The position numbers and the translations under genes were made by a program. The notes beneath the pieces were generated by a model that made no database searches, was not told where the DNA came from, and saw nothing but the letters and a program-made list of their open reading frames with translations. DNA of 52,582 nt from positions 1 through 52,582 of IMG/VR virus record IMGVR_UViG_3300013006_001903. The stretch is one strand, 5' to 3'. The DNA comes from a virus. Its lineage: Duplodnaviria; Caudoviricetes. Below are positions 1 to 52,582 of this stretch, piece by piece. The first letter of the stretch is position 1; each line of letters begins with the position of its first letter.

Positions 1-314
1 ACCATTTCATCGTACCGCATTTTGTTGCTGACTGTGGTACATTTAGGGAATGCATCATAATCTAGGCCCCAAAAAATTTCATTGACATACATTTTAGCCA
101 CACGCAAGGGTGTTTCAGTAAGACTATCGTCAGTGAGATCTAGTCCTAGACTCAGCATTATCTCTTCAAACAGTTTTTCAATTACACCAATCTTGCTTTT
201 GCGATCAATGTATTGGCCTGTCTCTTTAACCGGAGTTTCTACTCCGCATTTCAATAGGTGTTCGTGAATCTCACGGCCCAATTCAGGGTCAGTTTTAGTT
301 TTGTTATATGACAT
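1..314 (-). CDS. folE: GTP cyclohydrolase I (5' part; runs off window start)
   Basis: Not in the ORF track. Manual translation from ATG 314 gives MSYNKTKTDPELG...LGLDLTDDSLTETPLRVAKMYVNEIFWGL, the FolE TPxRVAKMY motif. GGAAGGA SD upstream. Confidence 0.9.
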   Translation of the reverse strand, partial: MSYNKTKTDPELGREIHEHLLKCGVETPVKETGQYIDRKSKIGVIEKLFEEIMLSLGLDLTDDSLTETPLRVAKMYVNEIFWGLDYDAFPKCTTVSNKMRYDEM

Positions 315-415
315 AGGTTCCTTCCTTACACGGATTTTGATTCGAGTTTGCTACCTTTATGCAGCTGAAATTATTTATTGGTTTACAAAACATGCAAGTT
401 TATTTTTGATACCTA

Positions 416-444
416 AGTATACACTGAACTTGCTGTAGTGTCAA
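416..444 (-). promoter_or_regulatory. sigma70-type promoter for folE
   Basis: TTGACA (444-439), 17 bp spacer, TATACT (421-416). Confidence 0.8.
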
Positions 445-466
445 GTTTCTAATCATCTATTTCGGC

Positions 467-497
467 AAAAGAGACATTGTGAATTTCACAATGCCTC
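467..497 (-). terminator. Rho-independent terminator after rubredoxin
   Basis: GAGGCATTGTGA-AAT-TCACAATGTCTC hairpin followed by TTTT on the minus strand. Confidence 0.75.
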
Positions 498-525
498 TTG
501 TTTTTCGACCAATTAAATTGGAACA

Positions 526-663
526 TTATTGTTCTACGGCATCGTAATCCTGTTTGCCGCAACCGCACTCTGGACAAAGAAAGTCGTCACCTAGTTCTTC
601 CCACTTTCCTTCTGTTTCTTCATTGTGGATGTGGCCACAAACAATGCAATGATATTCAGTCAT
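526..663 (-). CDS. Rubredoxin (45 aa, missed by ORF track)
   Basis: MTEYHCIVCGHIHNEETEGKWEELGDDFLCPECGCGKQDYDAVEQ: two CxxCG motifs and the W-x-x-L-x-D-D-F-x-C-P signature. Overlaps the end of rubrerythrin by 8 bp; GGAG upstream. Confidence 0.9.
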   Translation of the reverse strand: MTEYHCIVCGHIHNEETEGKWEELGDDFLCPECGCGKQDYDAVEQ

Positions 664-1117
664 GATGTAGTAAAATCTCCAGTTGTTGTTGATAAGCAGC
701 CGCATGACGTTCTTCTACTCGTTTAAGAGCAGCAAAACGTTTTTCTGCTTTCTTTAGAACTTCAATAAATTGCAATGCATGTTCTTCAGATTCTTTAATC
801 TGTTCTCTTGCAATTGCTAATGCTTTAACATCTTGTTCATGTTCAGCAATGGTTTCAAACTGTGGATACATTTCGGTGTATTCATAAGTCTCGCCAGCAA
901 TGGCTTTTTCGAGACATTCTTTGGTAGAAGGTTTACCGATAAGCAATTCCAGATGCCCCCAGGCATGTTTGATTTCTTGATCAGCAGTATGTTCGAAATG
1001 TTGAGCAATATCTTCATGCCCTTCTTCACGAGCAATACGAGCAAAGTATCGGTATTTGATATGTGCCATTGACTCGCCGGCCAACGCACTCTCTAGATTT
1101 TTCAGTGTAGCTGACAT
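656..1117 (-). CDS. Rubrerythrin (ferritin-like di-iron domain, no fused rubredoxin)
   Basis: NLESALAGESMA..KYRYFA, EIKHA, GETYEYTEMYP and EEHA di-iron motifs; AAGGAG SD. Confidence 0.9.
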   Translation of the reverse strand: MSATLKNLESALAGESMAHIKYRYFARIAREEGHEDIAQHFEHTADQEIKHAWGHLELLIGKPSTKECLEKAIAGETYEYTEMYPQFETIAEHEQDVKALAIAREQIKESEEHALQFIEVLKKAEKRFAALKRVEERHAAAYQQQLEILLHHD

Positions 1118-1171
1118 ATATTTCTCCTTATTTAGTTGTCACATGATATACTACTTTAATGAAAAAATGTA

Positions 1172-1990
1172 TCATTTTGATTGATATTTTTTAAAATTAT
1201 TAAAATTTAAAGTTAATATGCTTAAGATACCTATTATTATTCCCGGAATGTCGATTTCCCACCACTTGTTACCCATGTACCAAGAATTTGGAATCTTATG
1301 ATGGTTTTGGTGCCATCCGTCAAACGCAAAATATCCCCAGAATAAGTTATTATTAGATTCGTCATTGAGTTGTACTGTTCTATAATTTTCTAAATTGTTA
1401 TGCGGACTGTGAAGTTTAGAATTTAAATAATTTTTTATCAAAACAACAAGAGCTATTCCGGGCATCCAAGTTGTCAAGAACCAATTAACAGAAGTTGTCA
1501 TGATTATAAGGAACCATGTACTGGCAGTTATAAAAAGACCGTATCTACTAAAAAATATTTGAATCCTATCATTGAGTAAGTCGTAAGCATATTTTAAACT
1601 AAAATTATGATAGGGATATAGGAATTGTATTTTCCACCTGTTTAAATATAATGGAGAATGGGGGTCTAATTTGGTATCTGCAAACTTATGATGTAATCTA
1701 TGTTGTGCAGAAAATACAATAGAATTGCCTAATAGACTTTGATTAGCAATCCATAGTCCTATTATATCAAGCCATCTAGGAGCGTGCCATGATTTATGTG
1801 CGAACCTTCTATGATGAAATAGTTGTTCTGCACACCCAACTAGATAATATACACTAAAAATTTTCCAGTATTCTGTCCAGGGCAATGACACAAGGGCGTA
1901 TGCTAGACAAATGTAGGAGAATATAGATGCAATTAATACTATAGGTCTATGAAAATTTATAAAATTTTCAATTTTTTTAAATTGATTCAT
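1172..1990 (-). CDS. Membrane fatty-acid desaturase family protein #1
   Basis: His boxes HHRRFAH, HRLHH, HQNHH; DPHSP; KWWEID; TM segments. Confidence 0.85.
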   Translation of the reverse strand: MNQFKKIENFINFHRPIVLIASIFSYICLAYALVSLPWTEYWKIFSVYYLVGCAEQLFHHRRFAHKSWHAPRWLDIIGLWIANQSLLGNSIVFSAQHRLHHKFADTKLDPHSPLYLNRWKIQFLYPYHNFSLKYAYDLLNDRIQIFFSRYGLFITASTWFLIIMTTSVNWFLTTWMPGIALVVLIKNYLNSKLHSPHNNLENYRTVQLNDESNNNLFWGYFAFDGWHQNHHKIPNSWYMGNKWWEIDIPGIIIGILSILTLNFNNFKKYQSK

Positions 1991-2811
1991 CGTAGAAAAT
2001 CAGTAATACAAATTCTATTTACACTGCCTTTTTTATAAAAGTTGTATGCTGGATCAGAGGTAGTGGCCAAATAAATTACATCGGACGGGGTTAGTCCATG
2101 TGTTTTACAAAATAATTCTTGTTGATGTCTATGTTTTTTATACAAATAATCTAAACTAAAATTTTTAAATAACTCAATTGTTAATTTTAAATTATTGCTA
2201 TTAAAATAAAGGTTTCTTAACAATCCACCTAGTGGTATAGATGGTGTTCTCTTAAAAACATACCCAATCCTAAGTTCCGATAGTCCAAACATTTTACTTA
2301 ACCCAACATATACTGTATTAATATTTTTGTTTATTTCTATTTTTTCTATACGACATGATCCTATGTATGCACAGTCTAATGCAATGTCTTCGTGAGTGTT
2401 TATTATTTCATTCCAGTCACTTATGTAATTTCCGTCAATACTACTTGGATTTGTGATATACAACATGTCTCCGGTGTTATAATTTATATTCTTAGGTAAG
2501 TTTAACTGTAGCCAATCATATTCTCCGTCAAATGTTTTTATTGTTTTATTTCTACATTCTACAGCTAATGTATTTAAACCGTCAGTAATTCCGTTGACTG
2601 GATACATAAAAGGAAATTCGCTTAGATCTATAATCGGCAAAAAATATTTAACTATTGATTCCTTTGTATCTCTAAGTAATTGGTGCTTGGTTTCTATATT
2701 TTCTTCAACCAAGTAGTTTTTTAAAATAAACTCCCGGACAACGTGTTTTATGTCTGCATCGAGATACGCTGTTATTTTTCTGCTTTTAGGTAATTGATCA
2801 ATTAGTGTCAT
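1987..2811 (-). CDS. PLP-dependent enzyme (class I/II aminotransferase-like)
   Basis: NPSSIDG, LDCAY and GLSKMFGLSELRIG (Schiff-base Lys) motifs. Confidence 0.7.
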   Translation of the reverse strand: MTLIDQLPKSRKITAYLDADIKHVVREFILKNYLVEENIETKHQLLRDTKESIVKYFLPIIDLSEFPFMYPVNGITDGLNTLAVECRNKTIKTFDGEYDWLQLNLPKNINYNTGDMLYITNPSSIDGNYISDWNEIINTHEDIALDCAYIGSCRIEKIEINKNINTVYVGLSKMFGLSELRIGYVFKRTPSIPLGGLLRNLYFNSNNLKLTIELFKNFSLDYLYKKHRHQQELFCKTHGLTPSDVIYLATTSDPAYNFYKKGSVNRICITDFLR

Positions 2812-3533
2812 TTAGCTAATCTTAAAAATATACACAAGGGTTTTAAAAATTTTCCAGGATCGGAGTCGCTACTTTTATAAGGGTGATCGTGATGATTTTT
2901 ATGATAATCTGCTAGAGAAAACCATGCCCATATGTAATTATTGTAGGGTCTTTTCTTTATAGGATCATGCTCAAAAATTGAATTAGAAATTTGTTCAAGC
3001 ATGAATACTAATCCCGATGCCATAATTAGTCCCAATGCTACATCTATAGAAATTAACGATATAATCAATATTGTACACCATATTATGTAAGTCTTATTTC
3101 TATGTAAAAAATAAAGGAATTTATAATCATCTTCTGGATAATCTTTAATTAAAGATTGATATCTAAGTATAATATTATCTATATTATACATCCATCCTAT
3201 AAAACACCGAAATACCCCGTTAGCTGGTCCAAAGTAATCTTTTTCTGTATCAGCGTATCGATGATGATACCTATGACTTAGTGTAAAGCCTAATATATCT
3301 CCTTTAAGGACAAATAAGAATATAAACCCGATAGTGTTTTCGGCGATTCTTGTGAGAATAAATTGTTTATGAGCAATTGCTCTGTGGGCTAAATTATATG
3401 CAAATAGGTAGCTTAAAATGTAAAAAATTATGCATGACACAATAGTTAGTTGTGATATGTCTACAAATATAGGGGACAATATTGTTATCAGCAATATCGG
3501 AATTATAACTAAAAATTTATATAAATTTCCCAT
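2808..3533 (-). CDS. Membrane desaturase #2 (divergent, short C-terminus)
   Basis: HRAIAH, HRYHH, HKNHH. Confidence 0.8.
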   Translation of the reverse strand: MGNLYKFLVIIPILLITILSPIFVDISQLTIVSCIIFYILSYLFAYNLAHRAIAHKQFILTRIAENTIGFIFLFVLKGDILGFTLSHRYHHRYADTEKDYFGPANGVFRCFIGWMYNIDNIILRYQSLIKDYPEDDYKFLYFLHRNKTYIIWCTILIISLISIDVALGLIMASGLVFMLEQISNSIFEHDPIKKRPYNNYIWAWFSLADYHKNHHDHPYKSSDSDPGKFLKPLCIFLRLAK

Positions 3534-3534
3534 T

Positions 3535-3777
3535 TTACTTTTTTATCAATTCGTCAACAGCATTAGCTAATCCCCCTAGGGTTCTAACTCCGTCTAATCT
3601 ATCTTCAGGAATGAGAATTTTAAATTCATCTTCAATGAGCATTACCATTTCCATTGCGTCTAAACTGTCTCCTCCGAGATCATCGATAATGTGAGTAGTG
3701 CCGCTCATTTCAATTTTTGATTTCTTGAAATGCTTTTTAGCGATGCTGACTACTTTATTTAAAGTTTCTGTTTCCAT
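3535..3777 (-). CDS. acpP: Acyl carrier protein
   Basis: 80 aa; DDLGGDSLDAMEMVMLIEDEF phosphopantetheine Ser motif. Confidence 0.92.
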   Translation of the reverse strand: METETLNKVVSIAKKHFKKSKIEMSGTTHIIDDLGGDSLDAMEMVMLIEDEFKILIPEDRLDGVRTLGGLANAVDELIKK

Positions 3778-4543
3778 TTTTAAAATCCTTTGAAATAAGT
3801 TTTCCTAATAGTCCTTCTAAATCTAATTCCCACCATTTGTTTGTTAAAATTAGCTTTGAAGGATCTGCATGATGATTATTGTGCCAACCAAAACCTAAAG
3901 TAATAATACCTAATATTACATTATTTTGACTAGATTCAGATGTGTTATAATTTCTGTAATTTCCCGGAAAGTTACTTAAATGTAAAATAGTATTTACAGT
4001 CCCTAACCTCACATGCTCAATAATATATGCTATCAGGTATCCGTACAGTATATCTAAATTTATCAGGTAAAGCAACCCCATAAAGATTAAATTTATAAAA
4101 ATAAAATTTTTAGTTGTAAAATTGATTGCATCATCTCTTGATGCCTTAACAAGATTGATTACGCTAGCTCGATCTTCAAAAATACTTTCTATTCTTGTTT
4201 TATTCAAACTCCAGAAATAGAATGCTTGTAAGAAACCGTTTTTAGGACTATGTATATCGCTAGCAGTATCAGTGTGTCTATGATGGTGCCGGTGTTGAAC
4301 CTGCCAATATGCTGTGCTACTATATGCGCTAATAGTTGCCCAGAATGCTAAAATCCAATGTGTAAATCTATTCACACTGAATTGGTTATGTGCGAAGTAT
4401 CTATGACCTGCTGTACCATTCCCAAATGCTATCAACAGCCACACTAAAAATATGAATATTTTTTCTTCTATTAAAAATGCTGACACTACACCTAAAATAG
4501 TAAGTGTTACATTAAAAACGATATATTGTAGAGTTTTTGGCAT
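3755..4543 (-). CDS. Membrane desaturase #3
   Basis: HRYFAH, HRHHH, DIHSP, GWHNNHH, KWWELD. Confidence 0.88.
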   Translation of the reverse strand: MPKTLQYIVFNVTLTILGVVSAFLIEEKIFIFLVWLLIAFGNGTAGHRYFAHNQFSVNRFTHWILAFWATISAYSSTAYWQVQHRHHHRHTDTASDIHSPKNGFLQAFYFWSLNKTRIESIFEDRASVINLVKASRDDAINFTTKNFIFINLIFMGLLYLINLDILYGYLIAYIIEHVRLGTVNTILHLSNFPGNYRNYNTSESSQNNVILGIITLGFGWHNNHHADPSKLILTNKWWELDLEGLLGKLISKDFKNGNRNFK

Positions 4544-5324
4544 CTTTAACTATAAAAAATTTATCAACAAACCAAGCACAAATATCAAACTCCCCTTTAT
4601 TAAAGGCTTGATTGTACTTGGTAGGATCATGATGATGATTGTTATGGTAACCTTCTCCTAGGCTTCCCCATGCCATGAAATGATTATTATGACTGTTATC
4701 AGGAGTATTGTAAGTCCTATAACTTCCTGGAATTTTTAAATGATCTAGTCCTACAACTGCTAAATTTGCAGCAAGATGATAATGGCCGGCAGGTAACAAG
4801 AAGCCGAATAAAAATAACTTCCAATCTATTAATAATGTAACTATTGCAATAACATACCAAAATTTAAAATAATGTCGTTCAATGAACACCAGTGTAGGAT
4901 CTTTCATTAAATCTTTTATACGAAATTCGACACCTTTTTTTGCAAACCACTTATATCCTCTAAATTCCCACGCACCTGTAATAGTATGCCAGAAGCTAGT
5001 AACTGGGCTATGTGTATCTTTCTCAGTATCTGCAAACAGGTGATGATGACGATGGTTCATTGCATAAACTATAGGACTTTTAGATGCCAACAGGATTGTC
5101 CAATAAGAAAGAAGCTTATGTTTAAACAATGTTGTCTGGAAACTTCTGTGAGTGAAGTATCTATGAAATGCAATATTGTTTCCAATTACTTTATTAAATT
5201 GTGCTATAAAATATGAAACCCAGAATAACGTCCAATCGTTTATTGATATGCAATACCACATACTAAGGGGAATACTCAACCAAGCTGCTGAAAGTAGTAT
5301 TCTATGTTTCCATTCTGTTTTCAT
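4512..5324 (-). CDS. Membrane desaturase #4
   Basis: HRYFTH, HRHHH, DTHSP, GEGYHNNHH. Confidence 0.88.
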   Translation of the reverse strand: MKTEWKHRILLSAAWLSIPLSMWYCISINDWTLFWVSYFIAQFNKVIGNNIAFHRYFTHRSFQTTLFKHKLLSYWTILLASKSPIVYAMNHRHHHLFADTEKDTHSPVTSFWHTITGAWEFRGYKWFAKKGVEFRIKDLMKDPTLVFIERHYFKFWYVIAIVTLLIDWKLFLFGFLLPAGHYHLAANLAVVGLDHLKIPGSYRTYNTPDNSHNNHFMAWGSLGEGYHNNHHHDPTKYNQAFNKGEFDICAWFVDKFFIVKDAKNSTIYRF

Positions 5325-6055
5325 TTTTTTAGAAATTTAATAATTTGGTAAGATGGATCAACTTCAGACCATTTGTTTTTAAGATTTGCGTTGCCTGGAT
5401 TTATGTGATGATTCTTGTGGAGGGTGCTTCCTCCGGATAAAAATGCTAACCACGTTATATTTATAGCGGTATATTCTCCATCTACTGCTTTATGTAGCAG
5501 TGAGTTGATTAACATCTCTGAATGAAATGTTAAGATCATAGCAGCCAACAACGACATTCCAATAGGTGGACTGATAAGAAATACTAATACCAATGATGAA
5601 AGTACAAAGTGTTTACATAGTTTTTCTATCTTGATTAATTGAGTATCTTTCAAGTAATCTCTTATAACGAAAATAGGAACATCCATTGGCTTCAGTAACC
5701 ATCCAAAATATGAAACATAAAATCCCTTACTGGGAGAGTGTGGGTCTAAAGAAGTATCACTGTGAGCATGATGATATCTGTGTATCCTGGACCAAGTGAT
5801 AGGACCTCCCATCAATCCAAAACATCCTATTACTGCTAGTGCATACTTTATGGCGTTGTTCTTAGGTTCCCACGACTTATGTGAAAACAGTTTATGAAAT
5901 CCTGCCTGTATGCCTGCCCAATATATTAGTATATAGAATATTAAAAAATAAAAAATATTAATACCGATAAAAGGCAATAGTATCAAAAATAAAATCTGTA
6001 ATGGAAGATTGAATTTAAGATAATATGATCTAGATACATCTGCTAAAGAGTTCAT
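5321..6055 (-). CDS. Membrane desaturase #5
   Basis: HKLFSH, HRYHH, DPHSP, HKNHH. Confidence 0.88.
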   Translation of the reverse strand: MNSLADVSRSYYLKFNLPLQILFLILLPFIGINIFYFLIFYILIYWAGIQAGFHKLFSHKSWEPKNNAIKYALAVIGCFGLMGGPITWSRIHRYHHAHSDTSLDPHSPSKGFYVSYFGWLLKPMDVPIFVIRDYLKDTQLIKIEKLCKHFVLSSLVLVFLISPPIGMSLLAAMILTFHSEMLINSLLHKAVDGEYTAINITWLAFLSGGSTLHKNHHINPGNANLKNKWSEVDPSYQIIKFLKK

Positions 6056-6819
6056 TTTAAAAACTTGTCAATTATTACAGCACTCATATCCCATTCCCAA
6101 GCCTTCTTAGTAAATGCAAAATTATATTCACTTGGTTTAGCATGATGATTATTATGCAACCCTTCTCCTAATGTTAACCAGTTCCAGAAATGACTATTAA
6201 CAGTTTCATCATTGGTATTAAAATTTCTGTATCCTTGACTTGGTAGGTGTAGGGGTAGACTTAATACAGCAGAGCTCCACCAACTAAATCCAGCAGGTAT
6301 CATATAACAAAACAGAACAAGGTTAATATCAATTGCGGCAAGTATCAATATATATGATAATATCACCAACAAATAATATTTGTGTAACTTAATTAGAAAA
6401 GGATTCTTAAGAAGATCTTTGATCATGCCTAACGGTACTACCTTTGTAGGATTATCTTTATACCAGTGCCAGAAACTTCTCCAATATCCTATTTCGTGAG
6501 GACTGTGTAAATCTTTTCCTCTATCGCTATTAAGATGGTGATATCTATGTACTGAGACATATTGTAGGGTTGTTCCGGTGGTACTTAATACAGCCAACAC
6601 CGCTACAATCTTTTCTTTCCATGCTGGCATTTTAAAACTTCTATGTGTGAAATATCTATGTTGTCCAATGCTTGCTCCTACTTTGCTAATCAACAATACT
6701 GCAAATACTAAAGATAGATAGTATTCTATACTTGCGAGATATGTGAGGTATATTAAACCAGGTAATACAGCCCATGTGTTAATCTGCTGTAATGTTCTCA
6801 GTATTACTATGTTATTCAT
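6052..6819 (-). CDS. Membrane desaturase #6
   Basis: HRYFTH, HRYHH, DLHSP, GEGLHNNHH. Confidence 0.88.
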   Translation of the reverse strand: MNNIVILRTLQQINTWAVLPGLIYLTYLASIEYYLSLVFAVLLISKVGASIGQHRYFTHRSFKMPAWKEKIVAVLAVLSTTGTTLQYVSVHRYHHLNSDRGKDLHSPHEIGYWRSFWHWYKDNPTKVVPLGMIKDLLKNPFLIKLHKYYLLVILSYILILAAIDINLVLFCYMIPAGFSWWSSAVLSLPLHLPSQGYRNFNTNDETVNSHFWNWLTLGEGLHNNHHAKPSEYNFAFTKKAWEWDMSAVIIDKFLK

Positions 6820-7577
6820 GATTTTTTCATAAAAAGTTTTTCGATGATTATTGCAGGAAAGTCAAATTGACCTTTCTCTGTTACATATGAGTAAGATCCT
6901 GCATTAGCATGATGCTGATTATGATATCCTTCATTCCATGTAAACCACTTTAAGAATGTATTGTTGCTGCTTTTATCATCAGTATTAAACGGTCGTGTAC
7001 CATATTCTGGCCTATGTCCTAATACATTTACTAAACCTGCGGCTATAAAATTATGTATAACCATATAACTTAGTAACCAGCCAGTTAGTGTAGGTCCTAG
7101 GATAACTAATGATAATACAAGCAAGAGTGTGTTTACTTTAAAATAATGTTTATGCATCCATTTATGCACAGGGTCCCTAATTAGATCTGACACAAATTTA
7201 TTCTCAATAGCATACTTTTCATTTCGAACATAGAACGTAACTTTCCACCAAGGTCGTGTTATATGAGGATCTTTATCTGTATCTGCATATGCATGGTGTT
7301 GTCGATGCACTCCTGTGTATGTTATACTAGTTCCGTACAGTAAGGGTGTAGCAAACGCATGTAGTATATATTCTTTCCACCTTGATGTTTTAAAACTCTT
7401 ATGACACCACAGTCGATGTAATGCTACTTCGTTGCCTACTGCGTTAAAGATTTTTGCAATGATCATACCTAGCAATAGCATAGGAAAACTAAAATTAGTG
7501 ATAAGAGTAAACAATAAAATAGTAAAATGAATGCCAAGCAATAACATTAGTTTATGGTGAAAGGTTAAATTTTTCAT
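6816..7577 (-). CDS. Membrane desaturase #7
   Basis: HRLWCH, HRQHH, EGYHNQHH; close paralogue of #8. Confidence 0.88.
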   Translation of the reverse strand: MKNLTFHHKLMLLLGIHFTILLFTLITNFSFPMLLLGMIIAKIFNAVGNEVALHRLWCHKSFKTSRWKEYILHAFATPLLYGTSITYTGVHRQHHAYADTDKDPHITRPWWKVTFYVRNEKYAIENKFVSDLIRDPVHKWMHKHYFKVNTLLLVLSLVILGPTLTGWLLSYMVIHNFIAAGLVNVLGHRPEYGTRPFNTDDKSSNNTFLKWFTWNEGYHNQHHANAGSYSYVTEKGQFDFPAIIIEKLFMKKS

Positions 7578-8376
7578 CTTTTTTCCAAATAAATTTTACA
7601 ATTTTCTTTTGTTCTTTTTTCATAAACAATAGATAGATTATCCATGCACCAACATCTAAGTTAGTTTTCTTTGTCATAAATGACCACGAATTAGGATTTG
7701 CATGATGATGATTATGCAACCCCTCATTAAGGCTGAATAGTTGTACTATCCAATTATTTGCACTCTGGTCATCAGTTGCAAATGGACGTGATCCGTATTC
7801 AGGCCGATGTCCTAATACATTTAGTACACCGGCAGCAATAAAACTATGAATGACTATGTAACTTAATATCCATCCAGTCCATACCGGACCTAGTGCCAGC
7901 AAGAAGGTTATTAATAAGATGCTGTTAATTTTCCAATAATTTTTATGTATCCATCTATGTACAGGATCTCTAACTAAGTCTTTAACAAACTTAGATTCAA
8001 TTTCGTAATCCTCATTTCTGACATAGAATACTACTTTCCACCAAGGTCGTGTTATATGAGGATCGCGATCAGTATCACTGTATGCATGATGTTGCCTGTG
8101 AACTCCGGCATAGGTTATACTAGTGCCGTATAACAAAGGTGTTGAAAATATGTGCAATACATATTCTTTCCATCTGTCTGTTTGATACGACCTATGAGCC
8201 CATAATCGATGTAAGCCAGCTTCATTGCCTATCAAATGCCAAATCTTATGTACTAAAAACATTGTTAAAAAAATAGTCCAATCCCAATGAAATACTAATA
8301 CCCATGCATAGAGTAACAGGTGTATGCTTAGTAGTAGCATTAATTTGTTATGAAAAGTTAATTTTTGTGTGAACAT
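7552..8376 (-). CDS. Membrane desaturase #8
   Basis: HRLWAH, HRQHH, EGLHNHHH; shares TPLLYGTSITY and DPHITRPWWKV with #7. Confidence 0.88.
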   Translation of the reverse strand: MFTQKLTFHNKLMLLLSIHLLLYAWVLVFHWDWTIFLTMFLVHKIWHLIGNEAGLHRLWAHRSYQTDRWKEYVLHIFSTPLLYGTSITYAGVHRQHHAYSDTDRDPHITRPWWKVVFYVRNEDYEIESKFVKDLVRDPVHRWIHKNYWKINSILLITFLLALGPVWTGWILSYIVIHSFIAAGVLNVLGHRPEYGSRPFATDDQSANNWIVQLFSLNEGLHNHHHANPNSWSFMTKKTNLDVGAWIIYLLFMKKEQKKIVKFIWKKDEKFNLSP

Positions 8377-8388
8377 TTAAAATATACT

Positions 8389-9549
8389 TTATGTTTTATC
8401 TACTCTGATTCCCCCACTAACTCCCCCAAACCCAAAACTTAATTTTGCAAAATTTAATGTTTCTTTATAAATTGGATTCTTTAAGACAATGGTATGCTTA
8501 CAATCAACTGTGTTGTCAGTGCCAGAAGTATACGGGATCCAACCTTGATTTAATCCTGCTAACGAATACGCCAGTTCAATTCCGGCGGAACTAGACATAG
8601 TATGTCCCACGGACCCCTTTAATCCATAAATGTATGTTTCATAGGGCAGGGAATCTAGAGCTAATATCTCTGCTTCATCGCCTACTTTAGTTGCAGTAAT
8701 GTGACAGTTAATCGAATCAAGTTTAATGTTATTATTGTCTGTAATTTCGTTTAGCAAGAACTTCCCTGCAGAACCGTCTGGGCTAGGTGCAGTTAAATTA
8801 TAATAGTCGTTATATAGACTAATTTTTCCAATAGTCCCAAGATTTTTTCTAACATTATTTTCTTTAGTTAAAATGTAACAAGCGACTCCTTCACCTAATG
8901 CCATTCCGGATCTGTTAACATCGAACGGCTTTACTGATTCCTTAGTACATACTCCCATGCTATTAAAAATATAAGTAGTGTAAGGATGTGTTGCACAGTC
9001 AACACCAAACACTAATACTGCTTCGCATTGATTTGAATTTAAAAACTTTTCAGCAATATCAAACGCTGTTATAAACGCACTACACGCTTGATTAATCATA
9101 AAGCTAGGACCTGTAAGACCAAGATGCCTACTTACAGTTGTACATATAGAACTTTGTGTTACTGTTGCTCCCCAACGAGGGCTAATCATTCTTTTTTCTG
9201 CAAATAGTGCTTTCCAAACCATGCCGCCTGTTTCTTGAGACCCTTGTAAGGTTACTCCTATTACAGGTGTATTTTTTGGTAGGTCCATCCCCTCCACACA
9301 TCTTCCTGCAGCTAGTACAGCTAACTTAATTGCACGGGGCATATTAGATTCTAGATAATTTAATTTTTCTAATTCTAAATCTAAGTCATCATCCGTTAAT
9401 GGAATATCAAATTTTGGAAGTCCTGTTAAAGGTGCATTTTCGTGCCTTGTAAAATTAGCAGAATTACCTTTTAGATAATTTTCAATGCAATTACTATAAC
9501 TAGTTCCATTAGCATCTAAGAGTTCAACATTGTTAATTACAGTTTTCAT
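8389..9549 (-). CDS. Beta-ketoacyl-ACP synthase (FabF/FabB-like)
   Basis: Cys-His-His triad intact (NQACSA, NCHITAT, KGSVGHT); PFDVNRSG..LGEG; SFGFGG. Confidence 0.88.
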   Translation of the reverse strand: MKTVINNVELLDANGTSYSNCIENYLKGNSANFTRHENAPLTGLPKFDIPLTDDDLDLELEKLNYLESNMPRAIKLAVLAAGRCVEGMDLPKNTPVIGVTLQGSQETGGMVWKALFAEKRMISPRWGATVTQSSICTTVSRHLGLTGPSFMINQACSAFITAFDIAEKFLNSNQCEAVLVFGVDCATHPYTTYIFNSMGVCTKESVKPFDVNRSGMALGEGVACYILTKENNVRKNLGTIGKISLYNDYYNLTAPSPDGSAGKFLLNEITDNNNIKLDSINCHITATKVGDEAEILALDSLPYETYIYGLKGSVGHTMSSSAGIELAYSLAGLNQGWIPYTSGTDNTVDCKHTIVLKNPIYKETLNFAKLSFGFGGVSGGIRVDKT

Positions 9550-10322
9550 TTTTTAACCATTCTAATAAACCATGAAGGTGGATCAATTTCCCACCACTTC
9601 TCACCTTGTTTCGACTGATAAGGACGAGTGTGATGATTATTATGCCATCCTTCTCCTAAACTCATAATATTTGCAATCCAGCTATTCTTAGCTGTGTCAT
9701 TAACCTGATGATTTATATAACCGTGTATATGTCCAAATACTGTAACTGCCGCTACTCCATTCAAACAACCAGTAGCCGGCATGGCGTATGCAAAAATTAC
9801 TAACCAGGGATTGATTAACAATAACAGTATAACATAAACAAAGATAACTTTAAAGTAATGTTTGTGCAAAAATACAATCAATGGATCTTTTATCACATCG
9901 CGAATCAACTTCTTGCTAATATCAGCTCTTTTCCAGTCGTATGTATATGCTTTCCACCAACCTATATGACGAGGAGAATGCGGATCCTTTTCAGTATCGG
10001 CATGTTGATGATGGTACCTATGTAATGCTACCCAACTAATGATGGATCCTAATGTAGCAAGTGTACCAATTACTGCTAATAATACTTCTACAGATCTGTA
10101 AGTCTTATATGTTCGATGGCTAAAATATCTATGATAGCCGGCGTTTGCCCCGATAACTCCAAAAATTAAAAACGATATGATAAATGTGGAAAAGTAACCT
10201 ATACTAAAATCAACAATAAGGTAACAAATGCCTATGATAGACAACAGGATGTTAACTAACTGTAGAGATTTAATTTGTGTATTGAAGTTTTGGTTTGAGA
10301 AAAAAGAAAACATATGTGTCAT
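9546..10322 (-). CDS. Membrane desaturase #9 (most canonical Delta-9/DesC-like)
   Basis: HRYFSH, WVALHRYHH, DPHSP, GEGWHNNHH, KWWEID. Confidence 0.9.
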   Translation of the reverse strand: MTHMFSFFSNQNFNTQIKSLQLVNILLSIIGICYLIVDFSIGYFSTFIISFLIFGVIGANAGYHRYFSHRTYKTYRSVEVLLAVIGTLATLGSIISWVALHRYHHQHADTEKDPHSPRHIGWWKAYTYDWKRADISKKLIRDVIKDPLIVFLHKHYFKVIFVYVILLLLINPWLVIFAYAMPATGCLNGVAAVTVFGHIHGYINHQVNDTAKNSWIANIMSLGEGWHNNHHTRPYQSKQGEKWWEIDPPSWFIRMVKK

Positions 10323-10369
10323 ACTCTTCAGTGTAGCACATATTTATTAGCAATTTTCTGGTTAAGAAA

Positions 10370-11299
10370 TTAAGTAGGGTGTAATAATTCTCTAACTAGT
10401 TCTTCGTAGATACTCCAACCTGGGGGTTGCAAAGAAAACTCAACAAAGGTATCTGTCGATTCTGTAAAGGGAGAAGAGTTGATTTCACCTAAAACCCAAC
10501 CATTGTCAGTTTCTAAAAAATCAATGCCTGCATGTTTTAAATTATATAGTTTACATATCTTTTTAGATATTTTAATTAGACTAGAGTCTACAGTTTTACT
10601 AATATCGTATGCCTTAGTTTGAGTGATAGTGTTCTCGTAGTTAAATTTCCAGTGAACTTCACTTCGTCTAAGGAAGGCTCTAATCATTTCGCCATTTAGC
10701 ATCTGTATACGTACACAATCAGAAAATTTATTATTTTTTGATACAAACTCTTGTACAAAGAAATCTTCGTAAGAATCTCCTAATGGAGACCTAGAGTTTA
10801 TTAGAGAGATCATAGAATACAAATCGCAAAATTCTAATAGATTTTTGATTAGATAGTGACCTTGTCCTAATCCGCTATTGGGAACTTTTACTACACAAGG
10901 ATATCCTATTTCTTGTTCAACTAATTTGGCAATATTTCCCGTCATGTTGTTTGTAGGACCTGCTAATGTGTTTAGATCCATATTTTTAGGAACTGGTATT
11001 CCTATATTGCCACAGTCAATCGCAGATAAAAATTTGTCATCTGCTCTTGCTGAATCTCTAACATGGTTGATAACATGTACACCCTTTGACTCTAATATAG
11101 TTAAAAATCTAAAATGCGACATGTTTACAGGACCCATCATGTTAAAAACTGCAATGGGAATCTTTTTGTTAAATTGCACACCGGGCGTTACTGGTGTAAC
11201 TTCTACTCCAAATTTCTGTCCGGCTTTTTTCCAGTCTTCCATTTCGCTAAGTCTATAGGGAAATACAGTTTGAGGTACATTAAAAGAAAGATAAATCAT
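10370..11299 (-). CDS. RimK-like ATP-grasp ligase
   Basis: DDK, GYPCVVK, GxGxG, VQEFV, GIDFL and EINSSP motifs. Confidence 0.8.
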   Translation of the reverse strand: MIYLSFNVPQTVFPYRLSEMEDWKKAGQKFGVEVTPVTPGVQFNKKIPIAVFNMMGPVNMSHFRFLTILESKGVHVINHVRDSARADDKFLSAIDCGNIGIPVPKNMDLNTLAGPTNNMTGNIAKLVEQEIGYPCVVKVPNSGLGQGHYLIKNLLEFCDLYSMISLINSRSPLGDSYEDFFVQEFVSKNNKFSDCVRIQMLNGEMIRAFLRRSEVHWKFNYENTITQTKAYDISKTVDSSLIKISKKICKLYNLKHAGIDFLETDNGWVLGEINSSPFTESTDTFVEFSLQPPGWSIYEELVRELLHPT

Positions 11300-11311
11300 G
11301 AAATTTTAATA

Positions 11312-11686
11312 TTATGGAGTATCGATAGGTACTTCGACACCTTCTGTTGCCAAATATATATCCGCCGGATGTACAATAATTCCAACAGAATTACAGTATT
11401 CTTGTCTTGTTACAAGCCAAGAACTCACAATAGGATCAGCTGACCAATTTGCAAAGTCAACAGGATCAACACCGTGATATAGACTGTTGTGGTATAGGGT
11501 CAAGCCGTCTTCACTTTCTGCCCATTCCTCTGATAATTTTCCTTGGCTTATGTAAGTAAGGTTATAGTATTCTTTTACATATTCTGGTATAACAGTAGTC
11601 CACCAGGGAATATTTACATTAGGTCTATCATATTTCCTAATAACCCTAAGATGAGGTGTTGACAATGTTTTAAATTGCATGGTCAT
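11312..11686 (-). CDS. Hypothetical protein
   Basis: 124 aa ORF with GGGAG SD, overlapping the end of acpS. Confidence 0.6.
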   Translation of the reverse strand: MTMQFKTLSTPHLRVIRKYDRPNVNIPWWTTVIPEYVKEYYNLTYISQGKLSEEWAESEDGLTLYHNSLYHGVDPVDFANWSADPIVSSWLVTRQEYCNSVGIIVHPADIYLATEGVEVPIDTP

Positions 11687-12002
11687 AATTTCTCCCCTGA
11701 AAATGTAACGTATTTATTGCAACAGCTACGCAATATTCGCGTTCGTGACTAATGCTGACGTATAGGTTAGGGTGTTCGAATACATAAGGCGCACCGTTTG
11801 TATGATTTAAGATAGAAAACTTTTTTGAACTATTTGTTAATTTAAATATAGCTTCTTTTGCAGCCCACCTACTGGCAATATATTGTAGATGATTCTTGCT
11901 CTTCTTTAATTCTGCTTTTTCAGATTCCGTCAATATCTTTTTTGACCAGAGGTTTATATTTTTTTTAAACCTGTTAATTTTAACTATATCGATACCAATC
12001 AT
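11670..12002 (-). CDS. acpS: Holo-ACP synthase (4'-phosphopantetheinyl transferase)
   Basis: MIGIDIV, SRWAAKEA, GAP, VSISHE motifs. Confidence 0.92.
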   Translation of the reverse strand: MIGIDIVKINRFKKNINLWSKKILTESEKAELKKSKNHLQYIASRWAAKEAIFKLTNSSKKFSILNHTNGAPYVFEHPNLYVSISHEREYCVAVAINTLHFQGRNYDHAI

Positions 12003-12003
12003 T

Positions 12004-12588
12004 TTAATTATAAACCATTTTTGATTTTGAAAATTGTATTACCACAATTGTTTTTTCATTTAGTCCATCCATACCAGCTAACAACTTTTTAAAACCTAAA
12101 TATTTAGATTTAGTATGGGGTTCTAAAATTTCAACCTCAGATGTCATATACTGGGGAAATTCTTCTAGCATTGCATCCTTTACTCTTTTCCATGTATACG
12201 AAAATCTGGTTACAAGAAATCCTGTGTAAATATTTTTACTTTCTGCAATCTCTATACATTTTTGCATAACAGTATTAAAATTTAAAGGTTGCTGTGTTCT
12301 CTTAGAAAATAACTGATCAGAATCTTCATATAGGAATAAAGGACTCCACGCTGGTATTGCTTCCCAAAATAGCATTACGCAAAATGCTAACAACTTTTTC
12401 TCTGCGTTTCGAACTCCTACAATGTGCATATTATAGTTTTCTAAAAATATTTTTTCAATAAGATCAAGTGCTCTGCGCTGTAACCCAGTTGCTACTGTAT
12501 CAACTCCGTAAATATACTGATGCTTTTTAACCAAACGAATGAGATCCGGTAAGTCTTCTTCAGTACATAGATAAGCTTCTCGTTGCAT
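12004..12588 (-). CDS. Hypothetical, possibly GNAT-fold acyltransferase
   Basis: 194 aa with an alpha/beta pattern (EEDLPDL..., LLAFC, CIEIAESKNI); weakly resembles 15175..15750. Confidence 0.45.
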   Translation of the reverse strand: MQREAYLCTEEDLPDLIRLVKKHQYIYGVDTVATGLQRRALDLIEKIFLENYNMHIVGVRNAEKKLLAFCVMLFWEAIPAWSPLFLYEDSDQLFSKRTQQPLNFNTVMQKCIEIAESKNIYTGFLVTRFSYTWKRVKDAMLEEFPQYMTSEVEILEPHTKSKYLGFKKLLAGMDGLNEKTIVVIQFSKSKMVYN

Positions 12589-12594
12589 ATAAAA

Positions 12595-12626
12595 TATTTA
12601 TGTGCTACAATAATGCTTTATAAATA
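12595..12626. promoter_or_regulatory. Divergent T4-like late promoter boxes
   Basis: ATAAATA on - (12601-12595), 6 nt before start 12588; TATAAATA on + (12619-12626), 4 nt before ATG 12631. Confidence 0.6.
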
Positions 12627-12630
12627 TTTT

Positions 12631-13470
12631 ATGTTTGATAAACCTCCAAAGATTTTTGCACATGTTAGTGCATTGCATGACAAAAATTTTGTAGTACCTG
12701 AATATATTTTAAATAAACAGGACGACACTGTAAATTTGTTTCATAGATTTTGTCCGCACAGAATGTATCCGTTAGCAGAGCCCGGCTTCCACGTTGAAGA
12801 GATTACCTGCAAGTTTCATGGCTTACAATGGGATAAAAACGGTATCCCAATTAACAATTCAAAAAAATTAAATTGTGGAACTGCAACTGTTGGTCGATCA
12901 GGATTGGTATTTAAAGATTTTATAGAACCAGATCATCGATGGGTTGATGATCTAGAAAAAGAAACAACACTGGTATATAGTCATTCTCTTCAAGGTAAGA
13001 GCGAAGGAAGCTGGCTATGGCTTATGGATGCCGAGGCTGATTACTTACATGTACAAAAGAATGGAATTCATCCACGGCTTTCAGAACAGATTGATTTAGA
13101 TAATACTGTTATGGATCAGGGTGACGGATGGATATTCCAAGAACACACCCCCGGCTGGTGGTCAATTTATATCTATCCTTATACCTTTGTTGAGCATAAG
13201 AACGGATGCTTGTCGGTAAACACTATTATCCCTGCAGACAAAAACACAGAATGGAAATTTGAATGGATCACACAATTTTATTATGCTCCTAATGTTTCAC
13301 ATAGCGATCGTACTGAATTTGAAACATTAGAAACTGTGTTTAAGGAAGATGTTGCTGCAATTGAAAAGATAAAAACAAAATTCTTTCCTGTTATCGAATC
13401 ACAATCAAAATACGAGCAGCATTGTATACATTGGGGAAAGTGGGTCCAAGAACACTTAATTAAGGATTAA
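12631..13470 (+). CDS. Rieske non-heme iron oxygenase alpha subunit
   Basis: CPH...CKFH Rieske ligands; DAEADYLHVQKNGIH mononuclear Fe site; EDVAAIE. Start placed at MFDKPP, just after the late box. Confidence 0.85.
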   Translation: MFDKPPKIFAHVSALHDKNFVVPEYILNKQDDTVNLFHRFCPHRMYPLAEPGFHVEEITCKFHGLQWDKNGIPINNSKKLNCGTATVGRSGLVFKDFIEPDHRWVDDLEKETTLVYSHSLQGKSEGSWLWLMDAEADYLHVQKNGIHPRLSEQIDLDNTVMDQGDGWIFQEHTPGWWSIYIYPYTFVEHKNGCLSVNTIIPADKNTEWKFEWITQFYYAPNVSHSDRTEFETLETVFKEDVAAIEKIKTKFFPVIESQSKYEQHCIHWGKWVQEHLIKD

Positions 13471-14376
13471 CTTTCTTAATTCTTCTTCAGTGTATTCGTA
13501 GTGAGTATTAGATGCTTGATCCATATATGTTGTCTGAAAGTGAATCATAAAATCTGGACGAGTTACTATAGGATCTCCGTCTGCACCTTCGTATCCTACT
13601 AATTTTATTTTATCTTGTACATCGGGCCAAATACTCCTATGGATAGCAGACCTGCTACTCCATGAACTAATCTTTCCCGGGATTTCGTCGTTGAGTAATT
13701 TTTTAACTAACGGTACTTCATTGTACGACAATAATAATTCGGGTGTATATTCATACCAATCTCCTATTGCTATTCTACCAATTGATTTAGCATAAGTAGA
13801 ACACGAGTATCCGTCTTCGTTTAAAATTAATCTCCATGTAGATTTCTTACTAAAATCTTTATTTGCATCCCTGCGCCAGTACGGTTCACCGTCGCAAAAA
13901 ACTGGAATATTATCAAGGTAATCGAACCATGCGAGTCTTGCTATTCTTCCTGCTCTTGGAATTAGGGTCTTTTGAAATAAATCAAAGGCATCGTTTTCAA
14001 AAAATTTTTGTAAATTAAAATCTATTATTTTATAATTAATGTTTAGATCTTTACAGAGGGCAACGGCACAATTCACATCTCGAATATTATAATTATTCTC
14101 TAATCTAAAAATAAATGTATTGTGTTTAATTCCTACAGCATGAAATGTTCGCACAACCATTTCGCTGTCAACTCCACCTGATAACATTACATCAAATGGT
14201 TCATTATACGAATCTCGCATAATCCGGGCATTATTAAATAATGCATCTCTATAAGAAGGAAGATTTTTATCTATTTGTTTATTAAAATGAATTTTAAAAA
14301 TAGAATTTGAATCAGACTTTTTGCCATATTCTACAGCATCAAAACTGTAGCTCATCCATTGATTGTGTCGTTCCAT
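13456..14376 (-). CDS. PP-loop adenine-nucleotide alpha-hydrolase superfamily enzyme (asparagine-synthase-like)
   Basis: VMLSGGVDSE PP-loop. Confidence 0.65.
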   Translation of the reverse strand: MERHNQWMSYSFDAVEYGKKSDSNSIFKIHFNKQIDKNLPSYRDALFNNARIMRDSYNEPFDVMLSGGVDSEMVVRTFHAVGIKHNTFIFRLENNYNIRDVNCAVALCKDLNINYKIIDFNLQKFFENDAFDLFQKTLIPRAGRIARLAWFDYLDNIPVFCDGEPYWRRDANKDFSKKSTWRLILNEDGYSCSTYAKSIGRIAIGDWYEYTPELLLSYNEVPLVKKLLNDEIPGKISSWSSRSAIHRSIWPDVQDKIKLVGYEGADGDPIVTRPDFMIHFQTTYMDQASNTHYEYTEEELRKLILN

Positions 14377-14396
14377 TAGTTGGTTCTAATTATTCA

Positions 14397-15194
14397 TTAA
14401 ATTTTAATTAGTTTAATTACAAGTGCTGAAATATCAATTTCCCACCACTTATCTCCAAAGTTAAATCTCTTAGGATATCGATGGTGATTATTATGCCATG
14501 CTTCGCCCCAACTAGGAATAGCCCATAACCAGTTATTAGTACTTTGATCATTTAGTGAATGCGACCTATATCCGCCCAGCCAATTTGGTTTGTGACCTAC
14601 ATAGTTAACGACATTGCTCATAATAGCAGTTATTGCAGCCGGCATCCAATGGAAAAATACCATCAACCAAAATCCCCCAATTAAAAATAGTACAAGGCTA
14701 TAAGTTGCAATAATAAGAAAATAATATCTGTGTAAGAATTGTTGATATCTGTCAGTTACTAATGCTCTCATTCTCCATTTTGTATCCTTGTCAACTTCGC
14801 TTATATAATCCATCATAAAGATTTTTACACCTTTATATAACGGACTATGCGGGTCGTTGGGCTTATCACTCTTTAAGTGATGGTTGATATGAATAGCTAC
14901 CCATGCAAGTGGACTACCAGTTCCTGCAAAACATCCTAATAACGAAAATAATTTAGTTAGCCAAGGAAATGTTTTATAACTGTTATGCGTCATTTGCCTA
15001 TGATATGTTACTACAATTCCGAGACATCCATAGATAAAATAGCCTAACAAAATTAACGATAGTTCAGTTGTACCGATACCGTAGATATATGTACCTAATA
15101 TTGATCCTACTAATGTTGTAATTAAAAATATCTGTGCGCCAGCAGTGCTGCTTGAAAAATAATTCTTCATGAAATTATTTAGTATGCGGATCAT
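14397..15194 (-). CDS. Membrane desaturase #10 (start may be 15170)
   Basis: HRQMTH, WVAIHINHH, DPHSP, GEAWHNNHH, KWWEID. Confidence 0.9.
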   Translation of the reverse strand: MIRILNNFMKNYFSSSTAGAQIFLITTLVGSILGTYIYGIGTTELSLILLGYFIYGCLGIVVTYHRQMTHNSYKTFPWLTKLFSLLGCFAGTGSPLAWVAIHINHHLKSDKPNDPHSPLYKGVKIFMMDYISEVDKDTKWRMRALVTDRYQQFLHRYYFLIIATYSLVLFLIGGFWLMVFFHWMPAAITAIMSNVVNYVGHKPNWLGGYRSHSLNDQSTNNWLWAIPSWGEAWHNNHHRYPKRFNFGDKWWEIDISALVIKLIKI

Positions 15195-15750
15195 ACCCTT
15201 TAAGTTTTCTAGCTTTTATAACAATGTTATCTGGTTTTAATTCTTGTCCCATTAATCTCCAATACAATTCATATTGAGGTTTTGTATTCGCCGGAACAAC
15301 GTCTAAAGTTATTAAATCGTACCTTCCATTAAAACCCCAAGGGTTCTTTTTCCACTGGCGTTCATATACACGCTCTAAACGTTCTGCAATGCAGTAAAAA
15401 TACTGAAAGTAGCCTTTTTCTTCAGCCATTTCAAATGCATATTTAAACAATAACCCAAATTCGGGTCTACTAAAACTAAAGCGCTCTTTAAACACAGTAG
15501 TAAATAATCCTGTTATTGCCCAAAATTTTCCGCGCATTTTACTTTCATAAAAACCAATGCTGACCCAGCTAACTAAGTTGTTATTTTCAAAATATCCAAT
15601 ACTTATTAAGTTATCCGAATCTTTCATTAGTTGACGACACTTCTCGGTAGATACTGGCCGAGTACCGCCCACTTTTTTATTCGATAATGCAATTCTAACG
15701 CATTCATCGGTGTACTCGGGCCCAAGTATTTGAACACCAGTAGTTATCAT
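15175..15750 (-). CDS. Hypothetical, possibly GNAT-fold
   Basis: ISIGYFENNNLVSW; AFEMAEEKGYFQYF resembles GNAT beta4/alpha3; translationally coupled between two desaturases. Confidence 0.45.
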   Translation of the reverse strand: MITTGVQILGPEYTDECVRIALSNKKVGGTRPVSTEKCRQLMKDSDNLISIGYFENNNLVSWVSIGFYESKMRGKFWAITGLFTTVFKERFSFSRPEFGLLFKYAFEMAEEKGYFQYFYCIAERLERVYERQWKKNPWGFNGRYDLITLDVVPANTKPQYELYWRLMGQELKPDNIVIKARKLKGYDPHTK

Positions 15751-16499
15751 TTTTTAATTAAGTTGATAATAGCTGCTGCTGGATCTATTTCAAAAGATTT
15801 AATCTTGTGGCTTATTAATGCAGGATTCTTATGATGATTATTGTGCCACGCATCGCCCATTATGAAAGGAAACAAAAATACATTATTAGTGCTGTTATCA
15901 TTAGTTTCAAAATTTCTATAACCAAATGTATGACCGAAATAGTTAAACGAATTTTGAGAAACCTGTACTAACACCACAGGCAATGCCCACAAAAAATACA
16001 GTAGTTGAATATCAACAATTGCCAAAAGCAAAATATAAAAAAATACATATAGTAGATAATGTTTGTTAAGGTTAAGTTGCTCTTCTGTCATCAAATCCTT
16101 GACAAGAAATTTATTAATCTTATCACTATGATTAGTGAGATGTTTCAAGCCAAATAATTTAAATCCTAAATTTTTTGGGCTGTGCGGATCTTTATCTGTG
16201 TCGCTAAATCCGTGATGTAGTCTATGAATGTATACCCAACCGATCGGGCTACCTCTGCACATGATTACGCTGACAAACGTAAACAACTTTTTTATTATAC
16301 CGTATCTAAATTCAAAACTCTTATGTGAATAATATCTGTGCAGGGTAATGCTTATGCCTACTATATTAAAAATATAGAACACTAACACTGTAGATGTTAT
16401 AGATAAGGCAGTAAAGTCTACACCGAAGAACCCAATAATTGTAATTATTATTGCAAGTAATTGTAATTTTGATACAGCAGAGGAACTGGCAGAGAACAT
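15747..16499 (-). CDS. Membrane desaturase #11
   Basis: HRYYSH, WVYIHRLHH, DPHSP, GDAWHNNHH, FEID. Confidence 0.9.
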   Translation of the reverse strand: MFSASSSAVSKLQLLAIIITIIGFFGVDFTALSITSTVLVFYIFNIVGISITLHRYYSHKSFEFRYGIIKKLFTFVSVIMCRGSPIGWVYIHRLHHGFSDTDKDPHSPKNLGFKLFGLKHLTNHSDKINKFLVKDLMTEEQLNLNKHYLLYVFFYILLLAIVDIQLLYFLWALPVVLVQVSQNSFNYFGHTFGYRNFETNDNSTNNVFLFPFIMGDAWHNNHHKNPALISHKIKSFEIDPAAAIINLIKK

Positions 16500-16503
16500 A
16501 GAG

Positions 16504-16543
16504 ATATTTATATTACGTCATTTTCGTTTAATAAGAATATAGG
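16504..16543. repeat. 40-bp imperfect direct repeat, copy A (gene 3' end plus TATAAATA)
   Basis: 37/40 identical to 17079..17118 by manual alignment. Confidence 0.85.
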
Positions 16544-17062
16544 ATTAGGATAGAATCCTAATGTTAGTGCTATTCTAGGAACAACTTTTTCATCTATATG
16601 TACCGTATGAGCTTCGCTTACTCTTAGTACTGTGGCCTGTGTTAACTCAATACGATCAGCTAATTCGTAGTCATCGTTAGACACTCGATAGCTAATAATT
16701 CCTGTATCTGGGTTTTTCCATTTAGTAGTTATTACATTTTTGTAAAATTCAGTATAAGTATTATTGCAGTTTAATAATGGTATGTTTATTCTTGCTAATG
16801 GGTAACTAGTATCTTTATGTATTGCAGTATGTGTTGCTTTATACATTACATATACTGCCGCCCGTATACACTGTAAATCTAATTCTTTAAAAGATTTTTT
16901 AATTTCTGGAACCTGCTCTAAAAAATCTGCAAGTCTTAATTCATAAAAACTTGCAGCAGGCCGTTGTCTATAAAATATTTCAGGAATTTGTTTGACATAA
17001 TTTAAACTATGATTTACAATTTCATCATAGTATGATATGTTAATTTTCTTATAGTATAACAT
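16508..17062 (-). CDS. Small Fe(II)/2OG-type (DSBH) oxygenase-like protein
   Basis: IHKD...RINIPL...LRVSEAH...RIALT (HxD...H...R). Confidence 0.6.
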   Translation of the reverse strand: MLYYKKINISYYDEIVNHSLNYVKQIPEIFYRQRPAASFYELRLADFLEQVPEIKKSFKELDLQCIRAAVYVMYKATHTAIHKDTSYPLARINIPLLNCNNTYTEFYKNVITTKWKNPDTGIISYRVSNDDYELADRIELTQATVLRVSEAHTVHIDEKVVPRIALTLGFYPNPIFLLNENDVI

Positions 17063-17078
17063 CAGATAGTATACAAAA

Positions 17079-17118
17079 ATATTTAGATTACGTGATTTAC
17101 GTTTAATAAGAATATAGG
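17079..17118. repeat. 40-bp repeat copy B (orphan 3' end of a paralogue)
   Basis: Matches 16504..16543 with 3 mismatches. Confidence 0.85.
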
Positions 17119-17143
17119 TAGTAATATTCTTTAACCAACTGTT

Positions 17144-17680
17144 TTATCTACTTATTATATAAGGTGAAAGTTTCTCTAATATATTAGTTTTCACAGTTGA
17201 TCGTATACTTACACACCAGCGTCCTTTATCAGGACTGTAATTATGAACTGAATGTGGTATGTCTGTTCTTACAAGACATAATCCTTTAATTTCGATTTCT
17301 TCTATAACCTCAACTTGATCTGAACTATAGAAAAAATACGGAGTATTAGCAGTAGTCATTGACATCTTAGGTATACTTCCTTTTTTAATCGAGTACCATT
17401 TCATAACAGAATTGGAACTTCCCCAGGCATAATTAATAGCCCAGCCGCCTGCAAGATTGTCTACATGGATATGTGTTGAGTTAGCAGGATGCCCATAAAA
17501 TAAATTAACAAATAACGGAATATCTAGGGGTGATAAGAAATCGATCATTTCAGGTGATAGTATATCTCCCTTATTAGGAAATTTATGAGTTAACCAACCT
17601 TCTCCCGAAGTGTAATTGTTTTGTTTAAAATTTTCAGCAATTACCGGTTTGTTAAAATTAATTGGATAGTAGTTGTTCAT
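17144..17680 (-). CDS. Small Fe(II)/2OG-type oxygenase-like protein
   Basis: IHVD...AINY...VRTDIPHSV.N...RWCVS. Confidence 0.6.
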   Translation of the reverse strand: MNNYYPINFNKPVIAENFKQNNYTSGEGWLTHKFPNKGDILSPEMIDFLSPLDIPLFVNLFYGHPANSTHIHVDNLAGGWAINYAWGSSNSVMKWYSIKKGSIPKMSMTTANTPYFFYSSDQVEVIEEIEIKGLCLVRTDIPHSVHNYSPDKGRWCVSIRSTVKTNILEKLSPYIISR

Positions 17681-17684
17681 TAGT

Positions 17685-17696
17685 TAAATATTTATA
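17685..17696. promoter_or_regulatory. Overlapping divergent late boxes in a 15-bp gap
   Basis: TAAATA on + (17685-17690) and TATAAATA on - (17696-17689), between starts 17680 and 17696. Confidence 0.6.
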
Positions 17697-18298
17697 TGAC
17701 ATACCAAGTAGTATCTTTCTACTCATTAACTCCAAACGAAAAACAAAATTTTTATATGTTTTGTAAGGAGCAATCAACTGAAGTATCGAAACCTGCTGCA
17801 ATAAACATGTGGCACGATGATTGGATAATGCACAACTATACCTTACCGTATGTGCTAGAAATAGGTTTACGGTTTCAAAAACCACTGGGAGATTTTAACA
17901 TAATAATGTTAGATTCTAATTTTGTAGCCTGTGGTGGTATATATCAAAGTGAATTTTGCAGTGATATTGCTATTGCAGGATGCAGGACCTGGGTGTCAAA
18001 AGAATTTAGAAACAACAATCTAATAAGAGATTGGTTGCTTCCTGCTCAGAAACAATGGAGCATAGATAACAATTATAAAATGGTATGTCTGTCTTTCAAT
18101 GAGTATAATAGAAATATTATTAATACATTTAAAAGGACAAGATTGGGAGAGAACAGATTGCCCAGGCAGCAGTATCACTTATTTTATAATAATTTTAATG
18201 AGGTTGATTTCCCTGTGACAATACAGTACACTAAGCAATGGATTATCTATGAAAAATTAGATTCCACTTTTAATTTCGATTGGACTACTATCAAATGA
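17696..18298 (+). CDS. GNAT-like acyltransferase
   Basis: FVACGGI, RTWVSKEFRNNNL (degenerate acyl-CoA motif A), LSFNEYN. Confidence 0.55.
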   Translation: MTYQVVSFYSLTPNEKQNFYMFCKEQSTEVSKPAAINMWHDDWIMHNYTLPYVLEIGLRFQKPLGDFNIIMLDSNFVACGGIYQSEFCSDIAIAGCRTWVSKEFRNNNLIRDWLLPAQKQWSIDNNYKMVCLSFNEYNRNIINTFKRTRLGENRLPRQQYHLFYNNFNEVDFPVTIQYTKQWIIYEKLDSTFNFDWTTIK

Positions 18299-18900
18299 TT
18301 CCCGTATCAGTACCATTAATTTTTCCTAAGGTTGAACCCAATGACTGGGAAACCTGGAATAAAGTGTGGGAAAAAAATAAACAATATGTTACAAAATCAT
18401 CACAGACAAAAAATATAGGACAAGTTCATTGGTTGGGGTTTGACATTTATGTTAAACCAGGTGTAGATGCAACTGATATTCTGCCATACTTATGCAAGAA
18501 TGTGAACTGTCCTGAACTATTTCCGTCGCTGTTTGATAACTTAGATAAACTACCCATTGAAGTGCATGTAGTTCGGGTGTTGCAAAGTTTTAGTAAGGTC
18601 TATGCTCATCGAGATTTTGCATCAAGGACGGGATATAATTCAATAAGAAGTTTATTAATTGACAACAATCCAACACAAACTTGGTGGTATGAGGATGACA
18701 ATGCCAATAAGCATTATCTAAAATTACCGGAAGATACTAACACATGGTGGTATGATGATGCAACAGTAAAACACGGGACTGATTTTAATCCTCAATACAA
18801 AAAACAACTAATTATGTACCAGGGATTAGTTAAAGACTCTTTAAAATCTGCATTAACAGATAGTATACAAAAATATTCAGATTATGTCATTTACATTTAA
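18295..18900 (+). CDS. Fe(II)/2OG-type oxygenase-like protein
   Basis: AHRD...NTWWYDD..KHGT; ATGA coupling to the upstream gene. Confidence 0.5.
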   Translation: MIPVSVPLIFPKVEPNDWETWNKVWEKNKQYVTKSSQTKNIGQVHWLGFDIYVKPGVDATDILPYLCKNVNCPELFPSLFDNLDKLPIEVHVVRVLQSFSKVYAHRDFASRTGYNSIRSLLIDNNPTQTWWYEDDNANKHYLKLPEDTNTWWYDDATVKHGTDFNPQYKKQLIMYQGLVKDSLKSALTDSIQKYSDYVIYI

Positions 18901-18924
18901 TAGTGATATTTTAAGACAACTGCC

Positions 18925-18976
18925 TCATCTACCTATTATATAATGTGAAAGTTTTTCTAATATATTAGTTTTTACA
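18925..18976 (-). pseudogene. Orphan 3' end of a paralogue of 17144..17680 (direct repeat)
   Basis: 47/52 identical to 17144..17195; encodes VKTNILEKLSHYIIGR* versus VKTNILEKLSPYIISR*. Confidence 0.85.
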
Positions 18977-19037
18977 TGCGATCAGCGCCTTCGTGCCATC
19001 CTTCGTAATGATACTTATCTAATTAAAATTTTTCAAT

Positions 19038-19790
19038 TTAGTATTCGCTACCATCTCGACTGTTGTATTTTTTATCTGGATCAAAATGACCCCAGGTTTC
19101 GTATCCGGGTTCTCCCGGCACAACTCGTTTTCCTACAAACCAATTACCGATATGATTGATTATTTTACGACCACGATAGTTTCTAACATTGGCAGAAAGA
19201 CGTCCATAATGGTCCAGCAGCACCTTGCCAATCATACCTTCGTTTAGATTGAAATTGTAGTAGTCATGATAGGGTATGTGTGTTATGTCCAGTGCATATA
19301 AACTGGCCATTGGACTAAAGATTGTACTTTCTTTTCTGTATCTAAAATTTTTATAGATTAGATCGTCAGCAGCCGGTGCTGGATCAGTTTCGTGCTGATA
19401 CCATGCCTGCCTGGCCAATTGCACCTGACTGATTGTAGGATCTTTTTGTAATAGCTCTATCAGATCAGTAACCAGTACAGGTTCTAGGATTTCTACATCG
19501 TCCTCTTGGTGGAACACATAATCATAGTTTCTATCTTTGATTAGATTCCAAAATTCTGTCCAGGTAGCACTGAGGCCTAAATTTTCCCTATGAAAATGAA
19601 CTTCTTTATATCCATGCAAATTGACCAACCCGTTTAGCAGGTTATCGTTGCGTGTTTTAGGAAAGTCGTCAAAGAAAATTTTATCTACTTCACAGCCATA
19701 AAAGTTCAAATTGCTCTGTGCTCTCAGTGTAGGTATCAAATATTCTAGTCGATTGGTTGAAAATATAACTTGACAAATTCTATAGGTCAT
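19038..19790 (-). CDS. Glycosyltransferase family 2-like
   Basis: STNRLEYL, FDD, NLGL, HQEDD (DxD-like), HIG. Confidence 0.65.
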   Translation of the reverse strand: MTYRICQVIFSTNRLEYLIPTLRAQSNLNFYGCEVDKIFFDDFPKTRNDNLLNGLVNLHGYKEVHFHRENLGLSATWTEFWNLIKDRNYDYVFHQEDDVEILEPVLVTDLIELLQKDPTISQVQLARQAWYQHETDPAPAADDLIYKNFRYRKESTIFSPMASLYALDITHIPYHDYYNFNLNEGMIGKVLLDHYGRLSANVRNYRGRKIINHIGNWFVGKRVVPGEPGYETWGHFDPDKKYNSRDGSEY

Positions 19791-20338
19791 TGGTGCTGCC
19801 CAGTATTAAAGAAAAATGTTTGAAACAGTCGACCATTATCTTTATTGTCACCGAAGTAGTCTAAACTGGCATGGAACAGATCTCCACGATACAATATAAG
19901 CCTGTTATATTTGTTGCCTATACGATCAAATAAGTCCCATTTGGTATAATCATAACCTTCATGGTCTTTGGTCTGTCTACTGTGCTCTCCGGTGGCCTTG
20001 TGCCTGTAAAGGCCAGTCCCTCCTGTGTAGGGAGCATCAGGTGTTAGATAGCAAACTCCTGCCCAGGTATTGTAATGATCACTGTGAATCCAGGTTCGAT
20101 CATTAGCCGTAGCAATTTGAAATGCTCCGGTATAGCCAGTGTTTTCAAACCATTCAGTAACAGGCCCAACAGTCTGCATCCAATAGCTGATACAGTTTTT
20201 AACGTCATCTGGTAGATAAGGTTTGGTTCTTAATCCGGGAAAGTTGCCACTGACTGAAAACTCTTGTGCAAGAGCATAAGTTCGAACTGCATCGGGGTCT
20301 GTGTAAAAATCATCGATGATCATCAACTGCAGATTCAT
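19787..20338 (-). CDS. 2OG-Fe(II) oxygenase-like protein
   Basis: IIDDFY..PD, FPG.RT, WIHSD, YLTP, GGT, NRLILY..DLFH, GRLFQ. Confidence 0.7.
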   Translation of the reverse strand: MNLQLMIIDDFYTDPDAVRTYALAQEFSVSGNFPGLRTKPYLPDDVKNCISYWMQTVGPVTEWFENTGYTGAFQIATANDRTWIHSDHYNTWAGVCYLTPDAPYTGGTGLYRHKATGEHSRQTKDHEGYDYTKWDLFDRIGNKYNRLILYRGDLFHASLDYFGDNKDNGRLFQTFFFNTGQHQ

Positions 20339-21099
20339 CAGTACCTCAAGAAATTTCCATTTGATCCGTCCCATCCATAGACTATCCACGGCATTTCTAC
20401 AATATCCGACTCAAACTGACGAGTAAAATAGTACAGCAGGGTTTCTACGTCATAGCTTATACTTGAGGGGTTTGAACAAAATTCTGATATGACTCGGTAG
20501 ATGTCGATCATTTGATCATGATAGGCTTGACTCCACCCATAGAGCACACTGCAATATTGATACAGTTTATTATCACCTTGTAGCTGTCGACGATCAACCA
20601 TGGCATAAGGCCAGTTCTCGTTCCATTCAAATTTCAAAGGTGCTTTAAAAAACAGTCCTCCATGTTCCACATGATCAAAAAATTCAATGCTGAAATGGCT
20701 GTCTATCAAATATCTGCCACTGAATTTGAAAAAATAGTCATATGGTTCAAGGTCTTTGCGGAACTTGGTTAGGAATGAATAGATCAACAGTTGTTCACAA
20801 TAGCTCTTGTTGGCGTGTGTAGTTACTGTTTCGAATATTTCTGGAATCAATTCTTTGATACTGACATAGACCAAATTTTTCTGATAGGACAATAGGCTGC
20901 GATATACCGCATAGTTTTCACTGATGTCTAACAGAAACAAAGTGGTTTCACTATCACCGGCCTGATCCCAACTGGCCAAGGTGGCCACCGTTTGTCTAAA
21001 TCTTTCTTCACTGACAAAATGGCTGCGAACAGGGCTATAAGTCAATGGATGATTGTTGTTAACGTCAATGGCACTGGTAATGATGATGGCTTTTTTCAT
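20338..21099 (-). CDS. Hypothetical, glycosyltransferase-like
   Basis: IITSAI, FKFSGRY, DVE; coupled between GT genes. Confidence 0.45.
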   Translation of the reverse strand: MKKAIIITSAIDVNNNHPLTYSPVRSHFVSEERFRQTVATLASWDQAGDSETTLFLLDISENYAVYRSLLSYQKNLVYVSIKELIPEIFETVTTHANKSYCEQLLIYSFLTKFRKDLEPYDYFFKFSGRYLIDSHFSIEFFDHVEHGGLFFKAPLKFEWNENWPYAMVDRRQLQGDNKLYQYCSVLYGWSQAYHDQMIDIYRVISEFCSNPSSISYDVETLLYYFTRQFESDIVEMPWIVYGWDGSNGNFLRY

Positions 21100-22121
21100 G
21101 GTCTGTAGAAGTCTGCTGCCTTTATTTTTGTAAAGTATTCATGAAACTGATCATGCACTACCTCTTCAGAATAGTTATCCATTGCCCATTGACGGCAGTC
21201 TTCGGATTTGATTGAACTGATATTTTCTAAGGCTCTCACAAAGTCACGCATTTCTCTACAGCGAAATCCAGTAACTCCATTGACCACCGTGTCGGCAAAT
21301 CCGCCCCAATCTGTAGTAATAGCTGGAGTGCCGCTGAAATAGCCTTCAACTACCATGTTACCGAATGGTTCAACATAGTAGGTTGGTCCAATAACGGCCG
21401 TGGCATCACGCATAAGGCTACGTCTTTGATCTACGTTACAGGAACCTACGCAGGTGACATGAGAAGGTGTATTGGTATAACCTAAATCTTTGAGTTCACC
21501 CGGCCCGGCTATGATCAGACGATGTCCGCTTCGCTCTGTAGCCTGTATGGCCACATTGATGCCTTTGTTTTCGATCACTCGACCAAAGCACAAGACATAG
21601 TCTTTTTTGTCTTTGGAAAATTCAAATTCGCTGGGAGTAAATGCATTGGGGATAACAGTATCATACCAACTGGGGGTCATCAGCAGATCTTTGTGCCCGT
21701 AGTACATGTGCATTTGGGCGTAGCTGGTAAATGCTCTAAAGGGAGCAAATATGGCCTTGACATCATAGCCAATGCTAGGCTCTACAATCGATAGGTCAGA
21801 ATTGGCATAGGCCGCTTCTCGATTTTCCCAACCATGGAAGCACATGATAAAATCTTTGGGACGTTTTCTTTGTGCAATTTCTTCTCCTGCCCGTTGATTA
21901 TACAATCTAACATTGGTGTTATGATCATTGTAGATCTCAGGGAGGCAGACAACAGTTTCACAAGGAACACTGCTGCCTGCTATACCATAGTGAACGCAGT
22001 CCCATCCTAGCCGTTGCATGTTCTCTACAAATTTGATTATGGCAACAGCAAAGGCGTCTATTCGTAAATCAATATGTACCGGTTTACTAGGATTACTGAG
22101 TATGTGCAGAGTAGAAGTCAT
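21096..22121 (-). CDS. Glycosyltransferase family 4
   Basis: FGRVIENKG, EPFGNMVVEG..SGTP.I, GVTGF. Confidence 0.85.
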   Translation of the reverse strand: MTSTLHILSNPSKPVHIDLRIDAFAVAIIKFVENMQRLGWDCVHYGIAGSSVPCETVVCLPEIYNDHNTNVRLYNQRAGEEIAQRKRPKDFIMCFHGWENREAAYANSDLSIVEPSIGYDVKAIFAPFRAFTSYAQMHMYYGHKDLLMTPSWYDTVIPNAFTPSEFEFSKDKKDYVLCFGRVIENKGINVAIQATERSGHRLIIAGPGELKDLGYTNTPSHVTCVGSCNVDQRRSLMRDATAVIGPTYYVEPFGNMVVEGYFSGTPAITTDWGGFADTVVNGVTGFRCREMRDFVRALENISSIKSEDCRQWAMDNYSEEVVHDQFHEYFTKIKAADFYRP

Positions 22122-22122
22122 G

Positions 22123-22305
22123 TTAGACTGAACGCCACTCTACTCTACCATGTTGGTCAATTTTGGCAATACTGGTCATGCGTTGAATTTCAATGTAGGT
22201 CCTCTGTTCAGTCACAATAGATCCTCCTCTCTTAAGGAAATCCTTGACTGTAAGATCTGCAGTTTTATTCAATGGTTCAAATTTTTTAAATTTTACTTCT
22301 TGCAT
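22123..22305 (-). CDS. Small hypothetical protein
   Basis: 60 aa with GAGGGGAG SD; fills the gap in the operon. Confidence 0.6.
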   Translation of the reverse strand: MQEVKFKKFEPLNKTADLTVKDFLKRGGSIVTEQRTYIEIQRMTSIAKIDQHGRVEWRSV

Positions 22306-22326
22306 GACTCACTCCCCTCGATGAAG

Positions 22327-22551
22327 TTATCGTACCTTTCTTAGGTACTCGATGCCAAACTGACGTTGTTGTAGTTCTAATAGTGCAGAAACACTGGCAC
22401 TGGTATGCACTTCGTTGTGTCGGTCTCTTCGAGCAATTTCTCTGGCTCGTGCTGCGGTAGCAATGATCATTTCAAATTTGTTGCCGCCTGCATTGCGAAC
22501 ACATAGTTCTGTATCAAGACTGGGACCACGACTGAGTTTGGCTTTTTTCAC
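22327..22551 (-). CDS. rpoZ: RNA polymerase omega subunit homologue
   Basis: ELCVRNAGGNKFEMIIATAARAREI...SALLEL matches omega CR1 (N-R-F-x-L-V..AAxRARQ) and CR3. Confidence 0.75.
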   Translation of the reverse strand: MKKAKLSRGPSLDTELCVRNAGGNKFEMIIATAARAREIARRDRHNEVHTSASVSALLELQQRQFGIEYLRKVR

Positions 22552-22555
22552 TGTA

Positions 22556-22825
22556 TTATCCTGTGCGTTGAATTAGATGATAACCAAATTGGGTTTGTAC
22601 TGGATCGCTAACACTGCCGATGTTGAGAGCGTAAGTGGCCTCTTCAAATGACTTGACCATTCGTCCAGGTCCAAACTGGCCAAGACTTCCACCATTAGCC
22701 TTGCTGGGACATTGACTATGTTGCCTAGCCAATGCTGCAAAATCAGCACCTGCACGAACCTGCTCTAACAGACTTTGAGCCTGTTCTTGACTTGTTACCA
22801 AAATATGACTTGCTTCTACTAACAT
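22556..22825 (-). CDS. ppiC: Parvulin peptidyl-prolyl isomerase
   Basis: ASHILV, FAALARQHSQCPS..GGSLG.F..G.MV, VQTQFGYHLI. Confidence 0.92.
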   Translation of the reverse strand: MLVEASHILVTSQEQAQSLLEQVRAGADFAALARQHSQCPSKANGGSLGQFGPGRMVKSFEEATYALNIGSVSDPVQTQFGYHLIQRTG

Positions 22826-22842
22826 TATTTTCCTTAGTTAAA

Positions 22843-22916
22843 TGGAGCGGGGTACGAGAATCGAACTCGTGACTTCAGCTTGGAAGGCTGAGGTAATACC
22901 ATTTTACGAACCCCGC
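22843..22916 (-). tRNA. tRNA-Gly(TCC)
   Basis: Cloverleaf GCGGGGT...ACCCCGC-T-CCA; loop CT-TCC-AA. Confidence 0.92.
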
Positions 22917-22971
22917 ATTATAAAAGAACTTTGCCCTAGTAACTATGTTACCAAAGTAAAGCCGTGTTATC

Positions 22972-23045
22972 TGGTGCCCCTTGACAGAATCGAACTGCCA
23001 ATTGATGATTACAAATCAACTGTTATACCATTTAACTAAAAGGGC
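22972..23045 (-). tRNA. tRNA-Thr(TGT)
   Basis: GCCCTTT...AAGGGGC-A-CCA; loop TT-TGT-AA; one mismatch in the anticodon stem. Confidence 0.88.
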
Positions 23046-23065
23046 AAACTTTTTAAAGTGCTTTT

Positions 23066-23094
23066 ATTATATATGCTTTCCTGCTGCCTGTCAA
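23066..23094 (-). promoter_or_regulatory. Consensus sigma70 promoter for tRNA-Thr/Gly, followed by boxA-like GCACTTTAAAA (23061-23051)
   Basis: TTGACA-17-TATAAT. Confidence 0.88.
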
Positions 23095-23108
23095 GAAGTT
23101 TTTTGATA

Positions 23109-23205
23109 TTGTGTAGCCGGTAGGTTTCGAACCTACAAAGGCTATGTCTATGACTTCGCCCCGTCCTGCCTATGCAGAGGTCTCCCATATTCCGCTCACG
23201 GCTAC
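23109..23205 (-). ncRNA. tRNA-like RNA with non-canonical anticodon and variable region
   Basis: Acceptor GTAGCCG/CGGCTAC, T-arm GTAGG-TTCGAAA-CCTAC and D-loop GG present. No 7-nt anticodon loop; ends ACAA; TATAAT at 23219-23214. Confidence 0.65.
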
Positions 23206-23274
23206 ATTGTTTAATTATACACTCTTATAGATCAATAACAAGAATTATTTTAATAAACTTAGGGTTAGTTGGTG

Positions 23275-24792
23275 TTATTGATTTTTTTGTAACTTTTTTA
23301 TACTATAAGAATCAATGAACGGTTGAATTTCCTTCATTAATGGAAATGTACTAGGTTTTTTCTGAGATAAGATTAAATTCCAATCTTCTACTTTTCTTTT
23401 ATTTTTCATTTCATACCAAGACAAGCACCAAGAATCGGGCCTAAATTTAGGTACTATGGTATCCTGGATTTTGTCAGCGATTGCTTTTGCTTGAAAAATA
23501 TTCATGGTATCATGTTCCCATAACATTTCTTGTTTACCTGCCCAACCACCTTCTTTCCAATTGAAATACGCCCAAGCATTAGCAAATCTGTTTGCGTCAG
23601 CTTCTCCTAAAGAGCGTAATCCATACTTTTGAAGATTTTTACTAAATTTACTACTGTTAGTATAGTCGTCTTTATTATCAATTTCGACCACAAGGGGAAA
23701 TATAACAATTCCTTCATCCTGCCAATTTTCTGTTAACCAGCTTATAGTATCATCCCAATTTTTTTGAGTGTCAAATGGTAACCCTACTATAAGGCTGATT
23801 GTACCTCGATACGGTTGTTGCTTTGATTTAAAATAATCTTTAGTTTTTAAAATTAAATTTTTTACCTTTTCGGGATCAAGGCCCTTACCAATTATCTTCC
23901 CGCTTTGATGATTAAATGTTTCGATTCCGTAATATTGTCCTCCGAAATTCATCCTAGCTAATTCTTCTATCATGTTTGGTTGTGATAATAAATCTGCTCT
24001 AATAAATCCGCTGAAGAATGGTTTAAAATCTAAACGTTCTACAACATTTGCAAATTTGGTAATTTTTTCAATACGATCATTAAAAGTTTCGTCAGCAACA
24101 TAGTATCTGTTGATACCAAAATTATCGTAATTGTATCTCATCTCATATTCAAAATTTTCTGCTGCCCTCGATGTGTCCTCTTTTAGACCCAAAACTGGAA
24201 AGTTACAAAATGCACAGCTGAATTTACACCCTCTTGAAAATTCTACAGTTAACCATTCCCAAGGTTCTAAAAAATCTCTCTTCTCCATTATGATAGAATA
24301 ATCCCCTAAATTATATGCAGGATAAGATTCGAGGGATTTAATTACCTTTCTTTTTCCAAAATGCTTCGCTGAGAAGGTAATACCAGAGAGGTTGTTTGTT
24401 TCTAATTTTCTTACAATAGCCAACATGGCCTCTTCACCGTAACTATCCACCCAAATATCTATGTTCGTAGCAAAACTTTGCAAGACTTGTTGCCCGCCTG
24501 AAATTATTTTTATATGGGGATAATTCATTTTCAACCAAGTAGTAAATTGTGTCATTGAATCATTCCAAAAGCCAAAGAAAATGCTAAACCCAAAAAACAC
24601 AGTGGTTGATTTGACACTTTTTTTTACAAATTCTTGAAGAAAAAGTAATTTCCAATGGGCAGCAAAATCTACTACTTCTACATCTATATCTTGTTTCCTT
24701 AAAAAGGTTGCTATTCTATGAGCACCGCTGCTTCTTTCCCAAGGATTTGCCCTTAATGCAAATATTAATCCGTGGGCCACTGAACCCCCCAT
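23275..24792 (-). CDS. B12-binding radical SAM protein (start may be GTG 24780)
   Basis: SRGCKFSCAFC (CxxxCxxC), ADETFN, YGIET, IVGLP; N-terminal cobalamin-binding-like GGQ and SYGEE. Confidence 0.85.
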   Translation of the reverse strand: MGGSVAHGLIFALRANPWERSSGAHRIATFLRKQDIDVEVVDFAAHWKLLFLQEFVKKSVKSTTVFFGFSIFFGFWNDSMTQFTTWLKMNYPHIKIISGGQQVLQSFATNIDIWVDSYGEEAMLAIVRKLETNNLSGITFSAKHFGKRKVIKSLESYPAYNLGDYSIIMEKRDFLEPWEWLTVEFSRGCKFSCAFCNFPVLGLKEDTSRAAENFEYEMRYNYDNFGINRYYVADETFNDRIEKITKFANVVERLDFKPFFSGFIRADLLSQPNMIEELARMNFGGQYYGIETFNHQSGKIIGKGLDPEKVKNLILKTKDYFKSKQQPYRGTISLIVGLPFDTQKNWDDTISWLTENWQDEGIVIFPLVVEIDNKDDYTNSSKFSKNLQKYGLRSLGEADANRFANAWAYFNWKEGGWAGKQEMLWEHDTMNIFQAKAIADKIQDTIVPKFRPDSWCLSWYEMKNKRKVEDWNLILSQKKPSTFPLMKEIQPFIDSYSIKKLQKNQ

Positions 24793-25367
24793 AGCCCTAC
24801 TCTTAAGGATTCTTGGTTTTCAACTGAATGGATTTGTGAGAAATTCAACCAGTGCCAGGCATTTTCCTCTAGGCAATGATCATCGACTTCTATTAGTTTC
24901 GAATAAGGTATTGCTCGGTTAGTTTCTATTTTTAGATGTTTATGTTCATCTTTTATCTGGTACCATTTTGTACGAACATTTGACCCTCCTGATTTAAGCA
25001 GGCACTGGACTCCTGAACCTCGATGATTTGGATCATCAACATGAGGTGCCACAAAAGTACTTCCTGTTACTATTTGTATAGTATAGTAATTATAAGTTTC
25101 CAGTCCGGGAAATTTTTTATATAACTTTACAAGTTCCGAACTTAACTCGGGAGGACTAAGGTAAAAACCTACACCTCCAGTTTTTTCTATAAACAATTCT
25201 TCTGGGTCAAGGTATGAAATACTATTTTTATCTTGACTGCCGTAACTACCATGCCAGAGACTAGGTTGATCGCCATTTGCAACAGATTGTTCTGCAATTT
25301 TAATTAATTCATTTTTTAAGTCTTCTGGTACAGGCGGTATGTCATTTCGTTTTTCATAATAGATCAT
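24765..25367 (-). CDS. Fe(II)/2OG-type oxygenase-like protein
   Basis: APHVDD...WHWLNFSQIHSVEN..LRVGL. Confidence 0.55.
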   Translation of the reverse strand: MIYYEKRNDIPPVPEDLKNELIKIAEQSVANGDQPSLWHGSYGSQDKNSISYLDPEELFIEKTGGVGFYLSPPELSSELVKLYKKFPGLETYNYYTIQIVTGSTFVAPHVDDPNHRGSGVQCLLKSGGSNVRTKWYQIKDEHKHLKIETNRAIPYSKLIEVDDHCLEENAWHWLNFSQIHSVENQESLRVGLWGVQWPTD

Positions 25368-25450
25368 AAATTTTATCTCGATATTATTGGTTATTTATCT
25401 TCTAAAAAACGTCTTATTTGAACATATTTTTCGAAATCTTGCCCGCTCGG

Positions 25451-25942
25451 TTATATACAACCCATTAAATGTAATCTAGGTATGTTTGAAAAATTACAAA
25501 AACTATGCATTTTAGTAGTGTCTACGGTATATACAAGACCTAAAGGAAGATGTACAATTTTTGGAATATCTGGAAATATAAACAAACAACTTGGATTAGT
25601 GATTAACGGGATATGCACACGTTTAGATTTGTCCATGTGTATACTGTAACAAGAAAATGAATTTATCCACATTAATCTAGTTCTATATAGCTTAAATTGA
25701 TTAATTATATCTTCAAATACGGTATTTTGAAATAATGGATTGATTTCACAGTATTCCTTTTCATATCTAAATTTTTTTAATGATCCAACTGCACTAGAAG
25801 AGGGATCTTCTCCTAAGGCATATTGCAGCCCACACTGCATTCCTTTTACACTTTTTTCTGGCCAATCAATTTTTGATTCTAAATTATTATATTCATTTAG
25901 AATTTTTAAATGATTGATATTAGAAATTATTGAAACTGTCAT
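25451..25942 (-). CDS. Aspartyl/asparaginyl beta-hydroxylase-like oxygenase
   Basis: RTRLM...YSIHMD..RVHIPLITN...VDTT.MHS..N....RLHL. Confidence 0.7.
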   Translation of the reverse strand: MTVSIISNINHLKILNEYNNLESKIDWPEKSVKGMQCGLQYALGEDPSSSAVGSLKKFRYEKEYCEINPLFQNTVFEDIINQFKLYRTRLMWINSFSCYSIHMDKSKRVHIPLITNPSCLFIFPDIPKIVHLPLGLVYTVDTTKMHSFCNFSNIPRLHLMGCI

Positions 25943-25962
25943 TTAATATTATCGAACTTATC

Positions 25963-26619
25963 TTAGGATTGTTTAACTTTTTGAAAGATTGCCCATCCAA
26001 AATTATGATTTATTTCTATTAATTTATAATTATAATGAGGCACAATCAAGTCACAAACCATTTTAACTTGTTCTGTTTTTTGTTGAATAGGACTACTATT
26101 TGCATACATAGGAATACTCAATATGTCATTTCCAAAAGAAGATATACTTGTATTTACAGTCCAGTATAAATCATCAAAAATTATAACGCCGCCTTCATCT
26201 AACAAAATATCTATTAATATAAATGCAAGAGTAGTAGATTCGAATGTGTGTGCCCCATCTATATAACAAAAATCAAATCTTTGAGAGCCTAATTTAATTA
26301 ATTTTGCTAGATCCCATGTATACCCCTCTTTAGTAATTACAGGATTTATATATTCCTTTAAAGAAAACTCATCAATTAAATTATAAATTCTAGGTATTAG
26401 TTTTTCTGACCATGCCACATCAAATGTAGTTAATTTTCCAAATCCTTGTTCTTCAAGGATAGCACCCAAATAGATTGAGCTTTTTCCATGAAAATGACCT
26501 AATTCACATAAATTTTTAAATTTATTTTTGTGAATGATATCTCTCATAAACAATGCTTGTTCATGAGTCATATAACGAAGATTTGAATATTTTTTAGTTA
26601 TTTCACTTATTTTAAGCAT
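25963..26619 (-). CDS. Class I SAM-dependent methyltransferase
   Basis: ELGHFHGKS, FDFCYIDGAHT, LDEGGVIIFDD. Confidence 0.85.
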   Translation of the reverse strand: MLKISEITKKYSNLRYMTHEQALFMRDIIHKNKFKNLCELGHFHGKSSIYLGAILEEQGFGKLTTFDVAWSEKLIPRIYNLIDEFSLKEYINPVITKEGYTWDLAKLIKLGSQRFDFCYIDGAHTFESTTLAFILIDILLDEGGVIIFDDLYWTVNTSISSFGNDILSIPMYANSSPIQQKTEQVKMVCDLIVPHYNYKLIEINHNFGWAIFQKVKQS

Positions 26620-26637
26620 ACATTATTTAACTTTTAG

Positions 26638-26712
26638 AAGTACGGGTGAGATTCGAACTCACGGTTTTACGGATTTGCAATCCGACCCATTGGACCACTC
26701 TGGCACCGTACT
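26638..26712 (-). tRNA. tRNA-Cys(GCA), CCA not encoded
   Basis: AGTACGG/CCGTACT, discriminator T, loop TT-GCA-AA. Confidence 0.88.
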
Positions 26713-26733
26713 AGAAACTTTGAAAAATCAATA

Positions 26734-27219
26734 TTACTTTATATTCGCAAACTCTATCATACTTATTCTAGGATTTTCTAACCAGTGCTCAATAGAGCTA
26801 ATAACTTGTTTATATGGTATAGGTTTACGATCTATATAATTTTCTAAATAGCCCATTTTAAGCAATAGCATAGCCATTGACGTCTGGCTTCTATAATCTT
26901 TATGAGTTTTTTCTATTTGAAATTTTTCAACATAATATGGATTACCAGTTTGCCAATAATCTGCGCCCATAGAACTAGATGTTACAATCATAGTATCTTT
27001 AAATAATTTTTTAATAAAATCACACTGAGTTGTTCCAACATGTGCATTATTAAAAAATAAATCACAGGTTTTTGCTATGTCTATAATTTGTTCTAATTTT
27101 TCAGGAATACAAAATTCATTAGATCTTGATAAGCCGATTACCTCATGATTAGTTTTATCAAAATGAGTATAGATGGCTTTACCTAAGCCACTGGTATGAC
27201 CTGTTATTGCAATTTTCAT
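26734..27219 (-). CDS. Short SDR/Rossmann-fold oxidoreductase
   Basis: MKIAITGHTSGLG, FFNNA, YYVEK. Confidence 0.7.
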   Translation of the reverse strand: MKIAITGHTSGLGKAIYTHFDKTNHEVIGLSRSNEFCIPEKLEQIIDIAKTCDLFFNNAHVGTTQCDFIKKLFKDTMIVTSSSMGADYWQTGNPYYVEKFQIEKTHKDYRSQTSMAMLLLKMGYLENYIDRKPIPYKQVISSIEHWLENPRISMIEFANIK

Positions 27220-27307
27220 ATGTTTTGAACCGAATTTATTTATTAATATAAATCTACATAAAAATTTTGATGGGGTCACCTAACCTTAAATCTAAATAAA
27301 TATTGAT

Positions 27308-27871
27308 ATGCAACAATATTTTTGTCATTTTTCTAAATTAGATAACATAAAATGGACTGAATACTTTTTAAAAATATTCATACCAGAATATAAATTTTAT
27401 GATGACCTTAAAAAGTCTGCATATAATTATGTATTCTACGAAAACAAATATCAATATCCCGGAGTAACATTACTTAGCAATGAATTACAGAAAAAATATA
27501 ATTTTCCACCAATAGAATATTTTATGATATTCAAACATACTGAGAACCAACTAATCCACTCAGACGGTTTAGAAGTTCTAAGAAATGCTAGCTTTAATCT
27601 ACCTCTGATGGGCTACGAAGGTACTAGCATGAATTTTTATAAAAAGAAAGATTTAAATATTGAATACAATATAAGAAATGCCAACTATTATAATATCGAA
27701 GATTTAATTTTTATAGATGAACTTGCAGGAGGAAACGAATGGGTTCTAGTAGATACTTCGGTTCCGCATAATATAGTATCTGTAAACACTGAAGCACCCA
27801 GGATAACCGTTTGTTTTAGATTTATGGGTAATCCGACATTTAACGATCTAGTTAAAAATGCAAAATTATAA
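27308..27871 (+). CDS. Fe(II)/2OG-type oxygenase-like protein
   Basis: IHSDG...ASFNLPL...VDTSVPHNI...RITVCFR; TAAATA 5 nt upstream. Confidence 0.6.
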   Translation: MQQYFCHFSKLDNIKWTEYFLKIFIPEYKFYDDLKKSAYNYVFYENKYQYPGVTLLSNELQKKYNFPPIEYFMIFKHTENQLIHSDGLEVLRNASFNLPLMGYEGTSMNFYKKKDLNIEYNIRNANYYNIEDLIFIDELAGGNEWVLVDTSVPHNIVSVNTEAPRITVCFRFMGNPTFNDLVKNAKL

Positions 27872-27889
27872 ATGTCATTTTAAATAATA

Positions 27890-28249
27890 TCATGCTTGCC
27901 GAGCTAAAAAATACTCTTTGTATGAGTCGCAAGCAAATGCATTTTTAACACTTTGTTTGACTGTTTCTAAGTCAAATTGTTTACAACTAAAAACATCTAA
28001 ATAAATGTGTCCTAAACTATCAACAAAATGTGCAACTATACTACTGGTGACAATAATTTGTATAACAGTAAATCCTGCTTTATCTATTAAATTTTCAGCT
28101 GTGTATTCAATGTGAGGTTCACCAATTGGTTGCATGTCAATATCGCGAACTAACTGTTTTATCCATTTATTAACATTATTATAATCAGACATTAGTGTTT
28201 GATCACAATTACTACAATCTAAAATTAAATGATAACCCCAATAACTCAT
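27890..28249 (-). CDS. speD: S-adenosylmethionine decarboxylase-like proenzyme
   Basis: MSYWGYHLILDC...AGFT..QIIVTSSIVAHF...YLDVFSCK. The ORF track's longer start runs through tRNA sequence. Confidence 0.75.
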   Translation of the reverse strand: MSYWGYHLILDCSNCDQTLMSDYNNVNKWIKQLVRDIDMQPIGEPHIEYTAENLIDKAGFTVIQIIVTSSIVAHFVDSLGHIYLDVFSCKQFDLETVKQSVKNAFACDSYKEYFLARQA

Positions 28250-28281
28250 ATTCTGGTATGCTACCATTGCATTATACCCCA
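28250..28281 (-). pseudogene. 5' half of a tRNA (Gln-like) fused to the speD start
   Basis: TGGGGTA-TA-ATGC-AATGGTA-GCAT-A-CCAGA-AT, then the speD ATG at the anticodon position. Confidence 0.6.
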
Positions 28282-28285
28282 TTTT

Positions 28286-28380
28286 TGGTAGTAGACTAGG
28301 GATTCGAACCCTACCGTTCCAGCCCATCTGACCAGTCTCCAGAGTTTATAAGTCTCCGCCGCGCACCAGCGCCGTCTACC
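28286..28380 (-). tRNA. Atypical tRNA with TAT anticodon (Ile-AUA?), long variable arm, short D arm
   Basis: GGTAGAC/GTCTACT-A-CCA; T-arm TAGGG-TTCGAAT-CCCTA; CT-TAT-AA loop; 95 nt. Confidence 0.7.
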
Positions 28381-28393
28381 ATTTTTTCAACTT

Positions 28394-28467
28394 TGGCTCC
28401 GGTGGAGAGAATCGAACTCCCACAGGCAGATTTGGAGGCTGCCGTACTACCACTATACTACACCGGA
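28394..28467 (-). tRNA. tRNA-Trp(CCA)
   Basis: TCCGGTG/CACCGGA-G-CCA; loop CT-CCA-AA. Confidence 0.85.
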
Positions 28468-28474
28468 ATAAACC

Positions 28475-28549
28475 TGGCGATCCTGCGGGGAATCAAACCC
28501 CGATATCCGACTAGACAGGCCGGTATAATAATCACTATATGACAGGACC
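28475..28549 (-). tRNA. tRNA-Asp(GTC)
   Basis: GGTCCTG/CAGGATC-G-CCA; stem CCGGC/GTCGG; loop CT-GTC-TA; atypical D-loop GA and T-loop TTTGA. Confidence 0.8.
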
Positions 28550-28555
28550 TAAACT

Positions 28556-28643
28556 TGGTGGAGGCTCTCCGATTCGAACAGAGAAGGCACTAAGACAACG
28601 AATTTACAGTCCGCCCCCGATACCATTACGGGACTAAGCCTCC
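28556..28643 (-). tRNA. tRNA-Tyr(GTA)
   Basis: GGAGGCT/AGCCTCC-A-CCA; loop CT-GTA-AA; long variable arm. Confidence 0.9.
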
Positions 28644-28709
28644 ATATTGAAACACGCTTTTTAGTTCTTTCGACCTCTCCGCGTCCGGTAAAGGTAATGT
28701 GCTTGAATA

Positions 28710-28785
28710 TGGTGTCAGTGTTGCTGACTAAGGAATCCCGACGCCCAGTGCTAAGAGAACACCTATTCGTCACCCTACTCTTACC
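28710..28785 (-). ncRNA. Putative 76-nt CCA-terminated non-tRNA RNA
   Basis: GGTAAGAG...GTCAG-CAACA-CTGAC-ACCA; bounded by spacer hairpins inside the tRNA operon. Confidence 0.5.
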
Positions 28786-28820
28786 ATATTGAAGCACACT
28801 AAACCTAATGTGTTTGAATA

Positions 28821-28908
28821 TGGTGTCACTCTCCTGACCACTTTTAACGGATGGGGTAGAGCCTTGAGTGACGTGTCTTAGACAGGCTTTATTCCTGGTT
28901 ACGTAACC
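28821..28908 (-). ncRNA. Putative 88-nt CCA-terminated non-tRNA RNA
   Basis: GGTTACGTAACC...GTCAGGAGAGTGAC-ACCA; 3' end homologous to 28710..28785. Confidence 0.5.
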
Positions 28909-28913
28909 ATATT

Positions 28914-28998
<85 letters not shown>

Positions 28999-29011
28999 AA
29001 ATATATACTTA

Positions 29012-29100
29012 TGGTGCCCGGGGCCGGAATCGAACCGGCATGCCGTTTTAGTGGCGGCAGATTTTAAGTCTGCTGTGTCTACCGATTTCACCACCCGGGC
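29012..29100 (-). tRNA. tRNA-Leu(TAA)
   Basis: GCAGA-CT-TAA-AA-TCTGC; CCA. Confidence 0.93.
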
Positions 29101-29116
29101 AATTAACAACAATAAT

Positions 29117-29175
29117 TTTTAAAGAACAACTGCTAACTAAGTATCTATTATATGACAGCGATCTTGTGTTGTCAA
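29117..29175 (-). promoter_or_regulatory. Consensus sigma70 promoter plus boxA antiterminator for the tRNA operon
   Basis: TTGACA (29175-29170)-17-TATAAT (29152-29147); TGTTCTTTAAAA at 29128-29117. Confidence 0.85.
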
Positions 29176-29201
29176 TAGCCTGTGGCTAATATAGCACATA
29201 T

Positions 29202-29387
29202 TTAATCTACTGCAAGATCAGGTTCATCGCGTCCAGGTTTTTGTTTGACTTTGACTTTGACCTTGCTGGCAAGATCTGCTGCCACCATTAGCTTTTTCAA
29301 TTCGCTTTTGTTAGGATGATTGGCCATGGCAATCATGGTTTTTAGTTCTTTGGGCATACGATATGCCGATGTTGGTTTGTTTGACAT
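29202..29387 (-). CDS. Small basic hypothetical protein inside the tRNA array
   Basis: 61 aa ORF filling the gap between tRNA-Ser and the next promoter. Confidence 0.55.
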   Translation of the reverse strand: MSNKPTSAYRMPKELKTMIAMANHPNKSELKKLMVAADLASKVKVKVKQKPGRDEPDLAVD

Positions 29388-29409
29388 AATTCTTAAATGT
29401 TTTTGTTAT

Positions 29410-29501
29410 TGGCGGAAGCGGAGGGATTCGAACCCTCGGACCGAGTTTCCTCGGTCCGCAGTTTAGCAAACTGCTGATTTAAGCCACTCATCCACACTTC
29501 C
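29410..29501 (-). tRNA. tRNA-Ser(GCT)
   Basis: GCAGT-TT-GCT-AA-ACTGC; long variable arm; G-CCA. Confidence 0.93.
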
Positions 29502-29509
29502 ATGTTCTA

Positions 29510-29538
29510 ATTATATATTCCTGTGTCTCTGTTGTCAA
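29510..29538 (-). promoter_or_regulatory. Consensus sigma70 promoter for tRNA-Ser
   Basis: TTGACA-17-TATAAT. Confidence 0.88.
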
Positions 29539-29547
29539 TCATTATTT

Positions 29548-29621
29548 TGGTGCCTCGTGACAGAATCGAACTGCCGAAACCGCCGTGTAAAGACGGAGTT
29601 ATACCATTTAACTAACGAGGC
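29548..29621 (-). tRNA. tRNA-Val(TAC)
   Basis: CCGTC-TT-TAC-AC-GGCGG; A-CCA. Confidence 0.9.
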
Positions 29622-30109
29622 TTTTTATATAAAATATGATCACCGACTATCTTGGCCCATTTCTCACAATTCTGTTCAGTAATACGAAAGTCATAAACTT
29701 CAGGTGGAACAAACATACGGTTAGTATCCTCGTACCGTCCAGAATCAATAGTATCCATCCAAATGGTCCAATCTGCTTTAAAGTTCTCTCGCATTTCTGT
29801 CAGCGGAGCAATAAAGTCGCAGATAGCATAATCGCCAGTAGATTCTAATGCGAATCTGGCCATACGAATACTTTGTCTAATGCGTCCTTCTTGACTAAAA
29901 TCCCAATCATTGTATTGCTGCCGAATATCATTGGCATTGAACCAATTTACTGTTGAACGATAATGTGTTGGCGGAATTTCCATGCTGATCATTCTTTCAT
30001 ACGGAATAGTGTTGATATTGCTGTTTTCTTCAAGATAAGTTTTTAATGCACGGGCCATAAATGTTTTTCCTGACCCAGGTAACCCCATGATTAAGATTTT
30101 TTGTGGCAT
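29612..30109 (-). CDS. Adenylylsulfate kinase-like P-loop protein
   Basis: ILIMGLPGSGKT, DWDFSQEGRIRQ, ICDFIAP; AAGGA SD; stop codon lies inside the tRNA-Val 5' end. Confidence 0.75.
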   Translation of the reverse strand: MPQKILIMGLPGSGKTFMARALKTYLEENSNINTIPYERMISMEIPPTHYRSTVNWFNANDIRQQYNDWDFSQEGRIRQSIRMARFALESTGDYAICDFIAPLTEMRENFKADWTIWMDTIDSGRYEDTNRMFVPPEVYDFRITEQNCEKWAKIVGDHILYKKPR

Positions 30110-30119
30110 ATTTTTCCTT

Positions 30120-30746
30120 TTAATTTTGAAAAAATGATTTAGGATCCGCTTCGAGGCCATTAGACATAGATTTTATTTCTTCCCAATTTTTAATCCATTG
30201 TGGATATGTTCCCGGATTTTTTACAATAAGAGGATCTAAAATAGGTTTTGTTATTTTTAAATTTAATTTATTTAGAATTGCATCGTAGTTTAATTTATCA
30301 TCAGAGTCTAACATGTCGTCGTAGTCTATGATTGTAATTTTTTCAAGAGATTCTTTCGTAAAATATTGATAAAAATTTTTAGCACTATCATAATAGTTCA
30401 TAAATTTTAAAGGGTCTAGATAAAACGGAACAATTTCAAAATTTAATAAATCTCTCGGTGTTAGATGCCATTTTTTTATATAAGGTTGAATACACCAACT
30501 CAACGCAGAATTAACTACATTTCTAATACTTAATATAATTTTAGTGTTTTCGTTTTTTAATTTTATAATTTCTTTCGTATGAGAGTGATAAATGGTATAT
30601 GGTTCAATTGATTTAACTTCTGACTCTGGCAAGGTTTTTAAAAATATGCGATTCTCCTGTAAATAAAAATACTTTAAAAGCGTTACAATATAATAGCTTC
30701 CGGTCCTTCCAGGACCTAATACTATATAAGAATTAATAGGAAGCAT
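30120..30746 (-). CDS. Sulfotransferase-like protein
   Basis: GPGRTGS (5'-PSB), IRN..NSALS (3'-PB), IDYDD. Confidence 0.6.
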   Translation of the reverse strand: MLPINSYIVLGPGRTGSYYIVTLLKYFYLQENRIFLKTLPESEVKSIEPYTIYHSHTKEIIKLKNENTKIILSIRNVVNSALSWCIQPYIKKWHLTPRDLLNFEIVPFYLDPLKFMNYYDSAKNFYQYFTKESLEKITIIDYDDMLDSDDKLNYDAILNKLNLKITKPILDPLIVKNPGTYPQWIKNWEEIKSMSNGLEADPKSFFQN

Positions 30747-31732
30747 TATTTAATATTATCGTAATACAGATCTAGAACTTTATAAATTTCTTCAGTGACT
30801 GTCTGTTTGACATTTTGATGTTGATCGATTGACTCGCACAATTGAAAGAATGCATTGCTATGAAAGCAATAGTGTCCGGCCATGGAGACCTTAGCATCAT
30901 CATCACCGTTGATGTGCCACTTACGCCATTTGTTACTGGCCAGCACAATGTTTGCATAATCAGTAGTGTCTATATCAAATTCTTTGGCTAGATTTAAAAC
31001 TGTTTTAGTTTCAATAACTCCCAGCTGTGGTGCAATGTTTAAGGCATGTACTCCTATTCTGGCTCTTAATTGAATCTGTTCAGCGGTCAGATAATCAGCA
31101 TTATGTTCTTTGAGCCTGATGCCGGCCTGATTGGCAATAGCCACCAATTGCTCGACCATATCAAATTTAACTTCACCTACCTGCCGATCTTCCATGACCA
31201 AGCTGCCAGTTTGTGCTACCACAAACTGCATGTTGGGAAACTGCTTGGCAAATTTGATTGAGTCACTGTACTTGGATATGCTAGTTTCTATACCTATGTT
31301 TTCTTCAGTGCCGAATTCGAAGGCGATATTAGGATTTAACTTTAGGCAAAAATCTATTAGCTTTTCTGCTACTTTATAGGTATTTTGACATCTTGAAGTA
31401 TCGATATGTATGAGGTCAAATCCATTTTCAATGTCTGCTGCTATGGTTTTCTTTGTGGCTTCAACTGCAGAATTCAAATCTAGAGATTTTTCACTGTCTA
31501 AGAAATACGGTCCGCAATGATCTCTACAAATTTTAGTATACTGCGATTTAACTGGATTTATTCTTTGAGCAAACTGCTCAGTGGTCATTACATACCCACT
31601 ATCTCTGTCTATCTGATTGCGACTGGCAATCAACATTAATGGTCTAGACTTGTCAGCAGAGTAAGACACTATGGCATCAATTATGGTGCCGCTCATAGGG
31701 CCAAACCCTAATCTGAAGTTATTCAAGTCCAT
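30746..31732 (-). CDS. GatZ/KbaZ-like TIM-barrel aldolase/epimerase
   Basis: ASRNQID...GY, RDHCGP, GFDLIHID, EFGTEE, KEHNADY. Confidence 0.7.
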   Translation of the reverse strand: MDLNNFRLGFGPMSGTIIDAIVSYSADKSRPLMLIASRNQIDRDSGYVMTTEQFAQRINPVKSQYTKICRDHCGPYFLDSEKSLDLNSAVEATKKTIAADIENGFDLIHIDTSRCQNTYKVAEKLIDFCLKLNPNIAFEFGTEENIGIETSISKYSDSIKFAKQFPNMQFVVAQTGSLVMEDRQVGEVKFDMVEQLVAIANQAGIRLKEHNADYLTAEQIQLRARIGVHALNIAPQLGVIETKTVLNLAKEFDIDTTDYANIVLASNKWRKWHINGDDDAKVSMAGHYCFHSNAFFQLCESIDQHQNVKQTVTEEIYKVLDLYYDNIK

Positions 31733-32195
31733 TAATCACTCTCTCTAGGTATAGGCAAGCATCTAGCACAGCACCACTTCCGCCAGGATTAGGAGTGACA
31801 TATTTGGCCACCTGTTTGGCTTCGATGCGAGCATTGGCCGGAGCGATTCCTACTTTGACTCTGGCCAGTATAGGAGCATCATTATAGCCATCAGCTATAA
31901 AGGCCGTAGTTTCAAAATCACAATTGCGTTCAAACCACCCCATTCTGTCTTCCTCACTGACCAATTGCAGTTGACTGGGATCATATTTCCAATCGGTTAC
32001 AATTCTGGCATAGGTAATGTCCCATCCTGTGTAATCAGCCGTGATAAAGGTAATATCATTTAGATATTTTTTAATGATTTTAAATCCATCCTTATCGTGA
32101 GCACCAAATACTTTGAAAATTTTACCTGCACTGCTGTATAAAATATGTCCTGTATTGAGCACCCCATCGACATCTAGTACCAGTTTATTGATCAT
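31719..32195 (-). CDS. KdsC-like HAD phosphatase
   Basis: LDVDGVL, DKDG, FIADGYND, GGSGAV. Confidence 0.8.
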   Translation of the reverse strand: MINKLVLDVDGVLNTGHILYSSAGKIFKVFGAHDKDGFKIIKKYLNDITFITADYTGWDITYARIVTDWKYDPSQLQLVSEEDRMGWFERNCDFETTAFIADGYNDAPILARVKVGIAPANARIEAKQVAKYVTPNPGGSGAVLDACLYLERVINGLE

Positions 32196-32911
32196 GATCT
32201 AGCACCTGCGATTAATTTATATTGCGACGGGGCTACTTCGAGTCCTGTATATAATTTGTATTGTTTCATAAATTGATATTGATAAAATTTTTGGCCACTG
32301 ATATAGGTTATTTGATTAGCCTGTTGGGATAATTGTCCAGGTTTAATGGCCAAGTCTACGACTAATGCTGTTTGATTTGATAACCGTTCCAAGGGGCTTG
32401 AGCTGTCTACGGTTCCTATAGCTGTGCAATTTATTATGACATTGCAATTTTGATGACGTTCGTTCCAATTACCTAAACTCCTACTGATTGCAATAACTTT
32501 TTGATATTTATTAATGGCCAAATGTTTCAGAAACATTTTACCTATACAGCCATTACCTAACACCAGTATTTTGTCATCGTGGTTGATATGTTTGCAGACA
32601 TCTTCTACTCCTGCTAGATCAGTATTATAACCGAAGAATTTGTCATCTGCAATCACAATGGTATTACAACTGTCATATTCTGATACTGAAGAATCCTGGT
32701 GATCGAGATATTTGATAACCTTTTGTTTAAAAGGCATACTGATGCTGATCCCTGAACAATTTCTAGACTGTTCTAATGTTTCTTGAAAGGTATCAACTGT
32801 TGCTGCTAATGGCACATATTCAGCAGCAATGCCATTGGCCTTAAAAAATTCAGTATAGAAATATTGTCCTTGTTGACCCGGAAACTGACTTATACTTACG
32901 TATTTTTTCAT
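32192..32911 (-). CDS. Shikimate dehydrogenase family protein
   Basis: SISMPFK, CNT, GYNTD, LGNG, INCT. Confidence 0.8.
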   Translation of the reverse strand: MKKYVSISQFPGQQGQYFYTEFFKANGIAAEYVPLAATVDTFQETLEQSRNCSGISISMPFKQKVIKYLDHQDSSVSEYDSCNTIVIADDKFFGYNTDLAGVEDVCKHINHDDKILVLGNGCIGKMFLKHLAINKYQKVIAISRSLGNWNERHQNCNVIINCTAIGTVDSSSPLERLSNQTALVVDLAIKPGQLSQQANQITYISGQKFYQYQFMKQYKLYTGLEVAPSQYKLIAGARS

Positions 32912-33237
32912 TGTTTGTAAGCAGATACTTTGGAAATTTTTCCTTCTTGATCAAAGGTGATCACATCTATGACCTTGATAGTAACACTGCTATTGACAAT
33001 TACTGATATTTGTGCGAATACTGTGTTATCAGTTTCTGCCAATACTCCAACGTCGACGGTGATGGTTTCTACACTGTTGAATATTTTTTGATTGGCAACA
33101 ACTACTTGACTAATTCCTTTTGCTGATATTTCCCAATCTGTTAATTCTACATCTTGAGAAAACATCTGTTCAAGCAGATCTATTCGCTTGTTGCTGAAAT
33201 TTTCAAAGTACTGTTTGATCAATGCAACTTTGTTCAT
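32908..33237 (-). CDS. NTF2/SnoaL-like protein
   Basis: YFENFS..MFSQDV.LTDW..., VIDVITFD..GKI. Confidence 0.7.
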   Translation of the reverse strand: MNKVALIKQYFENFSNKRIDLLEQMFSQDVELTDWEISAKGISQVVVANQKIFNSVETITVDVGVLAETDNTVFAQISVIVNSSVTIKVIDVITFDQEGKISKVSAYKQ

Positions 33238-34766
33238 AACTCTAATTCCTCAAATAATTTAATACCTAAATACCATAGCAATTGATCAAATGGTGGAGTA
33301 TGTAATGGAGACATGTTCCAGAATATGATAGGTATCAAAGTGCGTACTTTGGTATAAGACCATCCTTTGTTGATAATAAATTGCTTTAATTTATCAATGT
33401 AGATGCCACTGTTTTCTATACCGGGTACGCTCAAAGAAACATCGCCGTTGTCAACGGTGACAGTAAAATTATTATTTTTAATGTCACTGTAATTGATGAT
33501 AAAACCGCCCATTAGTTTGGCTAGGTCGTAATAGATATCACCAATTTCAACTATATCTGCAAATTCATGTCGCCAGTCGATTACCTTAAATTTATTATCA
33601 TTAGAAATAATCACATTGTCAAATTGCAGATCACCATGCATGTATCCCGGTAAGGTAGTGTTAGTCAACAGCGACCAATCAATGTTGTTGAGGTAATAGC
33701 TAAACTCACGAACAGCAACACCATCAACAGTTTTGGCAGAAGGAAGGTTGGGATATTTTTCTAAAAATTTATTAATACGACCCAATGTTTTGATTTTATA
33801 AAAATTATCAGTGGCCTGTGTAATATCTGTCTGCAATTGATGAACCCATACCTCTTGGTCTAACCATTGCAGCAGATCTTCAAATACAGCCGGATCATTA
33901 TGTTCGTATAAGGTAGTGCCAGTGAAATAGTCATAGGCAATCCATTGACCGCTGCTGTCTACATGATTAGGGTATACGCTGGGATTGGTTTGAGATTTGA
34001 TATATTTCTTTTGTGCAACGGTCGAGTCCTTCCACCATTTTACTACACGGTTATTGCAGATGTAGGTAATTTCATCTGGTTTGGTAAAGTTGTATTTTTG
34101 ACTCTGTTGAACAGCATCAGTATAAATTTTTGCATTACCAAAATCTAACCAGGTGTCTAGTGTTTCAATTCTACTGCCTAAGGGAATTGTCCAAATAATT
34201 TCAGGACTGGGATGGTTATACAATTTGTCCTTAAATTGTTGCCAGTCGTGTATATACATTACTCCTGTTAATGCTAGCCAGCTACTATCGACTGATTCTT
34301 TGAATTTCATACTGACAATTCGATCATTAACAACTTCGAACATGGTATATTCATGACTGATATCAGCATCGACCTTGGTCACAAAATAAGAGTTCTCAGT
34401 TCTTACCTGACTGACAATATCTTGATTGTAATAAGTATCGCAGGGTATATACCAAAATGGCCCATCAATTTTAGGTAACAGATGTTTGACCGTGAACCCT
34501 GGACCTGTGTGTGGACCAGTCCACTCGCTTATAGGAATAAATTCTATATCTCGATCACTGTAGGCTAGTGTGCAGAAATCACAAACCTGTTGAGCATTAT
34601 ATCCTACAGGGATAAAAAATTTTGTATCAGCAGGAAATTGATCAATTATATGTGCCAGTACTGGCTTATCTAAGTAAGGCAGCAGAGATTTATTTAGGTG
34701 TTTACCGATCTCTCCAGTTCGACTGCCTATACCTGCGGTAGGAATGACCACAGTGTGTTTATTCAT
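33234..34766 (-). CDS. Nucleotidyltransferase fused to an APH/choline-kinase-like phosphotransferase
   Basis: N-terminal PTAGIGSR..NKSLL, WLDFG; C-terminal HGDLQFDN, IDWR, DIYYDLAK. Confidence 0.8.
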   Translation of the reverse strand: MNKHTVVIPTAGIGSRTGEIGKHLNKSLLPYLDKPVLAHIIDQFPADTKFFIPVGYNAQQVCDFCTLAYSDRDIEFIPISEWTGPHTGPGFTVKHLLPKIDGPFWYIPCDTYYNQDIVSQVRTENSYFVTKVDADISHEYTMFEVVNDRIVSMKFKESVDSSWLALTGVMYIHDWQQFKDKLYNHPSPEIIWTIPLGSRIETLDTWLDFGNAKIYTDAVQQSQKYNFTKPDEITYICNNRVVKWWKDSTVAQKKYIKSQTNPSVYPNHVDSSGQWIAYDYFTGTTLYEHNDPAVFEDLLQWLDQEVWVHQLQTDITQATDNFYKIKTLGRINKFLEKYPNLPSAKTVDGVAVREFSYYLNNIDWSLLTNTTLPGYMHGDLQFDNVIISNDNKFKVIDWRHEFADIVEIGDIYYDLAKLMGGFIINYSDIKNNNFTVTVDNGDVSLSVPGIENSGIYIDKLKQFIINKGWSYTKVRTLIPIIFWNMSPLHTPPFDQLLWYLGIKLFEELEL

Positions 34767-35226
34767 GTTCGTAGCTGATTCTACCATGAGTTCGACCACC
34801 GTCGTCTTGTAATCGTATCACATCGTCAAGTTCGGTGGTACTGGTTTCCATAAATTCTAAATCAGTAGTGGCTATTACTCGATGCACATAACCGGGAGCA
34901 ACATCAAAGACCACACCTTCGTGCAATTCTATTACGTCAAAGGTCAATTCGTAATCTTCAACCTGCTTACTGGTCATACCTTGTTCAAGGAATTTGGCAA
35001 TGTCTAACGGCTCTTTGCTGCGATGCAGAACACCTGTGCCACTGAGAACATAGTTGGTCTCATATTTTTGTTCATGTACCTGTAGACTGGTTCTATTGCC
35101 TTGACGGAATAGAATTCTTTTTGATGCATAAGGTGTTCTTACACCATCGGCAATCCACATTTCGTGTCCCCAGTGCTTTTTGACCATTTTTATACTTAGG
35201 CCACTGTTTGTAAATTTTTCTGTCAT
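34759..35226 (-). CDS. Cupin (mannose-6-phosphate isomerase-like)
   Basis: KHWGHE, SLQVH..KYET.YV, PGYVHR, ETST.ELDDVIR. Confidence 0.75.
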   Translation of the reverse strand: MTEKFTNSGLSIKMVKKHWGHEMWIADGVRTPYASKRILFRQGNRTSLQVHEQKYETNYVLSGTGVLHRSKEPLDIAKFLEQGMTSKQVEDYELTFDVIELHEGVVFDVAPGYVHRVIATTDLEFMETSTTELDDVIRLQDDGGRTHGRISYEHE

Positions 35227-35228
35227 TT

Positions 35229-36167
35229 TTACCATACAAAGTTATTTTGATAATATTCCACAATTCTGGCCAATTCCAGATCAAAATTTGCTGTTGCTTT
35301 CCAACCTAATTTTTGCAATTTAGAATCGTCAATTGAATAGCGTACATCTTGTCCAGGACGACTCCAGCTTAGATCAATGTAGTTGTCATAGTTGTCTGAA
35401 CCAGTATGCATCTTAATTATTTTACGGGCAATGGATATATTACTATCTTCATAATTTCCGCTAATGTTAAAAATTTCTCCAGTAACTCCGCTTTCTACAA
35501 TAGTAGTGATGGCATTGGCGGTGTCACTGACATGCAACCAAGTACGTCGAGGTAATCCTCTTTCATGTAAAGGAATGCGGCGACCAATAGTTAGGCTTTT
35601 AACAGCTTTAGGGATCAGCTTTTCTACATATTGGCCAATACCATAATTGTTAGTAGGACGTACAATAACCCAGGGAATATCGTGTGTTCTGGCCCAAGCA
35701 CTGATCAACATGTCGGCAGCGGCCTTAGTTGCCGAATAAGGATTACTAGGTTTCAGCATGTCAGTTTCTGTATGACTGCCTTCTACAATATCTCCATAAA
35801 CTTCGTCAGTAGAAAAATGCAAGAATGTAGGAACCTTGAACTTGTTCTTTTTAAGATTCTGCAAAAGGTTATGAACACCATTGATATTGCTGCGAAGAAA
35901 CACTTCGCTACCACTGATAGAGTTATCTACATGACTTTCTGCGGCTGTATTGATTACATAGTCGCAATCTAAAATGTAATCAATATCATTGATATCTTTT
36001 TTAATATATTTAAATTTAGGATAAGCTAATAGCTCTGGCAAAAATTGAATATTTGCGGCATAAGTTTCTTTATCAACACCTACAACATACCACCCTAAAT
36101 CTAAACATCTTTTGGTTACATGATAACCGATAAATCCCAAACATCCTGTGACATAAACAACTTTCAT
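35229..36167 (-). CDS. rmlB: dTDP-glucose 4,6-dehydratase
   Basis: TGCLGFIG, AAESHVD, STDEVYG, NPYSATK, RPGQD.RY. Confidence 0.88.
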   Translation of the reverse strand: MKVVYVTGCLGFIGYHVTKRCLDLGWYVVGVDKETYAANIQFLPELLAYPKFKYIKKDINDIDYILDCDYVINTAAESHVDNSISGSEVFLRSNINGVHNLLQNLKKNKFKVPTFLHFSTDEVYGDIVEGSHTETDMLKPSNPYSATKAAADMLISAWARTHDIPWVIVRPTNNYGIGQYVEKLIPKAVKSLTIGRRIPLHERGLPRRTWLHVSDTANAITTIVESGVTGEIFNISGNYEDSNISIARKIIKMHTGSDNYDNYIDLSWSRPGQDVRYSIDDSKLQKLGWKATANFDLELARIVEYYQNNFVW

Positions 36168-36970
36168 CGATAATTCCTTAGTCCTTGTTCAACGCCAATC
36201 ATATCAAATTTATAACTTTCTAGCCTACTGCTATTTCCAGTTAGGTCGCATTCATTATACCCGGCAATAGAGATTTTATCTCTAGCAAGACCTAAATGAT
36301 CACACAGATGATACGCTAGTTCGCTTAGACGATATTTATAGGGGTATACCATGTTGATGTCTCGGTGTTGAGCATTGCCCTCTAGTATACATTTGATCAT
36401 AGGCATAATATCTGGTAGGTACATGTAGTCTAGAAATTGATCGTTATTGATCACAACCTGGTACTGGTTGAGTACTCGTTTAAAGAATCTTCGATCACTT
36501 TCAGTTTCATGAAACACACCAAACAATCGCAAATTGTAGAAGCTTTCAGTATCTCTGATCACTCTGGCAATTAGATTCTTGGCATATCCATAACTGGTAG
36601 TAGGCAAGTGATTGATAAATTCTTCTTCATGCACCAATGAATTGTTTCTGTTTAGATCAAATTCATAGGCTGTTCCAAGATTTATCAAGGACTGAAACCG
36701 ATGTTTTTGCAACCAAAGATTTCTAAACATTAGCAGTCCATCTGACAAATAGACTGGATCGATACTAAACAGCACTTCTCTACCAGTTAATGCACAATGT
36801 ATCACAGCATCGACCTGGTTATTGTCGAACCATTTTTCTACATCAGCTGTATTTTGTAAATCCAATTCTTGGTGGGATGGAGTTAACACTTCATATATGT
36901 TGGATAATGCACTGGCAATAAACCCACCGACGTACCCTCGTCCACCTGTAACTAATACTCGTTTAATCAT
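36164..36970 (-). CDS. NAD-dependent sugar epimerase/reductase
   Basis: VTGGRGYVG, YGYAK (YxxxK). Confidence 0.8.
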   Translation of the reverse strand: MIKRVLVTGGRGYVGGFIASALSNIYEVLTPSHQELDLQNTADVEKWFDNNQVDAVIHCALTGREVLFSIDPVYLSDGLLMFRNLWLQKHRFQSLINLGTAYEFDLNRNNSLVHEEEFINHLPTTSYGYAKNLIARVIRDTESFYNLRLFGVFHETESDRRFFKRVLNQYQVVINNDQFLDYMYLPDIMPMIKCILEGNAQHRDINMVYPYKYRLSELAYHLCDHLGLARDKISIAGYNECDLTGNSSRLESYKFDMIGVEQGLRNYR

Positions 36971-37724
36971 ATTTAGGAAGATAATTTTTAATGTTTTCGA
37001 CAGCATTTGAAACAATTAGATGCTGCCATTTTTCTTGATTTTCTATTACGCTTTTGGGAAAATATTCATCTACAACAACAGGTAAAAATGACTCATGAGA
37101 CTGTGTCAACTCTTTATCGAGATTAGAAAAATTCCATCCTGCATTTTGTATACTCATTTTTTTGATGTCTTTAAACTGTTCGGATATATTGGCCGTAAAC
37201 CAGCTGCGTAGATCCCTCATTTGTTGTGGAGTAGGAATCTTACCTTTAGTTGCAGCCATAGTACCAATGTCATATCCTAGAGGTTCTTTTTGCCAATAAT
37301 TTAATTTTGCACAAAAAACAGGTTGTCTACACACCCATAAGAATCTATCAGGGGAATCGTCATATCTTACTAGATCAAATGTGCTGGGTCTAATGAGTTC
37401 GCAACAATCAGATATAAAAATAACATCGTTGCTATCTGCTGACTGAAATCCTCTTGACAATGCGTTCATTAGATGATGCTCTCTTCCTTTTTCATCTGAA
37501 AACTCTGGCATGTCATCAACCTTAATATAGACAATTTTGTCATGATATTTAGAATATCTTCCCCAGTTTTCTTCTAGAATGAAGGGCCTAGCATTACCTT
37601 GAAAATCGGTATTTGCCTCGGCAATAACAAAATAGTCCACATGATCATATTGTTCTTCTAGGCGTAGTTCTAACAGGTCTAATTCATTAAAAAATGTAAA
37701 GCAGTCATAGATTTTTCTTGTCAT
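36963..37724 (-). CDS. GT17-like glycosyltransferase (divergent copy)
   Basis: YDCFTFFNELDLL..R; SDCCE in place of SDxDE; shortened after GWNFS. Confidence 0.7.
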   Translation of the reverse strand: MTRKIYDCFTFFNELDLLELRLEEQYDHVDYFVIAEANTDFQGNARPFILEENWGRYSKYHDKIVYIKVDDMPEFSDEKGREHHLMNALSRGFQSADSNDVIFISDCCELIRPSTFDLVRYDDSPDRFLWVCRQPVFCAKLNYWQKEPLGYDIGTMAATKGKIPTPQQMRDLRSWFTANISEQFKDIKKMSIQNAGWNFSNLDKELTQSHESFLPVVVDEYFPKSVIENQEKWQHLIVSNAVENIKNYLPKYD

Positions 37725-37789
37725 TTTTTACTCCATGGTGTATGTTAACATATACTTATCTAAATGATCAATGTTATTTAGGCCCATAT

Positions 37790-38662
37790 TTATTTGTAAA
37801 TTTCATCTAAATCTAATGAAGGAACATAATTTCTTATGCTGATACTAGCATTAGGTATGATAGAATCCTTCCAGCGATTCAAATTGTTTAGCACGGTTTT
37901 TGGAAAATATTCATCTATTTCAACATATTCAAATCTTTCAGGAGTATTTGATTCAAAGAATATTTTTTCTGCAATATTTTTCTCTACATCTAAATTGTTA
38001 ACATAATGCTGTGCTTCTGTATGAGAGAAGCTCATTAGCTTTTCAGCGGCATTTTTAGTATCACCAAAGAATGTAAAATGCCACCCCGAGTGCTGAATTG
38101 TGCAGACATCATTGCTATTAAAATCCCAAGGTTGGGCAAATGCCCACCCTATAATGTTATTTCGAAGACTTTGAAAATCTTTAAAATCTCTCTTGACAAT
38201 AGCTATTGGATTTACATGGTATGACTTTGGTACAACCATAAGATAATTTAATTTATATAAAAATGCAGGAAGTCTGCACATCCAAAATTTATGAGTTAGG
38301 TCGTTGCGTAAAATATCAAGGGTTCTTGGCCTCAGTACTTCGTCGCAATCACTTAATAATATAACATCGTTATCGTCTGCACCAACTATACCTCTAACAA
38401 GTGAGTTTCGTTGGTGGAATTCTCTTGCCCAGGCATTGTTGCCTGAAGGCATGTCGTCTACTTTAATGTATATTATTTTATCGTGGAACGGTTTAAATCT
38501 TTCCCAGTTGTCCTCTAGATTGTATCTTTTTGGAATTCCAGTGAATGTAGTGTTTGCTTCTGCAATTACAAAGTAATCAGCAGCATTGTAACACTCAGTT
38601 AATCTTAATTCTAATAGATCAAGCTCGTTAAAAAATGTAAAGCAGTCGTATACTTTTCTCAT
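37790..38662 (-). CDS. GT17-like glycosyltransferase
   Basis: YDCFTFFNELDLL, QRN, SDCDE, GWHFTF, SFSHTE. Confidence 0.8.
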   Translation of the reverse strand: MRKVYDCFTFFNELDLLELRLTECYNAADYFVIAEANTTFTGIPKRYNLEDNWERFKPFHDKIIYIKVDDMPSGNNAWAREFHQRNSLVRGIVGADDNDVILLSDCDEVLRPRTLDILRNDLTHKFWMCRLPAFLYKLNYLMVVPKSYHVNPIAIVKRDFKDFQSLRNNIIGWAFAQPWDFNSNDVCTIQHSGWHFTFFGDTKNAAEKLMSFSHTEAQHYVNNLDVEKNIAEKIFFESNTPERFEYVEIDEYFPKTVLNNLNRWKDSIIPNASISIRNYVPSLDLDEIYK

Positions 38663-39318
38663 TTTATTATCCGTGGAACGTAATATGGGATTTGCCTGTT
38701 TAATCTTGTTTCTAAACTAGAACCGGGCCAGTGTATTAAAAAATCTCCCGGCTCCCACCAAGATCTATTACCAAACTTATCAACCCATCCTGGTTCTGGT
38801 TGATGTTGATTTGGCCAGCAATCGTGAGAATTAATTAGATATTGAGGTATAATTTTAGTTATAGCTTTCCACTCGGGTATATCATAACTTTCAATCATTG
38901 CCTGTTGTTCTAAAAAATGGTGAGTTGCATATCTAGGAAATACTTCAATCAGATAGTCTAGGTAACTACGACCTTCGGGACTATTTCTAAAGAAACAACT
39001 ATCGTTATTCATACCATTGCCATCTGTAGCAACAATAAAATGATAGTCGTTATCAGTTAATGATTCTAGTTTGATATTAAAGTTAGTGACCAGAGTATCA
39101 CATCCTACCCACCAAAACCATTCTACTTCAGGATTAAGTTCCATCATACTTTTGATAAAATATAATTTATCATAACTCCACTGTAAATTTGGATCGTGCC
39201 CTTCTGTTTTACAGTATGCAAGATACCCATGCCTGTCTGCATATTCTTCTTTGTTAGTCCATGTCCAATCTGCTAACGCTTTATAGTTAGGAGTATGAGA
39301 TGAAATTATTGCGTACAT
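38659..39318 (-). CDS. GT34-like glycosyltransferase
   Basis: NKEEYADRHGY, WWVGCD..VTN, EQQAM, GDFLIHWPG. Confidence 0.75.
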   Translation of the reverse strand: MYAIISSHTPNYKALADWTWTNKEEYADRHGYLAYCKTEGHDPNLQWSYDKLYFIKSMMELNPEVEWFWWVGCDTLVTNFNIKLESLTDNDYHFIVATDGNGMNNDSCFFRNSPEGRSYLDYLIEVFPRYATHHFLEQQAMIESYDIPEWKAITKIIPQYLINSHDCWPNQHQPEPGWVDKFGNRSWWEPGDFLIHWPGSSLETRLNRQIPYYVPRIIK

Positions 39319-39327
39319 TCTAATTCC

Positions 39328-40269
39328 TTATAACCAGTGTTGATTTTTTAAATACCAATGAACTGTTTCTTCTAATCTTGTTAAGAACGGTTTAGGTTCA
39401 GTCCATCCTAAATCATAAAGTTTTTTAGGATCTATTGAAAAACATAGATCATGTCCGGGTCTATCTATTGGTATTAGCTTGTATTTTAATTTTTTTCCAA
39501 TGATGTTGGCTATTGCTAGGGCAAAATCTAAATTGTTTATAAATTTAGCACCTGCACTATTCCATTTTTCACACAATTGATTTTGATTTGTTAGAACAAA
39601 TCTAGTATGACTTGCTACATCTCCTGCATAGAACCATCTTCGACCACCTATTACATTATTGCTTACATGTATGTCAAGTTCTTCATCGGTTAAAACTTTT
39701 TTAATTATGATAACAGGTAACCTATTTGATTGACATCTAGAACCAAAAGTATTGTTTATATGAAAAATACTTACGGGTATATTAAATGATTTAGAATAGG
39801 CCAAGCATAGTTCTTCGCCTGCTGCCTTAGTAGCAGCATATGGACTATTACTGTTATAAGCATCATATTCTCCACTGTCAGATCCAATGGCAATTGGCCC
39901 AAAAACTTCACTAGAACTATAATAAACAAATCTTTTTAGGGTTAGTTTTCTTGATAGTTCTAATAGATGTGCTGTTCCTAGTACATTGTCGTTTACTGAC
40001 AGTATGGGATTATTTAAACTATCCGCAGCACTTGGATTCCCCCCAGCATGTAATATTATATCTACATCCATTAGCTGGTCTGCAATACTGTCAAGTGGAT
40101 ATCTTATATCATGTTCTATGATTTTAATTTTGTCAATATTCTCTTCTAATCTTGACAGATTTTTAGAATCGGGACGAACAAGACAAATTAGTTCATGATC
40201 ATTTATAAATTCTTGAACTAGGTAATGTCCTATAAATCCGGTGCCTCCGGTTATTAAAACTCTCTTCAT
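39328..40269 (-). CDS. NDP-sugar epimerase/dehydratase
   Basis: TGGTGFIG, SSSEVFG, SPYAATK, RPGHD. Confidence 0.82.
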   Translation of the reverse strand: MKRVLITGGTGFIGHYLVQEFINDHELICLVRPDSKNLSRLEENIDKIKIIEHDIRYPLDSIADQLMDVDIILHAGGNPSAADSLNNPILSVNDNVLGTAHLLELSRKLTLKRFVYYSSSEVFGPIAIGSDSGEYDAYNSNSPYAATKAAGEELCLAYSKSFNIPVSIFHINNTFGSRCQSNRLPVIIIKKVLTDEELDIHVSNNVIGGRRWFYAGDVASHTRFVLTNQNQLCEKWNSAGAKFINNLDFALAIANIIGKKLKYKLIPIDRPGHDLCFSIDPKKLYDLGWTEPKPFLTRLEETVHWYLKNQHWL

Positions 40270-40802
40270 TTGCCGTAGTCTGGGAACTCGACAACAATGG
40301 TACTGCGTCCATCTGTTCTATTGTAGGCCTTTTGATATGCAGGCATAATATTTTGAATGTTGTTACATTCAATAACCTCGATGGTTTTGCACATCAATCG
40401 AAATGCGTGTGAAAAATTACCCTTATGTTGATCTTGGGGATCAACTGGAAACTGAGATCCGACTGCTACTCGAATAATGACTTTTGGGGTACAACCATCG
40501 CCCATAAGCATCATCTTATCTAAGTGATTGACAATTTGATCAGTAGCACACAATAAGAAATTCCAGCGTGGGACTACACTAACAGGAACAAATCCATTAA
40601 GTGCAAGTCCTGTACTGATGCCAATTTGTAAATTTTCAGCAACGGGCAATTCTAATTTTTTAGAATCAGGAACTTCGACTAGACTATCATAACAGCCTGT
40701 GCCACCATAACGGACAGCCTGGCCTAGGAAAATTGTATCTGCTTGTTCGCCGAGCCAATTCATTGCTCGTTTCAGTTCATCATTATAAAGTTTAGTAGTC
40801 AT
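40266..40802 (-). CDS. TPP-enzyme beta subunit (transketolase/PDH E1-beta pyrimidine-binding domain)
   Basis: ELPVAENLQIG..GLAL.G, DQIVNH, QH. Confidence 0.8.
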   Translation of the reverse strand: MTTKLYNDELKRAMNWLGEQADTIFLGQAVRYGGTGCYDSLVEVPDSKKLELPVAENLQIGISTGLALNGFVPVSVVPRWNFLLCATDQIVNHLDKMMLMGDGCTPKVIIRVAVGSQFPVDPQDQHKGNFSHAFRLMCKTIEVIECNNIQNIMPAYQKAYNRTDGRSTIVVEFPDYGK

Positions 40803-41425
40803 TAAAATTGCACCCTTACACCAGCTCCGGCATGTGGGTATTTTTCGTTCTTATATTTGTAGTAGATCAATTTTGAACCTTCATACCATGATGTATTTTG
40901 TACAGGTAGATACCATTTTTCTCCTCCCCACACTTCGTTGGTTGGAGTCATAACACTAAGCCCATTATCTTCTACAATAAAGGTAATGGGTAGATCTTGT
41001 GCAATAGCGTATCTGTATGCTTCACTCCAGGCACCGGTCTCGGCACTCATATCTCCAGTCCAGCACCACACTTTCTCGCCAGTTCCTTTTAGCTTGGCTG
41101 CCAATGCAAGTCCTGTGGCAATGCTGGGAATACCTCCTACTATACTAGAGCATACTATTTTGTATTCGGGCAAATTCATAACCATGCTTTTGCCCTGTAT
41201 GATCTTTTCTTTCAGATATTCTGGCGGAACGCCTTTCAGCAGTGCCTGATAATGATTTCTCCATGTGCAACAGACCCAATCATTTTCAACATCTATTTTT
41301 TTAAAAATTTCAATGAGCTGATCCTCGTTGCCTGAATAAAGATGAATCGGTGCTCGAATTTGTGCGGCATTGAATAGAGCACCGATCTCGGACTCAAAGT
41401 TAACTAACCCTTCTTTGGTAATCAC
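40802..41425 (-). CDS. TPP-enzyme alpha subunit (PDH E1-alpha-like)
   Basis: HLYSGNE, WRNH, SIVGG, GD...EDN TPP motif. Confidence 0.8.
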   Translation of the reverse strand: MITKEGLVNFESEIGALFNAAQIRAPIHLYSGNEDQLIEIFKKIDVENDWVCCTWRNHYQALLKGVPPEYLKEKIIQGKSMVMNLPEYKIVCSSIVGGIPSIATGLALAAKLKGTGEKVWCWTGDMSAETGAWSEAYRYAIAQDLPITFIVEDNGLSVMTPTNEVWGGEKWYLPVQNTSWYEGSKLIYYKYKNEKYPHAGAGVRVQF

Positions 41426-41434
41426 GGCAGACCC

Positions 41435-42757
41435 TTAGGAAACAAAAAGGCTCATAAACCCATCAACCTTTTCTCCAATGTAGGCAATCTGCTGAGGAGT
41501 AATCACCGGACTGGTTCCATGGAAGAAAGTGTTTTTCATAACATGAGTGGCTACCGGGAAATTGTCTCGAGCATCAGCAGGCTTCATCAAGTGACTGTAT
41601 GCAGGCTGCAACATGATATTGCCAGCAAAATATGGACGAGTTTGAATTAGATTTTCCTCTAGGTAGTCAACAATGTCATTGCGTTTGAAAGGTGCATCCT
41701 TTCTAATGGTCAGTGGGAAAGCAAACCAACTGGGATCTGCCTTGGCTCTAGCCCGAGGCAAGTGGAAAAACTCTTCGTATTTTTCATAGATACTAAACAG
41801 CAATTTGTAGTTGCGACGTCGTAGAGCATGAATTTCATCCAGCTTCTCTAATTGAATCAATCCCATAGCACTTTGCATTTCAATTGGTTTAAGGTTATAG
41901 CCAATCTCATCATAGACATACTTGTGATCAAAGATCTCTCCTGGCATTTCAGGAATCCATTCTGAGAATCTCTGTTTACAAGTTCCGTTCTTAAGTTTGT
42001 TGGCATCTGGTCCAATGCAGTAGCAACCACGACCCCACTCACGGAAGCTGCGTAGAATAACTTCCTGTGCAGGGGTTTTACAAGCAACAAATCCACCTTC
42101 TCCCATGGTCATATGATGTGCTGGATAGAAACTGCATGACGCCATTTCTCCATGGCTACCTAACGGTTTGCCATCATAGGTTGACCCTAGTGCATCACAA
42201 CAATCTTCTAACAGAATAAGATCATAGGCCTTGACCAATTGCATAAGCCTATCCATATCTGGACTATTGCCTAGCACGTGAGCAAATGTGATAACCTTAA
42301 TGTCTGGATTGGCCTGTAGCACCTGTTCGACCTGATCTACATCTAGGTTCAGGGTATCTAGCTCAATGTCTACAAACACAGGAGTAAACCCCACCTGTAG
42401 AGTAGGATTAAGTGTAGTAGGAAAACCTGCAATGGGCATCAGTACCTTAGTACCTTTTGGCAAATGATATCCACGCTTGCTGGTTAAACTAGACATCATC
42501 AGTAGGTTAGCACTAGATCCTGAATTGGTCAATACCCCATGATTCTTGTTAAATTGTTGTGGGAATTTTTGCTCGAACCTCATGCTCTTATTGCCCATGA
42601 CTAACCAGCCACCTAACAGGGTTTCGGCTGCGGCTACAATTTCTTCTGACGAAAAATAAGGTCCAGCATAGTTAACAAAGTCCTTGCCCGGTATCCAGGT
42701 TTTGCCGGCGTCTCTCTGTTCGACAAATTGTTTGATTTGATCTAAAATTTCTTTCAT
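41435..42757 (-). CDS. rfbH: CDP-4-keto-6-deoxyglucose 3-dehydrase (E1)
   Basis: NSGSSANL, EDCCDALG, SFYPAHH.TMGEGG (His in place of the PLP Lys), WGRGCYC, DHKY. Confidence 0.88.
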   Translation of the reverse strand: MKEILDQIKQFVEQRDAGKTWIPGKDFVNYAGPYFSSEEIVAAAETLLGGWLVMGNKSMRFEQKFPQQFNKNHGVLTNSGSSANLLMMSSLTSKRGYHLPKGTKVLMPIAGFPTTLNPTLQVGFTPVFVDIELDTLNLDVDQVEQVLQANPDIKVITFAHVLGNSPDMDRLMQLVKAYDLILLEDCCDALGSTYDGKPLGSHGEMASCSFYPAHHMTMGEGGFVACKTPAQEVILRSFREWGRGCYCIGPDANKLKNGTCKQRFSEWIPEMPGEIFDHKYVYDEIGYNLKPIEMQSAMGLIQLEKLDEIHALRRRNYKLLFSIYEKYEEFFHLPRARAKADPSWFAFPLTIRKDAPFKRNDIVDYLEENLIQTRPYFAGNIMLQPAYSHLMKPADARDNFPVATHVMKNTFFHGTSPVITPQQIAYIGEKVDGFMSLFVS

Positions 42758-42766
42758 GTAATTCTC

Positions 42767-43429
42767 TTATTTAGGTACGATATGTCTGACCAGTCCCATA
42801 AATTGGGATATAACGTCTAGCTTAGGAACAAAACTGCCAGCAACATGCAGAAGGAAATCTCCAGGTGCCCATTGTCCGTCGTTACCGGTTTTATCAATAG
42901 TGCTTCTATAGATATTCCAATATAACTGTTTGTACAAGAAACTGTTGAAAGTTTTTTGTGGAACAATTTTAAACAGATGACCAAATTTATCCATGTTATC
43001 GATCATGGCCTGTTGTTCCCAAAACATGTGATCATTATATTTCGGAGCCAAAGTCCAAATATATTCAAAAAATTCTCTGCTTTCTTTTGAATTTTTTAGC
43101 ATAAAACTATCGGCATTGATATCATTAATATCTTTGGCCATAATAATATGATAGTCTTCGTCGATAAAACTTTCTAGCTTAATGTAAAAATTGGTGATCA
43201 GTGTATCTGTTCCGGCCCAATATAGCCAATCGTATTCTGGGTGCTCATTCATGATATCTAGCATGAATTTGATTTTTTCGTAACTGACTACATATTGAAA
43301 ACCTTCAGTTTTAATATGATAGGGGTATCCCCAATGTTCACAATAGAGTTTTTTATTTTGTGTCCAAGTAAGATCAGCTAATTTTTGATAGTTCTGATCC
43401 CATGCTTGGCACATGGCAATTGTTGTCAT
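42767..43429 (-). CDS. GT34-like glycosyltransferase (paralogue of 38659..39318)
   Basis: NKKLYCEHWGY, WAGTD..ITN, EQQAM, GDFLLH. Confidence 0.75.
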   Translation of the reverse strand: MTTIAMCQAWDQNYQKLADLTWTQNKKLYCEHWGYPYHIKTEGFQYVVSYEKIKFMLDIMNEHPEYDWLYWAGTDTLITNFYIKLESFIDEDYHIIMAKDINDINADSFMLKNSKESREFFEYIWTLAPKYNDHMFWEQQAMIDNMDKFGHLFKIVPQKTFNSFLYKQLYWNIYRSTIDKTGNDGQWAPGDFLLHVAGSFVPKLDVISQFMGLVRHIVPK

Positions 43430-44205
43430 AGTGTTCCTTGATTTGATAATTTCATTTGTTTAAAAAGTGTTAGCATTGGCTCTCGATCATTTGGAGTTAG
43501 GTAATATGTATATTCATCCGGAAACGCTTTGCAACAATGATGAGTGCATTCGTAATCTGCGTTTTTAAATTTCTTTAATAGATCAATGCACTCTTTATAG
43601 TATAGACCCGTTGAGCTAATAGTCAACAGATTTTTATCAAAGTAATCCGGATGAATCCACCAATCTTCAAACGATTCAGTATCATTAATTTTGTGAGGTG
43701 AAGCAAGATTGGCAGTTAACAATTTAATATCGCTGAATAGTCTTACAAAACCTAGATCTTCTAATATTTTTCTAGAAGCATCTCTAAATATCTCGTTATG
43801 AATAAAAAATTCATGTTCAAATGTAACTGCTTTAAATTTTACTCCAGCAGCAATAATATTTTGTAACGCTTGAACTGTAGCTGACCCTTCTACATCTAGA
43901 GATATATAGTCAATAATTTGTCCTGCTGGAACATTGTTTTTTAGATATTCTATAAATTGAATTGAAGTAACATCTAATTGTACAAAAGGGGAAGTTCGAT
44001 TAGTACTCCAAGAGTATAAATTCTCACTATCAGTGAGATCAAACCCAACACCGGACCATCCAAACTGTTTTTCTAAAGTGTAGGAATTGCTTCCACCAAT
44101 TGGATGCCAACAACTTACATCTAAAAAAGTGCCATTGGTCTTATGATCAAACAGATTTAATATAAATTCGTCTTGTTGCTCTAGTGAATAAAACTCTATA
44201 GTCAT
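43426..44205 (-). CDS. FkbM-like methyltransferase-fold protein
   Basis: GTFLDV...SNSYTLE..GW.G, IDYISLDVE, TFEH, EDWW. Confidence 0.7.
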   Translation of the reverse strand: MTIEFYSLEQQDEFILNLFDHKTNGTFLDVSCWHPIGGSNSYTLEKQFGWSGVGFDLTDSENLYSWSTNRTSPFVQLDVTSIQFIEYLKNNVPAGQIIDYISLDVEGSATVQALQNIIAAGVKFKAVTFEHEFFIHNEIFRDASRKILEDLGFVRLFSDIKLLTANLASPHKINDTESFEDWWIHPDYFDKNLLTISSTGLYYKECIDLLKKFKNADYECTHHCCKAFPDEYTYYLTPNDREPMLTLFKQMKLSNQGTL

Positions 44206-44762
44206 AGTATTTCTTGAAATTTATAAGCATCGTCCCAGCTAGGATGGACTTGATCTCTGTCACTGATCATTGGACCTTCTAGAATATTCCATTCAATATT
44301 CAATGTTGGATCATTATACATTACACCACACTCGGTATCTTTGTTATAGTAGTTGTCCAGTTTATATCCTACAAATGTTTCAGGATGTAGAGTAACAAAC
44401 CCGTGATAAAATCCTCGTGGAATGTAGATAAATTTTGGATCATCACTGTTTATTATGATACTGCAGGTTTGTCCATATGTAGGGCTGTTAACTCTAGCAT
44501 CGATCAATACATCTTGAATACTGCCGCGTAGCACAGTAACCAACTTGGCCTGAGGCTGGTCGTTGGTCTGGGCATGCATCCCTCTTATGGTGCCTACATG
44601 AGTACTGCTACTCCAATAATCAAAAATAAATTTATTGGTAATACCTGCGTCATCTAACCAAGTTTGTCTAAAGATCTCAGTAAACCATCCTCGGTTATCG
44701 TAGAGTTTTTGTAACCGAAAAACTTTAGCGTCGGTAAGGGGTAAATCTTCTACAGTAATCAT
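44202..44762 (-). CDS. rmlC: dTDP-4-dehydrorhamnose 3,5-epimerase
   Basis: DNRGWF.E, RGMH, QAKLV, DAR..SPTYG, IPRGFYHGF, SDRD. Confidence 0.9.
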   Translation of the reverse strand: MITVEDLPLTDAKVFRLQKLYDNRGWFTEIFRQTWLDDAGITNKFIFDYWSSSTHVGTIRGMHAQTNDQPQAKLVTVLRGSIQDVLIDARVNSPTYGQTCSIIINSDDPKFIYIPRGFYHGFVTLHPETFVGYKLDNYYNKDTECGVMYNDPTLNIEWNILEGPMISDRDQVHPSWDDAYKFQEIL

Positions 44763-44763
44763 T

Positions 44764-45585
44764 TTAAAAATAGTTTCCATTAACACGGGGGAACCATACA
44801 TCACCCCATCCATGCGGGCTACGAAATGCTTCCCAATCCTTTCTGGTCTCGCTCCAAAAAGTTTTTCCTAGTCCAATAGCTATAGCCATGATTGGACTTT
44901 GATTGGCAATAACCATTTCACTGCCCTGTATAATACGTGCCATTTCCAACATGTCGGTAACAGGTTTATAAGGAACCTTACATTTGAATTGCTGGTTAAA
45001 GGTATCGCATTCTTCCTGGGTACCGAGAAATACAGCAACTTGATCTAATCCTTCATTGACCCACTTTACCCACATCTCAGGCATAGGATCACTTCCTCGG
45101 AGATACCTACCTGTTCTATTGATCACAACAGGTCTCCCAGGAATACAAATTGGCTCCATTGGATCAAGCCAAGGATCGATAATTAATTCTTTTCGATATT
45201 TTTTAATATCTAAACCGCAGACCATTCCGTAACATTCAGTTTGATTACCTTGCCAGGCTTCGGTTCGAGTTTGTGGGCTATTCGGACGAGTGGTAAATTT
45301 GTAATGGGTTCCGAGATCATAATCAACAGTTTCATTACGCCAAACATCCAGTTTGTGAACATAACTTTGATGATCCAATAACGGAAATAAAAAGTCTAAA
45401 TCTTTTTGTGTATAACGGCCGGAATGTATTCCAGCATTGACCACTCCAAAAGCATTCCAAGCCACTTCATTCATAGCGTTGAGCTTGATATAAACATCCC
45501 CTCCCCCTAGCAGTTTTACAGCAACCATGCTGTATACAGTGTCCCCAAACGTGCCGGGATGACAGAACGATAGTTTTTTATCCAT
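44764..45585 (-). CDS. GT9-like glycosyltransferase
   Basis: HPGTFGD, MLEMARIIQG..VIANQS..AIA.GLGK. Confidence 0.55.
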   Translation of the reverse strand: MDKKLSFCHPGTFGDTVYSMVAVKLLGGGDVYIKLNAMNEVAWNAFGVVNAGIHSGRYTQKDLDFLFPLLDHQSYVHKLDVWRNETVDYDLGTHYKFTTRPNSPQTRTEAWQGNQTECYGMVCGLDIKKYRKELIIDPWLDPMEPICIPGRPVVINRTGRYLRGSDPMPEMWVKWVNEGLDQVAVFLGTQEECDTFNQQFKCKVPYKPVTDMLEMARIIQGSEMVIANQSPIMAIAIGLGKTFWSETRKDWEAFRSPHGWGDVWFPRVNGNYF

Positions 45586-45620
45586 GGGATTCCTTTAAGT
45601 CTATTATTTATTTTATTAAG

Positions 45621-45668
45621 TATGCAGATAATTGCATAATGATACAGGATCAGATCCTGCAAAGTCAA
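45621..45668 (-). promoter_or_regulatory. Candidate promoter with two palindromes heading the sugar operon
   Basis: TTGACT-18-TATCAT; CAGGATC-A-GATCCTG in the spacer; TATGCA-N6-TGCATA downstream; ATAAATA at 45611-45605. Confidence 0.5.
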
Positions 45669-45677
45669 CTGTTATTA

Positions 45678-46499
45678 TTAGGACCATCTACCAAATTCTG
45701 GATACCAATTTTCTTGTGGAGCGGGAGCCACAAAAGGAGTATGTGCAGGAGGCTCAGTGTATTCCGCGTGAGTTTTGACCCATTTTCCGTTTTGACGCAT
45801 TACCACTTCGAAATCAGTCATCGGCCAGACCAGTCCCTTGTGCATCAATGCCCGTTGCATCAAATGTTCTGGATTCCATGGAGTACCGGTTTGAAATGCC
45901 CAATCAAAGTCATCTACAGCATCACAGTAGGTGGTAATAGCATCACTGGTTCCTATAGCATATACATCACTAAATTGCGGATGATTGGCTCTTCGTTCAT
46001 TTTTAGGAATAAGGATAGCATTAGGATGTGCTGTTAATGCTCGACCGATCATTCTTAAATTTAATGCGTGACTGAGGCTTAGGTCTGGCCTACTTCGTAT
46101 AACCAAATCATACTTGCCCTCAACAGCTTCTCGATTGACTCGCAATTGATTGCACATTTTCAAACTTTGAAATTGATGCCAGCAGCCTAGAGATGTAAGT
46201 ATGTAAAAAGGAGGATAATCTCGAGGCATAGGTGGAACATCGGCAGCATTTATGATAGAGCAATCAGCAATACTGTGTCTGTTATCGCATATGCTAAGTA
46301 GCTTTTCTTCTAAATATTGCTTGGCCTCTTGAGCTGTTTGAGCCGTCCAACTGGGTGGTATTCTTCGATCATCCGAGCTGCGTCGATCCCATGCAGATAC
46401 AAACCAATCAATTTTATCAAATTCTTGATAATTTTCAATTTGTTTGTCAAAGTCTTGGCAGAATCGAAATTCGCCGCTAATTAGTATGGCCACTTTCAT
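45678..46499 (-). CDS. Hypothetical glycosyltransferase-like protein
   Basis: MKVAILISGEFR, YDLVIRSRPD, SDVYAIG, NPE. Confidence 0.55.
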   Translation of the reverse strand: MKVAILISGEFRFCQDFDKQIENYQEFDKIDWFVSAWDRRSSDDRRIPPSWTAQTAQEAKQYLEEKLLSICDNRHSIADCSIINAADVPPMPRDYPPFYILTSLGCWHQFQSLKMCNQLRVNREAVEGKYDLVIRSRPDLSLSHALNLRMIGRALTAHPNAILIPKNERRANHPQFSDVYAIGTSDAITTYCDAVDDFDWAFQTGTPWNPEHLMQRALMHKGLVWPMTDFEVVMRQNGKWVKTHAEYTEPPAHTPFVAPAPQENWYPEFGRWS

Positions 46500-46583
46500 T
46501 GGTAAATTCCTGGTTGAATTATTTAACTGTCTATGTTACAATGGTTAAATATTATAGCATACTTTAACTAAAACACAATACCT

Positions 46584-47315
46584 ATGAAAACACTTTTATT
46601 TTGTACATCATACTCAAACGATATGGATAGATGGAACGGGCTCTTTGGCAGATGGATTACTGCCATTGAAAACAGTAATTTAGAAATAGATCAAATTTTA
46701 TTGATCGACGACGGTAGCAGTATTCTTCCTAATTGGGACGGAATTGAAATTGTCAATGAAGGAGAACTCCCTGATCAGGTTCCGGAAAGTAGAGGAGTCA
46801 TTTATCATTTTAACAAAAACTTAGGGCATAACCCACCGATGAAACCAGGCGATCCTGCTATTGACAGTCCAGGTTGGCATCGAAGTTTTATGTTTGCTGC
46901 TGAATGGGCGGAAAAATATGGTTTTGAAAAAATTCTTCATATTGAATCAGATGCCTTTTTAATCTCAGAAAGAATCCAGCAGTACGTAAATGACCTTTCA
47001 TCTGGTTGGACAACCTTTTGGTGTCCTCGACACAAGTTCCCTGAAAACAATATTCAAATCATAGCTGGATCTAGTGTTCAAGATTTTATTGATTGGAAAA
47101 ATAAAAAAGAAGATTATAATACAGTGTACAAAGGCACATACCCTGAATTCTATGTTCCCTATACCAACATAGTTAAAGACTTCTTTGGAGATCGATGGGG
47201 TGAATTTGCTCCTGGTATGGCCGCAGTACCTGATCCAAATTGCCAACCTGGTGTACCTCTAGATGCAGACTTTGTGTGTCAAGTAAGAGCAGAAAGCCCT
47301 TGTTGGTGGGTATAA
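46584..47315 (+). CDS. Hypothetical glycosyltransferase-like (GT-A) protein
   Basis: LLIDDGS, NLGH, HIESD. Confidence 0.55.
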   Translation: MKTLLFCTSYSNDMDRWNGLFGRWITAIENSNLEIDQILLIDDGSSILPNWDGIEIVNEGELPDQVPESRGVIYHFNKNLGHNPPMKPGDPAIDSPGWHRSFMFAAEWAEKYGFEKILHIESDAFLISERIQQYVNDLSSGWTTFWCPRHKFPENNIQIIAGSSVQDFIDWKNKKEDYNTVYKGTYPEFYVPYTNIVKDFFGDRWGEFAPGMAAVPDPNCQPGVPLDADFVCQVRAESPCWWV

Positions 47316-47378
47316 CAGTAATATCTACACCATAGTAATTCCTGTTGGCACTTATAAATAGTGTTAACAGGGGGTACT

Positions 47379-47660
47379 ATGGAGTCTGATTTTTTTAAAT
47401 TAATCGCCGAGTTAGGATTTCCTATCGCGGCTGCCTGTGCCTCAGGATACTTTGTTTTCCTTACTATCAAGTTTATTCTAGCTGGTGTAACCAGTAGTGT
47501 CAATGGTATGAACAGTATTGTTCGTGGGCTTGATGCTAGAATTGATACCATGACTGATGAATTGCAACGACTAGATGTTAAAATTAGTCTAGCAATCGGA
47601 GTTGACCCGGACTACGAACGTGTGGCCAGAGCCGAGCTTAAAGATCATAGGAAAGATTAG
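47379..47660 (+). CDS. Small membrane protein with coiled coil
   Basis: ELGFPIAAA TM segment followed by heptads; TATAAATA at 47353-47360. Confidence 0.6.
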   Translation: MESDFFKLIAELGFPIAAACASGYFVFLTIKFILAGVTSSVNGMNSIVRGLDARIDTMTDELQRLDVKISLAIGVDPDYERVARAELKDHRKD

Positions 47661-47661
47661 C

Positions 47662-47958
47662 ATGGAAAATATTATAGAAATGGTCAACAGATTTGGGTTT
47701 CCTATCGTAGCAGCAGTAGGCCTCAGTGGCATGACTTACTATGTATGGTCCTGGGTAACAAAAGAAATCAAGCCTGTACTCAGTGAAGCCAATACTACAC
47801 TGGTTGCACTAATTGATCGCATTCGCATGTTGGATAATGATCTCATCCGGCTGGATCAAAAGGTACATACTGTATTACAATTACGTAGAATAGTATTAGA
47901 ATTAGAGAGAACTGATGCATACGAACAAATTAATCAAAAAGGTGAAAACAAAGAATGA
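47662..47958 (+). CDS. Small membrane protein with coiled coil (paralogous to previous)
   Basis: RFGFPIVAA TM segment; RIRMLDNDLIRLD. Confidence 0.6.
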   Translation: MENIIEMVNRFGFPIVAAVGLSGMTYYVWSWVTKEIKPVLSEANTTLVALIDRIRMLDNDLIRLDQKVHTVLQLRRIVLELERTDAYEQINQKGENKE

Positions 47959-48308
47959 AAAAAATTATATTTGTTGCAATATTAATCACTTTAACTGGAT
48001 GTAGTACCGTACAAAAGTATTGGCCTAGAGATCATGACCCAGTAGCATTTCAATTATTGGTAAATGTTGACATTGCTGTGGAACGAATTGACTGTGAGCA
48101 TCCAGACTGGGCAGTTACAGTGCAAACAACAGAACAGTTGGCAAAAAATGCCAAGTGGCGTGAAGATCCGCAAGCAGAAAATCTCAAAGGACTGCATCAA
48201 CATGCAGTAAAAATGAGTTCAAGCGGCAACAAAACCTTTTGCGAGTTTGGTAAAAAGACCGCACAACAGAGAATCAACGCTGTTAAATCAGCATGGGCAG
48301 GGAGATAA
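47955..48308 (+). CDS. Lipoprotein
   Basis: MKK, hydrophobic core and LTGC lipobox. Confidence 0.75.
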   Translation: MKKIIFVAILITLTGCSTVQKYWPRDHDPVAFQLLVNVDIAVERIDCEHPDWAVTVQTTEQLAKNAKWREDPQAENLKGLHQHAVKMSSSGNKTFCEFGKKTAQQRINAVKSAWAGR

Positions 48309-48310
48309 AA

Positions 48311-48499
48311 ATGCATCCACTAGAACAAGAAATTCATAACATTGAAACAGCGTATCGTGCAGGGCAGCTCAGTCTTGACGAACGCAACTATTTACTGAGC
48401 GAAATCAGAGATATTCGAGCCGCTCAAGAATGTGCAGGTAATGAAGAATTATTCAGATACATTGTACAGGCCTGTAATGCAATTGCTGCTGTGGCTTAA
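48311..48499 (+). CDS. Small hypothetical protein
   Basis: GGAG SD; 62 aa. Confidence 0.55.
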   Translation: MHPLEQEIHNIETAYRAGQLSLDERNYLLSEIRDIRAAQECAGNEELFRYIVQACNAIAAVA

Positions 48500-48511
48500 T
48501 TATTAAGTCGT

Positions 48512-48925
48512 TTACGAGGCCAACTTAATTAGTTGGCGATTAGACTGCCACCAGGGATTAACCCCTTTTGGTATTGAGGCAGGATCAATAATATCATTTA
48601 CTTCGTCGCCATCTCTTAGGGCATGAATACAGTAACATACTGTGTTATCTTCAGTGGATGTAAAATTGTGTACATGATCTTTTTCAATATATATCATGCT
48701 AGGAGCGGTGTAATGAGTCACCTGCCCGTTGACATCAACATCCACACTGCCCGCAGCCAATAAAGTTGTGTGATCGTGCCTATGGAGGTGTGCAACATTT
48801 TTGCATCCTTTTTTTGGATAGTTGATCTGTTTGATATAGACATTAGCTACACAAGTAATTGTAACAATTGTAGTATCTTCTGCGTCACGATCTTTTTGAT
48901 TTTTAGCAATTGTAAAAACTTCCAT
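48512..48925 (-). CDS. Cupin-domain protein
   Basis: HLHRHDHTTLLA.GSV, YIEKDHVH, YCIHALR. Confidence 0.7.
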   Translation of the reverse strand: MEVFTIAKNQKDRDAEDTTIVTITCVANVYIKQINYPKKGCKNVAHLHRHDHTTLLAAGSVDVDVNGQVTHYTAPSMIYIEKDHVHNFTSTEDNTVCYCIHALRDGDEVNDIIDPASIPKGVNPWWQSNRQLIKLAS

Positions 48926-48958
48926 GTTACGGTCCCCTATTATATCTATATTTAATAG

Positions 48959-48980
48959 GAAAGGGCCCAAAGGCCCTTTC
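48959..48980. terminator. Hairpin terminator after the porin gene
   Basis: GAAAGGGCC-N4-GGCCCTTTC perfect 9-bp stem. Confidence 0.65.
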
Positions 48981-48996
48981 ACCATTCTAATGGTTG

Positions 48997-49551
48997 TTAG
49001 AATGATCTAGTATAAGCAAAGTTAACGCTATGATTGAAACTGTCACCACGAACTTGGTCATAACGAACACCAACACTATCCTTCTTGGTTACAGCATAGC
49101 TAACACCAGCACGGGCAGTATGAGTAGTGTCAAGATTACCATTGTCACCAAATCCATTGCGGAAACGATAACCTACTTTACCACTTAGTTTGTTGGTAAA
49201 ATTGTATACAACGCCTGGCTCAACACTGTAGTACGCAAAGTTAGCACCATTGGTGAATTTCTCACCAACTGCTACACGAGTATATGCACTTACTGGCCCA
49301 ACTGGACGAGTACCAGTAATACCAGCTTCGAGCCTGTCGCTCAATGCTTTAGTACCATCTTGTTGATAAGCAGTAAAACCAACGTCAGCAGTAAAAGTTT
49401 TGTTGATTGACTCTTTTACGCTGAGTTCATAGTTTGTGCTGTCACGAGCACCACGTTCGCCTGTTTGAACTTGGCCTTCGATGGTTACGCTAGCAGCACT
49501 AGCTAGTCCAGTAACAGCCACGAGTGCTGCGGTAACTAAAACTTTCTTCAT
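48997..49551 (-). CDS. Outer-membrane beta-barrel protein/porin
   Basis: Sec signal peptide, alternating beta-strands, C-terminal YTRSF BAM signal; AAGGAG SD. Confidence 0.8.
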   Translation of the reverse strand: MKKVLVTAALVAVTGLASAASVTIEGQVQTGERGARDSTNYELSVKESINKTFTADVGFTAYQQDGTKALSDRLEAGITGTRPVGPVSAYTRVAVGEKFTNGANFAYYSVEPGVVYNFTNKLSGKVGYRFRNGFGDNGNLDTTHTARAGVSYAVTKKDSVGVRYDQVRGDSFNHSVNFAYTRSF

Positions 49552-49580
49552 ATGATTATCTCCTTTTAAAAGTCTTACAT

Positions 49581-49609
49581 ATTATATATGCATATTATTA
49601 TAAGGTCAA
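49581..49609 (-). promoter_or_regulatory. sigma70 promoter for the porin
   Basis: TTGACC-17-TATAAT. Confidence 0.75.
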
Positions 49610-49660
49610 TAGATTTTTTTACCAACAATAAAATCTATAAATATTACAAAAGGATTATAT

Positions 49661-50287
49661 ATGACCGAAATTGCTATACCTTCTATTAGAGAAACACTAC
49701 GCATCCAACGTTGGGACGATCATAGATATTATCATCACAGTAGAATCAACCAATTCCTACATTTGATTTCGGCTACTAGTTTCCTAGTAGCGTATGTGTA
49801 CTTGTTCATCAACCCTGTGATCAGTTCTTACATTGCTTGGTTCATTGCCATGACCACACGCCAAATTGGGCATTTCTTTTTTGAACCTGATGGGTATGAT
49901 GAATACAATAAGGCCACATTTGAATATAAAGAAAAAATCAAAGTAGGTTTCAATTTGAAACGTAAGCGGGTGTTGCTGGCATGTTGGGCAGCAGTTCCTA
50001 TTTTAGCGTATTTCGATGCCGAACTTTTTAACTTTATCATGCCCGATGCTAGCCCAGATACACTGTTTAATCGTATTGGGTGGGGCTGGCTATGGTTGGG
50101 CGTAGCAGGTGTGGTGTTTAGAATGATTCAGCTTACTGCTATTGAAAGTCGCCGCACCGCTATTACTTGGTGTATTAAAATTGTTACAGATCCATTTCAC
50201 GACGTGATTATCTATCGTAACAGTTGGTTATATTTGTTGCGGGGCCAGTTAATTGACCCCGACTTAAGACAAGACTACGAAGACTGA
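49661..50287 (+). CDS. Mpo1/DUF962-like His-rich membrane protein
   Basis: DHRYYHHSRINQFLH, RQIGHFFFE, DPFHD; TATAAATA at 49636-49643. Confidence 0.6.
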   Translation: MTEIAIPSIRETLRIQRWDDHRYYHHSRINQFLHLISATSFLVAYVYLFINPVISSYIAWFIAMTTRQIGHFFFEPDGYDEYNKATFEYKEKIKVGFNLKRKRVLLACWAAVPILAYFDAELFNFIMPDASPDTLFNRIGWGWLWLGVAGVVFRMIQLTAIESRRTAITWCIKIVTDPFHDVIIYRNSWLYLLRGQLIDPDLRQDYED

Positions 50288-51054
50288 TTGTCTGTAACCT
50301 TAGGTGCCGGTGGTTTTCTTTTTCTAACCGGCTTCTTTGCTGGCAATTGTTTAACTGGTTTGTTTGGTGCAATAGTTTCTTTCGAATGTTGAATAAAAAT
50401 CATCAACATCAGTAAAGCAAGATTAATGACAATGATTAAAATCCAAGCAATAGTCATGGATTTTTTATAGGCATTGTCTAATCGATTATGCACCGCATTA
50501 TAAAACTCATTTGCAGTATTCATAACCAATGATTTATGTTTTTGATAATCTTCGCCAAACATGGCCATTTCTGCTTGAACTGCTAGAATTCCCAGCCGTT
50601 CAGCATGTGCTTCTGGTTCTTTTTCGGCCTTATAATCTTCAATGTACTTGAATGCTTTTATTTCAAGTTTGGCCAATTCATTGCTGAGTTGTTCTGATTT
50701 AAGTATTAAATCCAATTCAGGCTGTTCAAACCCAACTGACTTTACTTTCTCTTTGAATGATTTTTGCAGTCCATCTTCATTGGCAATTTCACCATTGCGA
50801 ATTTGTAGAACTTTTTCAAATTCAGTTTTCCATTTGTCATTTTTTGTTGTTACATAATATCTAGCGTAGGCAGTGAGGTCATCGGAACTTTTAGACATTT
50901 CCTTTGCAACTTTTCTTGCATTGTCTAGTTGTGCAAGTTGGGATTCGGCGGTTTTAAATACTGTGAGCAATGCTAGAGAAGAAGCAAAAATTAGCCCACC
51001 TAAAATAAAAGGTAATTTTTTATATTCAAACACTCGATTTAGTAATGCGATCAT
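50275..51054 (-). CDS. TM-periplasmic sensor-TM protein without a signalling domain
   Basis: SSDDLTAYARYYV...IRNG...SNELAKLE..AF resembles chemoreceptor/GGDEF ligand-binding domains; ends in a Lys/Pro tail. Confidence 0.55.
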   Translation of the reverse strand: MIALLNRVFEYKKLPFILGGLIFASSLALLTVFKTAESQLAQLDNARKVAKEMSKSSDDLTAYARYYVTTKNDKWKTEFEKVLQIRNGEIANEDGLQKSFKEKVKSVGFEQPELDLILKSEQLSNELAKLEIKAFKYIEDYKAEKEPEAHAERLGILAVQAEMAMFGEDYQKHKSLVMNTANEFYNAVHNRLDNAYKKSMTIAWILIIVINLALLMLMIFIQHSKETIAPNKPVKQLPAKKPVRKRKPPAPKVTDNQSS

Positions 51055-51227
51055 GTGACTGACTTCCATAGAAAAGAAAATATCTGTTTGACTTCAGCTT
51101 GATAATTAGTTAACAATATCAACAGAATACCTAGACCTGCAGTATGTGCTTTTTTATCAGTCTGGGGAGGAGGTGGCGGCGGAGTCTCGGATACATGGGT
51201 ACGTCGATGAGTATGTCTAGTTGGCAT
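51051..51227 (-). CDS. 58-aa membrane peptide (missed by ORF track)
   Basis: MPTRHTHRR...PPPPPP...GLGILLILL...; AGGA SD; ATGA overlap with the next gene; TATAAATA at 51280-51273. Confidence 0.6.
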   Translation of the reverse strand: MPTRHTHRRTHVSETPPPPPPQTDKKAHTAGLGILLILLTNYQAEVKQIFSFLWKSVT

Positions 51228-51280
51228 ATATTGATAGTCCTAATAATACAAAGCTCCTATTATTTACAAGGATATTTATA

Positions 51281-52279
51281 TTACTTATCTACAAGGTTAT
51301 CTCTAAAGATACGCCAGCATTCTGCCCATGACCAACGTAGACTGGCTTCTTCTACACGCACACGATCCAATCTCAAGCATTGGTCTATGGCGACTTTCAA
51401 GTCTTCATCCATATAACCGGTAATACCTTGGTCAATAACATCTCGAGGCCCAGTCACAGGATATGCTGCTACAGGTGTACCACAGGCCATGGCTTCGATC
51501 ATTACAATACCAAATGTATCCCAACAACTGGGAAACACAAAAACATCAGCATCGGCGTAATACTTGGCCAATTCTGCTCCACGCTTTATGCCAACAAATT
51601 CAACATCTGGATATTCACGCTCCATGCGACGGCGACATGGCCCATCACCCACTACTATTTTGGTAGCACCCGGGTATTCTAATCTACAAAACACATCCAA
51701 ATTCTTTTCTTTGCTGACACGCCCTACACTCAACAATATAGGCTGTGACAGTTCTGTGGCGGTTCTACTACTGCTGCCAAATACTGTGCGATCTACACCG
51801 CGAGTCCATGGTTTAATATCAGTTCTAAATCCACGGCTGGCCAAATCATCTACTATGCTTTGTGTTGTAGTTAGTACACGACCACTGTGTTTATGGAACC
51901 AACGTAGATAACGATAACTCCAATCTGTGGGTATCCCTGCGATTTTGTTTATGGCTTCAGGGAAACGAGTATGGTACGATGTATTGTAACACCACCCCCA
52001 ATAATCCATCCAGCAACGAGCAGCAAAGCCTACTGGACCTTCTGTGGCAATGTGTATGTGGTCGGGGTTTACTTTTTCAATAATCCTGCCAATGCCCCAC
52101 GTCCAACTAAGTTTGATTTCACTATAGCCAGGACAGGGAATATTAACAAACTGCCGGGGATCAAGATAAACAAAATCATACCCATCACGCTCAGCAAGGA
52201 CTTCCAAGTTGTGAAATGTTGTAACAACGCCATTGACTTGTGCAGGTTCATTATCGGTTATTATCAGTACTGTCTTCAT
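51281..52279 (-). CDS. GT4 glycosyltransferase, Agt-like glycolipid synthase
   Basis: ITD..PAQVNGVV, IHIATEGPVG, TSYHTRFPE, VGRVSKEKN, DTFGIVMIEAMACGTPV. Confidence 0.85.
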   Translation of the reverse strand: MKTVLIITDNEPAQVNGVVTTFHNLEVLAERDGYDFVYLDPRQFVNIPCPGYSEIKLSWTWGIGRIIEKVNPDHIHIATEGPVGFAARCWMDYWGWCYNTSYHTRFPEAINKIAGIPTDWSYRYLRWFHKHSGRVLTTTQSIVDDLASRGFRTDIKPWTRGVDRTVFGSSSRTATELSQPILLSVGRVSKEKNLDVFCRLEYPGATKIVVGDGPCRRRMEREYPDVEFVGIKRGAELAKYYADADVFVFPSCWDTFGIVMIEAMACGTPVAAYPVTGPRDVIDQGITGYMDEDLKVAIDQCLRLDRVRVEEASLRWSWAECWRIFRDNLVDK

Positions 52280-52582
52280 TTCCACGCACCTCTGACCAAG
52301 TTATAATTTCCCATCGCCCGTCCCAGTGTTCTACCAATGCTGTGCAACTTTCGCACCAATCACCGTCATTCATATAGGTAACACCTTCAACTTCTTTGAT
52401 TTCGGCCTTGTGAATATGGCCACAGATTACTCCATCGTAGCCTTTCTTTTTGCAATAACTGGCTAGATTTTGCTCAAACTGAAACATAAAGTCTACCGCT
52501 TTTTTGACACGGTGCTTAAGGTACAGGCTAAGGCTCCAGTAGCCAAAACCAAAACGGTGACGAATCCAATTGAATTTAGTAT
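52251..52582 (-). CDS. LpxH2/PlcP-like metallophosphoesterase (3' part)
   Basis: Frame is open to the window end: GFGYWSLS..LK.RVKKAV, GVICGHIH, YMNDGDWCES. Confidence 0.85.
   Translation of the reverse strand, partial: TKFNWIRHRFGFGYWSLSLYLKHRVKKAVDFMFQFEQNLASYCKKKGYDGVICGHIHKAEIKEVEGVTYMNDGDWCESCTALVEHWDGRWEIITWSEVRGNEDSTDNNR

Follow-up and report, generated by a model that had tools for sequence, protein, structure and literature searches.

Membrane desaturases have been described from phages, and desaturase-ACP partnerships from bacteria. The only phage desaturases tested, those of the cyanophage vFAD type (PMC5776448), occur singly and are DesC-like enzymes with delta-9 activity on acyl lipids. 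Bacterial polyyne formation is thiotemplated, and its membrane desaturases work on a designated ACP (PMC9828172); the polyyne core comprises seven genes of five kinds (PMC8406139). The locus analyzed here belongs to a virus record, IMGVR_UViG_3300013006_001903, whose whole stretch of 52,582 nucleotides is referred to as the window. Between positions 1172 and 16499 the window carries 11 ORFs for SCD1-type membrane di-iron desaturases, all on the minus strand and all with complete His boxes, interspersed with genes of an acyl-carrier system. The cluster has the look of a lipid-modifying pathway, encoded by the virus and of an undescribed kind; no paper describing such a desaturase/ACP cluster was found in the literature, in line with the preliminary description of this DNA, which knew of no cluster with this content. 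The features are as follows (G001 to G004 are related viral contigs; counts out of 46 refer to related viral loci centered on Des10).

526-705, minus strand: rubredoxin with CxxCG...CPxCG (NCBIfam rubredoxin 1.1e-7, below cut-off); the start is likely an internal Met, giving about 526-663
656-1117, minus: ferritin-like di-iron domain of the rubrerythrin type, lacking a rubredoxin domain of its own (Pfam Rubrerythrin 1.2e-15)
1172-1990, minus: Des1, desaturase-like, SCD1-type (His boxes complete; 92% identical to G004 orthologue; dN/dS 0.084)
1987-2811, minus: short (274 aa) class-I aminotransferase-like protein (Aminotran_1_2 0.0085 and hisC 1.9e-5, both subthreshold; dN/dS 0.098)
2808-3533, minus: Des2 (His boxes complete; PF00487 27.7 bits versus cut-off 29.7; dN/dS 0.105)
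3535-3777, minus: ACP of the type II FAS kind (PP-binding 3e-11; dN/dS 0.054)
3755-4543, minus: Des3 (PF00487 4.9e-16; His boxes complete; 23-nt overlap with the ACP start)
4512-5324, minus: Des4 (PF00487 6e-11; 98% identical to G004; dN/dS 0.022)
5321-6055, minus: Des5 (PF00487 1.4e-12; dN/dS 0.088)
6052-6819, minus: Des6 (PF00487 1.2e-13; dN/dS 0.092)
6816-7577, minus: Des7 (PF00487 3.6e-18; sister paralogue of Des8, support 100; dN/dS 0.089)
7552-8376, minus: Des8 (PF00487 4.2e-15; dN/dS 0.084)
8389-9549, minus: FabF-like beta-ketoacyl-ACP synthase (KS) with both ketoacyl-synt domains
9546-10322, minus: Des9 (PF00487 1.3e-15; dN/dS 0.092)
10370-11299, minus: RimK/LysX-like ATP-grasp ligase (RimK 3e-10; rimK_fam 4.8e-22 and LysX 6.1e-19, both below cut-offs)
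11312-11686, minus: 124-aa protein (32% identical homologue in G004)
11670-12002, minus: AcpS-type 4'-phosphopantetheinyl transferase (Pfam ACPS 2.8e-14; G003 and G004 have homologues at 53-54% identity)
12004-12588, minus: 194-aa protein, possibly GNAT-like, where module A ends (G003 and G004 have homologues at 23-27% identity)
12583-13470, plus: Rieske [2Fe-2S] protein (Pfam Rieske 5.5e-8; 87% identical to G001; in 9/46 loci)
13456-14376, minus: PP-loop ATP-pyrophosphatase of the adenylating amidotransferase/ligase type (homologue in 41/46 loci)
14397-15194, minus: Des10, the most widespread type (PF00487 7.3e-18; in 45/46 loci)
15175-15750, minus: GNAT-fold acyltransferase (predicted model pLDDT 85.7; Foldseek 8.7e-8; in 22/46 loci)
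15747-16499, minus: Des11 (PF00487 6.7e-15; in 43/46 loci)
17696-18900, plus: two ORFs (200 and 206 aa) traveling with module B (homologues in 36/46 and 26/46 loci)

The 11 desaturases are mutually alignable end to end, and H65/H70 of box 1, H102/H105/H106 of box 2, H234/H237/H238 of box 3, H201, and N220 are invariant in all of them, which bears out the eleven ORFs with three His boxes of the preliminary description. Nine exceed the cut-off of Pfam FA_desaturase (PF00487); Des1 has no Pfam match at E 0.01 but does match (7.8e-14) the protein annotated as FA_desaturase in pelagiphage Mosig. A profile built from the 11 sequences matches mouse SCD1 (4YMK) at 6e-35, with 238 of 249 positions aligned, and its 11 matches in the window all fall within 1172-16499. 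The other copies are 21 to 35% identical to Des10, which itself is at least 65% identical to all 120 matches listed in the profile search. Each copy has its own orthologue in the relatives, Des7 and Des8 being the sole sister pair. The genes are mostly coupled, as had been proposed: neighboring ORFs overlap at 12 of the 20 same-strand junctions, and gaps reach 54 nt at most.

The carrier genes were likewise recognized correctly. The best PDB matches of the ACP are FAS and mitochondrial ACPs, and its DSLD serine is aligned with that of FAS ACPs; among five records, the ACP was found in the window (G000), G003, and G004 only, and in G003 and G004 it also adjoins Des3. The KS matches FabF (4r8e) at 6.9e-19 with the Cys/His/His triad aligned, and 19 of 19 clade members keep C156, H283, and H316. 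Its clade consists of viral and metagenomic records only (39 clusters of at least 44% identity, the next ones at most 31%), and a search of 185,579 species genomes gave 80 loci, none above 29% identity. All six loci carrying this KS clade (the window, G003, G004, L032, L171, and L144, the last counted at 33% KS identity) have at least two desaturases no more than 10 kb away; in L032 and L171 an ACP was not detectable beside the KS. The preliminary description held that host FAS II is borrowed, and the gene content agrees: the phage encodes KS, ACP, and AcpS only, and FabD, FabA/Z, FabG/I-type SDR families, FAAL (PF00501), and thioesterase (PF00975) were found in 0 of 5 records, leaving these without an acyl-loading enzyme (FAAL, FabD) or a releasing thioesterase. 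All records are fragments, and these absences are therefore weak evidence.

The missing genes also bear on a genuine alkyne/polyyne pathway of the JamABC or cay/pgn type, which we consider improbable. The ACP, at least three desaturases, and rubredoxin do represent three of the five gene kinds of the polyyne core, and polyyne formation is thiotemplated. However, neither FAAL nor thioesterase was found, no hydrolase turned up among the cluster ORFs in Pfam scans, and in the desaturase trees a split with an SH-aLRT of 97 (FastTree 98) separates the 11 window copies from six alkyne/polyyne-cassette desaturases and from Aulosira DesC1, the only DesC reference included. All 11 fall into a phage/environmental short-desaturase clade that also holds the Mosig desaturase. 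The polyene/polyyne-type acetylenic product advanced earlier is thus not supported in its polyyne form, because FAAL and thioesterase are missing and the 11 enzymes lie outside the cassette clade. The rubredoxin, placed at the downstream end in the preliminary description, is not supported as a conserved part of the cluster: it has no homologue in the four relatives G001 to G004, both other carriers of module A included, which likewise speaks against a polyyne cassette. Its ORF overlaps the end of the rubrerythrin ORF at 656-1117, a gene absent from the preliminary description, which has a homologue in 5 of the 46 loci.

The remaining enzymes are assigned with varying firmness. The RimK-like ATP-grasp ligase stands by its RimK match, its sole PDB match being 3vpb (3.8e-5). 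The PP-loop enzyme stands by its SGGxDS motif, invariant in 29 of 29 homologues; its predicted model (pLDDT 92.6) resembles NMN/NAD synthetase and asparagine synthetase (AsnB) in Foldseek at about 1e-5, with TM of 0.3 to 0.46. The supposed PLP enzyme has subthreshold family matches; however, it is 38% identical (1.3e-45) to the annotated aminotransferase downstream of the Mosig desaturase. The proposed Rieske oxygenase retains its cluster motif (CPH...CKFH, ligands aligned to 7qwt), the oxygenase part being putative. One of the two ORFs called GNAT-like, at 15175-15750, is confirmed by fold, having no Pfam match and 471 PDB matches at E of ≤0.001 (49 of 49 among the matches listed are acetyltransferases), whereas the one at 12004-12588 has ESM Atlas leads to GNAT/DUF1999 clusters (0.94 to 0.96, few shared features). 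This protein and the 124-aa protein gave no match in Pfam and NCBIfam scans; the 200- and 206-aa ORFs gave none in Pfam, and the 200-aa ORF, the first of the two, has a weak Atlas lead to Acetyltransf_1.

Gene content in related loci shows the cluster to be a mosaic in which two modules have been joined, not one fixed assembly line. Module A (about 1172-12588), found again in two further contigs, consists of Des1 to Des9, ACP, KS, AcpS, ATP-grasp, and the aminotransferase-like gene. Module B (12583-16499, with neighbors to about 18900) holds Rieske, PP-loop, Des10, GNAT, and Des11, and the Rieske gene opens the G001-like part. Des11, GNAT, Des10, and PP-loop occur in most of the 46 loci, nearly always without ACP/KS (Des10, Des11, and PP-loop in 41 to 45 of 46). 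KS occurs in 1 of the 46, as does ACP by BLAST; an ACP profile gave a strong match in L138 (8e-15) and weak ones in L150 to L152 (1.2e-4). Neither KS nor ACP lies within 10 kb in L132 and L167, which have six desaturases each and an aminotransferase-like gene, and no ACP was found in the 8.5 kb examined for the Mosig desaturase-aminotransferase pair. The single private ACP assembly line of the preliminary description is not supported, since the two modules occur apart.

Relative to G004, dN/dS is 0.02 to 0.105 for Des1 to Des9, ACP, KS, ATP-grasp, and the aminotransferase-like gene; relative to G001 it is 0.084 to 0.104 for Rieske, PP-loop, and Des10, and Des11 has 0.188. By these ratios, Des1 to Des9 are under purifying selection, and the relaxed selection on most copies that was considered earlier is not seen; the copies are not decaying. 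This weighs on one alternative, in which the enzymes would only remodel membranes, acting on host membrane glycerolipids like cyanophage vFAD with differing chain-length, position, or head-group preference, while KS, ACP, and AcpS merely boost fatty-acid supply. The single delta-9 enzymes tested from phages (PMC5776448), the SCD1 fold of the family, and the prevalence of related loci having two desaturases without a phage ACP (exactly two in 28 of 46) are all compatible with it. Nevertheless, 9 to 11 paralogues at 21 to 35% identity, each under purifying selection, go far beyond what fluidity control needs, translational coupling ties the ACP into the array, where its position is conserved, and GNAT, PP-loop, ATP-grasp, and aminotransferase-like genes accompany the desaturases. 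The window enzymes lie outside the clade of the sole DesC reference, and tblastn with Des10 in 50,697 phage records retrieved only three. Remodeling alone therefore appears rather doubtful, though it is the most credible of the alternatives.

The viral context is supported by the virus record and by the gp23 and tail genes of its relatives. The window shares 30 proteins and synteny with G001, which has tail-fiber and baseplate PHROG matches, and G002 contains a T4 gp23-type capsid gene (1.7e-99), 64 to 68% identical to those of jumbo myoviruses of 285 to 469 kb. CheckV completeness of 58% for G001, 27% for G002, and 31% for G003 corresponds arithmetically to a genome of about 360 kb. A misclassified bacterial contig with a cellular biosynthetic cluster could be argued from the window's own lack of capsid, terminase, and tail genes and its CheckV completeness of 2%, but the synteny with G001, eight tRNA genes in the window, relatives that are viral contigs of up to 208 to 349 kb, and the KS clade's absence above 29% identity from 185,579 species genomes make it extremely unlikely. 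Short contigs from four lake-water metatranscriptome runs cover scattered parts of the cluster (37 of 38 at least 99% alike); they show presence in RNA libraries and do not by themselves prove transcription.

The FA_desaturase superfamily includes hydroxylases and ketolases, and the enzymes might instead act as hydroxylases, ketolases, or desaturases on lipid A/LPS acyl chains, hopanoids, carotenoids, or quinones, as part of a surface-remodeling island. The remaining 30 kb of the window, with glycosyltransferases, NDP-sugar epimerases, a sugar-type aminotransferase, and sulfotransferase-like and APS-kinase-like proteins, would suit such a role, as would the Asp/Arg-hydroxylase-like genes that go with the desaturase both in Mosig and in relatives of the window. 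The profile, however, matches the acyl-CoA desaturase SCD1 at full length, KS, ACP, and AcpS indicate acyl chains, and Pfam scans found no terpenoid or quinone gene; a nonfatty-acyl substrate is accordingly unlikely.

We tentatively prefer the reading that an uncultured jumbo myovirus from fresh water, its capsid being of T4 type, carries a variable "lipid-oxidation island" built of two joined modules and partly ACP-linked. From the genes, motifs, conservation, selection, modularity, and viral setting described above we infer the island's substrate, order of steps, and product. Module A would be a minimal private acyl-carrier system, a FAS-type ACP activated by AcpS plus a FabF-like KS, set amid nine strongly diverged membrane di-iron enzymes of the SCD1 fold, the RimK/LysX-like ATP-grasp ligase, and the short aminotransferase-like protein, and module B the widespread core of the phage group, presumably working without a phage ACP. 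During infection, KS and holo-ACP may draw acyl chains from host type II FAS, with the host having to supply FabD, FabG, FabZ, and FabI. The desaturase paralogues, each with an individual regio- or chemoselectivity, would put several double bonds or oxygen functions into the chains, on the carrier or after lipid transfer, and the GNAT, ATP-grasp, PP-loop, and aminotransferase-like enzymes could build or attach an amine/amide head group, yielding a modified envelope lipid of the infected cell. Predicted catalytic competence counts in favor of the island (all metal ligands kept in 11 of 11, an invariant KS triad, the ACP serine motif, and AcpS), as do functional constraint, old and distinct paralogues, the ACP-desaturase linkage, for which polyyne biosynthesis offers the precedent, the viral context, and the presence in RNA libraries. 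Counting against it are an ACP link that is not general among desaturase loci, a rubredoxin not conserved with module A, and the absence of a loading enzyme and thioesterase from the five records.

The jumbo myoviruses whose T4-type capsid resembles that of G002 (Vibrio phage 2.275.O, Sinorhizobium phage Phosso, Pseudomonas phage PA5oct, and Escherichia phage A4) are not among the three tblastn matches of Des10, nor among the matches listed for the KS (20 of 21 records). With type II FAS (FabF, AcpP, AcpS) the window shares the KS triad, both KS domains, and an ACP/AcpS of primary-metabolism type; however, its KS scores 98.4 bits against a fabF equivalog cut-off of 493.75 and belongs to the clade of viral and metagenomic records, and FabD, FabG, FabZ/A, and FabI-type genes do not accompany it. 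As in the polyyne/alkyne cassettes (jamABC; cay, pgn, ccn; PMC8406139 and PMC9828172), SCD-type desaturases adjoin a designated ACP, several cooperate, and a rubredoxin is present; desaturase-ACP adjacency is also seen in cassettes L122 and L123 (Burkholderia gladioli plasmids) and L126 (Streptomyces plasmid). Here, nevertheless, KS and AcpS are found instead of FAAL and thioesterase, the desaturases number 9 to 11 versus 1 to 3 and form a separate clade, and the genes lie in a phage, whereas the cassettes sit on bacterial chromosomes or plasmids. Closest in setting are cyanophage vFAD (Roitman et al., PMC5776448) and Mosig, likewise phage-borne delta-9/SCD-type membrane desaturases of T4-like aquatic myoviruses; the window enzymes are not DesC-like in the tree, and whereas those desaturases are single genes, the window combines 11 diverged paralogues with KS, ACP, AcpS, ATP-grasp, PP-loop, GNAT, and Rieske proteins.

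The region 526-16499 is tightly packed, with nearly all of its ORFs on the minus strand; 12 of the 20 same-strand junctions overlap, and by ORF coordinates the biggest gap is 54 nt. Besides eleven desaturases (Des1 to Des11), it encodes an acyl carrier protein (ACP), its activator AcpS, a ketosynthase (KS), and several further enzymes. The gene content given in the preliminary description was confirmed, with the "PLP enzyme" and one "GNAT" standing on weak evidence and the "Rieske oxygenase" described here only as a Rieske protein.

Proteins encoded beside the desaturases and KS in the cluster
526-705: rubredoxin ORF with a CxxCG...CPxCG-type motif, at the downstream end of the cluster
1987-2811: class-I aminotransferase-like protein, 274 aa, family matches below threshold
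3535-3777: ACP between Des2 and Des3, type II FAS-like, DSLD serine present
12004-12588: possible second GNAT protein, a lead from ESM Atlas only
15175-15750: GNAT-fold protein, model pLDDT 85.7, Foldseek match to acetyltransferases at 8.7e-8
Plus strand: Rieske protein, by Pfam and alignment
In the cluster: AcpS
In the cluster: RimK/LysX-like ATP-grasp protein
In the cluster: PP-loop enzyme, SGGxDS invariant in 29 of 29 homologues, model pLDDT 92.6

The nearest folds to the PP-loop model in Foldseek are NAD/NMN synthetase and asparagine synthetase; because the TM scores are low (0.3 to 0.46), only the superfamily is assigned. A LysW-like carrier serving the LysX-like ATP-grasp protein was considered for 526-705 and rejected, since the motif fits rubredoxin; the ORF also lacks the C-terminal Glu tail of LysW. 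Within 526-1117, a rubrerythrin di-iron domain and the rubredoxin occupy two overlapping ORFs in different frames and do not form one rubrerythrin chain.

The eleven desaturase ORFs (241 to 274 aa) can be aligned end to end, and the SCD1-type di-iron ligands (H65, H70, H102, H105, H106, H201, N220, H234, H237, and H238) are invariant in all 11. Nine copies pass the gathering cut-off of Pfam PF00487 (FA_desaturase, 29.7 bits), with Des2 scoring 27.7 bits and Des1 giving no match at an E value of 0.01. A profile built from the 11 copies matches the mouse (4YMK, 6e-35) and human (8e-33) SCD1 structures over nearly its whole length. The topology expected of the family is four helices in two hairpins; in Kyte-Doolittle plots, hydrophobic stretches lie at about residues 5 to 65 and 140 to 190 in nine of the 11 copies, with fewer in Des1 and Des4 at the threshold used. 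The copies are widely diverged, the identity of the others to Des10 being only 21 to 35%. From these sequence features, the eleven are SCD1/delta-9-type membrane desaturase-like proteins, and acyl-chain desaturation is their predicted activity.

The KS shares with FabF/FabB both KS domains and a Cys-His-His triad, which was aligned to that of FabF and does not vary across the 19 members of the KS clade compared, but it scores below the cut-off of the NCBIfam fabF equivalog (98.4 versus 493.75 bits); its best NCBIfam model is PRK09185 (114.9 versus a cut-off of 407). The clade comprises 39 protein clusters at no less than 44% identity, all from metagenome-type sources, and cellular KSs reach at most 31%. 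Genomes of 185,579 species, one per species, were also scanned; the 80 loci kept from them reach no more than 29% identity. When metagenomes were scanned with the KS alignment, only one of the 80 kept loci (L171) fell in the KS clade; the patterns were too general, and the co-occurrence seen from the KS side therefore rests on six loci. At least two desaturases lie near the KS in all six, namely the window, the related IMG/VR contigs G003 and G004, and loci L032, L171, and L144 (KS of 33% identity). No ACP was detected in L032 and L171, where the KS is 53 to 54% identical. Just upstream of the KS, these two loci (L032 8374-9993, L171 2507-4115) encode a 341-aa PP-loop protein (SGGIDST) and a conserved 197-aa protein of unknown type.

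The window is an entire virus record of 52,582 bases. No capsid, terminase, or tail gene was found in it, and Terminase_6C has no match in the window and the relatives searched alongside it (0/5 records). Searches with the KS and Des10 yielded the IMG/VR relatives G001 (207.8 kb), G002 (96.9 kb), G003 (112.9 kb), G004 (51.6 kb), and G005 (26.4 kb). The window has 30, 14, 24, and 22 proteins in common with G001, G002, G003, and G004, respectively, and G001 shares 39 to 49 with each other relative. The viral context assumed in the preliminary description is supported by these contigs: G002 carries a T4 gp23 capsid gene (1.7e-99), to which the counterparts in cultured jumbo myoviruses (genomes of 285 to 469 kb) are 64 to 68% identical, and the large ORFs of G001 encode tail-fiber, baseplate-wedge, and virion structural proteins. 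CheckV completeness is 58% for G001, 27% for G002, and 31% for G003, which by our arithmetic implies a genome of about 360 kb. It is very unlikely that the contig is bacterial. None of 50,697 phage records matched the cluster in a Megablast search, and matches to the rest of the window were confined to tRNA-sized pieces.

Eight tRNA genes (Gly, Thr, Cys, Trp, two Leu, Ser, and Val) lie on the minus strand in 22843-29621, interspersed with small ORFs; to one side of them is the lipid island, and to the other a glycan-building island (19787-52285, about 30 kb). The latter encodes GT17-like, GT34-like, and other glycosyltransferases, three NDP-sugar epimerase/dehydratase-like proteins, a DegT-type aminotransferase, split TPP-dependent E1/transketolase-like subunits, a cupin, and a kinase/nucleotidyltransferase fusion, together with sulfotransferase-like, APS-kinase-like, methyltransferase, shikimate-DH-like, and aldolase-like genes.

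Protein identity to the relatives shifts abruptly along the window. The segment 1172-11299 (Des1 to the ATP-grasp gene) is 84 to 99% identical to G004 and, where the gene exists, 50 to 86% identical to G003, which lacks orthologues of Des1, the aminotransferase-like gene, and Des2. The next segment (11312-12588; a 124-aa ORF, AcpS, and a 194-aa ORF) is only 23 to 54% identical to G003 and G004, and 12583-22121 (Rieske onward) is 28 to 91% identical to G001, whose 208 kb contain no ACP or KS. By profile, the window has 11 desaturase copies, G004 nine, G003 seven, G001 three, and G002 two. Judged by these identities, the cluster is a mosaic of two modules: module A, with Des1 to Des9, ACP, KS, AcpS, the ATP-grasp gene, and the aminotransferase-like gene, and module B, with the Rieske, PP-loop, Des10, GNAT, and Des11 genes. 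Pairwise Nei-Gojobori dN/dS values are 0.022 to 0.105 for Des1 to Des9, 0.019 for the KS, and 0.054 for the ACP against G004 orthologues, and 0.104 for Des10 and 0.188 for Des11 against G001; against G003, synonymous sites are mostly saturated. Relaxed selection, which the preliminary description had named as grounds for abandoning its reading, is not seen in the desaturase copies, given these low ratios.

Scanning viral contigs with an alignment of Des10 orthologues gave 46 loci, each consisting of a central Des10-type gene and as much as 10 kb of flanking sequence on either side.

Homologues of window genes among the 46 loci centered on a Des10-type gene
Des10: 45 loci
Des11: 43 loci
PP-loop enzyme: 41 loci
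200-aa ORF (17696-18298): 36 loci
206-aa ORF (18280-18900): 26 loci
GNAT: 22 loci
Rieske protein: 9 loci
KS: 1 locus
ACP (BLAST): 1 locus
Desaturases per locus: one in 4 loci, two in 28, three in 8, four in 1, five in 2, six in 2, eight in 1

An ACP profile adds one strong match (L138, 8e-15) and weak ones in L150 to L152 (1.2e-4). The layout of L147 resembles that of the window, and L132 and L167 each carry six desaturases and an aminotransferase-like gene, with no KS or ACP within 10 kb on either side. Further redox genes occupy the same island position in relatives: in G004 (L030 13818-15626), the orthologues of Des7 and Des8 flank two ferritin/rubrerythrin-like proteins, each about 300 aa long, and G001 (L010 10724-11596) has an NMO-family protein directly after Des10; the NMO family includes the enoyl-ACP reductase FabK. 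In the window, two ORFs of unknown type (16508-17062 and 17144-17680) have no Pfam match and show, by eye, HxD...H motifs of cupin/2OG-oxygenase type; a homologue of the second adjoins desaturases in the KS loci L032 and L171. In addition, 23275-24792 encodes a B12-binding radical SAM enzyme of 505 aa, homologues of which (27 to 29% identity) lie beside desaturase modules in L147, L167, and G001.

The desaturases belong to a large family. When 1.84 billion representative proteins were searched by profile, 12,892 matched at E values of ≤1e-3 and 1,826 at ≤1e-30; nearly all of the best 150 are 240 to 275 aa long, and a few have double length. The 10 representatives looked up and the 120 matches listed come from metagenome-type sources only. 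Five metagenomic proteins of 528 to 700 aa (P0242, P0243, P0251, P0252, and P0285) have two desaturase domains of this family per chain, which may reflect either natural fusion or gene calls that were left unsplit. For the trees, cellular reference desaturases were taken from four annotated plasmid cassettes: two from Burkholderia gladioli (FAAL [fatty acyl-AMP ligase], desaturases, and ACP), a Streptomyces cluster (FAAL, three desaturases, ACP, hydrolase, rubredoxin, and P450), and cyanobacterial desC1. In a FastTree analysis of 91 rows, the cellular references form one clade (98), and 10 of the 11 window copies belong to a second, phage/environmental clade (89); Des3 has a long branch. An IQ-TREE quick tree (LG+C20) was computed on 40 rows, leaving out one long-branch reference (the third Streptomyces desaturase), one G001 copy, two-thirds of the representatives, and the G002 to G004 orthologues. 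Its split between 7 cellular references and 33 phage/environmental rows has an SH-aLRT value of 97; the cellular side consists of six cassette desaturases (L122, L123, and L126) and Aulosira DesC1. All 11 window copies lie on the other side, and the desaturase of Pelagibacter phage Mosig groups with them. Each window paralogue has orthologues of its own, and only Des7 and Des8 are sisters, in both trees.

The exact cluster sequence occurs in lake-water metagenome runs, small shares of it being found in many of them. Four lake-water metatranscriptome runs gave 38 short contigs, of which 37 show an identity of 99% or more, scattered over rubrerythrin, Des1, the ACP region, Des4 to Des7, KS, Des9, the ATP-grasp gene, the 124-aa ORF, Rieske, and Des10/GNAT. 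In every run, many bins of the cluster lack coverage, which is no sign of silence, and the contigs only hint at expression because DNA can occur in RNA libraries.

The cluster is thus a real and unusual one, and it is viral. The reading that is best supported is a modular phage island for multi-step acyl-chain oxidation, for which we infer substrate and product; one module would be wired to a private KS, ACP, and AcpS and would lean on host FAS II, and the amide-forming enzymes probably build the head group. A more ambitious reading, that of the first virus-encoded thiotemplated lipid natural-product pathway, appears rather unlikely. Here a membrane complex of regio-diverged di-iron enzymes (nine, or eleven with module B) would receive an acyl chain from the phage KS and a private holo-ACP and introduce a series of double bonds, triple bonds, or oxygen functions; the chain would then be joined to an amine through an amide bond made by the GNAT, ATP-grasp, and PP-loop enzymes, and the resulting phage-specific lipid would alter the envelope of the infected cell or act on competitors or grazers. 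At about 16 kb, the cluster is small enough for a direct test by expression. In addition, the large family of short desaturases that it reveals may supply new regio- or chemo-selective oxidation enzymes.

Polyyne cassettes are defined, according to PMC8406139, by a FAAL of JamA type, a designated ACP, a desaturase triad, a thioesterase, and a rubredoxin, and the Streptomyces reference cluster fits this core. The window likewise has a designated ACP adjoining desaturases, at least three desaturases, and a rubredoxin ORF, of which G001 to G004 have no counterpart; however, all 11 desaturases fall outside the clade of cassette desaturases, and neither FAAL (PF00501) nor thioesterase (PF00975) is found in the five records. 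Acyl_transf_1, FabA, and adh_short_C2 are each likewise at 0/5 (positive controls matched; PF00501 in 12 of 14 genomes), in agreement with the preliminary description, which had seen no FAAL, thioesterase, FabG, or FabZ, and Pfam scans of the cluster ORFs gave no hydrolase family. The polyene/polyyne assembly line proposed there lacks its defining parts and becomes one possibility only.

Phage desaturases have so far been known only as single genes, with a presumed role in adjusting the fluidity of the host membrane. Those of cyanophages are single DesC-like genes shown to encode delta-9 acyl-lipid desaturases (PMC5776448). In literature searches, which included the main texts of papers on large or huge phages, no phage cluster with several desaturases or with KS and ACP came to light, as the preliminary description had supposed for a cluster of such content. 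If nine to 11 old paralogues, each conserved in its own right, are indeed coupled to a phage KS, ACP, and AcpS, large phages would be able to carry out multi-step lipid chemistry independently. In Mosig (L125 3318-5357), an Asp/Arg-hydroxylase-like gene, an FA_desaturase gene, and a short aminotransferase gene form a trio, adjoined by FMN reductase and peroxiredoxin genes. The aminotransferase that follows its single FA_desaturase is 38% identical (1.3e-45) to the protein of 1987-2811; the desaturase-aminotransferase pair is therefore older than the cluster of the window and exists in a cultured phage.

Follow-up and report, generated by a model that had tools for sequence, protein, structure and literature searches.

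Phage tRNA islands carry enigmatic RNAs besides their tRNAs, among them species 1 and 2 of T4, GOLLD, and ROOL. The T4 species are annotated as rnaC and rnaD, two stable non-tRNA RNAs that share the strand of the tRNAs and lie where the tRNA cluster ends. Normal tRNA processing depends on tRNA shape. In bacterial rRNA operons, processing stems enclose the mature RNA and are cut by RNase III, and in murine gammaherpesvirus 68, pre-miRNA hairpins directly follow a tRNA-like element and are freed by tRNA 3'-end processing. GOLLD and ROOL are presented as structured noncoding RNAs of unknown function located among phage tRNAs in the portions of the literature considered here (PMC12286853, PMC5737381), and these portions make no mention of the hairpin that is the subject of this work.

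Here, we used a computational approach to study a stretch of viral DNA of 52,582 nt (the window), in which a tRNA operon contains two tRNA-sized units without tRNA shape, each followed by a hairpin. The portions considered of the two papers above, of PMC5389517, and of bioRxiv 10.64898/2026.07.01.735769 describe neither the hairpin nor the units.

Results

Two non-tRNA units and two hairpins in a tRNA operon

A first-pass annotation of the window had placed two units of 88 and 76 nt between a tRNA-Leu and a tRNA-Tyr, each followed by a hairpin that joins the upstream CCA to the GG of the next RNA. The coordinates of units and hairpins were confirmed, and the tRNA genes, both units, and both hairpins lie on one strand throughout, in the following order.

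29147..29175, minus strand: sigma-70-type promoter of the operon, TTGACA-17 nt-TATAAT, 12/12 consensus match
29116..29128, minus strand: putative rrn boxA-like motif, TGTTCTTTAAAAA, downstream of the promoter and ahead of the first tRNA
29100-29012, minus strand: tRNA-Leu(UAA) (ARAGORN; Rfam tRNA, 59.4 bits)
28998-28914, minus strand: tRNA-Leu(UAG), upstream of unit 1 (ARAGORN; Rfam tRNA, 46.1 bits)
28908-28821, minus strand: unit 1, non-tRNA RNA of 88 nt, GGTTACG...GTCAGGAGAGTGACACCA
28823-28784, minus strand: hairpin 1, 17-nt arms CCATATTCAAACACATT and AGTGTGCTTCAATATGG separated by 6 nt
28785-28710, minus strand: unit 2, non-tRNA RNA of 76 nt, GGTAAGAG...GTCAGCAACACTGACACCA
28712-28642, minus strand: hairpin 2, 17-nt arms CCATATTCAAGCACATT and AGCGTGTTTCAATATGG separated by a structured 37 nt
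28560..28643, minus strand: tRNA-Tyr(GUA), class II, long variable arm (read by eye)
28549-28478, minus strand: tRNA-Asp (ARAGORN/Rfam)
28467-28394, minus strand: tRNA-Trp (ARAGORN/Rfam)
28381-28289, minus strand: odd tRNA with anticodon UAU and a long variable arm (ARAGORN/Rfam)

The promoter lies ∼50 nt upstream of tRNA-Leu(UAA), and no terminator-like sites were found on the minus strand from the promoter down to position 27800. The boxA-like motif, which has two mismatches to what we take to be the boxA consensus, is not enriched in the window (32 found compared to 30 expected) and occurs at the same relative place in three relatives (L003, L047, and L192). By inspection, tRNA-Tyr has a GTA anticodon, a T arm, a 7-bp acceptor stem, and a long variable arm; it is missed by ARAGORN and matches weakly the Rfam tRNA-Sec model (28 bits), and at the equivalent position of a relative (L134), ARAGORN calls a Tyr tRNA. 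A same-strand open reading frame of 187 amino acids (28549-29112) was rejected as a gene because it overlaps the two called tRNA-Leu genes and the hand-read tRNA-Tyr and because indels of 1 nt, and others whose length is not a multiple of three, separate relatives from the window. Contigs from lake metatranscriptome RNA libraries match the window without difference at 28543-28773 (tRNA-Tyr, hairpin 2, and the greater part of unit 2) and at 28877-29127 (the 5' part of unit 1 and both tRNA-Leu genes); these are assembled contigs of depth 2 to 3, possibly with DNA among them, that show presence rather than ends or levels, and other parts of the operon stretch are without such cover.

ARAGORN and Rfam at the gathering threshold place no gene in 28644-28913, and when 28200-29200 is searched at E values up to 10, Rfam 15 yields nothing within the units or hairpins. 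This agrees with the earlier view that the units lack TTCGA and a cloverleaf; a match to a known Rfam family, which would have removed their novelty, was not found. In 11 relatives, units and hairpins were likewise unmatched among the best 150 of 167 gathering-score matches, and a search at E values up to 1 over two hairpin-rich stretches of relatives returned only sub-threshold look-alikes of miRNA precursors. When the operon was compared with cultured phages by BLAST, only its tRNA parts matched (291 records, none reaching 80% of the query), and the canonical hairpin gave nine partial matches at chance level. Bacterial and archaeal genomes contained 101 one-arm stretches, nearly all of them single matches and about as many as chance predicts for a pattern of 16 bases; three short contigs of metagenome-assembled genomes (L284, L294, and L330) had two arm matches each.

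Unit 1 and unit 2 are conserved structured RNAs

Searches with nhmmer matched unit 1 37 times in 409 fetched loci, its own locus counted, and yielded 21 distinct variants with a mean column identity of 88%. The unit folds into a 5' hairpin (GGUU/AACC), a small hairpin (UGUC/GACA), and a 7-bp stem (GUCACUC/GAGUGAC) that begins 36 nt inside the unit and is followed by ACCA. In this model, 98.8% of the cells pair, compared to 28 to 45% when the partners are slid, and variation is so low that only three compensatory pairs occur, in P1 and the 7-bp stem. A local hairpin at the 3' end (GUCA/UGAC) was tried and rejected, the long-range 7-bp stem being better for variants L387 and L138.

Unit 2, with 10 distinct variants in 21 loci, is described by a pseudoknot, formed when UAAGAG in the 5' strand base-pairs to the loop (7 nt) of an internal hairpin, followed by a 3' hairpin of 5 bp (GUCAG-CAACA-CUGAC) and ACCA. 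Here, 95.4% of the cells pair, compared to 31 to 49% in slid controls; nine pairs change on both sides, and the covariation score was reached by none of 500 shuffles. Units 1 and 2, which fall into size classes of about 85 to 90 nt and about 76 to 78 nt, are two independent, conserved, structured non-tRNA RNA genes.

By themselves, the units are not unusually stable, their folds being unremarkable compared to shuffled sequence (z, +0.21 for unit 1 and −0.50 for unit 2), a property that counts against the processing role proposed below. Such ordinary stability, together with tRNA-like size and a position within a tRNA array, is what one would expect if the units were decayed tRNA genes or nonfunctional spacer and the hairpins selfish palindromes. 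We disfavor this explanation and consider it most improbable: across contigs with clearly different flanking tRNAs, unit 2 is identical and unit 1 94 to 99% identical, and in both units, long unpaired segments are invariant across variants, while the helices change in a compensatory manner.

The hairpins mark RNA boundaries in many viral contigs

In the window, each hairpin begins with the CCA of the unit before it, and its last two bases are the GG that opens the next RNA, that is, unit 2 after hairpin 1 and tRNA-Tyr after hairpin 2. The arm motif occurs four times in the 52.6-kb window, always at this locus, compared to 0.60 expected, a count that none of 100 shuffles reached. Hairpin 1 folds with −12.2 kcal/mol (z, −4.6) and hairpin 2 with −20.4 kcal/mol (z, −3.5), none of 200 shuffles being as stable in either case, and the interior of hairpin 2 belongs to a family that recurs, with compensatory changes, in four other loci.

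At least 120 contigs of uncultured viruses carry the 17-bp stem, as detected by a pattern of 16 specified bases, whereas it is absent from all 50,697 cultured-phage records. The contigs include complete T4-like genomes of ∼170 kb, and two complete hairpin-bearing genomes have a T4-type major capsid gene. Both arms were present in 71 of 72 newly fetched pattern-matched loci, and 314 hairpins were found in 271 loci, counts that represent biased samples because the loci were gathered with patterns from the units and the hairpin. For the 293 hairpins with an assignable strand, a tRNA lies within 400 nt on the same strand in 261 cases, only on the opposite strand in 5, and not at all in 27. In 142 cases, the hairpin begins precisely with the CCA of a tRNA, and in 50 it ends in the GG that opens a tRNA, the last stem bases UGG often supplying the first GG of the next RNA; 150 of the 293 follow something that is not called as a tRNA by ARAGORN. 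Ordinary tRNA-tRNA junctions are 5 to 9 nt long and hairpin free, and hairpins cluster in runs of non-tRNA cassettes. The hairpin had originally been read as an element of the two units and as their dedicated processing signal. Its sequence conservation and its position exactly at RNA boundaries speak for the second part of this reading, but it is not specific to these units: it recurs in hundreds of places as a general separator. The family constitutes a widespread and, apparently, so far undescribed separator between RNAs in phage tRNA operons.

Among 143 distinct arm pairs, position 8 is the sole weakly paired position (G-C in 64, A·C in 37, and C·C in 13), position 7 alternates between U-A (81), A-U (45), and G-C (4), positions 6, 9, and 12 covary too, and position 16 is a U·G wobble in 112, although pairing percentages per position are partly enforced by a search limited to three mismatches per arm. 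The C-C mismatch that had been called conserved is present at position 8 of both window hairpins, but with this position being variable in the wider family, the description is valid only locally. A flanking A-U pair extends the stem to 18 bp in 171 of 276 cases, and sometimes the interior extends it also. Folding energy favors the sense over the antisense strand by 4.7 kcal/mol, the sense fold being the better one in 221 of 272 hairpins (Wilcoxon P = 1.5e-28), part of this gap being supplied by the assignment of strand from the hairpin's own asymmetry (the U·G signature). When the two arms of one hairpin were compared with the arms on either side of a cassette in 88 neighboring pairs, a hairpin's own arms paired better in 55, the reverse held in 7, and 26 were equal, so that a model in which the arms flanking a cassette form the stem was rejected as a general rule. 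For unit 2, in the window and L134 alike, the flanking arms pair crosswise and do so slightly better than the hairpins' own arms, and a nested fold with the arms on either side of unit 2 paired may form in this window. Taken over the family, the stem is under selection as a structure, and the U·G wobble and the better sense fold speak for action as RNA, in the sense orientation.

The same observations bear on the possibility that the hairpins act mainly as DNA, as attC-like or MITE-like sites of recombination or mobility that shuffle RNA cassettes, with the RNA structure as a by-product. The unit 1 cassette indeed has different neighbors among loci: upstream lies tRNA-Leu, another tRNA, another cassette, or a hairpin, and downstream of its hairpin lies unit 2, tRNA-Tyr, or the UAU tRNA. 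The hairpin interior after unit 1 also differs among loci, the arm sequence is almost invariant, diversity is high (173 interior and 99 cassette clusters), and crosswise arm pairing, as in the window and L134, is expected after insertion or exchange. On the other hand, orientation follows the tRNA strand (261 compared to 5), phasing to CCA is exact in all 123 distinct cases after a tRNA, the U·G wobble is conserved and the sense strand folds better, a hairpin's own arms covary together, and none of the 20 window proteins scanned has an integrase-type domain or is a transposase. We therefore regard a mainly DNA-level function as unlikely, while noting that the two levels are not exclusive, since homologous recombination at the repeats could shuffle cassettes whether or not the repeats evolved to that end.

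In the window, both units end in the CCA at the start of the hairpin, and the first-pass annotation had suggested tRNA decoys or aminoacyl acceptors. As CCA-ended tRNA mimics, the units could distract tRNA-targeting enzymes or accept amino acids; unit 1 offers a 7-bp stem and unit 2 a 5-bp hairpin directly before A-CCA, CCA is kept in all 10 unit 2 variants, and T4 rnaD has a similar end. For unit 1, however, the idea is weakened because only 11 of the 21 variants keep CCA, the other 10 ending in CUA (9) or UCA (1). Moreover, CCA opens 123 of 123 distinct hairpins after a tRNA compared to 86 of 139 after something else, so that it goes with the hairpin stem and is no constant feature of the units, and in the precursor model the CCA of both units is paired within the hairpin. 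Given also that a T loop is absent, that neither ARAGORN nor Rfam detects a cloverleaf, and that in the consensus folds neither unit's 5' end pairs beside its 3' end as an acceptor stem would, we judge tRNA mimicry very unlikely.

A further possibility is that the stem-loops themselves are the functional products, RNAs of ∼85 nt with a protein-bound 17-bp stem and a variable head, next to which the units are unrelated passengers. Hairpin interiors range from 4 to ∼150 nt with a median of 51 nt, which makes the whole element about the size of a tRNA, and normal tRNA processing on both sides would free it, its ends coinciding with the CCA of the previous tRNA and the RNase P site of the next. 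The interior families are conserved, with compensatory changes of their own and swaps between GNRA and UUCG loops, and both the odd position 8 and the U·G at position 16 are fixed in the stem, the kind of feature often carried by protein-binding helices. Yet 13 of 272 hairpins, hairpin 1 of the window included, have interiors shorter than 10 nt and hence no head, and the concentration of hairpins beside non-tRNA cassettes would be left unexplained. To us, this makes the stem-loops improbable as the main products, a little more so than as DNA-level sites.

Discussion

In this study, we described two conserved non-tRNA RNAs of a phage tRNA operon and the hairpin that follows each of them. The finding of a conserved, dedicated element exactly at RNA boundaries makes a role in punctuation or processing the best reading of the hairpin, and we think it somewhat probable that, in polycistronic tRNA operons, it serves at the RNA level to direct the processing of non-tRNA cassettes. 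In this view, the units are cassettes of a tRNA operon, polycistronic and driven by the promoter, in an uncultured lake phage whose group includes T4-like genomes of ∼170 kb as well as larger ones. In the precursor, the stem-loop would join, in a single helix, the 3' end of each RNA to the 5' end of its successor and mark the place to be cut, most plausibly by a host endonuclease specific for double strands or for the base of the stem, together with RNase P and 3' trimming. Cutting would thereby release RNAs that lack the shape of a tRNA. As a guess, the released units may bind a partner by way of their invariant single-stranded segments rather than act as tRNA mimics.

With about two helical turns, the stem has the length of double-stranded RNA expected of an RNase III processing stem. 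No RNase III gene was found in five phage records, two of them complete, so any such enzyme would be the host's, and no processing enzyme is encoded beside the array among the 20 window proteins scanned. A separate observation on the stem is its near invariance across many phages, which is more than a generic double-strand nuclease needs and counts against the proposal.

A more far-reaching reading is that the 17- to 18-bp stem is a universal adaptor, recognized by one dedicated phage or host factor, in a modular RNA-cassette system of lake phages. Such a system would impose a common and hitherto undescribed processing rule on tRNAs, GOLLD, the units, about a hundred further families of small structured RNAs, and the variable-headed hairpins themselves, all made from a single precursor, with the repeats allowing cassette exchange. 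We offer this extension tentatively and regard it as possible but doubtful. Independently of it, the ∼17-bp stem provides a simple sequence handle that marks RNA boundaries in these islands in at least 120 uncultured viral contigs, that brings out conserved small RNA families, new ones by the dozen, and that in several phages shows where GOLLD ends on its 3' side. Should the stem prove to be a processing signal, it would supply both a testable rule for the excision of non-tRNA RNAs from tRNA operons and a way to catalogue phage small RNAs directly from metagenomes; if a specific factor binds it, the discovery of that factor would add a new piece of phage RNA biology.

The parallel drawn with the stable non-tRNA species of T4 holds for the kind of RNA and for the T4-like genomes in which the hairpin occurs, but not for sequence homology. 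Like the units, rnaC and rnaD (species 1 and 2) are non-tRNA RNAs in a phage tRNA cluster, and rnaD ends in CACCA as units 1 and 2 end in ACCA in the window. They are larger, with 139 and 119 nt compared to 88 and 76 nt, and T4 has no comparable hairpins between its genes. Unit profiles searched with nhmmer against positions 69000-75000 of T4 gave no match at E values up to 10, and BLAST of the units against the same region gave only chance words of 7 to 13 nt.

The hairpins resemble integron attC sites and REP or MITE palindromes in being imperfect inverted repeats with an odd position and a variable center, located between cassettes. They differ in that their orientation follows transcription, in the lack of an integrase or transposase among the 20 window proteins, and in arms that have neither what we take to be the attC core nor what we take to be the REP tetranucleotide. 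The pre-miRNA hairpins of gammaherpesvirus 68 are unrelated, belonging to a eukaryotic virus and being made from RNA polymerase III transcripts through the Dicer pathway; the sole link is that the best sub-threshold Rfam matches of the phage hairpins are generic miRNA precursors.

In bacterial rRNA operons, long helices are likewise formed from the flanks of mature RNAs in a polycistronic precursor, and the boxA-like motif after the promoter offers a second resemblance. The arrangement differs, however: the stem of an rRNA operon encloses the mature RNA, whereas here it is placed between one RNA and the next, with covariation between its own arms. To our knowledge, moreover, the conservation of the stem sequence extends far beyond the known needs of RNase III.

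Finally, GOLLD and ROOL share with the units their place among phage tRNAs but are far longer, 400 to 800 nt compared to fewer than 90 nt, and are represented in Rfam, whereas the units have no match in Rfam 15. The window has no match to the GOLLD model (RF02032), yet in one relative (L072) a GOLLD RNA (201 bits) occupies the position of a cassette and ends at CCA and the hairpin.

Results

The minus-strand tRNA operon of the window holds two non-tRNA RNAs, unit 1 and unit 2, each followed by a stem-loop with 17-nt arms (hairpins 1 and 2). The first-pass annotation had described these elements accurately to the base, down to the overlap of each hairpin with the CCA before it and the GG after it; its observation is confirmed and proves to be part of something larger than reported. 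The units are indeed not tRNAs: neither they nor the window's hairpins gave a tRNA-finder or Rfam 15 match, even at E values up to 10.

Features of the operon, all on the minus strand (window coordinates)
29175-29147, minus: sigma-70-type promoter, perfect 12/12 consensus match
29100-29012, minus: tRNA-Leu(UAA) (ARAGORN, Rfam)
28998-28914, minus: tRNA-Leu(UAG) (ARAGORN, Rfam)
28908-28821, minus: unit 1, 88 nt, starting five bases after tRNA-Leu(UAG)
28823-28784, minus: hairpin 1
28785-28710, minus: unit 2, 76 nt
28712-28642, minus: hairpin 2
28643-28560, minus: tRNA-Tyr(GUA), class II, long variable arm, unusual D arm
after tRNA-Tyr, minus: tRNA-Asp, tRNA-Trp, then the long-armed UAU tRNA (operon continuation)
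28289-28381, minus: tRNA-like gene, 93 nt, anticodon loop CUUAUAA (UAU), long variable arm; tRNA-Sec model, 30.1 bits

The tRNA-Tyr was missed by ARAGORN and went unreported by the Rfam tRNA model, giving only a 28-bit tRNA-Sec look-alike. The UAU gene has no match to the tRNA model, and ARAGORN calls its counterpart in relatives (e.g., loci L032 and L010 from other contigs) Ile(tat); a long-armed tRNA-Ile would be unusual. No terminator-like site was found on the minus strand from the promoter down to 27800. A second perfect 12/12 sigma-70 consensus promoter (29510-29538, minus) lies ahead of tRNA-Ser, and similar consensus promoters also precede the arrays of two relatives, L003 and L047. 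Between promoter and first tRNA there is a motif resembling the antitermination boxA of rRNA operons (TGTTCTTTAAAAA in the window, 29116-29128 and 23050-23062, both minus; GCTCTTTAACAA in L192; also in L003, L047, and L082); it shows no window-wide enrichment. Directly after the operon lies an S-adenosylmethionine decarboxylase gene (27890-28249, minus; Pfam E 1e-15), which starts inside a look-alike of a tRNA 5' part (GGGGTATAATGCAATGGTAGCAT..., 28230-28268).

Two stretches match lake metatranscriptome contigs with zero differences: 28543-28773, which takes in tRNA-Tyr, hairpin 2, and the greater part of unit 2, and 28877-29127, which covers both tRNA-Leu genes plus the 5' part of unit 1. RNA libraries thus contain the operon sequence, and some of their molecules run across the borders between RNAs, the matches being assembled contigs of depth 2-3 that are blind to RNA ends and may include carried-over DNA.

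Genomic setting

Measuring 52.6 kb, the window is a fragment from an IMG/VR virus record (CheckV completeness, only 2%). It carries mostly sugar and lipid-type biosynthesis genes with tRNAs scattered among them; its large ORFs encode sugar-modification and other metabolic enzymes, and its genes include radical SAM/B12, DegT aminotransferase, several glycosyltransferases, epimerases/dehydratases, ketoacyl synthase, and sulfotransferase-like and APS-kinase-like proteins. Sequencing runs containing the operon stretch are lake, freshwater, and river metagenomes. The locus is absent from cultured phages (50,697 records), in which the tRNA parts alone match and the canonical hairpin yields only chance-level words. 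A T4-type major capsid protein (E about 1e-142) is encoded by two complete, terminally repeated hairpin-bearing genomes (168 and 172 kb) and was not found in three other, incomplete records. Hairpin-bearing phage contigs also contain tmRNA genes, permuted type included (L015, 13913-14302; L010, 8496-8776), and group I intron-like sequences lie in or beside tRNA genes of relatives (L134, 2960-3286, minus; L129, 386-705, minus; L051, 13185-13378), with Rfam support in L051 only (53.4 bits) and recognition by eye in the other two. Short freshwater-MAG contigs assigned to Planktophila, Crocinitomicaceae, and one unnamed taxon (L284, L294, and L330) have two hairpin arms each; they are probably mis-binned phage contigs and possibly hint at hosts.

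A family of boundary hairpins

The window has four occurrences of the arm motif, all at the unit locus, against 0.6 expected, and both hairpins fold far better than shuffled sequence (z -4.6 for hairpin 1 and -3.5 for hairpin 2). A viral scan with the 3' arm (16 specified bases) gave at least 120 matches, and 71 of the 72 loci newly fetched by it held a complete two-armed hairpin. In 271 loci (2.4 Mb), 314 hairpins were detected by script; for 293 of them strand could be assigned from each hairpin's own asymmetry. A same-strand tRNA lies within 400 nt of 261, 5 have an opposite-strand tRNA only, and 27 have none. Of the hairpins, 142 begin exactly at the CCA of an ARAGORN tRNA and 50 finish with the GG that opens one.

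Across the 143 distinct arm pairs, pairing reaches 92-100% at all stem positions except one, figures that are partly enforced by a search allowing at most three mismatches per arm. Position 7 covaries clearly (U-A 81, A-U 45, G-C 4), positions 6, 9, 12, and 14 also change pair type, 112 of the 143 have a U.G wobble at position 16, and an A-U pair formed by the bases just outside, before CCA and after GG, extends the stem in 171 of 276 cases. At the exception, position 8, only 59% are paired (G-C 64, A.C 37, C.C 13); the C-C mismatch that had been called conserved is thus real between the window's arms but characterizes only 13 of the 143 pairs. The sense strand folds better than the antisense in 221 of 272 hairpins, by a mean of 4.7 kcal/mol, part of which stems from the strand-assignment procedure. 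In 88 pairs of neighbouring hairpins, each hairpin's own arms are the better match in 55, the arms flanking the intervening cassette (the non-tRNA sequence between hairpins) in 7, and the two are equal in 26; selection has therefore acted on a stem-loop placed between RNAs and not on a stem enclosing an RNA. Two of the seven exceptions are the window and L134: in the window the 3' arm of hairpin 1 is complementary to the 5' arm of hairpin 2 apart from the C.C, and these two arms are nested in the fold of lowest energy for the stretch as a whole.

Arm variants that pair crosswise, together with shuffled neighbours, favor a DNA-level action of the repeats in recombination or mobility, which we regard as rather unlikely. 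The interiors (median 51 nt, range 4-152) are diverse, their 249 distinct sequences falling into 173 clusters, and interior families carry compensatory changes of their own; that of hairpin 2, found again in four other loci, switches CCG/CGG to CGG/CCG and swaps a GAAA loop for UUCG. That the hairpins are themselves the functional products, small RNAs that combine a constant stem with a variable head, is in our view unlikely. Both ideas are compatible with the punctuation and processing role proposed below.

What the hairpins separate

Ordinary tRNA-tRNA junctions in hairpin-bearing arrays measure 5-9 nt and lack a hairpin; the hairpins occur in clustered runs, spaced by 50-300 nt of non-tRNA sequence. 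An ARAGORN tRNA precedes 143 of the 293, most often one for Lys (54), followed by Gln (22), Glu (21), and Leu (16). Lys, Gln, and Glu tRNAs share a modified wobble uridine and are frequent anticodon nuclease targets; their excess could be chance, via conserved gene order. Something else precedes the other 150: 139 distinct 80-nt ends form 99 clusters, 21 of them with at least two distinct members. A T loop is present in a few clusters, which may represent unusual tRNAs. Units 1 and 2 rank among the most recurrent clusters in this sample, which is biased by the use of unit patterns to fetch some loci. The GOLLD RNA 3' end makes up another cluster: in L072 the GOLLD match (1768-2325, 201 bits, embedded tRNA at 1836-1900) stops 4 nt before the hairpin, whose CCA closes GOLLD, and the same 3' end with its hairpin recurs in L201, L225, L226, and L238. 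In these phages, the 3' end of GOLLD may be set by the hairpin.

Hairpins start with CCA in all 123 distinct cases after a tRNA and in 86 of 139 after a non-tRNA sequence (CUA 18, UCA 12); CCA is therefore strictly selected only where a tRNA needs it. Unit 2 ends in CCA in 10/10 variants. The 21 variants of unit 1 end in CCA (11), CUA (9), or UCA (1); in L138 the partner arm is altered so that the pair is kept. To judge from these sequences, the CCA of unit 1, at least, appears to be a feature of the hairpin and not of a tRNA mimic, and that the units are tRNA mimics seems quite improbable.

Units 1 and 2 are conserved, structured RNAs. Homologues were collected by pattern scans of viral and metagenome contigs and then by nhmmer across all fetched loci, and both units show compensatory pairs. 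Unit 1 (21 distinct variants) has a mean column identity of 88%, and the neighbouring tRNAs can differ considerably between the same contigs; long invariant stretches, such as AGGAAUAAAG, AAGGCUCUACCCC, and UCCGUUAAA, are needed by no helix. In its model, 98.8% of 483 cells are paired, compared to 28-45% with slid partners; the helices are a GGUU/AACC hairpin at the 5' end, a small UGUC/GACA hairpin, a stem of 7 bp (GUCACUC/GAGUGAC) directly before ACCA, and two weaker ones. Three pairs show compensatory changes, and 0/500 shuffles reached the covariation score, in a unit whose variation is too small for strong statistics; in L387 and L138 both strands of the 7-bp stem have changed and a competing local hairpin has not. 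Unit 2 (10 distinct variants across 21 loci) is modeled as a pseudoknot between a 5' strand, UAAGAG, and the 7-nt loop of an internal two-part hairpin, plus a 3' hairpin with loop CAACA; 95.4% of 219 cells are paired, compared to 31-49% when slid, both sides changed in nine pairs, and again 0/500 shuffles reached the score. Single-sequence folds were no more stable than shuffles (z +0.21 for unit 1, -0.50 for unit 2). Given such conservation, it is very improbable that the units are decay products. Between a consensus promoter and the hairpin preceding unit 2 lies a "mini cassette" of 20 nt (GGTAGCCTGAAAAGGCT followed by CCA or CTA; L003, about 960-985; equivalents in L009 and L047), which may be a minimal leader or a cassette remnant.

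Discussion

We lean, by a little, towards the hairpin being RNA-level punctuation and a processing signal. The first-pass annotation had interpreted the units as processed small RNAs (tRNA decoys or aminoacyl acceptors) with a dedicated processing hairpin, a view that finds support in part; the boundary hairpin fits the latter part, and the CCA of unit 1 does not support the mimic reading. In the precursor, the stem would hold the 3' end of the upstream RNA and the 5' end of the next. Its 3' side carries U(-1)/G(+1) at the junction U|GG, and its 5' side comes after A-CCA; bacterial RNase P prefers U(-1)/G(+1), and A-CCA on the 5' side is likewise preferred. Adjacent tRNAs could be finished by the normal enzymes, and for cassettes without tRNA shape the stem would be the sole defined landmark, which fits the concentration of hairpins around such cassettes. 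The simplest candidate cut would be by a host RNase III-type enzyme in the 17-18-bp helix; no RNase III gene was found in the phages examined (5 records, 2 complete). Because the stem sequence is near-invariant, with the odd position 8 and the U.G fixed, a more specific reader may be involved.

The units are similar in type to the annotated species 1 and 2 RNAs of T4, although they show no homology to that pair, and to GOLLD and ROOL, structured RNAs found in phage tRNA islands (PMC12286853, PMC5737381). The full-text literature searched yielded no description of the hairpin or the units. The hairpin does not seem to fit the usual definitions of attC and REP. By analogy, it would work most like the processing stem of rRNA operons or the tRNA-linked hairpins of a herpesvirus, yet its position, its context, and the conservation of its sequence set it apart from each. 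Phage tRNA operons are already known to carry RNAs that are not tRNAs; the widespread boundary element appears to be new.
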